Source: a virus (taxonomy: Duplodnaviria; Heunggongvirae; Uroviricota; Caudoviricetes). Taken from it: a DNA stretch of 38,934 nucleotides. The position numbers and the translations under genes are program-made. This document shows, piece by piece, positions 1-38,934 of the stretch (positions are counted from its first letter, which is position 1; the number at the start of each line of letters is the position of its first letter). The notes beneath the pieces were generated by a model, which ran no database searches, was not told where the DNA came from, and worked only from the letters and a program-made list of their open reading frames with translations. The stretch lies in IMG/VR virus record IMGVR_UViG_3300046500_000231, positions 74,070 to 113,003 of that record; one strand, given 5' to 3'.

Positions 1-779
1 TCCTCGCCTTCTTCTTCTTCGCCTTCGTCTGACGCGCTGCCCTTGCCCCTACCCTTCGCACCGGCTTTGGCCGCACCGCCCGTCGATTTCTTTTTCTTCT
101 TGGTGGCACCCCCACCACCGCCGGACCCACCGCCCGCACCGAGCGCCTTCAGCACTTCTTCGGCGACTGCGACCGCATCGGCGGTCGAGGCGCAGTTCTC
201 GATCTGCGAGGCGAGGTGTTCGATCTTGGCGAGCTCCTCCTCGACCGCTTCGGCGTAGTCGGGGTGGTTGCTCATGAACTCCTTGAAAATCTGCTGGCCC
301 GCCATCGCGCGGATCGCGGGGACCATGACGGCGGCTTTCACGCCGTTCGCGTCGCCCTTCTTGGCGCACTCCTCGACGTGGCGCTTGGTGTATTTCTCGA
401 GGAAGAAGCGTCCGACCGTGGAGATATTGGCACCGGACCCTGCAAAGCGCTGTGCCATCGCCTTTTCGATGCGGGCATCTTCGATCAGGTTCGCCATGTT
501 GTGCAGCGAGGGGCTGCGGCGACCCGCTTCATTCATCGCCTTGAAGTCGGTGAAGAGGATATGCGCGACTTCGTGGTCGAGAAAGCCCTGGATCGCGTCG
601 ATCAGTTCATCGGTGGCGTTATCCGGGATGAAGGGCAGGTTCACACGCTGCGGCTCGCCATCCGGGCCCGGTTCGACATAAGCCTGCACCCCTTGCTGCG
701 TGACGCGCACGCCCTTACCGGCAAGCATCTGCGTGAGCTTGACGACCGCCTCACGCATCACTGCAACACGTTCATTCAT
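1..779 (-). CDS. CobT-like / VWA-associated protein, N-terminal part (runs off the window start)
   Basis: Missing from the ORF track because it has no stop in the window. My translation from ATG 779: MNERVAVMREAVVKLTQMLAGKGVRVTQQG...FLDHEVAHILFTDF...NLIEDARIEKAM, then a G/K/E-rich linker. HExxH plus the IEDxRIE motif is typical of CobT N-terminal domains. AGGGGT RBS upstream. Confidence 0.75.
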   Translation of the reverse strand, partial: MNERVAVMREAVVKLTQMLAGKGVRVTQQGVQAYVEPGPDGEPQRVNLPFIPDNATDELIDAIQGFLDHEVAHILFTDFKAMNEAGRRSPSLHNMANLIEDARIEKAMAQRFAGSGANISTVGRFFLEKYTKRHVEECAKKGDANGVKAAVMVPAIRAMAGQQIFKEFMSNHPDYAEAVEEELAKIEHLASQIENCASTADAVAVAEEVLKALGAGGGSGGGGGATKKKKKSTGGAAKAGAKGRGKGSASDEGEEEEGE

Positions 780-800
780 CGCATACCCCTTTTGTTAGTG

Positions 801-869
801 TGTCAATACTGACTGAACAAGTGCAATTGTAGAGACGCATTTCAGGGCACGCAACAGTTATTACTGACT
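801..869 (-). promoter_or_regulatory. Leftward sigma70-like promoter for the cobT-like gene, flanked by two imperfect palindromic operators
   Basis: Minus strand TTGCGT (849-854), 17 nt, TACAAT (826-831). TGTCA-ATAC-TGACT at 801-814 and AGTTA-TTAC-TGACT at 856-869, each one mismatch from consensus. Confidence 0.6.
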
Positions 870-880
870 GTTGTTCTGGC

Positions 881-906
881 AAAAAAAACGGCGTCCGAAG
901 ACGCCG
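881..906 (-). terminator. Rho-independent terminator
   Basis: Minus strand CGGCGTC-TTCG-GACGCCG followed by 8 T, just downstream of the 928..1152 gene. Confidence 0.85.
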
Positions 907-927
907 CAAGACTCGCAGGTAAGACTG

Positions 928-1152
928 TTACATGAGCGGGATGAGGGCGGTCGCTCCTGAGTCAGTGCTGATGAGCAAGATGGCTCCCAACGCCGGATGA
1001 ATCATCTTGCTAATCAAGGACGAACCGAGGTCCAGACGCGACACCTGCGACGACTGCTCCAGGTATTCGACGTATTGGTCAGGCTCGATCAGGGCGCCCA
1101 GTTGGGTTGCGGCCGATGCTGCGATGTGTGCTTGCGTGTTACCCGTGTTCAT
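928..1152 (-). CDS. Small hypothetical protein (74 aa), monocistronic, divergent from the XRE gene
   Basis: ORF 928..1212 in the track. ATG 1152 is preferred: it has a GGAG RBS, and the ATG at 1212 lies inside the operator/-10 region. Has its own promoter and terminator. Confidence 0.6.
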   Translation of the reverse strand: MNTGNTQAHIAASAATQLGALIEPDQYVEYLEQSSQVSRLDLGSSLISKMIHPALGAILLISTDSGATALIPLM

Positions 1153-1201
1153 TGAGGGAACTCTCCAGAAACTTTTAAACAGTTTGATGCGTTGCTGAAA
1201 C

Positions 1202-1222
1202 ATTATAGTCATCGCTGACTAT
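1202..1222. promoter_or_regulatory. Perfect palindromic operator AGTCA-TCGC-TGACT overlapping a leftward -10 box
   Basis: ATAGTCATCGCTGACTAT at 1205-1222. Minus-strand TATAAT at 1202-1207. Confidence 0.75.
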
Positions 1223-1309
1223 TGTATGTCGATTAGATGCGTCTTTTTTCATCCACTCGGGATTGCATTCGGTAAAAAAGTGAGTAGAATCCGGCACATA
1301 GGCATTGTC

Positions 1310-1386
1310 AGTCAGCACTGACAACCAGCCCAAATGCGATATCTCCCACCAAGTTCAGTCAGTAGTTATTACTAGCTGACTATAAT
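1310..1386 (+). promoter_or_regulatory. Operator and half-sites plus -10 box upstream of the XRE gene
   Basis: AGTCA-GCAC-TGACA at 1310-1323. Half-sites AGTCA (1357-1361) and TGACT (1377-1381) run into TATAAT (1381-1386). Confidence 0.6.
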
Positions 1387-1436
1387 CGACTCAACAGAAT
1401 ACGCGGGACGTCCCGCACCGATAAGGAGAGAACAAA

Positions 1437-1859
1437 ATGACCACGAAGAAGAAGCCCGAAGCAATGACTGTCGCCGAATACTTCGATGCACAGGTCGCGC
1501 TACGTCAAATGACGCTGGCACAACTGAGCAAGGACATTGGCGGTGTGCTCAAGCCGAACATGCTGTCGATGATTCGCCAGGGGCACTCGAAGCTGCCGTT
1601 GATTCACGTTGGCCGCGTAGCGCGAGCGCTGGGCGTGGACCCGGTGTTCCTGCTGAAGCTGTGCATGAACGAATACCAACCGGAGAACTGGAAGGCGATT
1701 CAAGAAGTTTTCAGCGAACAGCCGATTCTGACGCGCAACGAGATTGCACTGATCAAGGCGATCCGCGACGCGAACCCGAATAACCCGAAGCTGAGCACGA
1801 AGGCCGACGAGCACAAGTTCACGCAAGTCGTCGCGGCGCTGGGCGGCGATAACGAGTGA
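1437..1859 (+). CDS. XRE-family helix-turn-helix regulator, probable phage repressor
   Basis: TLAQLSKDIGGVLKPNMLSMIRQG...RVARALGVDP is a Cro/C1-type HTH. AGGAG RBS and downstream terminator. Confidence 0.85.
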   Translation: MTTKKKPEAMTVAEYFDAQVALRQMTLAQLSKDIGGVLKPNMLSMIRQGHSKLPLIHVGRVARALGVDPVFLLKLCMNEYQPENWKAIQEVFSEQPILTRNEIALIKAIRDANPNNPKLSTKADEHKFTQVVAALGGDNE

Positions 1860-1894
1860 GAAGGCGGTAGTCGGTTTCATAGCAGTTCGGTTGG

Positions 1895-1926
1895 CTTAAA
1901 GAAGCGCCCACGAGGGCGCTTTTTTT
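1895..1926. terminator. Intrinsic terminator, probably bidirectional
   Basis: AAGCGCCC-ACGA-GGGCGCTT at 1902-1921. T-run on the + strand; shorter CTTT tail on the - strand. Confidence 0.85.
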
Positions 1927-1990
1927 ATGGCTGTATTACAGGGGCTTGCGTCGTCGCCTTACTGTGCATTCATACAGTGGCGAGTCAGTG
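1895..1990 (-). ncRNA. Candidate ~95-nt small RNA
   Basis: Minus-strand promoter TTGTCT (2019-2024), 17 nt, TACAAT (1996-2001). 5' hairpin at 1954-1983. Ends at the 1902-1921 hairpin. Only a 4-codon ORF inside. Confidence 0.4.
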
Positions 1991-2069
1991 ATGGAATTGT
2001 ATGAGCCTTGAAGGCGAAAGACAACTGGCAGTTACTTTTTTGTTAAAAAATGTTTGCGAGGTGTTACTT

Positions 2070-2092
2070 AAAAAAGACGGCAAAATTTGCCG
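2070..2092 (-). terminator. Intrinsic terminator of the XRE-PAS gene
   Basis: Minus strand CGGCAAA-T-TTTGCCG followed by TCTTTTTT, directly after the stop at 2094-2096. Confidence 0.7.
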
Positions 2093-2093
2093 G

Positions 2094-2774
2094 TTATTCC
2101 GCCCTTTTGGTCGCTTCGAAGTGCGGACACCTGCTAACGCCTATCAAACGAATCGGTTGACCCCGATCATTGCGGTAAATTTGAAAGACTATCTCCACTT
2201 TGGGACATAATGCGTCCCTTGGTCGCACCAAAAGTGTGGCTCGCTCGGAAGACTCCAACAGGGTGCGATTGTAGAAATCATCAACCAACGGTTTACAATC
2301 ATCAGATAATAAAGCGCGAAAGCTGTCGTGGGACGGGAGGATCTCGGAGGGAGCGTTTAAGTGTCGGCGTGCGGGGTCGTTCCAATAGCACTTCCCTGTT
2401 AGCAGGTCTTCCTCAATGACACCGACGTCCAATAGATTGATAGCGACTGAGAGCCGCTCCTCATTGGCGATGACTTGTTCGACAAACTCTCTGCGGCGCT
2501 GTCCAAAGGTCTCTTGGGATCGTTGTTCTTCTAAGGACCGCAGCGCTGCGTCACCATAGCGTAGCCAAACCCAATTGACGCCAAGATGGTTGGCTACCTT
2601 CTGTAGCACTTCAAAGCCTATGTCCCCACCTTTGAGCCACTTGCCCACAGCTTGGGGAGTCACTGCAATGGCGCGCGCCAGCCCGGCCGCTGTCTCGTGC
2701 CTGTCATCCAAAGACTTTCTTAACCTATCGGGAAAGCCGGAGCCCTTGAAGTGGGCCGGAATTTTAGGTGTCAA
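2094..2774 (-). CDS. One-component regulator: N-terminal XRE HTH plus C-terminal PAS/PAC domain
   Basis: HTH: RLRKSL...TAAGLARAIAVTPQAVGKWLKG...LGVNWVWLRYG. PAS_3-like: NEERLSVAINLLDVGVIEEDLLTGKCYWND. PAC-like end: YRNDRGQPIRLIGV. TTG start with GAGGA RBS. Confidence 0.8.
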   Translation of the reverse strand: MTPKIPAHFKGSGFPDRLRKSLDDRHETAAGLARAIAVTPQAVGKWLKGGDIGFEVLQKVANHLGVNWVWLRYGDAALRSLEEQRSQETFGQRRREFVEQVIANEERLSVAINLLDVGVIEEDLLTGKCYWNDPARRHLNAPSEILPSHDSFRALLSDDCKPLVDDFYNRTLLESSERATLLVRPRDALCPKVEIVFQIYRNDRGQPIRLIGVSRCPHFEATKRAE

Positions 2775-2969
2775 ACTCTGTCCTCTTGATAGTTATTTTC
2801 GAAACGTTGCCAAGCTCTTTTAGGGGTAGTTTGTAACGAATTATATTTGAGGACTGATATCGGTTTAGTTGTAATTGTGCAAAGGTTGCCTTCTTTAGAT
2901 TGATGCACCTATCGTGCAAGTATTGTTGATCCCGAGCATAATGGAAAGCAACCTCGTCATGGACAAAAG

Positions 2970-3021
2970 TTGATACAAAACTTGATAGCTTGATACCAAG
3001 GTATCAACATACCAAGGTATC
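2970..3021. promoter_or_regulatory. Putative par operator / centromere-like repeats
   Basis: TTGATA at 2970, 2982 and 2990. Inverted repeat TTGATACC-AA-GGTATCAA at 2990-3007. ATACCAAGGTATC directly repeated at 2993 and 3009. Lies upstream of parA. Confidence 0.6.
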
Positions 3022-3106
3022 GAACGTGCTGTTCGGCTTGCAATGTTTCTTGTATGAACATCCACTATGGATTACGCTACCGGCAAAACTTCGTATGGAG
3101 AAGGCT

Positions 3107-3778
3107 ATGAAAAAAGCTAGGTCCGTAACTATGGTGGGAACAGAAAAGGGAGGTGTGGGCAAATCTACCTTTACACAAAACTTGGCATCAATCCGGTCGG
3201 GGCAGGGGCGGCGGGTCGCCGTGTTCGATCTGGACGGCCAGAATTCGACGTTCAAGTGGGCTGCCGACCGACGTGAGGCAGGCGGTTTGCCCGAGGTCCA
3301 CGTCAAGCGTATTGCAAAGGGAAAGAAGCTCGACGAGGACGAGTTTGCCGAGGAATTGGGCGAACTGACCGAGGAATATGAGGACGTTTTCATTGACGTC
3401 GGCGGGCAGGACTCGGACGTGTTCCGGTGGGGACTCGCGGTGGCCGATCACGTCGTCGTGCCGCTCATTCCATCGCCCGCGGACCTCAACACCGTGCCCG
3501 ATCTGTTCGATCTGGTCGGCACCTACACCAAGAAAATCCCGATCCAAATCGTGCTCAATCAGGCCGATAAAAGGAAACTGATGACGCAGGCGATGATCGC
3601 TCAGATCGAGCCTTTCGAGCACCGGCTGCCGCGCATGAAGATGCTGGTGGCGGCTCGCGAGAGCTACAAGTTTGCGATGGCGCAGGGCAGGGGAGTGGCG
3701 GAGTTGACTGGCCGGTATTGGGACGCGGCGGCCGCCAACGAGATGAAAGACCTTTATTTGGGAGTGTTCTCGTTATGA
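3107..3778 (+). CDS. parA: ParA partition ATPase (type Ib)
   Basis: Deviant Walker A KGGVGKST, then FDLDGQ, FIDVGG and ADHVVVP. No N-terminal HTH. ATG 3107 has a GGAGAAGG RBS. Confidence 0.93.
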   Translation: MKKARSVTMVGTEKGGVGKSTFTQNLASIRSGQGRRVAVFDLDGQNSTFKWAADRREAGGLPEVHVKRIAKGKKLDEDEFAEELGELTEEYEDVFIDVGGQDSDVFRWGLAVADHVVVPLIPSPADLNTVPDLFDLVGTYTKKIPIQIVLNQADKRKLMTQAMIAQIEPFEHRLPRMKMLVAARESYKFAMAQGRGVAELTGRYWDAAAANEMKDLYLGVFSL

Positions 3779-4128
3779 TCAAATCAGTCATGGGTCCGCC
3801 CCGGCGCAAAAGCGATGAGTTTCGCGAGCAACTGCGGGAGCAGGCCGGCGCCATTGAAGCGTTGCACGAACCAGAGCCCGCAGTCGAACCGGCGGCCGTT
3901 GAGGTGACCGCGCCGGCACGCTCGGGCAAGGGACTCAACCTGCAGGCGATCCGAGCGCAGCAGCCGGCCAAAGAGGTGCCGGTGCAGCAGCCGGTGAGGG
4001 TGCCGCCCTCGCTCAAAGAAGACTTGGATCTGATCTGCTTTGCGCTCAAGAAAACCAAGAACGACTTCATCGTCGAGGCGTTGAAGAAGGAAGTGGCGCG
4101 CGAGAAGAAGCGTCTGGGCTTCGAGTAA
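3775..4128 (+). CDS. ParG-like ribbon-helix-helix partition adaptor
   Basis: ATGA overlap with the parA stop. Flexible N-terminus followed by an RHH-like end (VRVPPSLKEDLDLICFALKKTKNDFIVEALKK). Confidence 0.75.
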   Translation: MIKSVMGPPRRKSDEFREQLREQAGAIEALHEPEPAVEPAAVEVTAPARSGKGLNLQAIRAQQPAKEVPVQQPVRVPPSLKEDLDLICFALKKTKNDFIVEALKKEVAREKKRLGFE

Positions 4129-4172
4129 CCGTCTTCTTGCAGACGCTTTTCGGGTTTTCAGATGCGCCTGGG

Positions 4173-4548
4173 CTATTGGGAGGATTTTCAAGTTGGCACT
4201 TGGGTGGGCCAACCTTATGCACAATCCTCTCGCGCGCGGTTTGTAGACGTTTGTAAACCCGTTTGTATACGCCTCAAACCCTTGCTGGATAAGGCGTTGC
4301 GAGACGCTATTGGGAGAAAAGCCAAGTCAAATGGGAGGATTTCCCAGTCAAATGGGAGGAAAGCCCAGTCGGTATTGGGAGGAAAGCCAAGTCATCGCCG
4401 GTTATGCACATGGAAAATCCTCCCAATAGCAGAACGAGGGACAGACAGACTTGAAAATCCTCCCAGTGACAACGCCAAAATGGGGGTGCAGAATGCCACC
4501 ACTCCCAATGTGACCCGCATCCTGGCAACCTGAAAATCCTCCCAATAG
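4173..4548. repeat. Iteron-type plasmid origin (oriV)
   Basis: TGGGAG(G/A)A-type 17-18-mers at 4177, 4311, 4332, 4353 and 4376 (tandem spacing 21, 21, 23). Three inverted copies at 4412-4429, 4449-4465 and 4528-4548. DnaA boxes TTATGCACA at 4215 and 4402. Three GTTTGTANAC 10-mers at 4239, 4249 and 4261. Confidence 0.85.
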
Positions 4549-4549
4549 C

Positions 4550-5332
4550 ATGAAGCTCAAGCACGCCACCACTGGGCCGAGCCTGGTTGATCGACATGTG
4601 TCCATGCACAATGACCTGCTCGCGGCGTCGCACGGGCTCAAAACGGTCGCCGAGCAGCGGATCGTCAAGTCATGCGCCGCGAAGCTCGACAGCGTGCGCC
4701 TAGACAGTCATAACCGCTACAAGGTGCGTTTGACGGCCCAGGAGTATGCCGACACCTTCGAGATCGACATGTCCACGGCCTACATTCAACTGAAGTCGGG
4801 ATGCGAGTCGCTCGCCGAGCGCTGGATCACGTGGAGCGAGCCGGTGCAGCGCGGTGCGGTTGCCGTGCATAAGGACCGGTGGGTGAGTGGGGCGACGTAT
4901 GTCGAGAAGGCCGGATGGGTCGAATTGCGGTTCTCGCCCGAAGCAACGCCGTATTTGATGGTCTTGCGCGGCAACCACACGACCTACTTACTCAAACAGG
5001 CTTCGGGGCTTCGCTCGATCTACTCGTGGCGACTGCTCGAGCTCCTCATGCAATTCAAAGACACCGGCTGGCGGCAGATGCCGATCCGCGAGTTCCTGCA
5101 CGCGATGGATGCAAAGCCGAGTCATCTCCAGAACTTCAAGGATGCGCGTCGCCAGATCATCGAGGTGGCTGTCGAGGAGCTCCAAAAGAAAGACGGCTGG
5201 CTTATCAACTGGTCGACGATCAAGGAGGGCCGCAAGGTCACGCAAATCCGCTTCGAGTTTTCGCGCAACCCGCAGGGTCAACTGGCGCTCGAGGACACCA
5301 GCCCGCCGGTAGAGGCGGAGCAATGCAACTAA
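4550..5332 (+). CDS. repA: Rep_3-family plasmid replication initiator
   Basis: NDLLAASHGL...EQRIV, WVSGATY...GWVELRFSPEATPYL, LRSIYSWRLLELL and KEGRKVTQIRFEF. Adjacent to iterons. The exact start is uncertain (no SD before 4550). Confidence 0.92.
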   Translation: MKLKHATTGPSLVDRHVSMHNDLLAASHGLKTVAEQRIVKSCAAKLDSVRLDSHNRYKVRLTAQEYADTFEIDMSTAYIQLKSGCESLAERWITWSEPVQRGAVAVHKDRWVSGATYVEKAGWVELRFSPEATPYLMVLRGNHTTYLLKQASGLRSIYSWRLLELLMQFKDTGWRQMPIREFLHAMDAKPSHLQNFKDARRQIIEVAVEELQKKDGWLINWSTIKEGRKVTQIRFEFSRNPQGQLALEDTSPPVEAEQCN

Positions 5333-5356
5333 TGGTCTTCCGCGCACACGCCTTGC

Positions 5357-5391
5357 TTATCCACAGAAAACGTGGATAACCCTGTGGAGCA
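5357..5391. promoter_or_regulatory. DnaA-box cluster downstream of rep
   Basis: TTATCCACA at 5357-5365. Inverted CGTGGATAA (5371-5379) and TGTGGAGCA (5383-5391). Confidence 0.65.
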
Positions 5392-5394
5392 AGC

Positions 5395-5622
5395 ATGCAG
5401 CCTGTCATGAAGGTGGCGCACCGTGAGTGGGAGATTCGCTCCTTTCCCGAGCGTAAGGGCTTTCTCTGGCACGCGTGGGTCGAGGTCGAGCGTGGTCCGT
5501 GGGAAGACGAGGACGACGGCCAGATATTCAACTTCACCGACATTGGCTACTACGACACGGAAGCGGCCGCCGCTCAGCGTGGCGTCGATTGGGCGAAGGC
5601 ATGGCTCGACAGCAACTACTGA
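5395..5622 (+). CDS. Small hypothetical protein
   Basis: Trp/acidic-rich 75-aa ORF. Its stop overlaps the next start (TGATG). Confidence 0.65.
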   Translation: MQPVMKVAHREWEIRSFPERKGFLWHAWVEVERGPWEDEDDGQIFNFTDIGYYDTEAAAAQRGVDWAKAWLDSNY

Positions 5623-5879
5623 TGAGAAAGCCGGGTGCCGTTGCGTTAGGTGATGTGGCCGCCCGCGCGAGCCATCTCGACGTGGCATGTTCGCGCTGTG
5701 AGCGCCGCGGTCACTTTCAACTCGCGCGGCTGGTCGCGCGTTTTGGGCCGGACTTCCCGATGACGGACCTGGGCGACCGGCTGGCGAGCTGTCCGCACCG
5801 CAATGCGGCGGATTTCGGGCAGCGCTGCGACGTCCATTTCCCGGGCCTTGCCAACCTCATGAGCGACGACGAGGCGTGA
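5622..5879 (+). CDS. Small Cys-rich, putative Zn-binding protein
   Basis: From ATG 5622: MRKPGAVALGDV...ACSRCERRG...CPHRN...RCDVHF. Four Cys; coupled to the upstream gene. Confidence 0.7.
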   Translation: MRKPGAVALGDVAARASHLDVACSRCERRGHFQLARLVARFGPDFPMTDLGDRLASCPHRNAADFGQRCDVHFPGLANLMSDDEA

Positions 5880-5884
5880 CGTTG

Positions 5885-6523
5885 CTACATGCGGCCCCAT
5901 CCGAGCGCGGCAGGTCGGCTGTAATGCGGGTTCTTCATTTTGAGCCAGTCGCGTGTGCGGCCGGCGGTGTAGGGCGCATCGAGCCGCTTTGCCATCACAC
6001 CCTCGAGGTCGAGCGTCGCCGCGTGCTGGAACGCGAGTTCCCCATGTTCTTCGACGCCGCCCGTATAGACGATGACCTTCGTGTCCATGAAGCTCTCACG
6101 CAGCATCGCCTTGCGCTCAAGCAGCCGCATGCGTCGCACGTCCTCTCGACCGGAGGCGAGCATATCGAACACGTAGAGCCTGGCTGGCTGTTCACGAGCA
6201 GCAGCGCGCACCCGCAATGGAACCCGAATGCGCGCCCGCTGCTGGAGGAGCTCGAACGACGGCCGCCCATCCGCTTCGTCCACCGTGAGTTCGGCATCCC
6301 ACACGAAACTGCCCGGCACCGCCTCAAGCGCGGCGACGATATCGGGAAACGAGCCGTTCAGCGAGTTGCCGTTGCGGGACACGAGCGCCACCTGATCGCC
6401 ATCCTTGCGCACCAGCGCGCGGTAGCCGTCGTATTTGATTTCGAAGATCCAGCCTTCGCGCGTGAACGGCGCCCGGGCGAGCGTCGCCAGCATCAGATGC
6501 GTATGGTCAATTGGCGGGATCAT
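5885..6523 (-). CDS. Minimal ATP-dependent DNA ligase (LigD/LigC-type adenylation domain only)
   Basis: From ATG 6523: WIFEIKYDGYR (KxDG), DAEL, YVFDML, EGVMAKR and WLKMK. Ends about 15 aa after motif V, with no OB-fold. Confidence 0.85.
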   Translation of the reverse strand: MIPPIDHTHLMLATLARAPFTREGWIFEIKYDGYRALVRKDGDQVALVSRNGNSLNGSFPDIVAALEAVPGSFVWDAELTVDEADGRPSFELLQQRARIRVPLRVRAAAREQPARLYVFDMLASGREDVRRMRLLERKAMLRESFMDTKVIVYTGGVEEHGELAFQHAATLDLEGVMAKRLDAPYTAGRTRDWLKMKNPHYSRPAALGWGRM

Positions 6524-6707
6524 TGACCGCTTCCGGCAGACGAGCACTGACGAAAGCGAGCTTCGCCCAGGCGTTTGTCGGGTCGCAGCCGGAGTAAGCG
6601 CAAAAGTGCTCAAAGTCCTCGAGCACCGTATGACCGCCAGCGTTGCGTTTGAGCACGCGGCCCTCCAGAATGTTCGCAAGCATGGCAGACGGGTCTTTGT
6701 AGCACAT
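6507..6707 (-). CDS. Small hypothetical protein upstream of the minimal ligase
   Basis: ATG 6707 with GGAGG RBS (MCYKDPSAMLANILEGR...). Overlaps the ligase start. Confidence 0.55.
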   Translation of the reverse strand: MCYKDPSAMLANILEGRVLKRNAGGHTVLEDFEHFCAYSGCDPTNAWAKLAFVSARLPEAVNDPAN

Positions 6708-6783
6708 GGCGTCCTCCGCACGGTTACGCTTACTATGAGCAAACTGGATTCCATGCCAGAAAATGCGCCAACCGGGAGGCAGC

Positions 6784-6948
6784 ATGGCAGAGAAATGGAC
6801 CTGCACGCTCTGCGGCTACACAGCCGAGGACATTGAGGAATTCCATGCCGCGCACCATCGGGACGATGGACTCTACATGGAGGAGCCGATCTGTCCGAAC
6901 TGCGGAGCCGAAGATTCGGCAGTTCGTGTCGGCCCGATTCCAGAGTGA
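6784..6948 (+). CDS. Small zinc-ribbon / rubredoxin-like protein
   Basis: MAEKWTCTLCGY...PICPNCGAE has two CxxC pairs. GGGAGG RBS. Confidence 0.7.
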   Translation: MAEKWTCTLCGYTAEDIEEFHAAHHRDDGLYMEEPICPNCGAEDSAVRVGPIPE

Positions 6949-7031
6949 TAATCATTATTATGTCAATCGAGGCATTCGATGACGCGCCGACGTGCCCGCG
7001 CTATCATCGGGAATGATCCAGGGTGACTGAG

Positions 7032-7202
7032 ATGGCCGACGAAGCAGACGCCTACAATGAGTGGCTGATTGCGAAGCTCCAGCGCGCGATGGCAAATCGC
7101 GACGGTCCGCTCACCGAACACGAGGCCGTGTTCGATGAAATTGACGCGATAATCGAAGCCGAGCCAGAAAAGGATGATCGAAATGGGAAATATCTGGACT
7201 GA
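7032..7202 (+). CDS. Antitoxin-like small protein, paralogue of the downstream antitoxin
   Basis: Not in the ORF track (56 aa). My translation: MADEADAYNEWLIAKLQRAMANRDGPLTEHEAVFDEIDAIIEAEPEKDDRNGKYLD. Aligns with AYDKWFREEVQAGIAEADAGLLTPHDQV. Confidence 0.6.
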   Translation: MADEADAYNEWLIAKLQRAMANRDGPLTEHEAVFDEIDAIIEAEPEKDDRNGKYLD

Positions 7203-7383
7203 GCCCGCCGTCAGCGGGCACGACACGAAGGAAGAAGCCGAAGCCTACGACAAGTGGTTTCGGGAGGAAGTCCAGGCGGGCATCGCCGAAGCTGACGCGG
7301 GCCTGTTGACACCGCACGATCAGGTGGTAGCCGAAATGCGCGCATATCAGGAAAAGAAGCGTCGGGAGCGCAATGACCGTTAA
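7183..7383 (+). CDS. Type II antitoxin (stability-determinant / RelB-like)
   Basis: YDKWFREEVQAGIAEAD...TPHDQV motif. Overlaps the toxin start. ATG 7183 has an AAGGA RBS (alternative start 7174). Confidence 0.8.
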   Translation: MGNIWTEPAVSGHDTKEEAEAYDKWFREEVQAGIAEADAGLLTPHDQVVAEMRAYQEKKRRERNDR

Positions 7384-7642
7384 CTGGACCGACAGAGCGA
7401 AAAACCGACTCCAGTTCTACCACGATCAGATTTGGCAAGACTCACCGGGCGCGGCCGACTTCGTGATGGACGCGATACTCGCGGCGGCCGCCGCCCTGCC
7501 TGACCATCCCCAAATCTACCGCGAGGGGCGCAAGCCGAATACCCGCGAGATGGTCGTGCTTCCAAACTACATTGTCGTCTATCGGATCAGGTCTGATCGC
7601 ATCGACATTCTGAACGTGCTTCACGCCCGGCAGCGCCGATGA
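7373..7642 (+). CDS. RelE/ParE/StbE-family toxin
   Basis: MTVNWTDRA...YREGRKPNTREMVVLPNYIVVYRI...IDILNVLHARQ. Confidence 0.9.
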   Translation: MTVNWTDRAKNRLQFYHDQIWQDSPGAADFVMDAILAAAAALPDHPQIYREGRKPNTREMVVLPNYIVVYRIRSDRIDILNVLHARQRR

Positions 7643-7668
7643 AAAAGCCGCCCTTGAGGCGGCTTTCG
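7643..7668. terminator. Hairpin terminator between convergent genes
   Basis: AAAGCCGC-CCTTGAG-GCGGCTTT. Confidence 0.75.
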
Positions 7669-7672
7669 TTTA

Positions 7673-8305
7673 TCACTCCGACAACCACCTCGCGCGCTCG
7701 ATCTGCGGGTCCAGTTTGATGATGGTGCGATAGGCTTCGCGCAACTCCGGCCACTCCAGGTCAAACACGTCGGCGAGCTCCAGCGACAGACCAAAGAGCG
7801 GCGCCACCTTGTCGTCGATCTCCTGCCAGAACACATAGTGGGTGCGGATATGACGCGGTGCTGCCTTCAAAATCTCGTTAGCGAGCGGCGTGAGGCGCCC
7901 GTCGCGGCGAAAATTCAGTGCTCGCTCCCACTTGAGCGTGATGAGGTCATCAATCGGCATGTCGAGCTCGAGGCCAAAGAGGACGGCGGCCGGTCGGGGC
8001 TGCGTCAGTGCTTCTAAACCGACGCGCAGTTCGCCAAGCGTCATGCGCTCTTGCGGAATAGCGAAGCGCAGCAATGGCACGTCTGCAATCTCGCCTCGTG
8101 CGTGCGCTTGTCGCACCTGCATGAGCACAGTCTCAATGATCGACTTGCCCTCTTCGTCTTGGGCGTCGAGCTTCAGTCGCGTGAGAAAAGCGTGGAGCTG
8201 AACCGGGTGAATCCTGTCCAGCGGAGTCTCCCACATGGGAGAGGAAGCGAGGGGCGTATTGCCCAGGAGGGAAGACAACTCCCCAATGTCTTTGAGCGCC
8301 TGCAT
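7673..8305 (-). CDS. Hypothetical protein with a degenerate tyrosine-recombinase-like segment
   Basis: AAVLFGLELDMPIDDLITLKWE resembles the integrase box (LLLxTGxRxxELxxLxW) but lacks the catalytic Arg. No HxxR motif follows. Confidence 0.65.
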   Translation of the reverse strand: MQALKDIGELSSLLGNTPLASSPMWETPLDRIHPVQLHAFLTRLKLDAQDEEGKSIIETVLMQVRQAHARGEIADVPLLRFAIPQERMTLGELRVGLEALTQPRPAAVLFGLELDMPIDDLITLKWERALNFRRDGRLTPLANEILKAAPRHIRTHYVFWQEIDDKVAPLFGLSLELADVFDLEWPELREAYRTIIKLDPQIERARWLSE

Positions 8306-8345
8306 GAATGTTCTCCAGAGGCGCTCAAAGATACCACAGGGTCGG

Positions 8346-8621
8346 TCACTGCTGGCGCTCTCGAACCTCCTCCTTGAGTTCTTCGAGCGTGGCCTGGCGC
8401 GCGGCGGACTGCCGGCTCAGTTCCATGAACTGCGTGCGCAGATGCACGATCTGGCCGCTGTAGATCGCCCTCGCGCCTAGCGAGAGGGAGAGCGCGGCCG
8501 CGAGCGTCATGAAGCAGAGAATCGCAGCCTGCGAGGACTCGAGCCCGACCGACAGTAGACAGGCAAGCTGCACGGCGACGATGACGACAAACAGCACGCC
8601 ATAGAACAGGCGGTTGCTCAT
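8346..8621 (-). CDS. Small membrane protein (2 TM plus coiled coil)
   Basis: From ATG 8621 (ATGA overlap with the upstream stop): MSNRLFYGVLFVVIVAVQLACLL..., two hydrophobic segments. Confidence 0.65.
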   Translation of the reverse strand: MSNRLFYGVLFVVIVAVQLACLLSVGLESSQAAILCFMTLAAALSLSLGARAIYSGQIVHLRTQFMELSRQSAARQATLEELKEEVRERQQ

Positions 8622-9283
8622 GCCGCCACCTGCTGAATCGGATGCACGCCGGCGAGACCCAGCACCTTCGACTTGATGACGCGGATCACCGACTCCTCGT
8701 TCTCCCGCTCGAAGACCGGCACGTAGAGGTCGATCACGTCGGACCCGGCCGTTTCCGCCCAGCGCTGCTCGGTGGTGAGCATTTCCTTCAGCCGCCCGGC
8801 GTAGTTCTTGACCATCGCCGCGGTGTCGTCGGGGCTCTTGTGGATCATCGCTTCGGCGATATCGATGCCGGCGCGCTTCAGAAAGCGCTCCGCGATCACC
8901 TGCGGCGGATTGTCGACGTAGACGGCAACGTGCGGCACTCCGTTCGCTTGGGCCCATTTGCGGATCTGGGCGAGGCCGATCGGCTCACAGACGAGCACCA
9001 CGTCCTTGCCCTGCGTGAACTTGTCTTTGACTTCCTTCACAGACAGGCCGTAGCGGTTACCGCCGAACTTCACTTCCTCGATGAAAGCGCCCTGCACCGA
9101 CAGCCGGTTGAACATGCTGTTATCGATGAAGTGGTAGCTCTGGCCGTCGACCTCCCCTTCGCGCGGCTGCCGCGTGGTGGTGCTCGTGAGTGCGGCGAAG
9201 CCTTCCGCGCGCAGCAACCCTTCGAGCGTGGTCTTGCCCGAGCAGGTCGGGCCCGTGAGTGTGACGATGGTGCGCTTACGCAT
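8618..9283 (-). CDS. Guanylate-kinase-like nucleotide kinase
   Basis: P-loop GPTCSGKTT, STTTRQPREGEVDGQSYHF and FIEEVKFGGNRYG. The C-terminal half is divergent. Confidence 0.85.
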   Translation of the reverse strand: MRKRTIVTLTGPTCSGKTTLEGLLRAEGFAALTSTTTRQPREGEVDGQSYHFIDNSMFNRLSVQGAFIEEVKFGGNRYGLSVKEVKDKFTQGKDVVLVCEPIGLAQIRKWAQANGVPHVAVYVDNPPQVIAERFLKRAGIDIAEAMIHKSPDDTAAMVKNYAGRLKEMLTTEQRWAETAGSDVIDLYVPVFERENEESVIRVIKSKVLGLAGVHPIQQVAA

Positions 9284-9488
9284 TGGTTGACTCCTGTGCC
9301 GGTGCCGACTTCGCAGCCAGCTTGGTCGTGATGACTTCGAGGAAGCGGCACATTGTGATCAAATCCACTTCCTGGTTGTGTTTGTTAAGCACGACGATGC
9401 GCGTGCCGATCATGCCGCGATCGAACGGCATCACGACGTGGCGCCAGGGCATCGTCGCCTGAATTGCTTTGAACTCAACCTCGTCCAT
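9276..9488 (-). CDS. Hypothetical phage protein
   Basis: From ATG 9488 (TGATG overlap): MDEVEFKAIQATMPWRH.... Confidence 0.6.
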   Translation of the reverse strand: MDEVEFKAIQATMPWRHVVMPFDRGMIGTRIVVLNKHNQEVDLITMCRFLEVITTKLAAKSAPAQESTNA

Positions 9489-9670
9489 CACCAGACTCCG
9501 AACCAGATGCCAATGCCGTGAATGATGGCGACCGGAAACATCAGCGCGCCTGCGATGAGGAAGCCCCACTTGCCGTGATCGAGGCAGTTGACGATGTGCG
9601 TGAGCCACGCCACCGCGAACGCCACGAACAGGAGCACGGCGATCGACGCGTTACCAAGTTGCTTTTTCAT
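9488..9670 (-). CDS. Small membrane protein
   Basis: 60 aa with two hydrophobic helices, within a chain of coupled genes. Confidence 0.7.
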   Translation of the reverse strand: MKKQLGNASIAVLLFVAFAVAWLTHIVNCLDHGKWGFLIAGALMFPVAIIHGIGIWFGVW

Positions 9671-10091
9671 GTGCTTTCTCCAAAGCCAGTGTGTTGATTT
9701 GAATTTGTTCGTCGGCGGACAGGTCGAGGCCGACGTGCTTCATCGCGATTGCGCGCATGTCGTTTAAATGCGCGCGTGTCGCTGCCAATGCTGCTTCGTG
9801 TGATTGCGTTGCTTCACCGCTCGATGGACGCAACCCTTGCTTGTAGAGCGCGTCAAACAGCACTTGCGCGGCCTTGTGCGTGAGTGTGAACATCGGTTCG
9901 GGTGGCATCATCTGACCGGTCGGGACGTTCTCGACTTCGACCGTGCCAAGCGGGCGGATCACGCCGACTCCGGTTGGGCCGCGGTAGGAGAGTGCGTGAA
10001 CGTCATATCCGCCCACGCCCATGTTCTCGCGCAGCATTGCCTCCTCGAGCCAGAGGGTCGGCACGGCCTTGATGACGGGCGTGGTGCTCAC
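9651..10091 (-). CDS. Hypothetical phage protein
   Basis: GTG 10091 overlaps the upstream stop; (M)STTPVIKAVPTLWLEE.... Confidence 0.65.
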   Translation of the reverse strand: MSTTPVIKAVPTLWLEEAMLRENMGVGGYDVHALSYRGPTGVGVIRPLGTVEVENVPTGQMMPPEPMFTLTHKAAQVLFDALYKQGLRPSSGEATQSHEAALAATRAHLNDMRAIAMKHVGLDLSADEQIQINTLALEKAHEKATW

Positions 10092-10282
10092 TTCTTCGGC
10101 TCCTCGTGAATGACTTCGCCCAGCGCCGAGTCGATGCGCAGCACCATACCGCCCGGCGGGCACTGAGCGACAGCCTGATAGCGGCGCACATACACCTTCA
10201 CGCCGCTATAGCGCTTGTGCTGCTCGCCTTGCTCGTTGAGCACGATGAAGAGTTCCTTGATGGGGCTTTTGGCGACTTTCAT
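10088..10282 (-). CDS. Hypothetical phage protein
   Basis: 64-aa ORF coupled to the ligase stop. Confidence 0.65.
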   Translation of the reverse strand: MKVAKSPIKELFIVLNEQGEQHKRYSGVKVYVRRYQAVAQCPPGGMVLRIDSALGEVIHEEPKK

Positions 10283-11667
10283 GCCGTCTCCTCGACCTTC
10301 TTGCCGGTGACTGCGTTGGCGCGAGCAGCCAGCACGTCTTCAAGGCTGTCGGCGGCGTATTTGTCGATGCGATACCAGTCTTCGGCCATGCGCGGCAGAA
10401 AGAGGCTATGCAGCGGGTTGCTGTCGGAGGGATACATGACCTCGTTGAAGCGCACCGGCCAAATGCGGTCGAGGAACGCTTCGCGATTCGCGTCGATGGC
10501 ATCGCGCAGCTTTTCGTTTTTCACCGCCACATAAACGCGCAGCTTGTCGTCGCGGGTGCGCATGCCCACGCGCCCTGCCCGGCCTTCGTTCTTCGTGCCT
10601 GCTTCGCCGTCGAGGATCTCGAACGACTCCAGATCGACGTCGATCTCCAGCTTGAGCTTGACCACATCGGGGTTGCCGCTGGAGGTGTCTTTCCAGCCAC
10701 CGTCGCCGTTCTTAATGACCGTGCCTTCCTTGCCTTCGATCTGCAGGCTTGCGCAGTGCGCATAGGCTTCGTCAAGCGAATGAACGACCTTCGTCGGGAT
10801 CAGTCTGACCGCCTGATTGTCACGCCCGTGCAACTGCTGGATCAGTCGTGTAATGCGACGGCGATATGGCGTATCGACCTTACCCTTCGGCACCGCCGCT
10901 TCGAGCGGGATTTGATCCCACGCATAGAACACCGGCAATTCATTTGCCGCGAAACTCCCGCCGGCAAGCACACTGTTCAGAATGCCGTTACCGGTGGCAC
11001 GGTCCGCAATCACGCCGTCGATAAGCACGACGATTTCGCCGTGTGTTTGCGTGCCCTTGTTGAACGTCTCGCGGATTTCGGCTTCCATCTCCGGGAAAGC
11101 CTCGATCGGCAGTTCATTACCCTGGCGCGTGGTCAGACGCACGATACCTGCGTTGTCGTGGTCGACGTTCGTGAAGGCGCCGTCAGCCTTGTGCTGACTG
11201 AAGACACCCTCTTCCCACGTCCACTTGTCGAACTTAGCCTTCTCCGGCAGCACGCAGCGCATATAGGGGAACGCGCGAATCGTGCCCTTCTTCGCCTTGT
11301 TGGCGGTTTCCGCCGAGAAGCCTGCGCGCAGGTCTTTCTTGATGATTCGCCAGAAGAGTTCGGATGATTCCGGCTCCAGGCGAATCATTTCGCCCGTGAC
11401 AGCCATGATCGCGTTGTTGCCGGTCACGCGGCGCTCTGCCAGATCAGCGATGAGACGCCAGGTGCCATCGTCAAACAGTTCGTCGCCGATCGCGCCTGCG
11501 ACCGGGCGCTTGCTGATGCCGTAGCTCACGAGCGGGTCGAGTGAGGCGACGAGCACGCGCTCAAAGTCGGCGTCGACGAGATAGGCGGAGACGAGCGCCT
11601 GCTTGTCGTTCTTGCTGCTGGTTCTGGCGATCAGGTCGATCACCTGAAAAATGTCCTTCGAGTTCAT
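10279..11667 (-). CDS. lig: Phage ATP-dependent DNA ligase (full length)
   Basis: SQHKADG (KxDG), THGEIV, FYAWDQI, EGKEGTVIKN and VKLK, with an N-terminal helical domain and a C-terminal OB-like region. Confidence 0.9.
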   Translation of the reverse strand: MNSKDIFQVIDLIARTSSKNDKQALVSAYLVDADFERVLVASLDPLVSYGISKRPVAGAIGDELFDDGTWRLIADLAERRVTGNNAIMAVTGEMIRLEPESSELFWRIIKKDLRAGFSAETANKAKKGTIRAFPYMRCVLPEKAKFDKWTWEEGVFSQHKADGAFTNVDHDNAGIVRLTTRQGNELPIEAFPEMEAEIRETFNKGTQTHGEIVVLIDGVIADRATGNGILNSVLAGGSFAANELPVFYAWDQIPLEAAVPKGKVDTPYRRRITRLIQQLHGRDNQAVRLIPTKVVHSLDEAYAHCASLQIEGKEGTVIKNGDGGWKDTSSGNPDVVKLKLEIDVDLESFEILDGEAGTKNEGRAGRVGMRTRDDKLRVYVAVKNEKLRDAIDANREAFLDRIWPVRFNEVMYPSDSNPLHSLFLPRMAEDWYRIDKYAADSLEDVLAARANAVTGKKVEETA

Positions 11668-11677
11668 AGCTCTCCCT

Positions 11678-12379
11678 TTAGTGTGTGGTTTGTGCGGCTT
11701 CTTTCTCTTTGAGCGCGCGAACGCGCTTGGCGAAATCGAGCATCGTTTCGCCCGGCAGCATCTTGGGCGGGGCGATCGTTGCTCGCGGGGGTTCTGCGGC
11801 GACAGCCGCAGCGGGTGTTGGTGTGGGCATGACTGGTAGTTGCGTTTTCGCCTTCGAACGCTCAGCCGCCTCGACCATGATTGAGGTCACGGCGGCCGTG
11901 AGTGCGTCCGCATAACCGCCGCTACCGACGACCACGCTGGGCGTAACCTGCGGTGCGGTTTTTGTGACGGGAGGCGGCGTGGCGCCCTTCTTCGCCTCAC
12001 GCTCGGCGCGCGCTTCCTTGCTCGCGGCCTTGAGCTCGTCGAGGAACGCCGACGTGATGGGCGCCTTCGCTTGCGCGTTGAAGAATTCGAGTTGCTTGGC
12101 GCGGTCGATGTAGAACATCGCGCGGCCTTCGAGCTGCTCCTGAGCGCGCATGGAGAGCGCCGGGCAGGTCTTGCCTTCGATCGCCGTCGTGCAGCCCGAG
12201 AACACGCTCGGCATCCGGCCTTCCTCGACCGCGGCGACCTTGTTCAGACACACCGCATAACCGGGACGGCAGCCGCCCGCCGCGCAGTAATCCATGTAGT
12301 AGGCGTTCGTGCCCGCTGCGGACTGTGCCGGCGGGTAATACGTGTCGTCTTTGAAGACGGGCTTCTCGATCTGAGCCAT
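11678..12379 (-). CDS. Hypothetical phage protein (Cys-rich N-terminus, Ala/Pro-rich linker)
   Basis: ATG 12379 with AGGGGAG RBS; NAYYMDYC...RPGYAVCL...C...CPA. Confidence 0.7.
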   Translation of the reverse strand: MAQIEKPVFKDDTYYPPAQSAAGTNAYYMDYCAAGGCRPGYAVCLNKVAAVEEGRMPSVFSGCTTAIEGKTCPALSMRAQEQLEGRAMFYIDRAKQLEFFNAQAKAPITSAFLDELKAASKEARAEREAKKGATPPPVTKTAPQVTPSVVVGSGGYADALTAAVTSIMVEAAERSKAKTQLPVMPTPTPAAAVAAEPPRATIAPPKMLPGETMLDFAKRVRALKEKEAAQTTH

Positions 12380-12390
12380 GTGCTCTCCCC

Positions 12391-12663
12391 TTACCAGGTG
12401 CCCCACTCGGGGCGGAATTCTTCGAACTCTTGCCGCGCGTCAGCATGGGCGCGCAGCATGTTGGCGAATGTGTTGATGACGGCCTTCTTCTCGGCGGCCT
12501 GGCGGATCACGCTGTTGAGGCGAAACTTCGCGTCGAACTCGACCAGCTTTCGAACGTCAGGCGACATGCCGGCGAGCAGTTCTTCTGCACCCTCACGGCG
12601 TCCGTCATCGCGGCCCTCGTAATACGCCGCGTTCTCTGCTTCGAACGGATCAGGCTCAATCAC
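12391..12663 (-). CDS. Hypothetical protein ending in WGTW
   Basis: GTG 12663 overlaps the upstream stop (GTGA). Confidence 0.65.
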   Translation of the reverse strand: MIEPDPFEAENAAYYEGRDDGRREGAEELLAGMSPDVRKLVEFDAKFRLNSVIRQAAEKKAVINTFANMLRAHADARQEFEEFRPEWGTW

Positions 12664-13127
12664 CACGACCCCCACGCTTCGCCGCGATCGACGTTCTCCT
12701 CGACAGCGGGCTTACGCGCCGGACGTGCTTCAATCGGCACGTCGGCCGTCGCATCAAGCGCCAACTTCGTGAATAGCGCCTCGCGCGTGGCGGGTCCGGT
12801 GTAGTGCCGCTCCTTCTTGAGCGCGTTCGAATCCCATGTGCCGCCCTTTGAGCTGGCGATGTAGCCGAACGTGGTCGAGCGATCGATTTGGTAGTCGCCC
12901 TTCTGCTTGGCGTTAAATTGCCTGGCCGCGCTGTCTGTCATGGCCGGGCCGGAGTCGTGCTCGATGATCTTCATCTGCCCGCCGCCGGACTTCATCTGCG
13001 CGACCGGACCCCAGCGGCGCACTTCGACATAGCGACGCGCGATCGGGTTGGTGAACGCGATGATTTCGTAAAACTTAGTCCCGCCCGAGTGAATCTGCAG
13101 TGTAGGGCTAACAGTGATCGTTGACAT
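12660..13127 (-). CDS. WGR-domain-like protein ending in WGSW
   Basis: ATG 13127 with AGAGGA RBS. KFYEI...VEVRRWG...KQKGDY resembles the WGR nucleic-acid-binding fold. Confidence 0.65.
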   Translation of the reverse strand: MSTITVSPTLQIHSGGTKFYEIIAFTNPIARRYVEVRRWGPVAQMKSGGGQMKIIEHDSGPAMTDSAARQFNAKQKGDYQIDRSTTFGYIASSKGGTWDSNALKKERHYTGPATREALFTKLALDATADVPIEARPARKPAVEENVDRGEAWGSW

Positions 13128-13197
13128 TGATCGTTCCTCTTTCGCGCTAGACGTTGCGCGTCTCAATGAAATTCATTCTACGGTGCGCACATCGGGA

Positions 13198-13218
13198 AGT
13201 ATAGTCAGTAATGACTAT
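13198..13218. promoter_or_regulatory. Perfect operator AGTCA-GTAA-TGACT with leftward -10-like TATACT
   Basis: Operator at 13203-13216. The 22-mer TATAGTCAGTAATGACTATTGC is identical to 17099-17120. Confidence 0.75.
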
Positions 13219-13233
13219 TGCCTAGAATAAAAT

Positions 13234-14310
13234 TTAACGCCCCTTCGTGAGTCTCATGCGCGTCGCAGTCAGCGGATTGATGGTGGTGGCTTTCCAGAAG
13301 GCGTCGCGCACGACAGACGGCGGCACTTCGTTGGGATCGCGCCCTTCCGGGAGCACCGCCACGCGCGCAGTCAGCCCGATCGATTTCACCTTCAGCGCCG
13401 CCTCAATGGCCGCGTCGATCGCTTTGGGTTCGCCATCCCACATGAACGTAACCGCCTCCAGCCCGCGCTCCCTGAGCGTGGCGAGCTTTGCCATCTGCGA
13501 GGCGTCGTCGCCGTGCGAGAGGTGCTTGCCGAAGCTGCCCACCGGCACCACGTCGCGCAGTTCCGCCTGCTCATCGAGCGCGATCTTGGTGGCGGCGACG
13601 TCGAACACCCCTTCGCCGATCACGATGTGCTTGGCGTTGAGCGCGTTCTGGCCGTTGTAGAGGACCGAGCCCGTCGAGGCGAAGCCCGGCGGGAACAGGT
13701 ATTTCTTGTCCGCCTCGCCGGTGGTGTCGCGCCCCTGGAAGGTCACGAGGTCGCCCTCGAGGTCGAAGACGGGAATGATCACGCGATGGGCGTAGTTCTG
13801 CGCACGCGTTTTGCCGTCATCATCCTTGTAGAAGAACTTGCCGTCGAGCGAGAAGCGCAGATGGAAGTATTGAGCGATGCGCGCCGTGATGTTGCGGTTG
13901 TCCAGATACTTGAGGTTGCGCCCGTTGTGCGGCAGCGCGATCGACTTCGGCAGCTTCAGTTCCGTGTCCAGGTTCACCGCGACGGCGACTTTCTTCTTCG
14001 GCCGCCAGCCTTGCGTGCGCGCAAATGAGGTGATGTGGTCGATCACCTCACGATTGCTGTCCATGCCAAGCTGCGCCCGAATGAGCGTGAACTTGTTGAA
14101 CTTTTCTTCGCACACGAAGCAGTTGCCAAGACCCGTCTCCAGCCCTACGTAGACTTTCCAGCTTGAATTGCCGCAGCATGGGCACTCCTTGATATTGGCC
14201 TGGCGACCGCGAGCCCCACGAGTCTGCTTATAGGCGATACCCTGGTCATCGAGCCAATATTCAATATCGAGGCTCTCAAGCGCCTCTTGCAAATCGCCTC
14301 GATCGTTCAC
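13234..14310 (-). CDS. DNA primase (Zn finger plus TOPRIM)
   Basis: CPCC...CFVC zinc finger, FQGRD, GEGVFD and MWDGE. GTG at 14310 (or 14313) overlaps the HNH stop. Confidence 0.88.
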   Translation of the reverse strand: MNDRGDLQEALESLDIEYWLDDQGIAYKQTRGARGRQANIKECPCCGNSSWKVYVGLETGLGNCFVCEEKFNKFTLIRAQLGMDSNREVIDHITSFARTQGWRPKKKVAVAVNLDTELKLPKSIALPHNGRNLKYLDNRNITARIAQYFHLRFSLDGKFFYKDDDGKTRAQNYAHRVIIPVFDLEGDLVTFQGRDTTGEADKKYLFPPGFASTGSVLYNGQNALNAKHIVIGEGVFDVAATKIALDEQAELRDVVPVGSFGKHLSHGDDASQMAKLATLRERGLEAVTFMWDGEPKAIDAAIEAALKVKSIGLTARVAVLPEGRDPNEVPPSVVRDAFWKATTINPLTATRMRLTKGR

Positions 14311-14825
14311 CACGTCGCCCCTCGCTTAATTTTGCTCACAGTCGCTTGCGTGACGTCATGTGCGGCCGCAATAAGGCGCTGCAGCTCTCCTTCCGCGAGC
14401 CGACGACGAATATCGGCCACCGCTTCTTCGTTCAACTTGGCAGACGGATTTCTCTCGCCCTTCGGGTCCGTTCCGTGCAGTGCGCGATCCATCGCATTCT
14501 CGAGGCGCGTGCCATACCGGAGATTGCTCAGGACGTTGTTACCCTTGTTGCCGTCACCGTGACACACCTCAAGCCCTTCAGGGCACGGGCCTTCGAAGGT
14601 GAGCATTACGAGAATATGGACGGCCCACACCTTCTGGCCGTTGTTATGCAGCGTAACCATGTGATAGTTCCAGCTATTCGGCGCGGCCTTTAGAACCCTG
14701 CCCGCCTGCAATCTGTGACCGCCGTGCCACAGTCGTTGCATACGGTCGAGACTTCTAATTCTCCCGAGATTGGACGCTTGATAAAGCCCTTCATACCCCG
14801 GAATGTCGCGCCATTCTTCGATCAT
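14307..14825 (-). mobile_element. Free-standing NUMOD4-HNH homing endonuclease
   Basis: EEWRDIPGYEGLYQASNLGRIRS (NUMOD4), VHILV and CHGDGNKGNNVLSNL (HNH). Confidence 0.9.
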
Positions 14826-14902
14826 TTTTCACACCGTTTTAGAACACATGCGCGCACGATACGCGCTGAAAACAGGGGTTTGTGCAACCCCTGTGAAATC
14901 AC

Positions 14903-15004
14903 CTAACTACACGCCACGGCGAGCAGGGTGATAAGGATGGGCACCGTGATGCGCCCGCCGGTGAAAATGATCATCAGGAGCAAGAAGACCCAGGGGTGGC
15001 TCAT
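14903..15004 (-). CDS. 33-aa hydrophobic peptide
   Basis: MSHPWVFLLLMIIFTGGRITVPILITLLAVACS; ATGA overlap with the upstream gene. Confidence 0.45.
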   Translation of the reverse strand: MSHPWVFLLLMIIFTGGRITVPILITLLAVACS

Positions 15005-15204
15005 GCCGGCCGTCCGCTGACCTGGCCGGCCGTGTCCAGCAATTCGCCGATGCGGCGGCTCACTTCGGCGGCCGCGCCGACGGCATGAGGGTTGCCGCGG
15101 TTTTCTTCCATGACGTCCTCGCAGGTCGCCTGCCCTTGCGCAAGCCCAATCTCGTAGCCTTGCGCGAAGCACTCCATTTCCTTTTTGTGGTTGAAAACGC
15201 CCAT
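15001..15204 (-). CDS. Hypothetical protein
   Basis: TAATG overlap with the helicase stop. Confidence 0.6.
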   Translation of the reverse strand: MGVFNHKKEMECFAQGYEIGLAQGQATCEDVMEENRGNPHAVGAAAEVSRRIGELLDTAGQVSGRPA

Positions 15205-16613
15205 TACTCGACCCTCAAAATGCTCTTGATGAACGTCATCGTCGCCATGTCCTGTTGGATGAACACGGTGAAGCCCGACTCCTGATTTCGAGACGCCGCG
15301 AAATACAGCCGCGCCTCGTTCTTGCTGCGCTCCTCGTCGGTGATGTTGATGGAGATCACCAAGTCGGCAATACGAATGCGGTTGAAGTCTTCCGCCACGT
15401 GCTCAGCTTTCGCCACCGTCGACTTGAAGCCTTCACGGTTGGTCTGCGTCGCAGACAGCATGGCGAAACCCTCGACCAGCGCGATATCGCGCATGTCCGT
15501 ATAAATCGACTTCGAGTTCTCCACCGTGTCGGGCGTGCGGATATTCGGCGACATAATGTCCAGGTAGTCGCACACCACAATGTCGAAGATCACGCCCTTC
15601 GCCTTGTAGCGGTCGATCAACGCCTGCATCTTGTTGGGCGTGAACTTGCCCGCCGGGTGGACGCTGATCTTGAGCATCCCGGCCTTCGCCCGCAGCGCCT
15701 TGATCTTGCTGTCGGTGTCGTGGATGGCCTTGCCGAGCTCCTTGATCTTGTTCTCGGCGATGGACGCGTCGAGACGCATGGAGATGATTTCTTCCTGCAG
15801 CTCCAGCGACACGTAGAGGACGTTCTTGCCGGCGAGCGACGCGTTCTTGGCGAAGTTGAGCAGCGCCGTCGACTTACCGGCCTTCGCCCCGCCCATGAAC
15901 AGCGTCAATTCGCGCCGCCCCCAGCCCTTGTGCATCAGCAGTTCGTCGAGCTTGGGCAAGCCGCTCGAAATCCCCTTCGGCGGCGTCTTGCCGCTCGCGG
16001 CGTCCAGGCGGTCTTCCGTTCGGGCCTCGATGCCGCCCCAGTAGTCGTAGTCGTCGTCATCCTCGTTCAAGCCGACGTCATACGCGTCCTTAATGGCCTT
16101 CAGGATCGGATCGAACTTCTTCTTCTCCAGAAGGCTCACCGAGGACAGGATTGCGTTGCTCACCGCCTGGTGCCGGGCGAACTCCGCAACCTTCTCAGCC
16201 ACGTAGTCACGATCGCCCACGTCGCCGTCCTTGAGCACCTTGAGCACGCGCACCACTTCGCCGGCGAAGTCTTTCTTCATCCGGCCGCTGGTGATTTCGT
16301 CTCGCAGCAGTGTCGAGATAACCGGGAACTCGGGCACGCGCTTGAACCGATCGAAATAGCGCTTGATCAGATCCACGAGCCCCGCTTCACCGGCATTCTC
16401 GAAGTAGTCGGGCTTGAGCAGGTGCGAGGTGCGGCGCATGAATTCCGTATCGCGCAGCACGAGCGTGGCGATCTTCGACTGGAATTCCTCGTCGAACTCG
16501 AACTTGGCGACTTCCTCCGACTCAGGTGCGACCTCAACGGCTGCACCGCTGAAGGCCTTGCCGACCATTTCCGCGACCGACTCCTCGACGCTCGGAATGG
16601 TGGCGTCGCTCAT
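15204..16613 (-). CDS. dnaB: DnaB-like replicative helicase
   Basis: Walker A GGAKAGKST, YVSLE, VVCDYLDIM, SATQTNR and ADLVI. Confidence 0.92.
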   Translation of the reverse strand: MSDATIPSVEESVAEMVGKAFSGAAVEVAPESEEVAKFEFDEEFQSKIATLVLRDTEFMRRTSHLLKPDYFENAGEAGLVDLIKRYFDRFKRVPEFPVISTLLRDEITSGRMKKDFAGEVVRVLKVLKDGDVGDRDYVAEKVAEFARHQAVSNAILSSVSLLEKKKFDPILKAIKDAYDVGLNEDDDDYDYWGGIEARTEDRLDAASGKTPPKGISSGLPKLDELLMHKGWGRRELTLFMGGAKAGKSTALLNFAKNASLAGKNVLYVSLELQEEIISMRLDASIAENKIKELGKAIHDTDSKIKALRAKAGMLKISVHPAGKFTPNKMQALIDRYKAKGVIFDIVVCDYLDIMSPNIRTPDTVENSKSIYTDMRDIALVEGFAMLSATQTNREGFKSTVAKAEHVAEDFNRIRIADLVISINITDEERSKNEARLYFAASRNQESGFTVFIQQDMATMTFIKSILRVE

Positions 16614-17041
16614 TGGTAGTGGCCTTCTTCTGCGCGCTCGGCGACTTCAGCGACGGGAGCCAGCTGCACACGCGGGCGCGGCAGGGGCTTGAAGCGCTGG
16701 ATCGCGTGTTTGAAAATCACGTGCGTGTCGCCCGAGACTTCCAGCGAGATCGTGTATTTGTCGTGCGCCCGAATCTTGCCGGTCAGAATTTCTTCCTCGT
16801 CGCGCATGTAGACGACGATCTGTGCGCCCGACTCGTGCAGCGCCTTCAAGAACGCTTCGTGACCGGTCGGGGCGCCCTTGACCTTCGGCCGGGCGGGACG
16901 TTGCGCGCGGGTGCCGACGTAATCCGGGCGAGCGGTCAGGCGCGGGCGGCTCGACGGGATGGAATCGTCATCGCAACGGGCCATGTTGCGGCCTTCGCGC
17001 AGTTGCTCGGCACGTGCTTGTTCGGGGGTGAGGTAGCTCAT
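16610..17041 (-). CDS. hfq: Hfq (Sm-like) homologue with an Arg/Pro-rich N-terminal extension
   Basis: FLKALHESGAQIVVYM...LTGKIRAHDKYTISL...VIFKHAI versus E. coli FLNALRRERVPVSIYL...LQGQIESFDQFVILL...MVYKHAI (recalled). ATG 17041 has a GGAG RBS. Its stop overlaps the dnaB start. Confidence 0.85.
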   Translation of the reverse strand: MSYLTPEQARAEQLREGRNMARCDDDSIPSSRPRLTARPDYVGTRAQRPARPKVKGAPTGHEAFLKALHESGAQIVVYMRDEEEILTGKIRAHDKYTISLEVSGDTHVIFKHAIQRFKPLPRPRVQLAPVAEVAERAEEGHYQ

Positions 17042-17096
17042 GAAACTCTCCAACAACGGGTATGGGGTGAAATCGAACGTCGAAACTGACACTCAC

Positions 17097-17124
17097 ATTA
17101 TAGTCAGTAATGACTATTGCTCAA
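17097..17124 (-). promoter_or_regulatory. Leftward promoter with a perfect operator in the spacer
   Basis: TTGAGC (17119-17124), 16 nt, TATAAT (17097-17102). AGTCA-GTAA-TGACT at 17102-17115. Confidence 0.75.
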
Positions 17125-17854
17125 TGCTCGCGTATGTGATGGCCTGCTCGACGACTCCCGGAGGAAACTCGCGCAGCGCGGCTTCGATGCGCAGCACCCC
17201 GTGCGTGTAGAGCGCGGCCGCAAGTGCGTAGTGGTGGTGCCGGCGCTGCTTGATCTGCGCAACGAGAAACGCTTCATAGGCGATCTGGTCGGCGTGACCG
17301 AACCAGTTTTCGGCCCGATACCGCTCGTCGTGGCAAATCTGCAGGCTATTGCGGCACTCCTCCTCCCAGGCGAGCACGAGGTCCGCGAGCATCTCCTCGT
17401 TGGTGTTCATGTGCGAGGGGCGCGGCGCGTGGTGCCAGTTGTGGGCGATCTTCCAGTTCATGGCAAAGCGCAGAAAGAAGTCGTAGCGCACGCCGAGCTG
17501 GTCGGCCGTCTGCCGGAGCTGCCAGAGCGATTTCTTCTCGCGGGCTTCCAGCACGTCGGGGCCGCCCTTGAACGGCTTCATGAAGCGGCCGCGCTCGTGA
17601 TCGAGCGTGACGATCATGAAGTTCTGATACGCCTTCTGGTAGCACTGGGCGAACAGGTAAGTCGCCTTTGTCGGGTGCATGCGCCGGTAGTCGAACCACT
17701 TAGTCGTGAGCAGTTCGGGTTCCCGTTTCAGGAGCCGCCCTTCGATGTTCGCAATCGCCTTGACCTCGCAGTGCAGGAATGACAGATCGTGGCCGTAGAA
17801 GTCCCCGAACCATTCCGCGAGCTTGGGTTCGTCGACTTGGGTAACTTGGGTCAT
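17114..17854 (-). CDS. Hypothetical phage protein upstream of the hfq/helicase block
   Basis: 246-aa ORF with good codon pattern and RBS (KWFDYRRMHPTKATYLF...). Confidence 0.8.
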   Translation of the reverse strand: MTQVTQVDEPKLAEWFGDFYGHDLSFLHCEVKAIANIEGRLLKREPELLTTKWFDYRRMHPTKATYLFAQCYQKAYQNFMIVTLDHERGRFMKPFKGGPDVLEAREKKSLWQLRQTADQLGVRYDFFLRFAMNWKIAHNWHHAPRPSHMNTNEEMLADLVLAWEEECRNSLQICHDERYRAENWFGHADQIAYEAFLVAQIKQRRHHHYALAAALYTHGVLRIEAALREFPPGVVEQAITYASIEQ

Positions 17855-18041
17855 CCTTCGCCTCTCGTATATAAAACTTAATACTTAGAATGTAGATTGA
17901 ATAACTATTAATACTTACGGGAGCGCATTGGGAGCCCAAGTGGCGGCCCCGCGTTACCCGTGTCCCATCAGAGACGAATATGGGCGGACCCGAGAACCGG
18001 ACCCGCCCTTGACCTTTCTTATCGGATCGGCCAGAGGTCGC

Positions 18042-18797
18042 TCATGCCGCCTCCCGCTCGTAGCTCTCGACGATCTCCTGAACCAGCCCCGAGCGCACCA
18101 CGTCCGCTTTCGAGAACTCGACGTGCCCAACTGCCGGAATCCAGGTCACGCGCTTCAGGGCGTCTTCCAGACCGGAGGGTCCGTGAATGTCCTTCTGGCG
18201 AATGTCACCGTTGACCACGACCTTGCAGTCCTCGCCGATGCGCGTGAGGAACATCTTCATGCCGACCGGCGTGGTGTTCTGGGCTTCGTCGAGGATGACG
18301 AACGCGTCGCGGAACGTGCGGCCGCGCATGAAAGCAAGCGGCACGGCCTCGATGTTGCCCATGCGCATGTGGTATTCGAACGCTCCGGTGCCGAGGCGCT
18401 CGATCAGCACTTCCTTGAACGGCACGAGATACGGGTCGAACTTCTCGCTCAGGTCGCCCGGCAGGAAGCCCATCTCCTCACCCGCTTCCACCGCGGGGCG
18501 CGTGATGATGATCTTTTCGACGCGCTTGTCGCGCAGGGCATCTGCTGCAAGCGCGGTCACAACCCACGTTTTGCCGGTGCCAGCGGGCCCAGTCGCAAAC
18601 GTCAGTGTCTTGCCCTTGATGGACGCGATATAGCGCTTCTGAGCGCTTGTGCGGGCTTCAATCGGCTCGAAGCACGCACGCACCACCTTGCGCTGCTCGG
18701 ATTGAGCGGCGGCGTCGTGGAGCTTGGCATGGTCCTCATGTTGCCGACGATCGGCGCGGGCTTTCTGGCGGGTCTGGTGAGGCTGCTTGCGGGGCAT
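18042..18797 (-). CDS. phoH: PhoH-family ATPase
   Basis: GPAGTGKT, ITRPAVE...GFLPGD, MRGRTF and ILDEAQN. Confidence 0.95.
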   Translation of the reverse strand: MPRKQPHQTRQKARADRRQHEDHAKLHDAAAQSEQRKVVRACFEPIEARTSAQKRYIASIKGKTLTFATGPAGTGKTWVVTALAADALRDKRVEKIIITRPAVEAGEEMGFLPGDLSEKFDPYLVPFKEVLIERLGTGAFEYHMRMGNIEAVPLAFMRGRTFRDAFVILDEAQNTTPVGMKMFLTRIGEDCKVVVNGDIRQKDIHGPSGLEDALKRVTWIPAVGHVEFSKADVVRSGLVQEIVESYEREAA

Positions 18798-18829
18798 GAG
18801 GGCGTCCTTGGGGAGTTCTAGGAAAGGCC

Positions 18830-18850
18830 ATTATATAGTCAGTTCTGACT
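18830..18850. promoter_or_regulatory. Perfect operator AGTCA-GTTC-TGACT with leftward TATAAT
   Basis: Operator at 18837-18850. Minus-strand TATAAT at 18830-18835, upstream of phoH. Confidence 0.75.
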
Positions 18851-18910
18851 GTGCCTCTATAAGCAGAGGCAAAGTCAAAACTGCTATTTGTGTCGGCTGC
18901 GGCTCCCGTT

Positions 18911-20212
18911 TCAGTGGATGAGGGGCTTGACCACCGAGTGATCGATCTCGTGGCCCTCTCGGTGATACCACTTGCCGCCCGAGACGGCGAAGTCCGTCAC
19001 CGCCACGTAGTCGAAGTTGGTTGAGCGCGTGGCCGTGTCGACATTCACCAGCACAAAGCCGTTGTGCCAGCGCTCGCCCTCGCAGTAGGAGGCGGAGCGC
19101 TTGTGGCCGCTGCCGAGCTGATGCCATTCGTAGGCGCCGTAGATGGGGCTAAAGTGGCTCCAGACCTGATGCCGGTGGTGATGACCGTTCACGCCCGGCA
19201 GGCCCATGTTGCGCGCGTGCGGGAAGTGGTGGCAGAGGACCGTATCGAAGTAGACCTTGTAGTTGTTGCCGAGCTCCTTCTCGAAGTCGCGCTTGGTGAA
19301 AGCTGCGAGGTCCGCCTTGGCGATGTAGTTGATTTCGAACTGCTCCAGCCCCAGGAGCTTAGAAACCGTCATGCCGTGCAGGTCCGAGAGCACCGAGCGC
19401 AGCGCCGGCGTGGCGTCGCTCAGGTGACGCAACAGACGCGCTTCGTGGTTGCCTTCGATGAAGTCGATCTGCGCGTTCGGACAGGCGCGGCGCAATGGTC
19501 CGAGGATCTGGTCGTGCGTGAACTTGATGCGGCCGGTGACGTCCCACTCGCGCGGATCGACGCCGTATTTGCCGAACTCTGGCAGATCGAAGATATCGCC
19601 GTTCAAGACGATCACGTCCGGCTGCACGCGCTTGGCCGTGTCTACCAGCACGCGCAGGTAAAAGAGGTCGATTTCCTTGTCGTGCAGGTCCGAGCACACG
19701 AGGATCGTCTTGAAGCGGTTTGGGTTGGTGCGCACATAGCGCTCGGCCCAATCGCGGCGGTCATCGTTAGCGCGCCGGTAGTGGTCGACCGAGACGTGCT
19801 TGGCGATCTGGCGCTCCAGCGTGTGCTGCTGGCGGGAAAGCTGCAGTGCCGCCTGGCGCTTGAATTCGAGAAAGGAGCCGAAGTGACAATTCCAGGCCGA
19901 CTCGGCGAGCGGCCCGTATTTGCGGAAGGTGTCGCGCGTAACGGGCTTTTCGGGGTTCAGCAGCGCAAACGAGCGCAGCGCGTCGATGCACTGCTCGGCG
20001 GTCGCCTCGCGAATCCGCTCGACGTTCTCCGACATGGGGAGCTCCACGCCGTTGCGGTTGATGATCTTGCCCGCGTAGTCCTTGGTGCGGCGCAGGGAAA
20101 CGGCTTTGTTCTTCACCGTCTGCACCGAGAGACCAAGCTCCCGCGCGACGTCCTGCATGGTGGGGAACTCTCGGGTGTTGTTAAACACCATCACGAATTG
20201 ATCTTGCGTCAT
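18911..20212 (-). CDS. Calcineurin-like metallophosphoesterase with N-terminal HTH and HNH-repeat-like segment
   Basis: SDLH, GDIFD, GNHE and GHHH motifs. N-terminal TMQDVARELGLSVQTVKN HTH. Confidence 0.85.
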   Translation of the reverse strand: MTQDQFVMVFNNTREFPTMQDVARELGLSVQTVKNKAVSLRRTKDYAGKIINRNGVELPMSENVERIREATAEQCIDALRSFALLNPEKPVTRDTFRKYGPLAESAWNCHFGSFLEFKRQAALQLSRQQHTLERQIAKHVSVDHYRRANDDRRDWAERYVRTNPNRFKTILVCSDLHDKEIDLFYLRVLVDTAKRVQPDVIVLNGDIFDLPEFGKYGVDPREWDVTGRIKFTHDQILGPLRRACPNAQIDFIEGNHEARLLRHLSDATPALRSVLSDLHGMTVSKLLGLEQFEINYIAKADLAAFTKRDFEKELGNNYKVYFDTVLCHHFPHARNMGLPGVNGHHHRHQVWSHFSPIYGAYEWHQLGSGHKRSASYCEGERWHNGFVLVNVDTATRSTNFDYVAVTDFAVSGGKWYHREGHEIDHSVVKPLIH

Positions 20213-20236
20213 TCGGTCTCTCGGGCAGTGGTTGGG

Positions 20237-20563
20237 TTATTGGGCTTTGGCCTGTTGGTCGAGGATCTGGAGCACCCAATCGACCAACGCATCGTGATAC
20301 GTCGCCAGCTCGTGGTAGTCGCCGACGATTTCGAGGTCGTTATCGACGAACTCCTTGACCGTCGGCACGTGATCCTCCGGCAGCAGGGGCAGCGCTTTGG
20401 ACTTCTGCAGCGCCGCTGCCGGCGGCATCAATAGCGATGCCTTTACGGGCGGCGTTGAGCAGCCGCACAGTGTCGAGATCGAAAGGCATAGGCTGATCGC
20501 CAACAGTGAGGCTTTGGACTTCAGCGACCGCGCTTGCGGCTTGGTTCGTTGTGGCGAGTGCAT
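20237..20563 (-). CDS. o-spanin (Rz1-like lipoprotein)
   Basis: Lipobox LCGC followed by a Pro-rich segment. Overlaps the i-spanin 3' end in another frame. Confidence 0.75.
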   Translation of the reverse strand: MHSPQRTKPQARSLKSKASLLAISLCLSISTLCGCSTPPVKASLLMPPAAALQKSKALPLLPEDHVPTVKEFVDNDLEIVGDYHELATYHDALVDWVLQILDQQAKAQ

Positions 20564-20843
20564 GTGAGAGCGCCTTGGTTTGTGCAGAGGGTGCCGGGGC
20601 GGCGAGCTTCTTGTCGACGGCTGCCGTAATCGTCGTGACCGCGGCTTGGCTTGCGGCCGCCGCTGCCTGGATCTGGTCGCTCGCGGCGATCGATTTGGGG
20701 ATCTCCGCGGCGGTTTGCTTCACTTCCTTCTTCACTGCTGCCACCTGCGAGGCCAGCACGAACTTGTGCTCGGTGTAGAAGCCCGCGCCAAAGGCGAGCG
20801 CCGCGACGATGGCAAGAAGGCCGATCTTGGTGAGTGGGTTCAT
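20340..20843 (-). CDS. i-spanin (Rz-like)
   Basis: N-terminal TM, Ala-rich coiled coil, downstream of the lysozyme. Confidence 0.75.
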   Translation of the reverse strand: MNPLTKIGLLAIVAALAFGAGFYTEHKFVLASQVAAVKKEVKQTAAEIPKSIAASDQIQAAAAASQAAVTTITAAVDKKLAAPAPSAQTKALSHALATTNQAASAVAEVQSLTVGDQPMPFDLDTVRLLNAARKGIAIDAAGSGAAEVQSAAPAAGGSRADGQGVRR

Positions 20844-20846
20844 GGC

Positions 20847-21095
20847 TTACTCCGGTTTGGGCGGGATGGGCGCACTCTCCTTCTTCATCGACATCCACAC
20901 GCCGATTCCGGCGAACAGTGCCGCGGCGCCTGTGCCGAACGCGGTGGCCGAGAAAGGCACCTTGTTCGCCACCGTGTCCCACGTCTGGTTGAAAATGAAG
21001 TCGGCCGCGGTGATGGCCGCGGCATACTTGGCAAGGTCCGGGGTGTGGTTGTTCACCTCGGAGAACATGCTGTGGAAGAATGTCTTGACGCTCAT
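20847..21095 (-). CDS. Putative holin
   Basis: From ATG 21095 (overlaps the lysozyme stop). 82 aa, hydrophobic segments, basic C-terminus. Confidence 0.55.
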   Translation of the reverse strand: MSVKTFFHSMFSEVNNHTPDLAKYAAAITAADFIFNQTWDTVANKVPFSATAFGTGAAALFAGIGVWMSMKKESAPIPPKPE

Positions 21096-21661
21096 GCCGT
21101 CACACCTTCGATGAGGGGTTGCGGGGTGAGAAAGAGCTTCTTTTCGGCCTGGCGCCGGCGCAGCAGACCCGCGATGTGCTTGCCGCCTGCCATGTCCCAC
21201 TTCTCGAACTCGTTGGCGGCTGCCGCGTCGTTGGTGGAATTGAGGTAGCGCAAGAGGCTCGAGCCCGCGAAGTTGCCCGCGCCGATGTTGAACACGAGAT
21301 CCACGAGCGCGTCGAATTCGTTTTGCGTGAGGCCGTTCTGTTGCTTGGAGAGAATCACCAGACGGTTGACGGTCGCTTCAGCGCCGGCAATGTCGGCGAG
21401 CAGTTGTGTGTCGGCCTGCTCCTGAGTCCACGTGAGGCCGTAACGCACTTCCGGGCCGGTATGCCCTACGCCGATCGTCCAAGGTGCGCCTGAGAGCTTG
21501 AGCAGCGCGGAGGCGATCACGCCCGTTTTGAGCGCGTTCTGCCACATTCCAAGACGCTGAAGCTCTTTGCCAAGCGGCGACGCGGGATCGGGGTAGGCGT
21601 GCAGGTAGCAGCCTTCAGCGCTCTCGGTGAGCGCGATACCGGTTTTGGAATATTTCATCAC
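21092..21661 (-). CDS. GH24 lysozyme (endolysin)
   Basis: EG..AYPDP...WTIGVGHTG, FDALVDLVFNIG and GLLRRRQAE. Confidence 0.92.
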   Translation of the reverse strand: MMKYSKTGIALTESAEGCYLHAYPDPASPLGKELQRLGMWQNALKTGVIASALLKLSGAPWTIGVGHTGPEVRYGLTWTQEQADTQLLADIAGAEATVNRLVILSKQQNGLTQNEFDALVDLVFNIGAGNFAGSSLLRYLNSTNDAAAANEFEKWDMAGGKHIAGLLRRRQAEKKLFLTPQPLIEGVTA

Positions 21662-21663
21662 GG

Positions 21664-22014
21664 TCAGTGCGCGAGCTTGGCGATGATGGCGATTGCACCG
21701 CTACCCACGAGCCCAGCCAGAAGCGTGTAGACCACCTTCAGGGTGCTGGACATGCCCTTGACCATTGCCACGTGCTCGATGTTGGTTTCGTTGAGCTTCG
21801 TGACGGCCTTGTTGGTCTCGACCAGGCGGTCTTCGACTTTTTCAACCCGCACCTGGGTCGCCTGGTGGCGCTCCTCGAGGATTGCGAGTTTGGTCAGTGC
21901 CGACGCGATTTGCGTCAAGGCGCCTTTCATTTCGCCAACGTCGTGCTGGACGGTGTTGACTTGGAGTTCCAGGACTTCAAGATCGACAGGCATGTCATCG
22001 TTCCCAATGGTCAT
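21664..22014 (-). CDS. Coiled-coil protein with C-terminal TM (XhlA-like; possible holin or lysis regulator)
   Basis: Heptad coil followed by VVYTLLAGLVGSGAIAIIAK. First gene of the lysis cassette. Confidence 0.65.
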   Translation of the reverse strand: MTIGNDDMPVDLEVLELQVNTVQHDVGEMKGALTQIASALTKLAILEERHQATQVRVEKVEDRLVETNKAVTKLNETNIEHVAMVKGMSSTLKVVYTLLAGLVGSGAIAIIAKLAH

Positions 22015-22058
22015 TTCGCTGATTTCCCTTGTCTGTCTCTTGCAAAGGCCAAGACGGC

Positions 22059-22100
22059 ATGATAAGTCAGTTCTGACTGTTTAGCCAGTCAAATCTGACT
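22059..22100. promoter_or_regulatory. Tandem perfect operators upstream of the lysis cassette
   Basis: AGTCA-GTTC-TGACT at 22065-22078 and AGTCA-AATC-TGACT at 22087-22100. Minus-strand TATCAT at 22059-22064. Confidence 0.75.
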
Positions 22101-22123
22101 ATCGTGCCGCTTGGATCTCCCGT

Positions 22124-22456
22124 TTAGACGATTTCGCCGCCTGCGAGCGCGTAGCGCGAGAGCATCAGACCCGCAATGGCCGGCTGTGCTTCGACCGTGC
22201 CTTCGGGCATCGGCTCGATGAGCGCCTTCTCGGCAAACTCGAACACGTCCTCGCCCGCTTCGGGCAGGCCCGCAATGGCAATGGAGCCTGCGAACGACAC
22301 CGGCTGCTTGCCCGCCTTGTAGGTGTCTTCCGAGACGTAGCTCTGGATCTGCACCATCGTGTTCTTCATCACGCGGTCGATCGTGGCGTGCGTGAGGTAG
22401 TGAAAGCCTGCGGTGCCGCCGGTGGTCTCGAGGGTGACGTCTTTCTTGATGCTCAT
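22124..22456 (-). CDS. Hypothetical tail-associated protein
   Basis: From ATG 22456 (MSIKKDVTLETTG...). Near-consensus operator at 22483-22496 upstream. Confidence 0.7.
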   Translation of the reverse strand: MSIKKDVTLETTGGTAGFHYLTHATIDRVMKNTMVQIQSYVSEDTYKAGKQPVSFAGSIAIAGLPEAGEDVFEFAEKALIEPMPEGTVEAQPAIAGLMLSRYALAGGEIV

Positions 22457-22500
22457 GTAGAACTCCAGTTGAGGGGTTGAATAGTCAGTTCTGAGTGTAA

Positions 22501-22980
22501 CTAGGCTGACAAGGAAACGCCAGCTTCTTGTTGCGCGGGCGCGACCGACGATTGGATGACCGCAGCGAAGGTGTTCGGGTCGTAGCGCCAGGCATCGCGG
22601 TAGCCGAGCGCGGCCGCGACGGCTTCGCTGCAGAACCACTTGTCCTTGTCGCCTTCGTAGTGACGCCAGGCGAAGCCCAGCAAGCCCAGCGTGTCATACG
22701 CTTGACCCTTATGCTGCTCGAACCAGGCAAGCGCAGCGCTTGCTTGTGCGGGCGTCACGCGGATTTCAAAGACGTCCCAGTCCGCGGGGTCGAGCACAAG
22801 TTCGGCGCGGCGCACGCCGCCATCGAGGTAGGTCGAGCTCCAGCAGACGCTCTTGCCGTCGGCTGTCTGACCCACCACGAGCTCGGCGTGGCTGTAGGGG
22901 CCATCGGTCCACCACTTCGTAGCGACCCCGAGCCAGCCTTTGACGCCGGGGTGCCGGCCTTTGAAAAATGCGACTTTCAT
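22501..22980 (-). CDS. Permuted papain-like (YiiX/YebB-type NlpC/P60) protein
   Basis: From ATG 22980. His motif YSHAELV precedes YDTLG and the Cys motif WFCSE. Confidence 0.75.
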   Translation of the reverse strand: MKVAFFKGRHPGVKGWLGVATKWWTDGPYSHAELVVGQTADGKSVCWSSTYLDGGVRRAELVLDPADWDVFEIRVTPAQASAALAWFEQHKGQAYDTLGLLGFAWRHYEGDKDKWFCSEAVAAALGYRDAWRYDPNTFAAVIQSSVAPAQQEAGVSLSA

Positions 22981-22988
22981 GGTCTCCT

Positions 22989-23519
22989 TCACTGGATCTG
23001 TGCTGCGGTTGCGTCGATCTTGGCGACGATATCGTCGTAGGCGGCTTGTGCCACTACAGCGTCGGCCGCACCGAGGATCTCGTATTTGCGCATGCGCAAG
23101 GCGCCCAGCGTCGCAAGTGCCCCGTTGAGCATTACGGACTGCGCGAGGATCAGGTCGGTGGCTTCCTGGTTGGTCTTGCCGGCGGGCACGGCGAACGCCG
23201 TCACCCATGCGCCAGGGTCGCCCACGTAGCCCGCGTCCTTGAAGGCTTGGGCGGCCGCTTCTCGTTCGAGATACTCCTGAGAGAAGCGCATCCAGTTCGA
23301 GTAGATATCGGCCACCTTCGAGTCGATCGCATCGGCGAGCCGAGCCTTGCACGCGGCAAGCGTCTCGGCCGGGGTGATGGCGTTTTCGGGAATGCCGCCC
23401 GCCACGAGCCATTCGAAGAAGGCTGCGTATTCGGGGGTGTTAGCCTTCAGAGCGGTTACGGTGCCATCTTCGGCAACTTGCTCCGCTCCTGCGTTGGTCA
23501 TGCGATAAGTAGTGGTCAT
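22989..23519 (-). CDS. Putative tail fibre assembly/chaperone protein
   Basis: TGATG overlap with the tail fibre stop; helical content typical of fibre-associated proteins. Confidence 0.6.
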   Translation of the reverse strand: MTTTYRMTNAGAEQVAEDGTVTALKANTPEYAAFFEWLVAGGIPENAITPAETLAACKARLADAIDSKVADIYSNWMRFSQEYLEREAAAQAFKDAGYVGDPGAWVTAFAVPAGKTNQEATDLILAQSVMLNGALATLGALRMRKYEILGAADAVVAQAAYDDIVAKIDATAAQIQ

Positions 23520-26500
23520 CAGTTCACCTTCAAAACCGTGCATTGCATCTGGCCTTCACCCATCACGCCGCCGCCGCCACCCGTGATCGTGAAGCCAATG
23601 TCGATGTATGTGCCGTCGCCAGCGTTGCCAATCATCGTGCACACCAGCCAGTTCGTGCCGTTCGAGATCGATGAACCCGTGACGATGATCGAGTGCGTGG
23701 CGAACGCAAAAGGCTCGCTCAGCCAGATGCGCAGTCGCCCGGTCGAGAGCCAGGTCGCCGAGCAGTTGTATGCCGCCTGCGGGCTGTTCGGCGTTGAGGA
23801 GTTACCGGACCAATGCGCGGACACGACCGCAGCATTGCGGTTGAGAATCTTCGGAATGCCGCTATCCATCTGTGCGGCAGTCGCGGTGATCAACCCCTTC
23901 GAGCGTCCGCTGCTTCCCATGACCATCCAGACGCCGCCCGTCGTGCCGTCATTCCACATTTCGGTGTAGGTGTCGTTGGTCGTGGTGTTACCTGTCTTCG
24001 TAGCGAAGATGGCCGAGGGCGTGATGAAGGACGTAGCCTGCCCGGCGCCCGGCCCAACCGTTACCGTGCTCGCTGAGTTGATACCGCCCGTGGTTGTGAG
24101 AGTCGTGAACTTGCCAGTGCTGGGTGTCGTCGCGCCGATAGCCGGAGGCGTAGCAAAGTTGAGGTTGCTCGAGTCCCAAGGCGTCGCACCGTTAAACGTC
24201 GGGCGAGCCGAGAAGGTCGAGGTGCCGGTCACGCTGATACCGCCGCTTGCAGTGAGCAACCCAGTCACGCCGAGCGTGCTGCCAAAGCTCGACGCGCCCG
24301 CGATCGCGCCACCGCCCACCGAGTCGATCGCCTGACGCCACGCCGAAGGCGTGCCGTTGTAGATCGCGCGCGTGTAGACCACGCCGGTGTTGTAGACCGT
24401 GTAGCGCTGATAGGTCATGCTCGAGGACGAATACACCTCGAGCATGCCACCGCTCGCCACCGGGTAGTTCGTGCCCGAGCTGGCGTTGGCGTTAGTCGGC
24501 TGGTGATACGTGCCGGTCGAGGTGATCGTGTTTAGATCGACCGAGCCGCCGAGCGGCGCGCGCTGTGGGATCGCGTTGGCGAGCACGAAGGCGGTCGTCG
24601 CGCTGTTCGTGCTGTTGTCATAGAGCGCGGCAGTGGGATGAACCGGCGTCTGCGTGAACGTGCCAACGCCGGTCGCGACGGCGAACGACAGCGGGTTGTC
24701 GATGAACGTGCCTGCCGAATCGAAACGGCTGATGTTGAAGTTGTTCGCCGTGCTCTTTTGCAGGCTCCAACGCGTGACGCCGTTCGACTGAAAGCGCACA
24801 TCGGCAAATCCGGTGCCGCTCGTGTCGTTCAGGTAGCTGATCGGGTTGGCGTAGCCCGTGACGGTCTGACCGCCGAACTTGGTCGAGCCGCTCACCTGCA
24901 AGCGATCGGTGCCGTTGTCGGTCGTCGTGCCCACAAGCAGGTTGCCGGCGCTCGTGATGCGCGCCTTCTCCGCGTTGTTCGCCATGAACAGCAGGTTGCC
25001 TGCCGTCGAGCCGACCATCGCGTCGTTGTAGGTCTGGAAGTAGCCCTTCGTCGCATCAGCCCACATCCATGCACCGCTCGACCCTGCCGGTTGCGCCGTG
25101 ATCGTGCCGATGCTCTTGACGTTGCCACCGACCTGCAGCGCGTTCGCGGCGTCGTCGACCGCCCCGCCTGCCGGGTTGATCGAGACGTTGCCGCTCTGGA
25201 AGACCTTCACGACGGTGGTGTTGAGCACCTTGAAGTTGATGCCGACCGTGCCGCTGGTCGGTGTCGTGCCCGCTTCATCGGTGGTCGCGTGAATATAGAT
25301 CGGCTTGGCCGCGGTCGCCGGCGAGTAGCCTACGATCTTGTGATCGTTCGGCGCGTTCGTGTCCAGACCCGTGTTCGAGCCAAGCGCGAGGTATTGCGTC
25401 GTGCTCGCGTTGCGGCGAATCGTCAGACCGTGGCCGGTCGCCGGGTTGTTGATCTGCACCTGCGACGAGCCATCATCGGTCGTGCCACCATACAGCGTGC
25501 GCCCGTTGAGGTAGTTCAGCGCGGAACCGCTCATGTAGAGGTTCCACTTGTTCGTGCCCGAGTTCATCAGGCCGCGATAGGCGATGTTGGTCGCCCCGGC
25601 GCTGCTATCGCTGACGTGGACGCCGGTGTAGGTCGTAACCGTCGCGCTCGCACCAACCGTGGGGTTCTGCGCGATGAAGCCGATCAAATTCGGCAGCGTG
25701 AACGCCGCGTCCTTGACCTTCGGCACAGACGAATACGCGTAAGCGGCGCCCGTGGAGGTTTCGTTGAACTCGGCGTTCATCTGCGCGCCGTAGTTCGTCG
25801 TGCCCGTGCCCACGTGCGTGCCGCGCATGTAGATCATCGCGTTAGCCGACAGGCTGCCGCCAAGCGACATATAGCCGTCGCCGTGGATGCCGACCATGTA
25901 GCTGCCGAAGGTGCCAAGTGCTGCCGTGGTGTCGTTCGAGAGCTGCCACGAGCCGTCGTTGTAGAGCATGCGACCGTCGCGCGCGCTCGTGCTGCGGTCG
26001 ATGAATTGGATGAGCGGCTGATACGCCTCGATCGACAGACCACCGGAGGTCGCGCTGCCCGCATCGATGATGCGCATGGTGGGCGCGTTATAGACCGGCG
26101 CTTGCGCGAGAGTTGCGCCCGACGGGTTCACCTGAATAGCGGATACGCCGTCGTCGTTGGCCGAGCCAAAGAGATAGCGGCCCTTGTTCAGATAGAACCG
26201 GCTCTGGATGGCCGCGCTCGAATCGCGCGAGAAAAGCGCGAGCATCATCGAGCCATCGGTGTTCGCGTAGCCGTGAATGTCCGCGCCGGTCGCACCCGCC
26301 AGCACGTCGCTCGTCGTCGAGCCCCAACGCCAGTTGATCGAGCCAACGTCGGTCTGTGCCGCCGGCGGGCTTGCCACCTTCAACGGCGTGTTCGTGATGA
26401 CCATGTAGGGCGAAAAGCCCGTTGCCGAGCTACGCGCGATGCCGATGCGATAGTTCGCGCCGAACGTGCGCTGATTCGTATCGACGTCCAGCGCATTGCC

Positions 26501-27919
26501 GACCCACAGGTCACCATTGACCGTATCGCCATCCTTTGACACCGGGTTGCCGATCGTCGCCGCCACGGCGTCCGCATGCGCGGCGGAAGCGGCCGCATTT
26601 GTCTCGCTGGTCTTGGCGTTGTTCTCGCTGGTCTTCGAGTTCGTCTCGGAGGTCTTCGAGTTCGTTTCGCTGGTCTTGCTATTTGTTTCCGAGGTCTTCG
26701 CTGCGTTTTGCGAGGCAAGCGCCGCCGCCGCCGACGAAGCGGCGTTCAGTTCGCTGGTGTGGGCATTTGCGGCGGAGGTCGCCGCCCCCGAGGCGGAACC
26801 TGCCGCAGCCGAGGCGCTGGCCGTCGCGTTCACCGCCTGGGTTTGGGCGTCCGCATCGTAGTCCTTCCAGCCGGTGCTGGTGTAGACGCGAAGGAGTTGC
26901 TTCGTGGTGTCGAAGTATTCCGCGCCCTGCACGAGCGGATTGCCGCTGTTGTCGACCGTCGGCGCCGTGGCCTTGTTGCCCAGATACAGCGCATTCATCG
27001 TCGTGAGAATGCCCTGCACCGTCGCGCGATCAGCCGCAGCCGACGAGGCCGAACCTGCCGCAGCCGTTGCGGAACCGGCCGCCGCTGTCTTGCTTGCAGC
27101 GGCGTTCGTCTCGCTCGTCTTCGAATTCGTCTCGCTGGTCTTGCTATTCGTTTCCGAGGTCTTCGCCGCATTCTGCGATGCGAGCGCCGCAGCAGCGGAA
27201 GCCGCCGCGTTCGTTTCCGAAGTGCCCGCATTGGTCTTCGAAGTCGCCGCCGCAGCGGCGGATGCAGCGCTATTGGTCTCGGACGTCTTTGCGGCATTTT
27301 GCGAAGCGAGCGCCGCTGCGGCGGATGCCGCGCTATTGGTCTCGCTGGTCTTCGAATTCGTCTCGCTGGTCTTGCTGTTGGTCTCGGACGTCTTCGCGTT
27401 AGTCGCGGAGGTCGCCGCCGCAGTCTTGCTCGACGCGGCGTTGGTCTCAGAGGTCTTGGAATTGGTCTCGCTGGTCTTGGCTGCCGTCTGCGAGGCGAGC
27501 GCCGCACTTTGCGAAGCCTGAGCAGCAGCCAGGTCGGCACGAATCTCGTTGACAGCATCCACCAAGCCTGACGGGCTCACCTGCGCCATCAAGTCCTGGA
27601 TCTTATACATGGTGTTCGTCCAGATTGCGGCCGTGCCGACGTCGCCCTGGCTGATAAGCGGCAGCATGTCGGGCATCGTGAAGTCGGTCACGAAGTTGCC
27701 GGTGGCGGCCGCGCTCGTTGCACCCTGGTAAGCGCCCGTGAGCAGCACCACCGTGTTCGCGCCATCAAAGGTCGCGTCAGCGGCGATCACGTAAGGCACG
27801 AGGTCCGGCGTGATCATGAAGATGTGGTTCTTCTTGATCCGGTAGGCGACGTTGTTGCCGATCACCGTAACCGTCTGACTGCCGTTCGTGACGGTGACTG
27901 TCTGCTTCAGTTGTGCCAT
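23519..27919 (-). CDS. Long tail fibre (receptor-binding protein)
   Basis: 1466 aa. stf-like SETNA/SK repeats, Gly/Thr-rich beta segments and a knob-like VDLNTITSTGTY...GGMLEVY segment. Confidence 0.9.
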   Translation of the reverse strand: MAQLKQTVTVTNGSQTVTVIGNNVAYRIKKNHIFMITPDLVPYVIAADATFDGANTVVLLTGAYQGATSAAATGNFVTDFTMPDMLPLISQGDVGTAAIWTNTMYKIQDLMAQVSPSGLVDAVNEIRADLAAAQASQSAALASQTAAKTSETNSKTSETNAASSKTAAATSATNAKTSETNSKTSETNSKTSETNSAASAAAALASQNAAKTSETNSAASAAAAATSKTNAGTSETNAAASAAAALASQNAAKTSETNSKTSETNSKTSETNAAASKTAAAGSATAAAGSASSAAADRATVQGILTTMNALYLGNKATAPTVDNSGNPLVQGAEYFDTTKQLLRVYTSTGWKDYDADAQTQAVNATASASAAAGSASGAATSAANAHTSELNAASSAAAALASQNAAKTSETNSKTSETNSKTSETNSKTSENNAKTSETNAAASAAHADAVAATIGNPVSKDGDTVNGDLWVGNALDVDTNQRTFGANYRIGIARSSATGFSPYMVITNTPLKVASPPAAQTDVGSINWRWGSTTSDVLAGATGADIHGYANTDGSMMLALFSRDSSAAIQSRFYLNKGRYLFGSANDDGVSAIQVNPSGATLAQAPVYNAPTMRIIDAGSATSGGLSIEAYQPLIQFIDRSTSARDGRMLYNDGSWQLSNDTTAALGTFGSYMVGIHGDGYMSLGGSLSANAMIYMRGTHVGTGTTNYGAQMNAEFNETSTGAAYAYSSVPKVKDAAFTLPNLIGFIAQNPTVGASATVTTYTGVHVSDSSAGATNIAYRGLMNSGTNKWNLYMSGSALNYLNGRTLYGGTTDDGSSQVQINNPATGHGLTIRRNASTTQYLALGSNTGLDTNAPNDHKIVGYSPATAAKPIYIHATTDEAGTTPTSGTVGINFKVLNTTVVKVFQSGNVSINPAGGAVDDAANALQVGGNVKSIGTITAQPAGSSGAWMWADATKGYFQTYNDAMVGSTAGNLLFMANNAEKARITSAGNLLVGTTTDNGTDRLQVSGSTKFGGQTVTGYANPISYLNDTSGTGFADVRFQSNGVTRWSLQKSTANNFNISRFDSAGTFIDNPLSFAVATGVGTFTQTPVHPTAALYDNSTNSATTAFVLANAIPQRAPLGGSVDLNTITSTGTYHQPTNANASSGTNYPVASGGMLEVYSSSSMTYQRYTVYNTGVVYTRAIYNGTPSAWRQAIDSVGGGAIAGASSFGSTLGVTGLLTASGGISVTGTSTFSARPTFNGATPWDSSNLNFATPPAIGATTPSTGKFTTLTTTGGINSASTVTVGPGAGQATSFITPSAIFATKTGNTTTNDTYTEMWNDGTTGGVWMVMGSSGRSKGLITATAAQMDSGIPKILNRNAAVVSAHWSGNSSTPNSPQAAYNCSATWLSTGRLRIWLSEPFAFATHSIIVTGSSISNGTNWLVCTMIGNAGDGTYIDIGFTITGGGGGVMGEGQMQCTVLKVN
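26580..27520 (-). repeat. Coding 7-aa repeats (xKTSETN / AAASAAAA) in the tail fibre, in two blocks
   Basis: Repeated GTCTCGCTGGTCTT-like 21-nt units at about 27040-27520 and 26580-26830. Confidence 0.85.
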
Positions 27920-27954
27920 GCGTGTGCTCGATTAAAAATCGTCCAGGTTGGCCG

Positions 27955-27984
27955 ATTATACAGTCAGAACTGACTGTTATCCAA
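27955..27984 (-). promoter_or_regulatory. Internal promoter with a perfect operator upstream of the tail fibre
   Basis: TTGGAT (27979-27984), 18 nt, TATAAT (27955-27960). AGTCA-GAAC-TGACT at 27962-27975. Confidence 0.7.
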
Positions 27985-27985
27985 C

Positions 27986-28177
27986 TCAATCGAGCTTCGG
28001 ATGCGCCGCCTTTACAGCCTTACATTTCTCGACCCAGGCGAGCGTTTCCGCAGGCAACGCCACGCCCTGTTCGATCAGCGCTGCGAAGCCCTTCATGATC
28101 GCGTCAAGCGCCTCGCCCATCGACGGATATTCGGCGGCGCGGCGCGGCGCAACATCGACTTTGTGGTGTAGTTTCAT
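27986..28177 (-). CDS. Small tail-associated hypothetical protein
   Basis: RRAAEYPSMGEALDAI motif; coupled to the upstream gene. Confidence 0.7.
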   Translation of the reverse strand: MKLHHKVDVAPRRAAEYPSMGEALDAIMKGFAALIEQGVALPAETLAWVEKCKAVKAAHPKLD

Positions 28178-28557
28178 GCTTGAGTCACCTCGAAAGTGGC
28201 ATCCAGATACGGGAACGCCGCAACCTTTACGGTGTAGGTGCCCGCGTGGGAAAAGGACAGCTCGCAGGTCGCGTCCGTGCAGGCGTGATCAGCGCCGTCG
28301 AGCGTGATCGTGCAGGGGTTCGGCAGGTTTTCGAGCGTCATGCCATTCAGCGTCGCAGGGCTCGCCGGGCGCGGCACGATTGCACCGCCCTTCACATAGT
28401 CGGTGTCCCAGTGCCCGTCGCCGATGACGAGACTGCCGCCGGCGGGCGGCGTCTGAATGTCGATCATCCAGCGCGGCATGCTGCCGGTGCTCAGAATGCG
28501 GCCGCTCGCATCGGCCGTCACGTAGGTGGTTTGTGTGGTGTCGGTGGTGTTGTTCAT
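28174..28557 (-). CDS. Tail-associated hypothetical protein
   Basis: ATG 28557 overlaps the J stop (ATGA). Confidence 0.7.
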   Translation of the reverse strand: MNNTTDTTQTTYVTADASGRILSTGSMPRWMIDIQTPPAGGSLVIGDGHWDTDYVKGGAIVPRPASPATLNGMTLENLPNPCTITLDGADHACTDATCELSFSHAGTYTVKVAAFPYLDATFEVTQA

Positions 28558-31500
28558 CGGAGGCATTCAAGAACAGTAAGAGTCATGACGGTGCCCGTGC
28601 CAGTCGAGCCCGAAATGGTGTGATTGCCCGCGCCCAGATAGCCGCACCAGGTCACCGCACCGCTACCGCTGCCACCGAAGTTGCCATCGATGTTGATATC
28701 GCAGTAGTCGGCGTTGGCGTTACCAATGATCAGGCAGATGCCGCCCCTGGACCCGTAGGTAAATTGCGCGAAGGTGGCGCTCGAGGTCGTCACCATCGTC
28801 GTCACGGCGTTACCGGCGATGCGCAGCGTGTCGATCTGGGCGGTGCCGATGTGGGCGGTCAGAATATTGGCCGACGCGATCTTGGCCGCCGTGATCTGCG
28901 CATCACCGATCTTGGCGTTGTCGATCGAGGCGTCGCCAATGAGCGCGTTGCTGATGATCACGCGCGGCGTGCCATAGACCGCACCGATGGTGAACGGGCG
29001 CACGCTCGAATAGCCCGGCAGCACCACCGAGAAGGTGTCGCTGCGCACAATGAATTCCGAGCGCGGCGCACCGTTGACGACTGTCGAGGCGAGGCCAAAC
29101 CCCGTCACGTAGCCGTTGTTGTCGACCTTGACCGTGTATTGCGCGCTCAGCCCATTGATCGAGCTTGTTTGCTGGCTAATGGTCGTGGTATGGCTGCCAA
29201 CGGTCGTCGTGAGGTTCGTGATCGACGTCGCGTTCGCCTGGTCGCCCGCAACCCGCGCGTTCGTCTCGGTCTGCACGTTCGCGTTGGTCGTGCCCAGCGA
29301 CGCGTTGACGCTATCAATGCGCGTCGAAAGCGCGCTGTCGGCCGCAGCAAGCGCGGTCTGCGCGGTGCTGATTGCCGCCATTGCCGGCTGCACCTGGTTC
29401 ATCGGGCGCCATTCGACGTCCGTGAAATACCAGCGGTTGTTTTCGTCGGTGCCGCTGATGCCGATGTTCGTCCACAGCGTCAACTGGTTCACGCCCGCGG
29501 GCACCGTCACCGAGCCGGAGATACGCGTCCAGGTGGTCGTCGCCGTCTGCGTGGCGGCAGCCAGATAGCTCACCGTGCCCGAGGGCGTGCTGAACTTCGC
29601 GCCGATCTTGAACGCGGCGGCCGCCACGGGCGAGGCGCAGTAGCACTCGAAGTAGTGCTGCTGGCCGGGCGACACGTCCACCGTGCGGCCCGAGAAGAAG
29701 TTGTCCTTCGTGTTCTGCTTGAACACGTTCAGCGACGGCGCGCCCGTGGGCACATCGCTTAGTGCCTTGGATACGACCGTCACCGCGCTCCAGCCCGTCG
29801 TGCCATTGTTCGCCACGGGATTTGCACACAGATTCGTCGCATCAAAGCCGAAGCTCGCGGCAACCGTGTTGATCTGTGTGGCAAGCGCGGAGTCGGCTGC
29901 GGTGCGGGCTGCCGCTTCGGTCTGCACGGCGGCGGTGTTATTGCCCGTGTTGGCCGAAACCGTGTCGATGCGGGTGGAGAGCGCATTGTCCGCGCTCGTG
30001 CGGGCGGTGGCCTCGCTCGTGATGGCCGCAGTGTTGGACGCGGTGCTCGCCACTACCGTGTCGATGCGAGTCGAGAGCGCCCCGTCTGCATTGGCGCGCG
30101 CCGTCTGTTCGGACTGAATCGCCGCGGCGTTGCCGCTGTTGCTCGCCACCACCGTATCGATGCGCGAGGACAGCGAGCCGTCGGCGGCCACGCGCGAGGT
30201 TTGCTCGGTCGTGATCGCCGCCGTGTTCGTGGCAATCGCTGTGTTGAGCACGTCCTTGGCGGTGTTGATGCGCTCGTTGACCGAACCGATGATCGAGGGC
30301 GGCGCGTCCACCAGGTTGATGCGCGTTTGCAGGCCCGGAATGAGCTGGCTGTCCTTGAGCACGCCGTCGGCGATCGCCGCGACGTCCATGTAGGTCGTGC
30401 GGGCGTGAAACTCCTGCGTCGGGATCGTCTCGTCCAGACCGAACGCGTCATACGGGACGATGGTGAAGTAATAGTCCGAGTTGAACATCAGGTTGGTGAG
30501 CAACACTGATGTGTCCGGGCCATCGTAGGCAGGCGTGGTCGAGATTTCGAGGTCGCCCGACCAGCGCAGGAAGATTTGCGCGCCCGCGTAGTCGGTGTCT
30601 TCGGTGTGGTTGAAGTTCACCTGCAGACGGTCAAACGACGAGCTCGTGGTGACCGCCGTCACCTGCGGCGGCGGGTTGTAGGCATCGAGCACCGCCGGGC
30701 TGCCGACATTGTTGAAAATGTCGCGCACGGCAATTTCGAAGGTCAGGCGCCGGTGCGTGCCGTCGGCGACGTTCTTCTCGTAGGTGTAGATATACGAGTT
30801 GTCGGTCGTGTGTTCGGTGCGCAGGAGCTTGCCGTCATGGTCCTTGACGCGCACCTCGTAGTCCTGGAAGTGGGCGTCGCGCGTGCCCGAGTCGGCGCCG
30901 TTGGGCTCGCTGCCGAATTCGAAGCTCGCGGTGGTGGCGTTGTAGTTCCAGAAAACCTTGCAGTCGCGCCCCGCCCAGATGAAGTCCGCGCCCGAGACGT
31001 CGGCGACCTGAATGTTGCCGACATAGCCCACTACCGTGTAGCTCATGGAGGGCGCGTTGTCATACGAGGCGCGCTTGCCCCAGAGGTCGTAGGCGACCAC
31101 TTTGACGACGAGCTTGTCGCCGGCGCTCGCGCCCGCAACCACGTAGCTCGTGGCCGCCTGCACGCTCTGGCGCAGGGTCATCGCCCCGCCATTGACCGAG
31201 ACGTAGACGTCCGCGCCCGCATACGAGCCCACCTGCGGGGTGTTCCACGCCGCGCGCACGTCCGAGAGGATCTGCGTGCCGGCGACGTAGGTTTCCTCAT
31301 ACACGGAGAGCGACTGCACCTGCGAGATCGCCGCGGCTTCGGCCGGCAGCGTCGGGGCGACGAGCGTGGAGGTGACGTCCGCGTAGCTGGAGAGGTCGTA
31401 GACCGCCGGGTTGTATTCGAGCGCGGTGATGTGGCGATTCAGGCTCGAAGTCGCAAGCGTGATCGACTTGATGCGAAACGGCTTCTTGACCTTGGTCGCT

Positions 31501-34250
31501 TCACCGAACATGTAGTTGGTGAACTGCTCGGGCGCGTAGCCGATCGCGTTCTTGAGCGTGATGGTGTCGCTGGTGCCCTCGACCGTCACCACGTCCGCAT
31601 CGGTCACCACGTCCGTGTCAAAGAGCGTGACCATCTGGCCGGCAGCAAAGCCCGTGATATCGTCGACGTAGACGCCATCGGGCACGATCGACAGAATCGC
31701 GGTCTCCTGCCCGCCGGCGGCGCGAATGCGGTTCACGCGCACGGCCGAATTGACGCCGCCTGCGATCTGCACGAAGTTGCCGATCACGCTTTGCACTACG
31801 GGCGTTGCGCGCACGACATAGTTCGTGAGCAGCAGCACCTTGTAGTTCGCGCCCGCGACCATCGTGACGGGCTTGTCGAGCTTGAGCACGCTTGCGGTGG
31901 AGCCCACTTCGAGACGTCCCGACTGCGCCCAGGCCGGCATGTCATGCTGCACCAGCACCACGTCGCCCGGCGTGCAGGCAATCGCCTCCACCGGCGCCTC
32001 GAAATCCACCGTCTGGGTGAGGTAGCGGTTCAGGTTGAGCTGGAACGCGCCTTCCTTGTAGGCGGTGGTGATGTTGTCCACGCCGTAGAGCGTGATAGCC
32101 GAGACGTTTTGCGCATTGCCCGCGAGCGCGAGCGTCGGGTCGGTGACCTTGACCGTGTGGGCGCGGTTGTTGTCCGTCTTGTCGTAATAGGTGACGTCGA
32201 TTTCGGTGGCGCGGTCCTTCTGCCCGAGCCACGTCATCTTGAACGTGTCCTTGATGATGTTGCCCATGCCGAACATCATCACGGGGTCCGCCGGCGCCTC
32301 GGTCGTCACGTAATAGCGCGTGCCGACCTGGATCACCTGAGCGTGGCCCACGCGCAGAATGAGCGCGGAGGCATCCCAGAAATTCATCACCTGATCGAGC
32401 GGGCCGTTCCAGGTGAGGCCAGCCGAGTCGCAATACGCCGCCCACGCATAGATCGAGTCCATGTCCAGGCGTGCGATATCGAGCCCCGCGCCGTAGATCG
32501 GGTTGGTGGCCGCGTCGAGCCAGATCCACGCCGGGTTGGTCGAGGGCAACTGCGCGGTCATGGTCGTGCCGTCGGTGCGGCTGTAGACCGTGATGAGCTT
32601 GCCGCCGTGCTGAAACGACACGCTCGGGATGCCCGAGAGCTGGTCGTCCATCTGCACCCGCAAGGCCAAAAGCGCCGTGTGGTTGTAGGCGACGCCATCG
32701 AAGGTGATTTCGTTCAGGTCCGCGAGAAAGGTGTCGGAGGCCGCGGAGTCGGACGTGTCAGTCGGAAAGGACGTGAGCACGCCGTTGCCCGACGGATCGT
32801 AGGTCTGGATCGCGTAGTTGACGTCGCGGCGCACCCGAATCTCGTATTTGCCGAGCGCGAGTTGCGGCGAGGCGAAGCTGCGGCGCACGGTGGAGCGCAG
32901 GTTGTCGGTGATGTGCAGCGCGGTCGCCGTGCCCGTGTGCTGCACGGTCAGCGAGACGGCGGTGGCATCGCTCATCGAAATTGAGCCCGGCCAGGCCGCG
33001 AGCGGCCGCCCCACGTAGCCGCCGTATTTGTTGTAGGCGTTCGACACATCGGTCGCATCGCCATTGGCACCCGTTTGCGCATCCGACACCGTGAGCCCGC
33101 CGATCACTTCCGTGCCGGTGTAGCCCTCGCGCGAAAACACGGTCGCGCCATTAACGATCGGATAGACGTTGACGGTCTTGTAGGTGCTGGTCGTGGTGGA
33201 GCCCATCGGAATCCAGTCACCGGTGCTGCCAAGCGGGCGGTAGTCCACGTCGAGCGAGACGGAGTTCGCCTTGAAGGCGCCCGATTTCTGATCGACCGTA
33301 TAGAGGCCTGCCGGACAGGTGAAGTCCAGACGGAACTGCTCGACGTCCGAGAGCGTGGAGACCGTGATGTAGTCGCCGTTGGAGGGAAGCTGGACGTTCT
33401 TGCTAACGGGGCTGATTACCTTGCTGAACCAGTCGATCGGCGCTTGCGTGGCGTAGCCCAGGCGCGTTTGCACCGTGACGTTGGCGAATTCGTTGATCGG
33501 ACGATCGTTCAGGCGCACGTCGGAGATCGAGGCAATCGGCCCCTCCCCGGCGTTGATCAACATGTAGAGGAACTGGTTGTTGCCGTTCAAGGCAGCATCC
33601 GAGCCACTCATGTTGTTCTCGGTATACATGCCGATGATGTTGCCGGCCGTGCGAAAGCCGTTGCCGTAGATCACCGGCACGGGCACGCCTTCAGCGCTCG
33701 TGTTCTTGGCCCCGTCCGCCCCGTAGGAGGCGGAATTGGACATGTCCGAGCCCGAATTGGTCGCAGTCGGCGGGGGCAGCAGCGCGTTGACGAGCAGCGA
33801 GCCCGCCACCGTCACGGCAACGGCCACCGCGCCCTGCACGATCGCAGCGCCCGTGGCAGCGGAGACGCCAAGCGTGGCGCCCATTGCTGCGCCGTAGGCG
33901 GCGGCTGCCGCACCTGCTGTCACCACCGAGGCGACCGCCACCGCGATCATGGCGACGATGCGGAAGATGCCCTTGCCGCCACCACCACGCGGGATCGGGC
34001 ACATCACCACGTAGTCGTCGGGCTGCAGGTAGGTCTTGGCGAGCTCAGCCGGCGCGATGATGCCGCCATTGACAGAGATGACGTGATCCTCCAGCGACAG
34101 CACCTTGGGCAGATACGCCGCGAGCGACTTGTTCTTGCGATAGGCCCACTGCTCGACCTCGACCGCGCGAAGCGGCTCAAACGGGTTGGTGACCCGGCGA
34201 GCGGTGACGAACTTCTTGGCGCGGGGCTTACGAGGCTTGGCAGTATTCAT
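28554..34250 (-). CDS. Tail tip / host-specificity protein J fused to an N-terminal lambda-I-like module
   Basis: Ubiquitin-like start ending PRGGGGKGIFRIVAMIAV, then VPVPVIYG, EGPIASI, NPAWIWLD, FN3-like domains and a DUF1983-like AQYTVKVDNNGYVTGFGL segment. ATG 34250 is preferred to 34292. Confidence 0.9.
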   Translation of the reverse strand: MNTAKPRKPRAKKFVTARRVTNPFEPLRAVEVEQWAYRKNKSLAAYLPKVLSLEDHVISVNGGIIAPAELAKTYLQPDDYVVMCPIPRGGGGKGIFRIVAMIAVAVASVVTAGAAAAAYGAAMGATLGVSAATGAAIVQGAVAVAVTVAGSLLVNALLPPPTATNSGSDMSNSASYGADGAKNTSAEGVPVPVIYGNGFRTAGNIIGMYTENNMSGSDAALNGNNQFLYMLINAGEGPIASISDVRLNDRPINEFANVTVQTRLGYATQAPIDWFSKVISPVSKNVQLPSNGDYITVSTLSDVEQFRLDFTCPAGLYTVDQKSGAFKANSVSLDVDYRPLGSTGDWIPMGSTTTSTYKTVNVYPIVNGATVFSREGYTGTEVIGGLTVSDAQTGANGDATDVSNAYNKYGGYVGRPLAAWPGSISMSDATAVSLTVQHTGTATALHITDNLRSTVRRSFASPQLALGKYEIRVRRDVNYAIQTYDPSGNGVLTSFPTDTSDSAASDTFLADLNEITFDGVAYNHTALLALRVQMDDQLSGIPSVSFQHGGKLITVYSRTDGTTMTAQLPSTNPAWIWLDAATNPIYGAGLDIARLDMDSIYAWAAYCDSAGLTWNGPLDQVMNFWDASALILRVGHAQVIQVGTRYYVTTEAPADPVMMFGMGNIIKDTFKMTWLGQKDRATEIDVTYYDKTDNNRAHTVKVTDPTLALAGNAQNVSAITLYGVDNITTAYKEGAFQLNLNRYLTQTVDFEAPVEAIACTPGDVVLVQHDMPAWAQSGRLEVGSTASVLKLDKPVTMVAGANYKVLLLTNYVVRATPVVQSVIGNFVQIAGGVNSAVRVNRIRAAGGQETAILSIVPDGVYVDDITGFAAGQMVTLFDTDVVTDADVVTVEGTSDTITLKNAIGYAPEQFTNYMFGEATKVKKPFRIKSITLATSSLNRHITALEYNPAVYDLSSYADVTSTLVAPTLPAEAAAISQVQSLSVYEETYVAGTQILSDVRAAWNTPQVGSYAGADVYVSVNGGAMTLRQSVQAATSYVVAGASAGDKLVVKVVAYDLWGKRASYDNAPSMSYTVVGYVGNIQVADVSGADFIWAGRDCKVFWNYNATTASFEFGSEPNGADSGTRDAHFQDYEVRVKDHDGKLLRTEHTTDNSYIYTYEKNVADGTHRRLTFEIAVRDIFNNVGSPAVLDAYNPPPQVTAVTTSSSFDRLQVNFNHTEDTDYAGAQIFLRWSGDLEISTTPAYDGPDTSVLLTNLMFNSDYYFTIVPYDAFGLDETIPTQEFHARTTYMDVAAIADGVLKDSQLIPGLQTRINLVDAPPSIIGSVNERINTAKDVLNTAIATNTAAITTEQTSRVAADGSLSSRIDTVVASNSGNAAAIQSEQTARANADGALSTRIDTVVASTASNTAAITSEATARTSADNALSTRIDTVSANTGNNTAAVQTEAAARTAADSALATQINTVAASFGFDATNLCANPVANNGTTGWSAVTVVSKALSDVPTGAPSLNVFKQNTKDNFFSGRTVDVSPGQQHYFECYCASPVAAAAFKIGAKFSTPSGTVSYLAAATQTATTTWTRISGSVTVPAGVNQLTLWTNIGISGTDENNRWYFTDVEWRPMNQVQPAMAAISTAQTALAAADSALSTRIDSVNASLGTTNANVQTETNARVAGDQANATSITNLTTTVGSHTTTISQQTSSINGLSAQYTVKVDNNGYVTGFGLASTVVNGAPRSEFIVRSDTFSVVLPGYSSVRPFTIGAVYGTPRVIISNALIGDASIDNAKIGDAQITAAKIASANILTAHIGTAQIDTLRIAGNAVTTMVTTSSATFAQFTYGSRGGICLIIGNANADYCDINIDGNFGGSGSGAVTWCGYLGAGNHTISGSTGTGTVMTLTVLECLR
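29853..30218 (-). repeat. Four 32-aa coiled-coil repeats in J
   Basis: AITTEQTSRVAADGSLSSRIDTVVASNSGNAA, then AIQSEQTARANADGALSTRIDTVV..., and so on. Confidence 0.85.
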
Positions 34251-34608
34251 AAAATCCGACGATCCGTTGCTTCCAGTGGTCGAGACGCTCAATCACCACA
34301 CCCCCGGATTGCTCCCAGGTGTGAATAAAGCGAGAGTCAGGAATGACTATCCCGCAGTGCGCAATAAAGCGCCCTGTCTTGAACATGACGAGCGTGCCCT
34401 CCTTGGGGTGCTCGATGCGCTTCCAGAACTCACGCGAACCCACCATCAGCGCGTGAATCATCCCCGCATCTTCCGGCGCCCCGTAGTCGGGTGGCGTCAC
34501 ACCCGTATCGCGCGCGATGATGTAGCGGCACAGGCCATAACAGTCGAAACTGTCAGGGCCGCGGCCGCCGCGCTCGAAGGGAATGCCGATCAGTTCAGTG
34601 TTCGTCAT
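34228..34608 (-). CDS. Tail assembly protein K (NlpC/P60)
   Basis: GRGPDSFDCYGL and AHCGIV motifs. Confidence 0.88.
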   Translation of the reverse strand: MTNTELIGIPFERGGRGPDSFDCYGLCRYIIARDTGVTPPDYGAPEDAGMIHALMVGSREFWKRIEHPKEGTLVMFKTGRFIAHCGIVIPDSRFIHTWEQSGGVVIERLDHWKQRIVGFYEYCQAS

Positions 34609-34635
34609 GGTGGATAGTCAGAATTGCCTGTTATT

Positions 34636-35271
34636 CTACCTATAAACGCTGCCCGAAGGAACCAGATTGGGCATGCCGCCGAAGTTCACCACGTTCGCGT
34701 GCGCGCGGCACCCGAGCGTGCCGTCGAGTGTGTGGTCGCACGACTTGAGCGCGCCCGTATAGCGGCAGGTGTTCACGTCCTTGTAGACCCAGGGGCAGAA
34801 GTCGCGGCGCTGGATGCGCTTGGGGAATTGCTTGGTGAGCGCGTTCTCGGCGCCCAGGGTAAAAGCCACCTGGTAGTTGGTGGCCGAGGCCGACACCACC
34901 TGGAAATATTCCGTCACCTCCGGCTCGCCGTTCAGGTTGTTCGAGGCGATCACTGACACCTGCACATTGAAGCCCACGCCGCCCGCATACTGCTCCATCT
35001 TCGAGAGCACTTCCTGCGAGTAGTCGAAAAACGAAAGCTGGATCTGCGGCGACTCGCCCGAGCTTGATTGCAACTCCAGCGAAAACTGCACCGCCACGTA
35101 GTTGTGCCCACCCACCACCACGTCTTCGGTGTTGTTCACATAGCGCAGCGTCTCGATGATGGCGCCCGTGGTCGGGTCCGGCACGTCGATAGCGAGCAGC
35201 GCCAGGTAGGCGACGTCCGAGGCGATGCGGTTTTTCTCGATGACTGAGGCGATCGAAATCTTGTTGCTCAT
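34636..35271 (-). CDS. Minor tail protein L-like
   Basis: C-terminal Cys cluster (CPWVYKDVNTC...CDHTLDGTLGC...NFGG); lies between M and K. Confidence 0.8.
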   Translation of the reverse strand: MSNKISIASVIEKNRIASDVAYLALLAIDVPDPTTGAIIETLRYVNNTEDVVVGGHNYVAVQFSLELQSSSGESPQIQLSFFDYSQEVLSKMEQYAGGVGFNVQVSVIASNNLNGEPEVTEYFQVVSASATNYQVAFTLGAENALTKQFPKRIQRRDFCPWVYKDVNTCRYTGALKSCDHTLDGTLGCRAHANVVNFGGMPNLVPSGSVYR

Positions 35272-35637
35272 TTAAGCCTCCTGCACTTTGAAGCTGACGT
35301 CGTAGCGGCGCGTGGCGCCCGCACCCGAATAGGTGAAGGCGAGCTTGGTGTCGGTCGTAAAGCGCACCGCGATCACCGCGCCGTCAGTGGGGTTGGTCCA
35401 GTTGAAAATCACGCTGCCGCCATAGACCGAATCGAAAAACGCCTGCAGCGCGGTCTTCTGGGTTTCGGTCAGGCTCGTGAAGCCCGACGAGAAGGTCTTG
35501 CGCGGGCGGCGCGTGTGGCGCGGGCGCGTGGCGACGTAGCCGCCCTCCATCGAGGAGGCGAGCGCCTGGTTTTCCTGCTCGACCCCGTATTTGCTGGAGT
35601 CTTGCAGGTCCATGTAGGGCATGGAGGTGTAGCTCAT
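35272..35637 (-). CDS. Minor tail protein M-like (distal tail)
   Basis: 121 aa after the tape measure; FNWTNP motif. Confidence 0.75.
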   Translation of the reverse strand: MSYTSMPYMDLQDSSKYGVEQENQALASSMEGGYVATRPRHTRRPRKTFSSGFTSLTETQKTALQAFFDSVYGGSVIFNWTNPTDGAVIAVRFTTDTKLAFTYSGAGATRRYDVSFKVQEA

Positions 35638-35649
35638 GCGTGTGCTCCT

Positions 35650-38600
35650 TTATTTCATTGCGCTTTTCATACCGTCGCGGAAGTTGCCGGGGCTTTGAGC
35701 CGCGGTCAGCACCACGTCGAGAATCAGTTGCTTGCCATCAAAGCGCGGGCCGTTTTGCTGCGCGCCCACAGACTGGCCGGTCTGGTTGATGACGTTCACG
35801 GTCACGGCGGGTGCGGCCCCGCTGCTCGCGTTTGCGTTGTTGCCCGAGTTGCCCTGTGTTTTGAGCGTGACAGGGATCGAGCGCCCGTCGGGCAGCGGCA
35901 CGTAGGCTTCGGCCATCGAGCCTTCGCCGTAGAGCGCAAGCTGCGGGCTGTTGGCGATGCCGCCGTTGGCGTATTTGCGAAGCTGAGCGACGCCGCGGCT
36001 AGTCATGATCCCGCCGTTAGCGAAGGCGCCCAGGCCCATGCCGGCGCTCGTGCCAAAGAGCGCGCCCGAGCCTTCGATGGAGGCGGAGTTCGGCATCGTG
36101 AAGCTGTAGCCGCCGGCGCTGCCCGCGTTTGAGGCGCTAAAGAGCCCACCGATTGCGCCGCCGATGCCCGAGGAGCCGCTGCCGCCCGCGACCTGAGCGA
36201 GCGCCGATGCGGCAGCCATTGCGGCGTTAGCGAGCGTGCCGAGGGAGCTGGTGGTCGCGCCCTGCACGCTGCCCTGTGTGACCATCTGCGCGACTTGATT
36301 GCTCATCGCCTGGGTGGTCTGTTGCACGCCCTGGGTCTGAAGCGCGCTGAAGCTGTATTTGAGGGCGTTGGCGTTGGTGTCGAGCCCCATCAGCGCGTCC
36401 TCGCCCGTCGCAGCGGCAGCGTTGACCGCGCCGGTGCCGGAGGCTGTCGACGCGTTCGGGAAGACGAGCTTGTTGATGCCGCTCGTGAGCGCGTCCAGGC
36501 CGTTCTTGAGCGGCGTGGAGAAGCTCTCCTGCAGCTTGATCTTGAGCACGTCGAGCGCCATGCTTTCGGCGAGCTTGCCCAGGTGGAAGTTGCCCGTCTG
36601 CACAAACTCCATCATCGCGTCGATGACGCTATTGGCCCAAGAGGCTTCGGCCTGCTTCATCTCCTCGAGCGTGTCGTTCCAGTTGCGAACGAGCGCATCC
36701 ATCGGCGTTTCCAGGATGCGCTGGCGCTGCGCGGCGACCACCTGGAGGTGCTGGTTGAACTGCTGCTCGGCCTGAAGCTCAAGGTCGATACCTTGCTGGT
36801 AGCGCTTGGCCTTCTCCTGCGGGTCCGTCTCGGCATCCACGGCCGCCGCGTTCGACTCGCGCAGCGCGCGCATGTCGAGGTTGTATTGGTCGAGATCCTT
36901 GCTGTTCTTCGCGTCGAACTCGGCGGTGGCGCGCTGGCTTGCGAACGGCAAGAGACCCTGCATCGTCTTGTCGTCGCTCTCCTTAAAGCTCGAGGTGAAG
37001 TTCAGGAGGTCCGCGCCGGCGCGGTTGGCGAGCGCCTCGTTCTTGCGCTTGTTCCATTCTTCCCAGCCCTTGGCGCCCTTGCCCAGCCGTTCTTCGGCGC
37101 GCGCAAGCTCACGCTCCAGCGCCCGCATTTCACGGGTCTGTTTGGCCGCGCCGTTCTCGGTGGCGTTCTCCTGCGCCGCCTGCAGGTCGTTCTCGGTGGA
37201 GGCGAGGCGCTCGTTCACAAAGACGATGGCCTTTTTCTGCTCCTCGAGCTCCTTGTTCTTGGCAATCAGGTCGATCGCCGCCTTCACCTGCGCGTTGCTC
37301 GTGTCGAGCGACCCGTCGGCGTTCTTGAACTGGCGGTTGCGCGGATCGTGCGCCTTGTCGAAGTCGCCGCCCTTCCACTTCGCGGTGAATTCAGCCAGTG
37401 CGTCGGCGCGCAGTGCGTCCGCACCCTTGGGGTTGCGCGTGAGCAGCGCACCGAGGTCAGAACCCACGACGCCGTTCTTGGCCTTCAACTGCTCCATGAA
37501 CTTGACAAACGGGTCTTCGAACTCGCGCGTCTTGTGCCCGCCGTTGGCAATCGCGTTCTTGATCGACGCGTCCGAGTCGCCCAGTGCCGGAATGTTGATC
37601 GGCGGCGTTGCGTCCGTGGGCTTGAGCGGTCCCATGAGCGCGCCGTTACCCTTGACCGACACGCCTGCCGCGAAGTCGGCTTCACGCTTGCGCGCGCCTT
37701 CCTTGACGTCTTCCCAGCCTGCGTCCGTGCCGCCCGTAAAGGCTTTCTTGACGCCATCCCACCACGAGCCGTTCTGGTTGACCTTCGCGTGAATCTTGCC
37801 CTTGTCGGCATCGCTCCCGCCCGCGGCTTCACCTGCCACCATCTGGCCCGCGACACCCTTCCACTGCGACGGGTCAAACTTCCAGCTCGCAATGTCGGAG
37901 AACACCCGCTTCATCTGCGTCCAGAAGTTGCCGGCGTTCAGCAGGATCGAGTCGAACCAATGGACGAACCAGTCGGAGACCGTGTGGCCGCCTACCTCAA
38001 GACTCCCCACGAGCTTTGCCAGATCCCATGCGACGATTAGCAGACCGACGAAGGGAATGGCACGCATGAACAAGGCGCCCGCACCGGCAACGAAGCCGCC
38101 AATCGTGCCCAGAAGTCCCGTGAATGCACCGCCCGCGGTGGCCGCGGTGGTGACGGCTGCGCCCGAAAAGAGACCGAAGCCCGTGACAAGCCCGCGCAGT
38201 GCCGCGCCGATGGTGCCAATCAAGCCCGTGCCGAGAAAGCCGCGCAGCGCGAGCGACAAGCCGCCGATGGCCGCCCCGATCGTGGTGATCTTGGTGAGCA
38301 TCGGGTTTTCACGTGCGAAGGCCGCGGCCTGGAGCGCGAAGTCGCGCAAGCCCTGCAGGAGCTTGGTGACTTCCGGCAACACCGACTGGCCGATGGCGAT
38401 ACCCAGATCCTTCACCGATGCCTTGAACGTATCGACAGACGTCCCGTAGGTCTGCATCAGGTCGGCGGAGACGCCGTTGACGTCCTTGCCCTGCTTGGTG
38501 AATTCGCGCTGTTCGTTGATGCGACGGGCCGAAGCCGGGTCCGCGGCCTGCGCCATTGCAGAAGCGGCGGTCGTCTGGATGCCGAGCGCGGCGAGGAGCT

Positions 38601-38934
38601 TGGCGAACGCAAGACCCTGCGCGTGCGGGTCGTTCATGTCGCCGTCTTCGTAATACTTTTTCTGGTTCTCTTTCTTCTGCGTAAAGGCGAGCAGTTGCGC
38701 GTAGTGCTTCTGCAGCCACGCAACCGGGTCGCTCATGGCGAGATCGCCATCGATCAGGCCCGCGTGCTTGGCCTGGCGCTTGATCTGACGCGGATCGTTA
38801 GACGTCACCGCACCCGTGTTGAGCAGCCCCGAGTCGAGGAAGATGCCGGTCGCCTGATCGGTCATCTGCTTGCCCAGCGCGTATTGCTGGAACATTTTGA
38901 AGGACGTGCCCACGCGCGAGACACCGGCGCCCCC
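35650..38934 (-). CDS. Tail tape measure protein, C-terminal part (begins beyond the window end)
   Basis: The frame stays open to 38934. Long helical Ala/Gly-rich protein with the C-terminal FANGGIM...NSPQLALYGEGSMAEAYVPL motif. Confidence 0.9.
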   Translation of the reverse strand, partial: GGAGVSRVGTSFKMFQQYALGKQMTDQATGIFLDSGLLNTGAVTSNDPRQIKRQAKHAGLIDGDLAMSDPVAWLQKHYAQLLAFTQKKENQKKYYEDGDMNDPHAQGLAFAKLLAALGIQTTAASAMAQAADPASARRINEQREFTKQGKDVNGVSADLMQTYGTSVDTFKASVKDLGIAIGQSVLPEVTKLLQGLRDFALQAAAFARENPMLTKITTIGAAIGGLSLALRGFLGTGLIGTIGAALRGLVTGFGLFSGAAVTTAATAGGAFTGLLGTIGGFVAGAGALFMRAIPFVGLLIVAWDLAKLVGSLEVGGHTVSDWFVHWFDSILLNAGNFWTQMKRVFSDIASWKFDPSQWKGVAGQMVAGEAAGGSDADKGKIHAKVNQNGSWWDGVKKAFTGGTDAGWEDVKEGARKREADFAAGVSVKGNGALMGPLKPTDATPPINIPALGDSDASIKNAIANGGHKTREFEDPFVKFMEQLKAKNGVVGSDLGALLTRNPKGADALRADALAEFTAKWKGGDFDKAHDPRNRQFKNADGSLDTSNAQVKAAIDLIAKNKELEEQKKAIVFVNERLASTENDLQAAQENATENGAAKQTREMRALERELARAEERLGKGAKGWEEWNKRKNEALANRAGADLLNFTSSFKESDDKTMQGLLPFASQRATAEFDAKNSKDLDQYNLDMRALRESNAAAVDAETDPQEKAKRYQQGIDLELQAEQQFNQHLQVVAAQRQRILETPMDALVRNWNDTLEEMKQAEASWANSVIDAMMEFVQTGNFHLGKLAESMALDVLKIKLQESFSTPLKNGLDALTSGINKLVFPNASTASGTGAVNAAAATGEDALMGLDTNANALKYSFSALQTQGVQQTTQAMSNQVAQMVTQGSVQGATTSSLGTLANAAMAAASALAQVAGGSGSSGIGGAIGGLFSASNAGSAGGYSFTMPNSASIEGSGALFGTSAGMGLGAFANGGIMTSRGVAQLRKYANGGIANSPQLALYGEGSMAEAYVPLPDGRSIPVTLKTQGNSGNNANASSGAAPAVTVNVINQTGQSVGAQQNGPRFDGKQLILDVVLTAAQSPGNFRDGMKSAMK

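Follow-up and report, generated by a model that had tools for sequence, protein, structure and literature searches.

The window analysed here is a 38,934-nucleotide stretch of DNA that corresponds to bases 74070-113003 of one virus record of 113,003 bp. It contains the gene for a small XRE-family regulator, located within a cluster of plasmid-maintenance and accessory genes, and units for replication, PhoH, lysis and tail fibres, many of them preceded by the palindrome AGTCA-N4-TGACT (Table 1). The palindrome occurs in 8 perfect copies compared with a mean of 0.03 in shuffled sequences (shuffle maximum 1), and in 13 copies when at most one mismatch is allowed (8 perfect and 5 one-mismatch), compared with 0.71 expected. 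The copies listed in a preliminary description of this DNA are all located exactly, and the enrichment claimed there is upheld by the shuffles.

Table 1. Copies of the palindrome (candidate operators) and associated features in the window
Position	Strand	Feature	Context
801-814		One-mismatch copy	21 nt before the ATG (779) of a CobT-like gene; downstream of the putative -10 box
826-854	minus	Candidate promoter of the CobT-like gene	TTGCGT 849-854, 17-nt spacer, TACAAT 826-831
856-869		One-mismatch copy	Just upstream of the weak promoter-like pair of the CobT-like gene
888-907		Intrinsic terminator	After the 74-aa gene of the leftward operon
928-1152	minus	First gene of the leftward operon, 74 aa	GGAGAG ribosome-binding site; hydrophobic C-terminus
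1207-1220		Perfect copy	Fused to minus-strand TATAAT 1202-1207; leftward promoter, pointing away from the XRE gene
1310-1323		One-mismatch copy	Between the divergent XRE gene and leftward operon; minus-strand GACAAT directly after
1357-1370		Degenerate copy, two mismatches	Centre near -29.5 of the XRE promoter
1357-1386	plus	XRE promoter region	-10 box TATAAT 1381-1386 fused to a TGACT half-site 1377-1381
1437-1859	plus	XRE-family regulator, 140 aa	Proposed binder of the palindrome
13203-13216		Perfect copy	Fused to minus-strand TATACT 13198-13203; heads an operon running to DNA ligase (10279-11667)
17102-17115		Perfect copy	In the spacer of a full sigma-70-like promoter, TTGAGC-16 nt-TATAAT (17097-17102), 10 of 12 matches in the neutral scan; heads an operon with a 160-aa gene, DnaB helicase, HNH and primase
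18837-18850		Perfect copy	Minus-strand TATAAT 18830-18835 begins 2 nt past the palindrome; precedes a PhoH-like gene
22065-22078, 22087-22100		Tandem perfect copies	Centres 22 bp apart; proximal copy fused to minus-strand TATCAT 22059-22064; head the lysis cassette (116-aa gene, endolysin, spanin)
22483-22496		One-mismatch copy	ATG (22457) of a 111-aa gene lies 25 nt downstream
27962-27975		Perfect copy	In the spacer of a sigma-70-like promoter, TGGATA-17 nt-TATAAT (27955-27960), 10 of 12 matches; heads a 1466-aa tail-fibre gene and a tail-fibre assembly gene
34335-34348		Perfect copy	Inside a 126-aa ORF at its 3' end; 42 nt separate it from the longest start of a 1912-aa gene
34616-34629		One-mismatch copy	7 nt before ATG 34608

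Scanned beyond the window, as the preliminary description suggested, the whole 113-kb replicon contains 29 perfect copies and 48 copies with at most one mismatch. The motif is by far the most over-represented palindrome of the 5-Nx-5 form in the replicon (29 compared with 0.05 expected), and its extended form, read in the direction of the genes, is AA(C/T)-AGTCA-N4-TGACT-A. At least 39 of the 48 sites fall in non-coding DNA, which constitutes about 10% of the replicon; by our gene calls, which are crude and label 90% of the replicon as coding, 32 sites are clear of any ORF, 7 overlap only an arbitrary 5' extension of the longest-ORF call, and 9 are internal to ORFs. About 45 sites are located in short gaps ahead of lytic units across the replicon, and the units headed in this way include replication, PhoH, lysis, tail fibres, virion genes, and an operon with CobT, CobS, a sigma factor and Pol III. 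Tandem pairs are spaced by 22-33 bp. Some sites are placed only 7-13 nt from an ATG, abut a ribosome-binding site, or lie within ORFs. In the window, the copy at 34616 leaves too little room for a promoter that would serve the adjacent start codon, no -10-like box adjoins the copy at 34335, and the copy at 22483 is intergenic if the 111-aa gene starts at ATG 22457, which has a GGAG ribosome-binding site. A stretch of 11.9 kb over the plasmid module is free of sites, which is not significant by itself (P 0.24).

The -10 boxes previously reported beside the sites are real TATAAT or TATACT hexamers. Those at 1202, 13198, 17097, 18830 and 27955 share the minus strand with the downstream genes, and the XRE gene is preceded by a plus-strand TATAAT at 1381-1386. 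Across the 48 replicon sites a fixed register with -10 boxes is seen solely on the side facing the gene. Read in the direction of transcription, the palindrome often ends in a T that also opens a TAnnnT -10 box. Over all sites, TAnnnT starts at +13 in 13 and at +15 in 7, and the mirror control gives 2 and 0. Another sharp register, at +36, places the site centre at -41.5 and comprises 5 sites in the replicon compared with 0 in the mirror control; family-wide it accounts for 45 of 166 sites, mostly representing one orthologous site ahead of CobS and not independent promoters. The -35 boxes are mostly poor (mean best match 3.1 of 6 compared with 2.5 in controls, P about 0.02). A neutral scan of the minus (gene) strand between 12 and 31 kb yielded only two full sigma-70-like promoters, both with a site in the spacer. 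Neutral scanning of the immunity region called no full promoter; the candidate promoter of the CobT-like gene, read by eye with 8 of 12 matches, is under the threshold.

The XRE gene has four or five sites around it. It diverges from a lytic-direction promoter with a perfect copy of the palindrome, and its own promoter is flanked by three more sites and a degenerate one, a switch-like layout reminiscent of cI/cro. At the matching position of the XRE promoter, one relative (L001) carries a one-mismatch site 11 nt before TATAAT. The 74-aa gene is kept beside the XRE gene in relatives, and its product has no family match. The XRE protein is predicted to consist of an N-terminal 434-Cro-like HTH, with the recognition helix at about P40-R47 and K39 directly before it, and a helical C-terminal dimerisation domain. 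It scores 22.2 bits against Pfam HTH_3 (cut-off 23), and Foldseek matches its AlphaFold model (pLDDT 90) to 2cro with an rmsd of 1.7 A over 65 residues and 28% identity. The best sequence match in the PDB is 8bny, an 'immunity repressor' (E 4e-4), and 434 Cro is matched with E 0.016; the fold matches also include the activators or dual regulators ClgR and C.BclI. The protein is predicted to form a homodimer, with a model score of 0.58 compared with 0.00 for the best control, which passes a mark reached by 20 of 30 same-chain-pair structures and 1 of 23 single-chain structures, and may partly reflect likeness to the HTH dimers that are common among solved structures. Contact agreement among the runs is at least 91% with partner pLDDT of at least 83, and the modelled interface is formed by residues 83-140, leaving the HTH free.

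A large phage family with genomes of ~110 kb and GC contents of 41-65% carries the motif throughout the genome. Among palindromes it ranks first in the majority of 80 CobS-centred loci spanning this range, and complete relatives have 20, 22 and 27 perfect copies. XRE proteins with a K/R-P-N helix are paired with GTCA-N4-TGAC in 47 of 47 loci (283 sites in 971 kb), compared with 20 such sites in 457 kb among 17 loci with other helix types. N-P-N proteins are associated with GTAA-N4-TTAC instead in two distant phages, Klebsiella pJN2-26 (15 copies) and Rhizobium B1VFA (7 copies); the other N-P-N loci (L057, L063, L084 and L085) have no clear GTAA motif across 12-17 kb. RHEph10, with a Q-S-N helix, is paired with AATCA-N4-TGATT and has 19 copies of ARTCA-N4-TGAYT. 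Six lineages in the CobS tree departed from K/R, all of them with fewer GTCA sites than their K/R sisters, and a single Rhizobium-phage clade holds three motif classes. The XRE-less relatives nickie, L042 and L047 have no such palindrome, and nickieviruses are reported to be lytic and to lack lysogeny genes (PMC8537276). Three groups (L018-L022, L056 and L035) have kept the sites and have no XRE gene between ligase and CobT; these contigs are 28-68% complete, so the gene may lie elsewhere. In a comparison of four genomes, only the XRE protein and one 133-aa protein of the virion region are common to the three phages with the palindrome and absent from nickie. The family-wide occurrence of the motif, its tracking of the XRE helix and not of the phage sigma factor, its absence from XRE-less relatives, and the agreement of the fold and predicted dimer of the XRE protein with such a role are new here.

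The palindrome, found at the promoters of almost all lytic operons of this phage-plasmid, most likely serves as the docking site for a single regulator of the Cro/CI type encoded by the phage. We assign it to the XRE protein because relatives with a changed DNA-reading helix have also changed or lost the palindrome, and the notion that the product of 1437-1859 binds these sites is well supported by the comparative data. The preliminary description had proposed one regulator with one dispersed site and had named this XRE protein; the covariation of helix and half-site speaks for both, and the choice of protein gains further from the absence of the motif in XRE-less relatives, the sites around the gene, the 434-Cro-like fold and the predicted dimer. 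The XRE-PAS protein (2094-2774), also suggested as a binder, is a poor candidate because it is confined to about 7 close relatives and has a different recognition helix.

Mechanistically, a homodimer of the 434-Cro/CI type, joined by its helical C-terminal domain, would read one AGTCA arm with each half. The sites would mostly cover about -25 to -12 and overlap the first base of the -10 box, so that a bound dimer would exclude RNA polymerase. The XRE dimer is thus probably, in our moderately confident assessment, an operator-binding maintenance repressor of a plasmid prophage that would silence each lytic unit directly in the manner of P1 C1. It may also control itself via weaker sites at its own promoter, with the degenerate site at 1357-1370 presumably providing weak negative autoregulation. 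We infer repression, and a role in lysogeny as a P1-C1-like master repressor, from the part of the promoter that the site covers, the divergent cI/cro-like layout and the dispensability of the system in the lytic relative. Sites near an ATG or ribosome-binding site or within ORFs, with no promoter role for the next gene, likewise fit a blocker better than an activator. Features that count against this reading include the mostly poor -35 boxes, the groups that keep the sites with no XRE gene at the usual place, and the N-P-N loci with no clear GTAA motif; an operator unchanged across so wide a family is also unusual for an immunity repressor, and the strict register of palindrome and -10 box is no requirement for one. 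With respect to the P1-C1-like distributed repressor of the preliminary description, the dispersed sites are borne out and repression is probable, but the exclusion of a cascade was too strong: the replicon encodes a sigma-70-family protein just after CobS, outside the window, which makes a second layer of temporal control likely.

The same XRE dimer could instead be an activator or dual regulator that replaces the missing -35 contact at -10-only promoters, as P1 Lpa does, or that acts on a minority of promoters from a position near -41.5 and represses elsewhere, as controller C-proteins and lambda CI do. We regard this as rather unlikely, although several observations lend it weight. Good -10 boxes with poor -35 boxes characterise promoters that depend on an activator, for example the late promoters of P1 (PMC10695390), the register is exact at +13 to +15 and again sharp at +36, ClgR and C.BclI share the fold, and an operator frozen across a wide family would suit a core transcription component. 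However, a site that overlaps the -10 box and the region contacted by sigma usually blocks polymerase, the family-wide +36 peak largely reduces to the CobS site, and sites right at start codons or within ORFs have no promoter to activate. Moreover, the same gene set operates in lytic nickie, which has neither the XRE protein nor the palindrome, the XRE gene belongs to a plasmid-maintenance module and diverges from the lytic-direction promoter, and the site at the XRE promoter is positioned differently (Table 1).

It is improbable that another dimeric protein, either a host factor or a phage protein such as XRE-PAS, binds the palindrome and that the link with XRE is a phylogenetic coincidence. 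Common descent partly confounds the link between helix type and motif class, and some contigs have sites with no XRE gene at the usual place; but the N-P-N/GTAA association is found in two distant lineages, three motif classes coexist in one Rhizobium-phage clade, and only XRE and the 133-aa protein fit the presence and absence of the palindrome in the four-genome comparison. A shared host factor is unlikely since the hosts span 41-65% GC, and the narrow distribution of XRE-PAS argues against that protein.

We consider it very unlikely that the motif belongs to a promoter recognised by the phage sigma-70-family factor and not by XRE. Motif and sigma gene at first appeared to co-occur in the loci, and both are absent from nickie and Klebsiella pJN2-26. 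The phyletic pattern nevertheless disfavours this reading, as the motif is changed or lost in sigma-positive B1VFA, RHEph10 and L057 and kept in sigma-negative L051, L073 and L080, while sigma-less pJN2-26 has the same design of a palindrome beside the -10 box with a different sequence; a perfectly two-fold symmetric motif whose arms are separated by just 4 nt is also a poor fit to -35/-10 recognition by a single sigma. Similarly slight is the chance that the palindrome functions as an RNA hairpin (a processing site, a translational operator or the target of a phage Hfq-like protein): several copies are immediately 5' of ribosome-binding sites, some cap longer inverted repeats in which the outer arms show covariation between relatives, and the folding energies are -6.4 to -8.5 kcal/mol with flanking pairs, but any palindrome folds, so these energies carry no weight, the arms are conserved as sequence and not just as pairing (of 19 one-mismatch copies in the replicon, 17 break a pair, 2 give G-U and 0 are compensated), half-site changes follow the DNA-binding helix, and most copies are upstream of a -10 box and hence untranscribed from that promoter.

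The proposed repressor system invites comparison with P1, likewise a plasmid prophage of about 100 kb. The P1 C1 repressor is not known to have a LexA-type autocleavage domain, and none is indicated in the XRE protein by Pfam or the model. C1 belongs to a different protein family and its operators are asymmetric 17-mers, unlike the 14-bp palindromes for which a 434-Cro-type HTH dimer is proposed here. The late promoters of P1 require Lpa and are not known to be under C1, whereas here the late genes (lysis and tail fibres) bear the same site as the early genes. The Lpa repeat resembles the present motif in being short, inverted and dispersed, with copies preceding many lytic operons; it adjoins the sigma-70 -10 box at promoters without a good -35, with its centre at about -22. 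Lpa, however, is known to activate late genes only, while the present repeat, 14 bp long and overlapping the -10 box, marks early and late units alike and is linked to an XRE protein in a plasmid-maintenance/accessory cluster. The DNA-binding fold is that of 434 Cro (rmsd 1.6-1.9 A over 64-67 residues, 26-28% identity), and a 14-bp two-fold symmetric operator, read by a dimer, and a divergent switch region are shared with 434 Cro/repressor and P22 c2. Phages of the 434/P22 type rely on antitermination cascades and on a few operators placed in one or two control regions, in contrast to about 45 operators across the genome here, and the C-terminal domain of the XRE protein bears no relation to the S24 peptidase domain found in CI-type repressors. 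Many genome-wide sites in short intergenic gaps for one repressor, as proposed here, are a feature of the Cluster A mycobacteriophages, in which a single immunity repressor (L5 gp71) has some 20-30 stoperators. Stoperators are asymmetric, orientation-dependent and mainly block elongation, whereas the present sites are symmetric and mostly overlap promoters; the minority of sites just before start codons could act as roadblocks.

The palindrome AGTCA-N4-TGACT (14 bp) occurs in eight perfect copies in the window, compared with 0.03 expected from shuffled sequences, and in 13 copies when one mismatch is allowed (0.71 expected); every copy listed in the preliminary description was recovered at its position. 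Over the whole 113,003-bp record, which has a GC content of 61% and of which the window is the final 38.9 kb, there are 29 perfect copies (0.05 expected) and 48 if a single mismatch is tolerated, and no other palindrome of the 5-Nx-5 form comes near. By crude gene calls, at least 39 of the 48 sites lie outside open reading frames, though only about 10% of the DNA is non-coding; the same crude calls place about 133 of the record's 165 genes on the minus strand. Oriented along the genes, the sites of the record give the consensus AA(C/T)-AGTCA-(A/G)AAC-TGACT-A.

A TAnnnT hexamer begins at the final T of the palindrome at 13 of the 48 sites and two nucleotides further on at seven, compared with 2 and 0 in a mirror-image control. 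Taking the hexamer as the -10 box would put the palindrome at about -25 to -12. At the proper distance, -35-like sequences are only weakly enriched (mean match to the consensus 3.1 of 6 versus 2.5, P about 0.02). A neutral sigma-70 scan of the gene strand between 12 and 31 kb returned just two full promoters, at sites 17102 and 27962, both with the palindrome in the spacer, and such a scan found no full promoter in the control region of the 140-aa Cro/CI-type regulator gene (XRE). Several copies sit 7–13 nt ahead of an ATG, immediately before a ribosome-binding site or within open reading frames, and therefore cannot serve the promoter of the next gene. The lack of sites in the plasmid module was discarded as evidence: its 11.9-kb gap is the largest, yet P is 0.24. 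G+C-rich, terminator-like hairpins with T runs lie 10–30 nt past three sites (genome 6257, 50600 and 51952) and may reflect short transcripts or attenuators just downstream of operator-bearing promoters.

Besides a CobT-like protein and two XRE-type proteins, the window encodes ParA, a Rep3 initiator and a toxin-antitoxin-like pair; its minus strand carries DNA ligase, primase, HNH, DnaB, PhoH and metallophosphoesterase genes, a lysis cassette, tail-fibre genes and genes for very large tail proteins. DnaB finds its best phage matches, at 38–45% identity, in Pseudomonas phage nickie, Rhizobium RHEph10-like phages, Stenotrophomonas phages and SSU5-like phage-plasmids, and the element has its gene order in common with them. 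Gene content and gene order together identify the element as a phage-plasmid of the SSU5/RHEph10/nickie supergroup. A megablast search with 25 kb found no close DNA relative among phages, the sole match being 449 bp of a Burkholderia plasmid stability locus. All seven runs containing the window stretch are rhizosphere metagenome DNA and none is RNA. Of the two ligase matches, one corresponds to a full-length phage ligase (phrog_114) and the other to a 356-aa open reading frame in the plasmid module, with the match to the ligase adenylation domain confined to its C-terminal half. An inserted gene for an HNH homing-type endonuclease separates the primase gene from the helicase gene; its third-position GC (0.65) is below that of its neighbours.

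Features of the window and the units headed by palindromic sites (window coordinates)
Feature	Position	Strand	Remarks
CobT-like protein	1-779	minus	
Sites	801, 856		divergent control region adjoining XRE gene; flank weak promoter-like pair before CobT-like gene
Intrinsic terminator	888-907		ends 74-aa gene
74-aa open reading frame	928-1152		
Perfect site	1207		same control region; fused to minus-strand TATAAT facing away from XRE; heads 74-aa gene
Site	1310		same control region; fifth site, between divergent genes
Two-mismatch palindrome	1357-1370		aligns with one-mismatch site in relative L001; centre would be near -29.5
TATAAT of XRE gene	1381-1386		fused to TGACT half-site; other half-site displaced
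XRE-type protein (XRE)	1437-1859	plus	
Second XRE-type protein	2094-2774	minus	226 aa; HTH_3 at 26 bits; longer C-terminal part
ATP-dependent DNA ligase match	5885-6955	minus	
ATP-dependent DNA ligase match	10279-11667	minus	
Site	13203		heads ligase operon
HNH endonuclease	14307-14825	minus	
Site	17102		heads helicase-primase operon
Site	18837		heads PhoH
Sites	22065, 22087		head lysis unit
Site	22483		heads 111-aa gene
Site	27962		heads tail fibre
Sites	34335, 34616		head 1912-aa gene region

The XRE control region is laid out like a cI/cro-type switch. The 74-aa open reading frame was considered as a Cro-like partner and set aside, as it has a hydrophobic tail and no family match and its product is therefore probably not DNA-binding. 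The second XRE-type protein is present in only about seven close relatives and its recognition helix is unlike that of XRE.

The relationship between palindrome and regulator was examined in 80 CobS-centred loci from IMG/VR together with RHEph10, nickie, Klebsiella pJN2-26 and B1VFA, taken whole or in large part. All loci were searched with XRE and sigma profiles, and the three residues around the start of the XRE recognition helix were then compared. Most loci have AGTCA-N4-TGACT as their leading palindrome, over a range of 41–65% GC and down to a CobS identity of about 50%, with 20, 22 and 27 perfect copies in complete relatives. The 47 loci whose helix begins with K/R-P-N contain 283 GTCA-N4-TGAC sites in 971 kb, compared with 20 sites in 457 kb (chance level 0.015 per kb) in the 17 loci with all other helix types pooled. 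N-P-N is accompanied by GGTAA-N4-TTACC in Klebsiella pJN2-26 (15 sites of the GTAA type; no sigma gene) and by TAAGTAA-N4-TTACTTA in Rhizobium phage B1VFA (seven sites in 40 kb; sigma gene present), and Q-S-N by A(A/G)TCA-N4-TGA(C/T)T in RHEph10 (19 copies). TAnnnT follows the palindrome directly, at +14, in pJN2-26 and RHEph10; the same register count showed no gene-side TAnnnT enrichment in B1VFA, which has been described as a possible prophage-plasmid (PMC12509600). On the CobS tree, the sisters of B1VFA and of RHEph10 are K-P-N phages with GTCA retained, and all six separate departures from K/R have fewer GTCA sites than their K/R sisters. The S-P-N, other N-P-N, S-Q-N and T-P-N classes, represented by loci of 12–21 kb, yielded no clear palindrome.

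No dispersed palindrome was found in nickie, L042 or L047, all of which lack XRE. In a comparison of four genomes, only XRE and one 133-aa virion-region protein are common to the three palindrome-bearing phages and missing in nickie. The contigs of L018-L022, L056 and L035 keep the sites with no XRE between the ligase and CobT genes; these contigs are 28–68% complete. XRE turned up elsewhere in the only complete record of this kind (G004); a search of four fragments did not yield it.

XRE itself scores 22.2 bits against the Pfam HTH_3 profile (E = 1.5e-4), just below the curated cut-off of 23. With a profile of 36 XRE homologues, the best PDB match is 8bny, an "immunity repressor" (E = 4e-4), and 434 Cro is matched with E = 0.016. 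The AlphaFold model (pLDDT 90) has an N-terminal domain of five helices, a predicted 434-Cro-like fold with a recognition helix; Foldseek returned 2cro, 3cro, 1sq8 and 2r1j at 1.6–1.9 A rmsd over 64–67 residues, the domain superposing on 434 Cro, 434 repressor and P22 c2 (1.6–1.9 A). In the alignment to 434 Cro, the K/R-P-N residues (K39-P40-N41 in XRE) fall at the start of the recognition helix. A two-copy model scored 0.58 compared with 0.00 for the best control; among proteins of solved structure, 20 of 30 one-chain pairs and 1 of 23 single chains attain the score of the model. Runs agreed in at least 91% of contacts with pLDDT of at least 83. The predicted interface comprises residues 83–140 and leaves the HTH domains free. 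HTH dimers are common among solved structures, so this result is a likeness more than a proof. XRE may be regarded as a putative dimer on a two-fold symmetric operator, the case for binding resting on the covariation of helix and operator. XRE contains no S24 peptidase domain, and induction would therefore not go via RecA-mediated self-cleavage.

Provided that XRE binds the palindrome, we consider it rather likely to be a repressor. Its putative role, repressing lytic promoters and maintaining the plasmid prophage, is suggested by site position and gene context. Repression is favoured by the overlap of the site with the -10 box and spacer, by the switch-like layout with a weaker, differently placed site at the XRE gene's own promoter, by the tandem operators, and by copies that have no promoter to activate. 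Furthermore, the lytic relative nickie uses the same gene set without XRE or sites; nickieviruses have been described as lytic and without lysogeny genes (PMC8537276). The poor -35 boxes and the exact register, on the other hand, speak for activation or a dual role. At five sites in the record TAnnnT lies at exactly +36, which would place the palindrome centre at -41.5. This "class II" register was rejected as a family-wide feature, since apart from the five sites here it mostly represents one orthologous site before CobS, inside a larger conserved palindrome.

That site, in the CobT-CobS gap (genome 72843, outside the window; near position 9900 of loci L011-L090 in the orthologues), is a conserved control element. 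The core palindrome centres an inverted repeat of about 40 bp whose outer arms vary among relatives yet remain complementary, with TATCAT at exactly +36 after the palindrome, followed by a conserved CTGTCGCAGCAA box.

We think it unlikely that XRE is a core, family-wide transcription switch instead of a classical immunity repressor, with an operator unchanged across hosts of 41 to 65% GC, two modes at two fixed registers, a phage sigma factor as partner, and a specificity frozen by about 45 sites. At about -18.5 such a switch would either stand in for the -35 contact or control access to the -10 box, at -41.5 it would be a class-II-type activator, and its specificity could shift only by rare whole-regulon jumps (GTCA to GTAA or ATCA). 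Constancy of the operator over so wide a family is unusual for an immunity determinant, and is plausibly explained by dozens of sites having to change along with the protein.

The possibility that the palindrome belongs to promoters of a phage sigma factor was raised by RHEph10, in which a sigma-70-family gene follows CobS. The homologue here (genome 70900-71547, minus strand, outside the window; L007:10900-11547) encodes 215 aa and begins immediately behind the stop codon of CobS; it shares 26% identity with RHEph10 gp045, a protein with the Pfam domain Sigma70_r2, and was found in 65 of 84 related loci. An early co-occurrence with the motif was broken by B1VFA and by the phyletic pattern: L051, L073 and L080 retain the motif without the sigma gene and L057 has the gene without the motif, indicating that the motif follows XRE and not sigma. 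The profile searches, followed by the comparison of recognition helices, settled the choice between the two in favour of XRE. The sigma gene suggests that transcription is also controlled at a second level. An RNA hairpin is improbable: the palindrome can still fold, but 17 of the 19 one-mismatch copies disrupt a potential base pair and none is compensated, so the arms are kept as sequence and not as structure, which favours recognition of double-stranded DNA.

Some relatives contain further repeats. TCAGT-N4-ACTGA, a "backwards" control pattern, occurs 21 and 12 times in G006 (L068) and G010 (L051), both of the R-P-N class, and is therefore a second real dispersed palindrome in these genomes; it is not enriched in the genome containing the window. 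Klebsiella pJN2-26 (L094, L095 and L006) has AAACAA-N-TTGTTT 14 times (0.12 expected), usually with a GATAAT-like box on one side and the ribosome-binding site on the other, and distinct from the 20-bp ATAGGTAAGTACTTACCTAT sites abutting -10 boxes. Nickie (L004 and L005) has 34 copies of TCGA-N8-TCGA in 100 kb, where 1.3 would be expected, as well as 19 of TCGA-N5-TCGA; codon usage or methylation may be the cause.

We found no description in the literature of lysis-lysogeny control in SSU5-type and related phage-plasmids of about 110 kb, and no paper on the present motifs or their regulator in this group of phages; searches for the motif strings returned nothing phage-relevant. The family-wide survey, the covariation assigning XRE and the exclusion of the sigma factor are new here. 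For a large family, most of it uncultivated, they provide a candidate for the master regulator and one for its operator, and they predict operators in cultivable relatives: GGTAA-N4-TTACC in pJN2-26, TAAGTAA-N4-TTACTTA in B1VFA and AATCA-N4-TGATT in RHEph10. These three natural changes of specificity offer a ready means of matching helix residues to the bases they read, and a regulon of dozens of operators illustrates a constraint on the evolution of repressor specificity. In practice, the sites flag transcription units in these phage-plasmid genomes.

Among known systems, the late promoters of the P1 Lpa type have a -10 box with an adjacent inverted repeat replacing the -35 box and serve late genes only. 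Here a -10 box adjoins the repeat and the -35 boxes are weak, but early replication operons are headed by sites as well, and the repeat extends into the -10 box. The stoperators of Cluster A mycobacteriophages are asymmetric, oriented with transcription and act within transcribed regions, whereas the present sites are symmetric and mostly upstream of the -10 box; the scattered-site design resembles the L5 gp71 system. In P1, a plasmid prophage, the single repressor C1 has many scattered operators (PMC8198154). The element studied here shares this dispersal: its 113 kb contain 48 sites, which keep register with -10 boxes and of which at least 39 are non-coding. The C1 operator is an asymmetric 17-bp sequence, and the 14-bp palindromes and Cro-like fold found here are set apart from it in both site form and fold. 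The likeness to P1 C1 lies in the many dispersed sites at or near promoters and not in a C1-type asymmetric site or protein; with a different protein family and symmetric sites, the putative XRE regulon would be an analogue of the P1 C1 and L5 gp71 designs, not a member of either family.

Follow-up and report, generated by a model that had tools for sequence, protein, structure and literature searches.

A conserved XRE-PAS regulator gene in the putative lysogeny-control region of a lineage of large temperate phages

The XRE-PAS gene and its surroundings

The 38,934-nt stretch of DNA analyzed here (the window) spans bases 74070-113003 of IMGVR_UViG_3300046500_000231, a virus record of 113,003 bp that carries terminal repeats and is rated 100% complete. 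It encodes a ParA protein, an Arc-like small protein, a Rep_3 initiator, ligases, a helicase and a primase, together with a tape-measure protein and tail proteins. Since par and rep genes are found with phage genes on one record, we regard the element as a phage-plasmid. The DNA matches of the record are to replicons of Burkholderia, Caballeronia and Paraburkholderia, and the nearest prophage in a named genome is that of a Paraburkholderia MAG. Among the public runs listed, the DNA of the record was found in rhizosphere metagenomes only, and no RNA datasets were listed.

The gene under study, which encodes a 226-amino acid protein (XRE-PAS), has a small XRE gene on one side and the par/rep module on the other in this phage-plasmid (Table 1), a position reported in a first-pass annotation of the window and confirmed here. 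Its homologues begin, in the alignment, at the same point as the TTG start codon. The probable promoter contains a −10 sequence (TATAAT; 2845..2840); neither a good −35 sequence nor a copy of the dispersed operator described below is present in the promoter block (2833..2864). The gene had also been credited with a terminator of its own. A hairpin followed by a T-run is indeed present immediately past the stop codon (2092-2078), but its predicted stability is low (−7.2 kcal/mol; z −1.0), and the terminator scanner found 5 sites where 4.8 were expected in shuffled sequence. Given the weak 6-bp stem and the equal frequency of such sites in shuffled sequence, a terminator at this position is plausible rather than demonstrated. 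With a GC content of 53.0% and a GC3 of 57%, XRE-PAS is, as already noted in the first-pass annotation, more AT-rich than its surroundings: the whole genome has 60.8% GC, the GC3 of the neighboring genes is 77-81% (140-amino acid XRE gene, 77%; rep, 81%; CobT-like gene, 78%), and the gaps flanking XRE-PAS have 46% and 40% GC.

The order XRE-PAS, short promoter unit, 140-amino acid XRE gene (XRE140; opposite strand), 74-amino acid gene and early genes is common to seven relatives (L002, L003, L004, L008, L009, L010 and L011), which together with the phage in the window form the set of eight phages compared in this study. The early genes past the 74-amino acid gene encode CobT-like, MoxR-like and sigma-like proteins.

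A dispersed operator (AGTCA-N4-TGACT) is present in 29 perfect copies in the 113-kb genome and in roughly 25-38 copies in each of three complete relatives; in the window, 13 operators with at most one mismatch were found vs. 0.7 expected. Its half-sites are identical in all relatives, and the recognition helices of both XRE proteins are conserved. No operator with at most one mismatch is present in an 11.9-kb stretch (1324-13203) that contains XRE140, XRE-PAS, the par and rep genes, a ligase gene and a RelE/ParE toxin-antitoxin pair. Because this stretch is free of operators, its genes, XRE-PAS included, are probably expressed in the prophage. Three operators occupy the gap between the divergently oriented XRE140 and 74-amino acid genes. 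XRE140 is hence divergent from an operator-covered early promoter, a layout like that of cI with PRM and PR, and we consider it probably the main repressor. The XRE140 protein consists of a Cro-like head and a helical tail, and a self-cleaving peptidase domain is absent from it, as it is from XRE-PAS; in a fold search, its PDB matches at E ≤ 0.001 were to the Cro-like head only.

Table 1. Features of the XRE-PAS region and the maintenance modules found in its upstream slot.
Feature	Phage	Position	Strand	Basis or remark
74-amino acid gene	window	928..1152	minus	head of the early genes; TATAAT fused to a perfect dispersed operator (1207-1220)
140-amino acid XRE gene (XRE140)	window	1437..1859	plus	Pfam, PHROGs, fold; without peptidase domain
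GC hairpin common to converging units	window	1902..1921		strong terminator on the XRE140 strand, weaker on the Px strand
Perfect LexA/SOS box CTGT-N8-ACAG	window	1962..1977		18 nt past the Px −10; same place in L002 and L008
Promoter Px, TTGTCT-17-TACAAT	window	1996..2024	minus	~60-110 bp 3' of the stop codon of XRE-PAS; kept in 7 of 8 phages
13-bp palindrome TAACT-GCC-AGTTG	window	2022..2034	minus	overlaps the Px −35; candidate (inferred) XRE-PAS dimer site
Terminator-like hairpin and T-run	window	2068..2092	minus	directly 3' of the XRE-PAS stop; weak 6-bp stem
XRE-PAS regulator gene	window	2094..2774	minus	ORF, 226 amino acids; TTG start 2774, stop 2094-2096
PAS_3-type PAS domain	window	2130..2423	minus	residues 118-215; Pfam matches of homologues, family profile, model
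Long linker helix	window	2433..2552	minus	residues 75-114; AlphaFold2 model
XRE (434 Cro-like) helix-turn-helix	window	2556..2735	minus	residues 14-73; Pfam, model, Foldseek
Ribosome-binding site GAGGA	window	2781..2785	minus	read directly; 6 nt 5' of the TTG start
Probable promoter of XRE-PAS	window	2833..2864	minus	block ATCAGTYCTCAAATATAATTCG, common to the window and the phage-plasmid relative L002
GATACC/GGTATC repeats before parA	window	2970..3024		include the inverted repeat TTGATACC-AA-GGTATCAA
parA	window	3108..3778	plus	first gene of the swappable maintenance module; Pfam, PHROGs
Module ParA + Rep_3	window	2775-5332		
Module ParA + TrfA	L002	3400-5564		also in L007
Module 406-amino acid integrase + HTH_17 excisionase	L003 and L004	4390-5925		L009 and L010 too, by common upstream gap
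Module 434-amino acid integrase	L008	196-1500		
Module 392-amino acid integrase + excisionase	L011	1-1497		

Domain architecture and family of the XRE-PAS protein

XRE-PAS is built from an XRE head, a 40-residue helix and a PAS domain, and contains no further domains. The first-pass annotation had proposed precisely this architecture (an N-terminal XRE helix-turn-helix, a helical linker and one PAS domain, with no other output domain), and the Pfam HTH_3 match, the PAS_3 matches of its homologues, the AlphaFold2 model and Foldseek all agree with it. The HTH_3 match (PF01381; residues 32-71) scores 26.1 bits vs. a Pfam cut-off of 23. The AlphaFold2 model (mean pLDDT 86) comprises five helices of the helix-turn-helix domain (14-73), a single helix (75-114) and a full PAS fold (118-215), and its top Foldseek matches are the PAS domains of FixL and LOV-HK; next come 434 Cro and P22 c2, which match the head (TM 0.87 by target with 2cro). 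The recognition helix (PQAVGKW) shows little or no variation throughout the XRE-PAS family. PHROGs matches are mostly on the head, cover at most residues 11-133, and are to 'transcriptional repressor' families; an NCBIfam search of the three switch genes gave zero matches. XRE-PAS thus shares the 434 Cro/P22 c2 fold of its head with the lambda/434/P22 cI proteins; it differs from them in that it has no S24 self-cleaving domain (Peptidase_S24 was not found in a Pfam search with the XRE-PAS query) and in that the cI-like position is held by another gene. In its use of dispersed operators, the phage resembles P1 with its C1 repressor.

A Pfam search with the XRE-PAS query alone found only HTH_3 and no PAS match at E ≤ 1. 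However, PF08447 (PAS_3) is matched by 14 of 20 aligned homologues, and the family profile matches the first PAS domain of FixL (chain residues 17-128; E 7e-12) and the PAS domain of 3mr0 (E 1e-10). The modeled domain has strands at residues 118-123, 129-131, 178-183, 193-201 and 207-215, with pLDDT values >90 in most blocks, and these form the five-stranded antiparallel sheet with flanking helices that is typical of the PAS fold. The best 15 Foldseek matches are all PAS domains. We base the PAS assignment on the matches of the homologues, the family profile and the fold taken together.

When two copies of the protein were folded together, XRE-PAS scored 0.66 vs. 0.00 for the best control; the score mark of this test is reached by 20 of 30 proteins whose solved structure is a pair of one chain and by 1 of 23 proteins whose solved structure is a single chain. 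Three runs had at least 74% of their contacts in common, with pLDDT values of at least 79. The predicted homodimer interface is formed by residues 98-121, which include the C-terminal half of the linker helix (98-115), and by strands of the PAS sheet. Because PAS dimers have already been solved, the pass may mirror likeness to these structures and is not independent proof of dimerization.

At E ≤ 0.001, we found 368 cluster representatives of proteins from Pseudomonadota that combine an XRE helix-turn-helix with one to three PAS domains (HTH_3 and PAS_3); their clusters in the ESM Atlas are named 'Helix-turn-helix/PAS fold domain-containing protein'. Members of this family have the same head, VNWVWLRYG junction, helix and first PAS domain as the phage protein. 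The chromosomal members are 25-31% identical to it, and many of them possess two or three PAS domains. No characterized member was found in the literature; since the family of several hundred clusters apparently lacks one, a DNA site or ligand found for the phage protein would transfer to many chromosomal regulators. A tblastn search of 50,697 phage records yielded matches to the head only, reaching residue 139 at most, and the full-length matches in a plasmid search were exclusively distant PAS proteins of Burkholderia multivorans (25% identity). In one gammaproteobacterial clade of the family, XRE-PAS homologues (28-30% identical; L005 6001-6633 and L006 6001-6693) are positioned directly upstream of aceE-aceF-lpd, and they may be hitherto undescribed regulators of the pyruvate dehydrogenase operon.

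Two groups of described regulators share the order of domains. FG214 of Fimbriimonas ginsengisoli is a LuxR-type helix-turn-helix protein with a bis-histidine haem b (PDB 10JX), in which the state of the PAS domain controls dimerization and DNA binding (bioRxiv 10.64898/2026.03.15.711900). It has the same inverted order of helix-turn-helix, helical linker and PAS domain as XRE-PAS, for which it is a weak Foldseek match (rank 28), but its head is of the LuxR rather than the XRE type, and evidence for haem was not found in the phage protein. MmyB-like regulators (MltR, PDB 3pxp) combine an XRE-type N-terminal helix-turn-helix with a C-terminal PAS-like ligand-binding module; their association is with actinomycete antibiotic clusters rather than with phages (PMC3406030). 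An MmyB-type domain gave no Pfam match at E ≤ 1 in XRE-PAS, and its 50 listed fold matches do not include 3pxp.

A constant gene beside an exchangeable maintenance module

The phage XRE-PAS copies form one clade (support 100/97), with the exception of that of L011, which falls outside on a long branch. In all eight phages, the GC3 of XRE-PAS is 8-25 points below that of its neighbors, so the AT shift of the gene is old and common to the group. Directly upstream of XRE-PAS, five unrelated maintenance modules occupy one and the same slot in otherwise collinear phages (Table 1). Since plasmid-type and integrase-type modules alike fill this slot, the choice between a plasmid and an integrated lifestyle is a swappable module in these phages, and with the module junction positioned just upstream of XRE-PAS, the lineage shows such a lifestyle swap cleanly. 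The first-pass annotation had taken the AT-richness of the region as a sign of a swapped-in cassette. This suggestion did not stand: XRE-PAS has the same backbone position in seven relatives and a low GC3 in eight of eight phages, and it is the neighboring maintenance module that varies instead.

The presence of XRE-PAS across relatives, a survey that the first-pass annotation had proposed, extends to the seven relatives named above. L019, a more distant relative whose CobT-like protein is 54% identical, is missing both XRE genes; its record is 68% complete. In L019, an integrase-like fragment and a 61-amino acid gene (5059-5883) lie ahead of the CobT-like gene, and only seven forward-strand matches to the dispersed operator are found in 72 kb. 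Judged from gene order and phylogeny, XRE-PAS is a fixed backbone gene of the putative lysogeny-control region in a lineage of ~110-kb temperate phages with Burkholderiaceae-type hosts, and it is probably an extra input to the lysogeny switch rather than a recent insertion.

Half-sites resembling the GATACC/GGTATC repeats in front of parA also precede parA of L002, and the integrative relatives are without them. Because of this absence, we assign the repeats to the partition module and not to XRE-PAS; they are probably the operator or the centromere of the Arc-like partition protein.

Most known prophages are induced via DNA damage, and few phages are known to heed other cues (VP882, TF-smORF phages, arbitrium). 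The location of XRE-PAS calls two of these systems to mind, since here, too, a plasmid-like prophage encodes a transcription factor of its own beside its replication/partition genes. VqmA-Phi of vibriophage VP882 activates the counter-oriented small gene qtip; likewise, the transcription factors of the linear, plasmid-like TF-smORF phages, some of which adjoin par genes, activate a counter-oriented gene for a small protein that inactivates cI, and thereby provide an induction route parallel to DNA damage (PMC10432266). XRE-PAS is divergent from parA in the window and in L002, and it stands beside the integrase gene in the integrative relatives. In the gap upstream of XRE-PAS, the window and L002 have no conserved counter-oriented small ORF in common. 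VqmA-Phi is a homologue of the Vibrio quorum-sensing receptor, and the relation of XRE-PAS to it is limited to the PAS fold. VqmA carries a LuxR-type output domain, whereas the head of XRE-PAS is of the XRE type and N-terminal, and a LuxR/GerE helix-turn-helix had no Pfam match in it. The comparison with VqmA drawn in the first-pass annotation consequently holds at the level of the regulatory logic only.

Promoter Px and the possible role of XRE-PAS

The unit next to XRE-PAS is co-oriented with it and apparently non-coding. Its promoter, Px, begins ~60 bp past the stop codon of XRE-PAS and points toward the 3' end of the XRE140 gene; the Px of L011 has no good −10 sequence. Of the palindrome that overlaps the −35 region of Px, AAC...GTTG is invariant in eight of eight phages, GTTG doubling as part of the −35, and the 113-kb genome holds no second copy of the motif. 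Lambda-type repressors activate from sites near −40, and the center of the palindrome is near −40 as well. Its position would thus suit activation, and repression is equally possible. We looked for the same site beside chromosomal members of the family. AACT-N3-AGTT does not occur in the ~40 kb flanking 63 chromosomal homologues, and the relaxed forms AAC-N5-GTT (0.62 vs. 0.49 per kb) and AACY-N3-RGTT (8 matches vs. ~3.5 expected) are not convincingly enriched. A related sequence upstream of the L005 homologue, TAACT-ATA-AGTTA, which was considered as a site of the family, is in view of these figures best taken as a chance occurrence.

The sequence CTGT-N8-ACAG is the LexA box of Escherichia coli and of most Betaproteobacteria (PMC8565304; PMC6595937). 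The whole genome contains two such boxes only, vs. a mean of 1.3 in shuffled sequence, and one of them lies at Px (Table 1). Boxes are also found 120-220 nt upstream of Px in L003 and L010, and none in L004, L009 and L011; those of L010 (8541-8556) and L003 (6663-6678) are located in or just past the 3' end of XRE-PAS. Since neither of the two XRE proteins is self-cleaving, the LexA box at Px may be the route by which DNA damage induces this phage.

The Px unit converges with XRE140 on a common GC hairpin. On the XRE140 strand, 7-8 of the 9 bases following the hairpin are T, vs. 2-5 on the Px strand. As the hairpin is the weaker terminator on the latter strand, Px would give rise either to an RNA of ~90 nt or to a read-through transcript antisense to the repressor gene. 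In an RNA duplex search, the candidate RNA was compared in four phages with the translation starts of XRE-PAS, XRE140, parA, the CobT-like gene and the 74-amino acid gene; all z values were between −0.9 and +1.3, and thus no pairing exceeded chance. A search of positions 700-4700 against Rfam gave no match near the gathering score.

Collectively, we tentatively favor, as a possibility that falls short of an even chance, that XRE-PAS has an accessory regulatory function, possibly gated by a signal, at the conserved promoter Px. The protein would be a homodimeric one-component regulator whose N-terminal Cro-like XRE domain reads DNA; a long helix would run from this head to the C-terminal PAS domain, and the subunits would be held together by the PAS sheet and the helix end. 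With its gene inside the operator-free block, XRE-PAS would be made in the prophage state, where the role of the main repressor would fall to XRE140 and XRE-PAS would most likely serve as a local accessory at Px. We place it at the palindrome because no conserved unit other than Px with its palindrome is found beside the gene throughout; by this reasoning, we infer that an XRE-PAS dimer binds the palindrome overlapping the −35. Px, pointing at the repressor gene, would then yield the ~90-nt RNA or the antisense read-through across XRE140, and the state of the PAS domain, if a ligand for it exists, would feed into Px as a second input, next to the response to DNA damage that this promoter may show via LexA in this phage. 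What counts against binding at Px is that XRE-PAS is tied to the palindrome by adjacency and co-conservation alone, and the palindrome could instead be bound by XRE140 or by a host protein. Further points against the proposal are that GTTG belongs to the −35 as well, that the palindrome is not enriched beside the chromosomal homologues, that the candidate RNA does not pair above chance with nearby translation starts, and that the −10 of Px is poor in L011.

Other targets have to be weighed against Px. XRE-PAS might itself be the master lysogeny repressor and act on the ~30 dispersed operators, with the PAS domain as dimerizer and induction sensor and XRE140 in a Cro-like or secondary role. A predicted dimer suits the 14-bp palindrome of the operator, the probable expression of XRE-PAS from the operator-free block fits such a role, as do the matches of its head to the repressor families of PHROGs, and both its recognition helix and the operator half-sites are conserved, the latter without any difference among the relatives; moreover, an operator-type site is present in the 75-bp gap ahead of XRE-PAS in the integrative relatives, as autoregulation predicts. 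Yet the recognition helix of XRE140 is equally conserved, the promoter of XRE-PAS is free of operators in both phage-plasmids, and it is XRE140 that occupies the position of cI, facing away from the operator-covered early promoter across a gap that holds three operators, so that we regard this assignment of roles as rather unlikely. More improbable still is that XRE-PAS regulates the adjacent maintenance module, that is, partition and replication in the phage-plasmids and excision and integration in the integrative relatives. The divergent partner of the gene is parA in the window and L002, whereas in L003, L004, L009, L010 and L011 it is an excisionase-like HTH_17 gene, but the modules are mutually unrelated (Rep3, TrfA and three types of integrase) and yet the reading helix is unchanged, the repeats ahead of parA go with the partition genes, and no site is shared among all upstream gaps. 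Such exchange of the upstream module next to a constant regulator makes it unlikely that the regulator serves the module. We likewise hold it very unlikely that XRE-PAS is a prophage-expressed regulator of host genes, a form of lysogenic conversion that would exploit its likeness to the XRE-PAS regulators of the host. Chromosomal XRE-PAS-PAS paralogues of Burkholderia and Paraburkholderia (25-27% identity) do have the helix motif QAVxKW in common with it, and the gene resembles many cargo genes in its AT shift and its lack of operators; unlike typical cargo, however, it has one backbone position in every relative that possesses the control region.

A separate matter, compatible with any of these targets, is whether the PAS domain senses anything. 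The first-pass annotation had suggested that XRE-PAS may couple a small-molecule, redox or quorum cue to the lysis-lysogeny decision or to plasmid maintenance. The domain might also be a dimerization module only, in a constitutive regulator. The flavin-binding cysteine motif NCRFL of LOV photosensors (aureochromes having a comparable inverted order of domains) is not present in residues 118-215, as read directly from the sequence, and the F-alpha helix (158-173) contains no histidine, so that the proximal histidine of haem-type PAS domains (FixL PAS-B type) is absent. The closest PAS structures from the fold and profile searches (those of FixL and LOV-HK, 3mr0 and 3h9w) have titles that name neither a ligand nor a cofactor, which suggests that the domain may merely hold the dimer together; the use of the PAS sheet by the predicted dimer interface points in the same direction. 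On the other hand, the polar residues E122, R136, H149, R153, D165 and R178 vary little or not at all within the phage clade, which exceeds the need of a pure packing role, and related proteins stack two or three PAS domains, as sensors do. A PAS domain that senses nothing is on balance the less probable option, though one to be reckoned with.

For induction by cues other than DNA damage, the region is a compact test case: a sensor-type regulator is fixed beside the switch of its lineage, together with a non-cleavable repressor and a neighboring promoter at which a LexA box and a further conserved palindrome are found. One extension of the preferred reading, which we consider distinctly unlikely as a whole, is that XRE-PAS and the host LexA protein jointly gate Px against the gene of the non-cleavable repressor. 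DNA damage and an intracellular, metabolic or redox cue sensed by the PAS domain would then be two separate keys to induction, and these would act via an RNA or via convergent transcription and not via a small antirepressor protein. If true, these phages, whose lineage passes freely between the plasmid and the integrated state, would possess a counterpart of the TF-smORF modules that is based on RNA.

A further palindrome, the GC-rich GCGGGACGTCCCGC, is located in the leader of XRE140 (1401-1418), is unique in the window, and is kept in seven of the eight phages. Changes in it are confined to the center, and L008 has a 1-nt central insertion with the stem intact. We considered it as a protein binding site, but an insertion that leaves the stem intact suits an RNA hairpin better. 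On the opposite strand, such a hairpin could be a stop for the read-through transcript of Px.

Follow-up and report, generated by a model that had tools for sequence, protein, structure and literature searches.

Why would a tailed phage place a gene for an Hfq-like protein directly ahead of its replicative helicase, and what could the protein do there? Few bacterial RNA regulators have been studied as thoroughly as Hfq, yet the literature that we searched contains no account of a phage lineage in which a pared-down Hfq is firmly tied to the replicative helicase; the preliminary description of this locus had likewise taken such a protein to be uncharacterized, and the searched literature holds no paper characterizing one. 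Three functions had been suggested: a private chaperone for phage small RNAs, a subunit that poisons host Hfq, and an Sm ring repurposed for single-stranded DNA or replisome work. We analysed a window of 38,934 nucleotides from IMG/VR record IMGVR_UViG_3300046500_000231, a 113-kb genome of the Caudoviricetes. The genes concerned are:

17114..17854, minus strand: p2500, the upstream neighbour (PHROG 2500, E 2e-65), 245–246 aa
16610..17041, minus strand: Hfq-like gene P0001, 143 aa, identified by PF17209, AlphaFold2 (AF2) model and Foldseek, and homologues
15204..16613, minus strand: DnaB-like replicative helicase, 469 aa (Pfam DnaB_C; PHROG 19, E 6e-76)
14307..14825, minus strand: NUMOD4/HNH homing endonuclease between helicase and primase (Pfam NUMOD4 and HNH_3)
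13234..14313, minus strand: DnaG-like primase, the final recognizable gene of the unit

The Hfq-like gene probably starts at the ATG at 17041, which is preceded by GGAGAG (17051..17046); close homologues share the identical start and the N terminus MSYLTPEQ. A longer alternative begins with the GTG at 17092, which lies no further downstream than the predicted start of the transcript, and we therefore favour the ATG. At the other end, the TGA stop (16612..16610) overlaps the helicase ATG (16613..16611) in the sequence ATGA, as previously claimed, and the helicase Shine–Dalgarno sequence (GAAGG) sits in the last codons of the Hfq-like gene. As read from this junction, the gene is translationally coupled to the helicase. 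The embedded Shine–Dalgarno accounts for the codons of the C-terminal 'EEG' tip, which we rejected as a protein motif. Comparison with six relatives gave a dN/dS of about 0.17–0.46 (dS is near saturation), a range indicating that purifying selection acts on the gene. Measured against one relative (L010), the Hfq-like protein diverges faster than DnaB, at 68% compared with 93% protein identity.

The position ahead of the helicase is a fixed arrangement across this phage clade. Surveying synteny, as the preliminary description had proposed, we found the order PhoH, p2500, Hfq-like, DnaB, primase in 60 of 60 IMG/VR loci that were reached via the Hfq-like protein and extended far enough. When loci were located via the helicase alone, over 45–93% helicase identity, an Hfq-like open reading frame ended at the helicase start in all 78 usable cases. 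The interval from the Hfq-like stop to the helicase start ranged from −10 to +10 nt (63/63 loci), and 20 of these 63 have the ATGA overlap in common. Homologues were 49–99% identical and all carried PF17209; members of the wider Hfq-like family are 32–70% identical to one another and form 172 clusters (50% identity) at E 1e-10 or better. Longer Hfq–DnaB fusion proteins were sought and none was found, which is weak evidence.

Searches of INPHARED phages by tblastn (protein) and megablast (window DNA) gave no match, and relatives were reached via the helicase and via profiles. Pseudomonas phage nickie encodes gp117, which like the Hfq-like gene occupies the slot between a p2500 homologue and DnaB (profile–profile probability 72%, E 3e-5). 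The 112-kb Acinetobacter baumannii plasmid pYFY27.1 has a 143-aa open reading frame in the same p2500/DnaB slot, beside a gene for a RepM initiator (probability 96.9%, E 2e-10). The two, which carry no annotation beyond 'hypothetical protein', are more divergent and stay below the Pfam cut-off, with 23.4 and 21.1 bits, respectively; gp117 has lost the Sm2 histidine. SSU5 and RHEph10 have the p2500–DnaB–primase layout without any gene in the Hfq-like slot, so the core machine can work without the Hfq-like protein. An Hfq-like match was also seen on the Acidisarcina plasmid pACPOL2, in a different context with no helicase nearby. Another candidate, P0105 (1,365 aa, eight matched stretches), was spurious and is a Big_9 repeat protein.

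The element is plausibly a phage-plasmid of the SSU5 supercluster. A ParA-like gene lies at 2990–3778 of the window, ParB_N matches occur in the genome, no tyrosine integrase was found in its 113 kb, and the helicase clade is present on 924 PLSDB plasmids. These features agree with the earlier assignment as a phage-plasmid, but two relatives are embedded in longer contigs (156 kb and 449 kb), and one relative is classed as a provirus. The p2500 gene is shared with SSU5, RHEph10 and nickie; its AF2 model is all-alpha (pLDDT 93.9) and found no match in the PDB (best Foldseek E-value 1.1, best VIA Z-score 5.7), and thus offers no hint as to how the module works. The slot between helicase and primase has no homing-endonuclease gene in two relatives (L005 and L006). 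The helicase has an acidic N-terminal extension and an SVAxMIG motif, both of which many Hfq-bearing phages share and SSU5 lacks; we rejected the motif as a correlate of the Hfq-like gene, as several Hfq-bearing loci are without it. We also considered the Hfq-like protein as a replacement for a missing SSB. PF00436 is absent from the genome, but also from SSU5 and RHEph10, which have no Hfq-like gene, so that the idea gains no differential support. A search with PF10991 matched nothing, controls included, and is uninformative.

The protein was confirmed as an Hfq homologue by a profile search. Pfam Hfq (PF17209) matched residues 62–119 with 39.5 bits (cut-off 27, E 4.1e-10), and a six-frame search of the genome gave 40.9 bits. 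The AF2 model has a pLDDT of 84–92 over the Sm core (61–119), and its secondary structure (helix 61–71; strands 74–79, 85–93, 97–102, 105–110 and 114–119) is that of an Sm fold, an N-terminal helix followed by five strands. All of the top 50 Foldseek matches in the PDB were Hfq, at a target-normalized TM-score of 0.70–0.90 and, for most of them, an r.m.s.d. of about 1–1.5 Å across about 59 residues. The motifs FLKAL, VVY, LTGKI, DKYTISL and IFKHAI, from which the fold had been proposed, were each found, with the Sm2 motif FKHAI at residues 110–114. The protein divides into four segments:

16967..17026, minus strand: N-terminal helix, residues 6–25, with the motif R-x-E-Q ... E-G-x-R-(M/L)-A (pLDDT 75–84)
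16871..16966, minus strand: basic Arg/Pro/Lys-rich linker, residues 26–57, predicted to be disordered (low pLDDT)
16676..16870, minus strand: Sm/Hfq core, residues 58–122, with helix 1, strands 1–5 and Sm2 FKHAI
16610..16675, minus strand: C-terminal tail, residues 123–143, and stop codon, predicted to be disordered

The Arg/Pro-rich N-terminal extension noted earlier has the stated composition and is about 57 residues long. It also carries the conserved predicted helix, which had gone unmentioned. Within this helix Q8, R10, E12, Q13 and G17 (own numbering) are invariant in the homologue alignment (A1), and roughly two in three members of the wider family have its motif. The linker is the quickest-evolving part of the protein, and the 35 residues preceding the core have a mean net charge of about +4 across the family.

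Characterized Hfqs hold uridine-rich RNA 3′ ends in their proximal pocket. We scored surface conservation over 49 distinct members of the Hfq-like family, using Hfq numbering. The K56, H57 and D40 positions were each kept in 49 of 49 members, position 42 was aromatic in 47, position 41 was lysine in 43, and histidine replaced Q8 in every one. The window protein has His61 at the Q8 position, the aromatic Tyr96, K111 and H112. By these residues the proximal-pore pocket, with histidine in place of Q8, appears to be kept in the family, and it would be the one that the protein retains of the three Hfq nucleic-acid surfaces. Arginine occurred in 0 of 49 members at the rim positions R16, R17 and R19, a patch required for annealing in proteobacterial Hfq (PMC3753642); the replacement of Escherichia coli RRER by HESG, reported in the preliminary description, holds in alignment. 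The position of Tyr25 was glutamate in 27 members and tyrosine in only 4. The window protein retains a tyrosine (Tyr78) at this distal site, and the adjoining loop, RDEEE, aligns with the NGIK loop and is one residue longer; the acidic DEEE loop described earlier is thus present but is a feature of this subclade, not of the whole family. Mean net charge of the core was −0.5 over the 49 members, compared with +2 for the E. coli core.

In its Sm fold with helix 1, five strands and FKHAI, the phage protein resembles Hfq of Bacillus subtilis, Listeria and Staphylococcus aureus (PDB 3ahu/3hsb, 4nl2 and 1kq1). It shares with this Gram-positive type D40, a lysine of the K41 type, an aromatic residue at 42, K56, H57 and an arginine-poor rim. 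Unlike bacterial Hfq, the phage family has the invariant histidine in place of Q8, no rim arginine at all, an unconserved Tyr25 site and a neutral to acidic core; the C-terminal tail usual in Hfq has given way to an N-terminal extension of 57 residues, made up of the helix and the basic linker, and the gene is phage-borne and fixed before a replicative helicase. Hfq3 of Bacillus anthracis has the ordinary short Hfq architecture. This protein is encoded by the plasmid pXO1 (PMC5348863) and is like the phage gene in being an additional copy on an extrachromosomal element. A parallel in gene context comes from plasmids of Thermococcus and Methanocaldococcus, in which a ZnF-Hfq-like gene shares a transcription unit with a helicase gene and a role in replication has been proposed (PMC3543421). 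There, too, an Sm/Hfq-like protein extended by a further module at its N terminus is encoded by a mobile element beside a helicase, but the archaeal gene lies downstream of the helicase and its module is a zinc finger, whereas the phage gene lies upstream.

The transcription unit appears to be headed by the following elements:

17097..17124, minus strand: sigma-70-like promoter, TTGAGC (17124..17119), 16 nt, TATAAT (17102..17097), with 10 of 12 consensus matches
17101..17116, no strand assigned: perfect palindrome TAGTCA-N4-TGACTA, overlapping the promoter spacer and −10 element
17042..17096, minus strand: predicted 5′ leader, with Shine–Dalgarno GGAGAG at 17051..17046 and a UUUCGA box near +11

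This promoter is predicted to head the Hfq-like/helicase/primase unit, and the next promoter palindrome after the primase lies at 13202. The layout AGTCA-N4-TGACTATAAT precedes the Hfq-like gene in all 15 relatives inspected. Allowing up to two mismatches, the palindrome occurs 11 times in the window (0.28 expected); 43 copies were found across the genome, about 19 of them with an attached −10-like element. Judged by this recurrence, the palindrome here belongs to a promoter/operator motif spread through the whole genome. The gene had been credited with its own operator-controlled promoter; a sigma-70-like promoter with a palindrome is there, but with 43 genomic copies the palindrome is not private. 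The UUUCGA box recurred in 9 of 22 distinct leaders of relatives (0.39 in shuffles), a count inflated by kinship. A leader hairpin with a U-tract was sought as a conserved Hfq site but was no commoner than in shuffled sequences, and a scan of the window for Rfam RNAs and tRNAs found none.

What, then, does the protein do? A chaperone of the classical kind, which matches small RNAs with mRNAs, is unlikely, since across the family the rim arginines are gone and the distal surface, too, appears to be lost. We consider a role tied to replication more probable than such matchmaking; among the three ideas of the preliminary description, the synteny agrees best with that of an Sm ring working in replication. 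Our preferred reading, held tentatively and at somewhat less than an even chance, is that of a replication-module accessory that binds U/T-rich strands by a single surface and is made together with the helicase. Its ground is the observed fold, conserved-residue pattern, operon position, coupling and clade-wide fixation. Purifying selection and the homologue in the equivalent slot of the A. baumannii plasmid also speak for it, as do two precedents: the archaeal plasmids with their helicase-linked ZnF-Hfq-like genes (PMC3543421), and the action of Rof and of Hfq on the hexameric helicase Rho (PMC11018607). The protein would assemble as an Sm ring, to which the basic flexible arm and N-terminal helix are added, and its proximal pocket would bind U/T-rich single strands, either 3′ ends of primer or leader RNA or exposed single-stranded DNA. 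As the first cistron of the helicase–primase operon, it would be kept by coupling at an output proportional to the hexameric DnaB-like helicase, and the bound ring may aid or adjust the activity of helicase and primase or their expression. It would not be an indispensable loader, because some related phages manage without the gene. Several points weigh against this reading: SSU5 and RHEph10 have no gene in this slot, no fusion with the helicase turned up (a weak argument), divergence faster than that of DnaB is unusual for a tightly bound replisome component, the kept pocket is the site for RNA 3′ ends in characterized Hfqs, and shared timing alone can produce the gene order. A co-fold prediction of DnaB (alignment A2) with the Hfq-like protein (A1) scored 0.00, which counts neither way for binding. 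In a more specific form, which we consider unlikely, a hexameric Sm ring would use its N-terminal helix and basic arms to dock either on the DnaB-type helicase, itself a hexamer, or on the strand that this helicase encircles, and would load the helicase, gate it or couple it to priming, as a DNA-replication counterpart of Rof/Hfq–Rho that would have arisen independently in archaeal plasmids. Rof (YaeO) is a small Sm-fold protein that binds and regulates the RecA-type hexameric helicase Rho (PMC11018607); it lacks the Sm2 motif of Hfq, and its target is a host RNA helicase and not a DNA helicase.

The same pocket would serve a stand-alone post-transcriptional regulator, a ring that protects, represses or sequesters phage or host transcripts by binding their U-rich 3′ ends or leaders. 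Such a protein would resemble the poorly annealing Gram-positive Hfqs, and its place before the helicase would reflect only early or middle timing and dosage. We regard this as possible, although on balance doubtful. The residues kept are exactly those of the Hfq RNA 3′-end pocket, the nearest solved relatives (B. subtilis and Listeria Hfq) are likewise without an arginine-rich rim, divergence outpaces that of the replication enzymes, and the UUUCGA box could be an autoregulatory site in the protein's own leader. Yet timing alone leaves the adjacency to the helicase within 10 nt unexplained at the 78 and 63 loci surveyed, and neither the RNA scan nor the leader hairpin lends this reading support. 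An antagonist of host Hfq, acting as a dominant-negative subunit in host hexamers or as a sponge for host small RNAs and so disabling stress or defence regulation, seems improbable to us. The protein shares its fold and its Sm2 interface motif with Hfq, RNA bound without rim and distal face would be non-productive, and an element-borne Hfq has been characterized in vivo, namely Hfq3 of pXO1 (PMC5348863). Identity to any solved Hfq is just 22–33% or so, however, and betaproteobacterial Hfq (Herbaspirillum, 26%) is no closer than the Gram-positive ones. The Hfq core is highly conserved, and the divergence between family members is a poor fit to docking on it; moreover, a poison subunit needs neither an intact pocket nor linkage to a helicase, so that the earlier suggestion leaves both constant features unexplained. 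Rho is a known phage target, for example of P4 Psu. It is nevertheless very improbable that the protein inhibits this host termination helicase in the manner of Rof, which would allow read-through of long phage operons: inhibition of Rho or association with it is on record for the Sm-like Rof and for Hfq (PMC11018607), but a Pfam scan to E 1 returned Hfq only and no Rof family, every top structural match was Hfq, and the idea does not account for the coupling to a helicase that the phage itself encodes.

The family extends to phage-plasmids of clinical Acinetobacter and is thus open to genetics. If the protein binds RNA, it would represent a naturally occurring 'proximal-face-only' Hfq that helps to separate the roles of Hfq surfaces, and it would point to phage replication genes under RNA-level control. 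If it is a partner of the helicase, an Sm ring would join the known replisome accessories, and it would become clear why archaeal plasmids, too, pair an Hfq-like gene with a helicase gene.

A profile search confirmed membership of the Hfq family, as the preliminary description had proposed: Pfam Hfq (PF17209; cut-off 27 bits) matched the protein at 39.5 bits. When PDB sequences were searched with phmmer, only Hfq proteins were matched, with top scores for those of Bacillus subtilis and Listeria. An AlphaFold2 model built on an alignment of 14 homologues resolved an Sm core (residues 61–119; pLDDT 84–92) and an N-terminal helix (residues 6–25; pLDDT 75–84) joined by a disordered linker and followed by a disordered tail. 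All of the 50 best Foldseek matches in the PDB were Hfq (target-normalised TM 0.70–0.90), and the helix motif recurs in about two thirds of family members.

Features of the region
17854–17114, minus strand: p2500, the conserved upstream neighbour (PHROG 2500)
17124–17097, minus strand: sigma-70-like promoter TTGAGC-16-TATAAT, from sequence
17096–17042, minus strand: predicted leader of the Hfq-like gene
17041–16610, minus strand: Hfq-like open reading frame, 143 codons
14825–14307, minus strand: NUMOD4/HNH homing-endonuclease gene
12660–13166: WGR-domain protein gene
11667–10279 and 6955–5885, both minus strand: ATP-dependent DNA ligase domain genes
1206, 1309, 13202, 17101, 18836, 22064, 22086, 22482, 27961, 34334, 34615: positions of the palindrome TAGTCA-N4-TGACTA in the window (32 more elsewhere in the genome)

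The ATG of the Hfq-like gene is preceded by GGAGAG and lies about 50 nt 3' of the promoter. A longer frame could start from a GTG at 17092, but this codon is at or before the point where transcription is predicted to begin, and close homologues have the same N terminus as that read from the ATG. The stop codon does overlap the helicase start, as TGA and ATG sharing ATGA, and the helicase is DnaB-like (469 amino acids). Purifying selection acts on the gene (dN/dS 0.17–0.46 in comparisons with six relatives, dS being near saturation), and in most comparisons it changes more quickly than the genes beside it; in one relative (L010) it is 68% identical whereas DnaB is 93% identical.

The promoter was thought to be the gene's own and under operator control. 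The palindrome over its −10 element does exist, but it is one of many: 11 copies occur in the window, where 0.28 would be expected, and 43 in the 113-kb genome, about 19 of which have a −10-like element attached. Copies lie in intergenic regions genome-wide, often fused to the −10 element as AGTCA-N4-TGACTATAAT, and the AGTCA-N4-TGACTATAAT layout stands upstream of the Hfq-like gene in all 15 relatives inspected. The palindrome looks like a phage-specific promoter and putative operator consensus common to related phages. From the promoter layout, we conclude that the gene heads a transcription unit running through the helicase to the primase, after which the next palindrome is at 13202. The leader carries, at about +11 to +20, a UUUCGA box, a possible site of regulation or binding; it occurs in 9 of 22 distinct leaders (among them those of L010, L011, L024, L037, L041, L043, L046 and L052) against 0.39 in shuffles, a count inflated by shared ancestry.

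A word-index search returned 14 homologues (49–99% identity), all with PF17209, and their alignment, used to scan IMG/VR, picked up 61 loci. Every IMG/VR locus that was long enough had PhoH, a 245-amino-acid protein (PHROG 2500), the Hfq-like protein, DnaB and primase on one strand. The distance from the Hfq-like stop to the helicase start was −10 to +10 nt in 63 of 63 loci, with the ATGA overlap in 20. Because the first IMG/VR search had started from the Hfq-like protein, we ran it again from the helicase only; among the 80 best helicase relatives (45–93% identity), an Hfq-like frame ended at the helicase start in all 78 with enough upstream DNA. Farther afield, Pseudomonas phage nickie has an 89-amino-acid distant homologue in this slot (Pfam 23.4 bits; hhalign probability 72%), and inspection of the slot in Rhizobium phage RHEph10 and Salmonella phage SSU5 found no such gene. 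Acinetobacter baumannii plasmid pYFY27.1 encodes a 143-amino-acid homologue (hhalign 96.9%) between a p2500 homologue and DnaB, adjoining RepM. Among 1.84 billion representatives searched with a profile, 172 clusters matched at E ≤ 1e-10 (proteins of 81–166 amino acids). The context differs on the 109-kb acidobacterial plasmid pACPOL2 of Acidisarcina polymorpha (NZ_CP030842.1), where an unannotated Hfq-like frame (L152:3501-3773; core 39% identical) has an integrase and an IS element as neighbours and no helicase in the vicinity.

The neighbour p2500, also found in SSU5, RHEph10 and nickie, is a universal, uncharacterised member of the replication module; it is predicted to be all-alpha (pLDDT 93.9), had no PDB match in a structure search, and its AlphaFold DB relatives are all uncharacterised. 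The homing-endonuclease gene lies between helicase and primase. In two close relatives (L005 and L006), the helicase is followed instead by an 82-amino-acid Sequestin-family gene, and PhoH by an Acb2/Tad1-hairpin gene; these small genes are of anti-defence type, interleaved with the replication module. In another locus the DnaB-like helicase has 937 amino acids (L040:3819-6632) and its alignment to the window helicase restarts at residue 696, an intein-sized insertion. The replication region also holds the two separate ligase-domain genes, of which one match is strong (103 bits) and the other weak (29 bits).

The virus record (113,003 bp, 60.8% GC, terminal repeat of 127 bp), of which the window is the final 38.9 kb, is estimated to be complete. 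Phage-plasmid status is plausible: the genome has a ParA-like gene and ParB_N matches, a search of it for a tyrosine integrase found none, and 924 PLSDB plasmids bear the helicase clade. Against this, two relatives are embedded in larger contigs (156 and 449 kb), one classed as a provirus, and some members may have integrated, or been assembled together with host DNA, instead of being free plasmids. Both are close relatives of the phage; the larger (L005) is a Paraburkholderia contig and the smaller (L006/L012) has the IMG/VR class 'provirus'. From a 57%-identical homologue on the Paraburkholderia contig we only infer a host among the Burkholderiales.

We aligned 49 distinct family members with E. 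coli Hfq from the K-12 record.

Residues at E. coli Hfq positions in the 49 members
Proximal pocket: Q8, His in 49; D40, Asp in 49; Q41, Lys in 43; F42, Tyr, Phe or Trp in 47; Y55, Phe in 48; K56, Lys in 49; H57, His in 49
Rim: R16, R17 and R19, Arg at none of the three
Distal: Y25, Glu in 27 and Tyr in 4, the window protein among the four

The replacement of RRER by HESG, noted for the window protein, is correct, and the loss of the rim arginines extends to the whole family; the acidic DEEE loop is present but limited to the window protein's subclade. The loop between strands 3 and 4 has variable insertions across the family. The core is close to neutral (mean −0.5 per protomer versus +2 for the E. 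coli core), and the 35 residues preceding it carry a mean charge of +4.

Since the family lacks the rim arginines, which catalyse annealing in Hfq (PMC3753642), and seems to have largely lost the distal site, a classical role as sRNA–mRNA matchmaker is unlikely. If the protein were a poison subunit of host Hfq, the conserved pocket and the helicase linkage would be left unaccounted for; it is also no closer to a betaproteobacterial Hfq than to Gram-positive Hfqs. The main rival, in which the protein would bind RNA 3' ends or leaders on its own and its position would reflect timing only, strikes us as only a little less likely than the reading that we favour. The family has kept one putative U-type pocket and a basic arm, and the protein is strictly co-translated with a hexameric helicase, which leads us to favour, tentatively, an accessory of the replication module, which would bind U/T-rich single strands and might tune or assist helicase/primase action or expression. 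It is not an essential helicase loader, because SSU5 and RHEph10 do without the gene. Checks for replacement of SSB and for an Hfq–helicase fusion were negative. Searches of the full-text literature found no description of a helicase-linked Hfq in a phage. Archaeal plasmids have ZnF-Hfq-like genes within a helicase transcription unit (PMC3543421), and the hexameric helicase Rho is acted on by the Sm-like protein Rof and by Hfq itself (PMC11018607); by analogy with these parallels, it would be credible for an Sm protein to partner the replicative helicase in this phage family.
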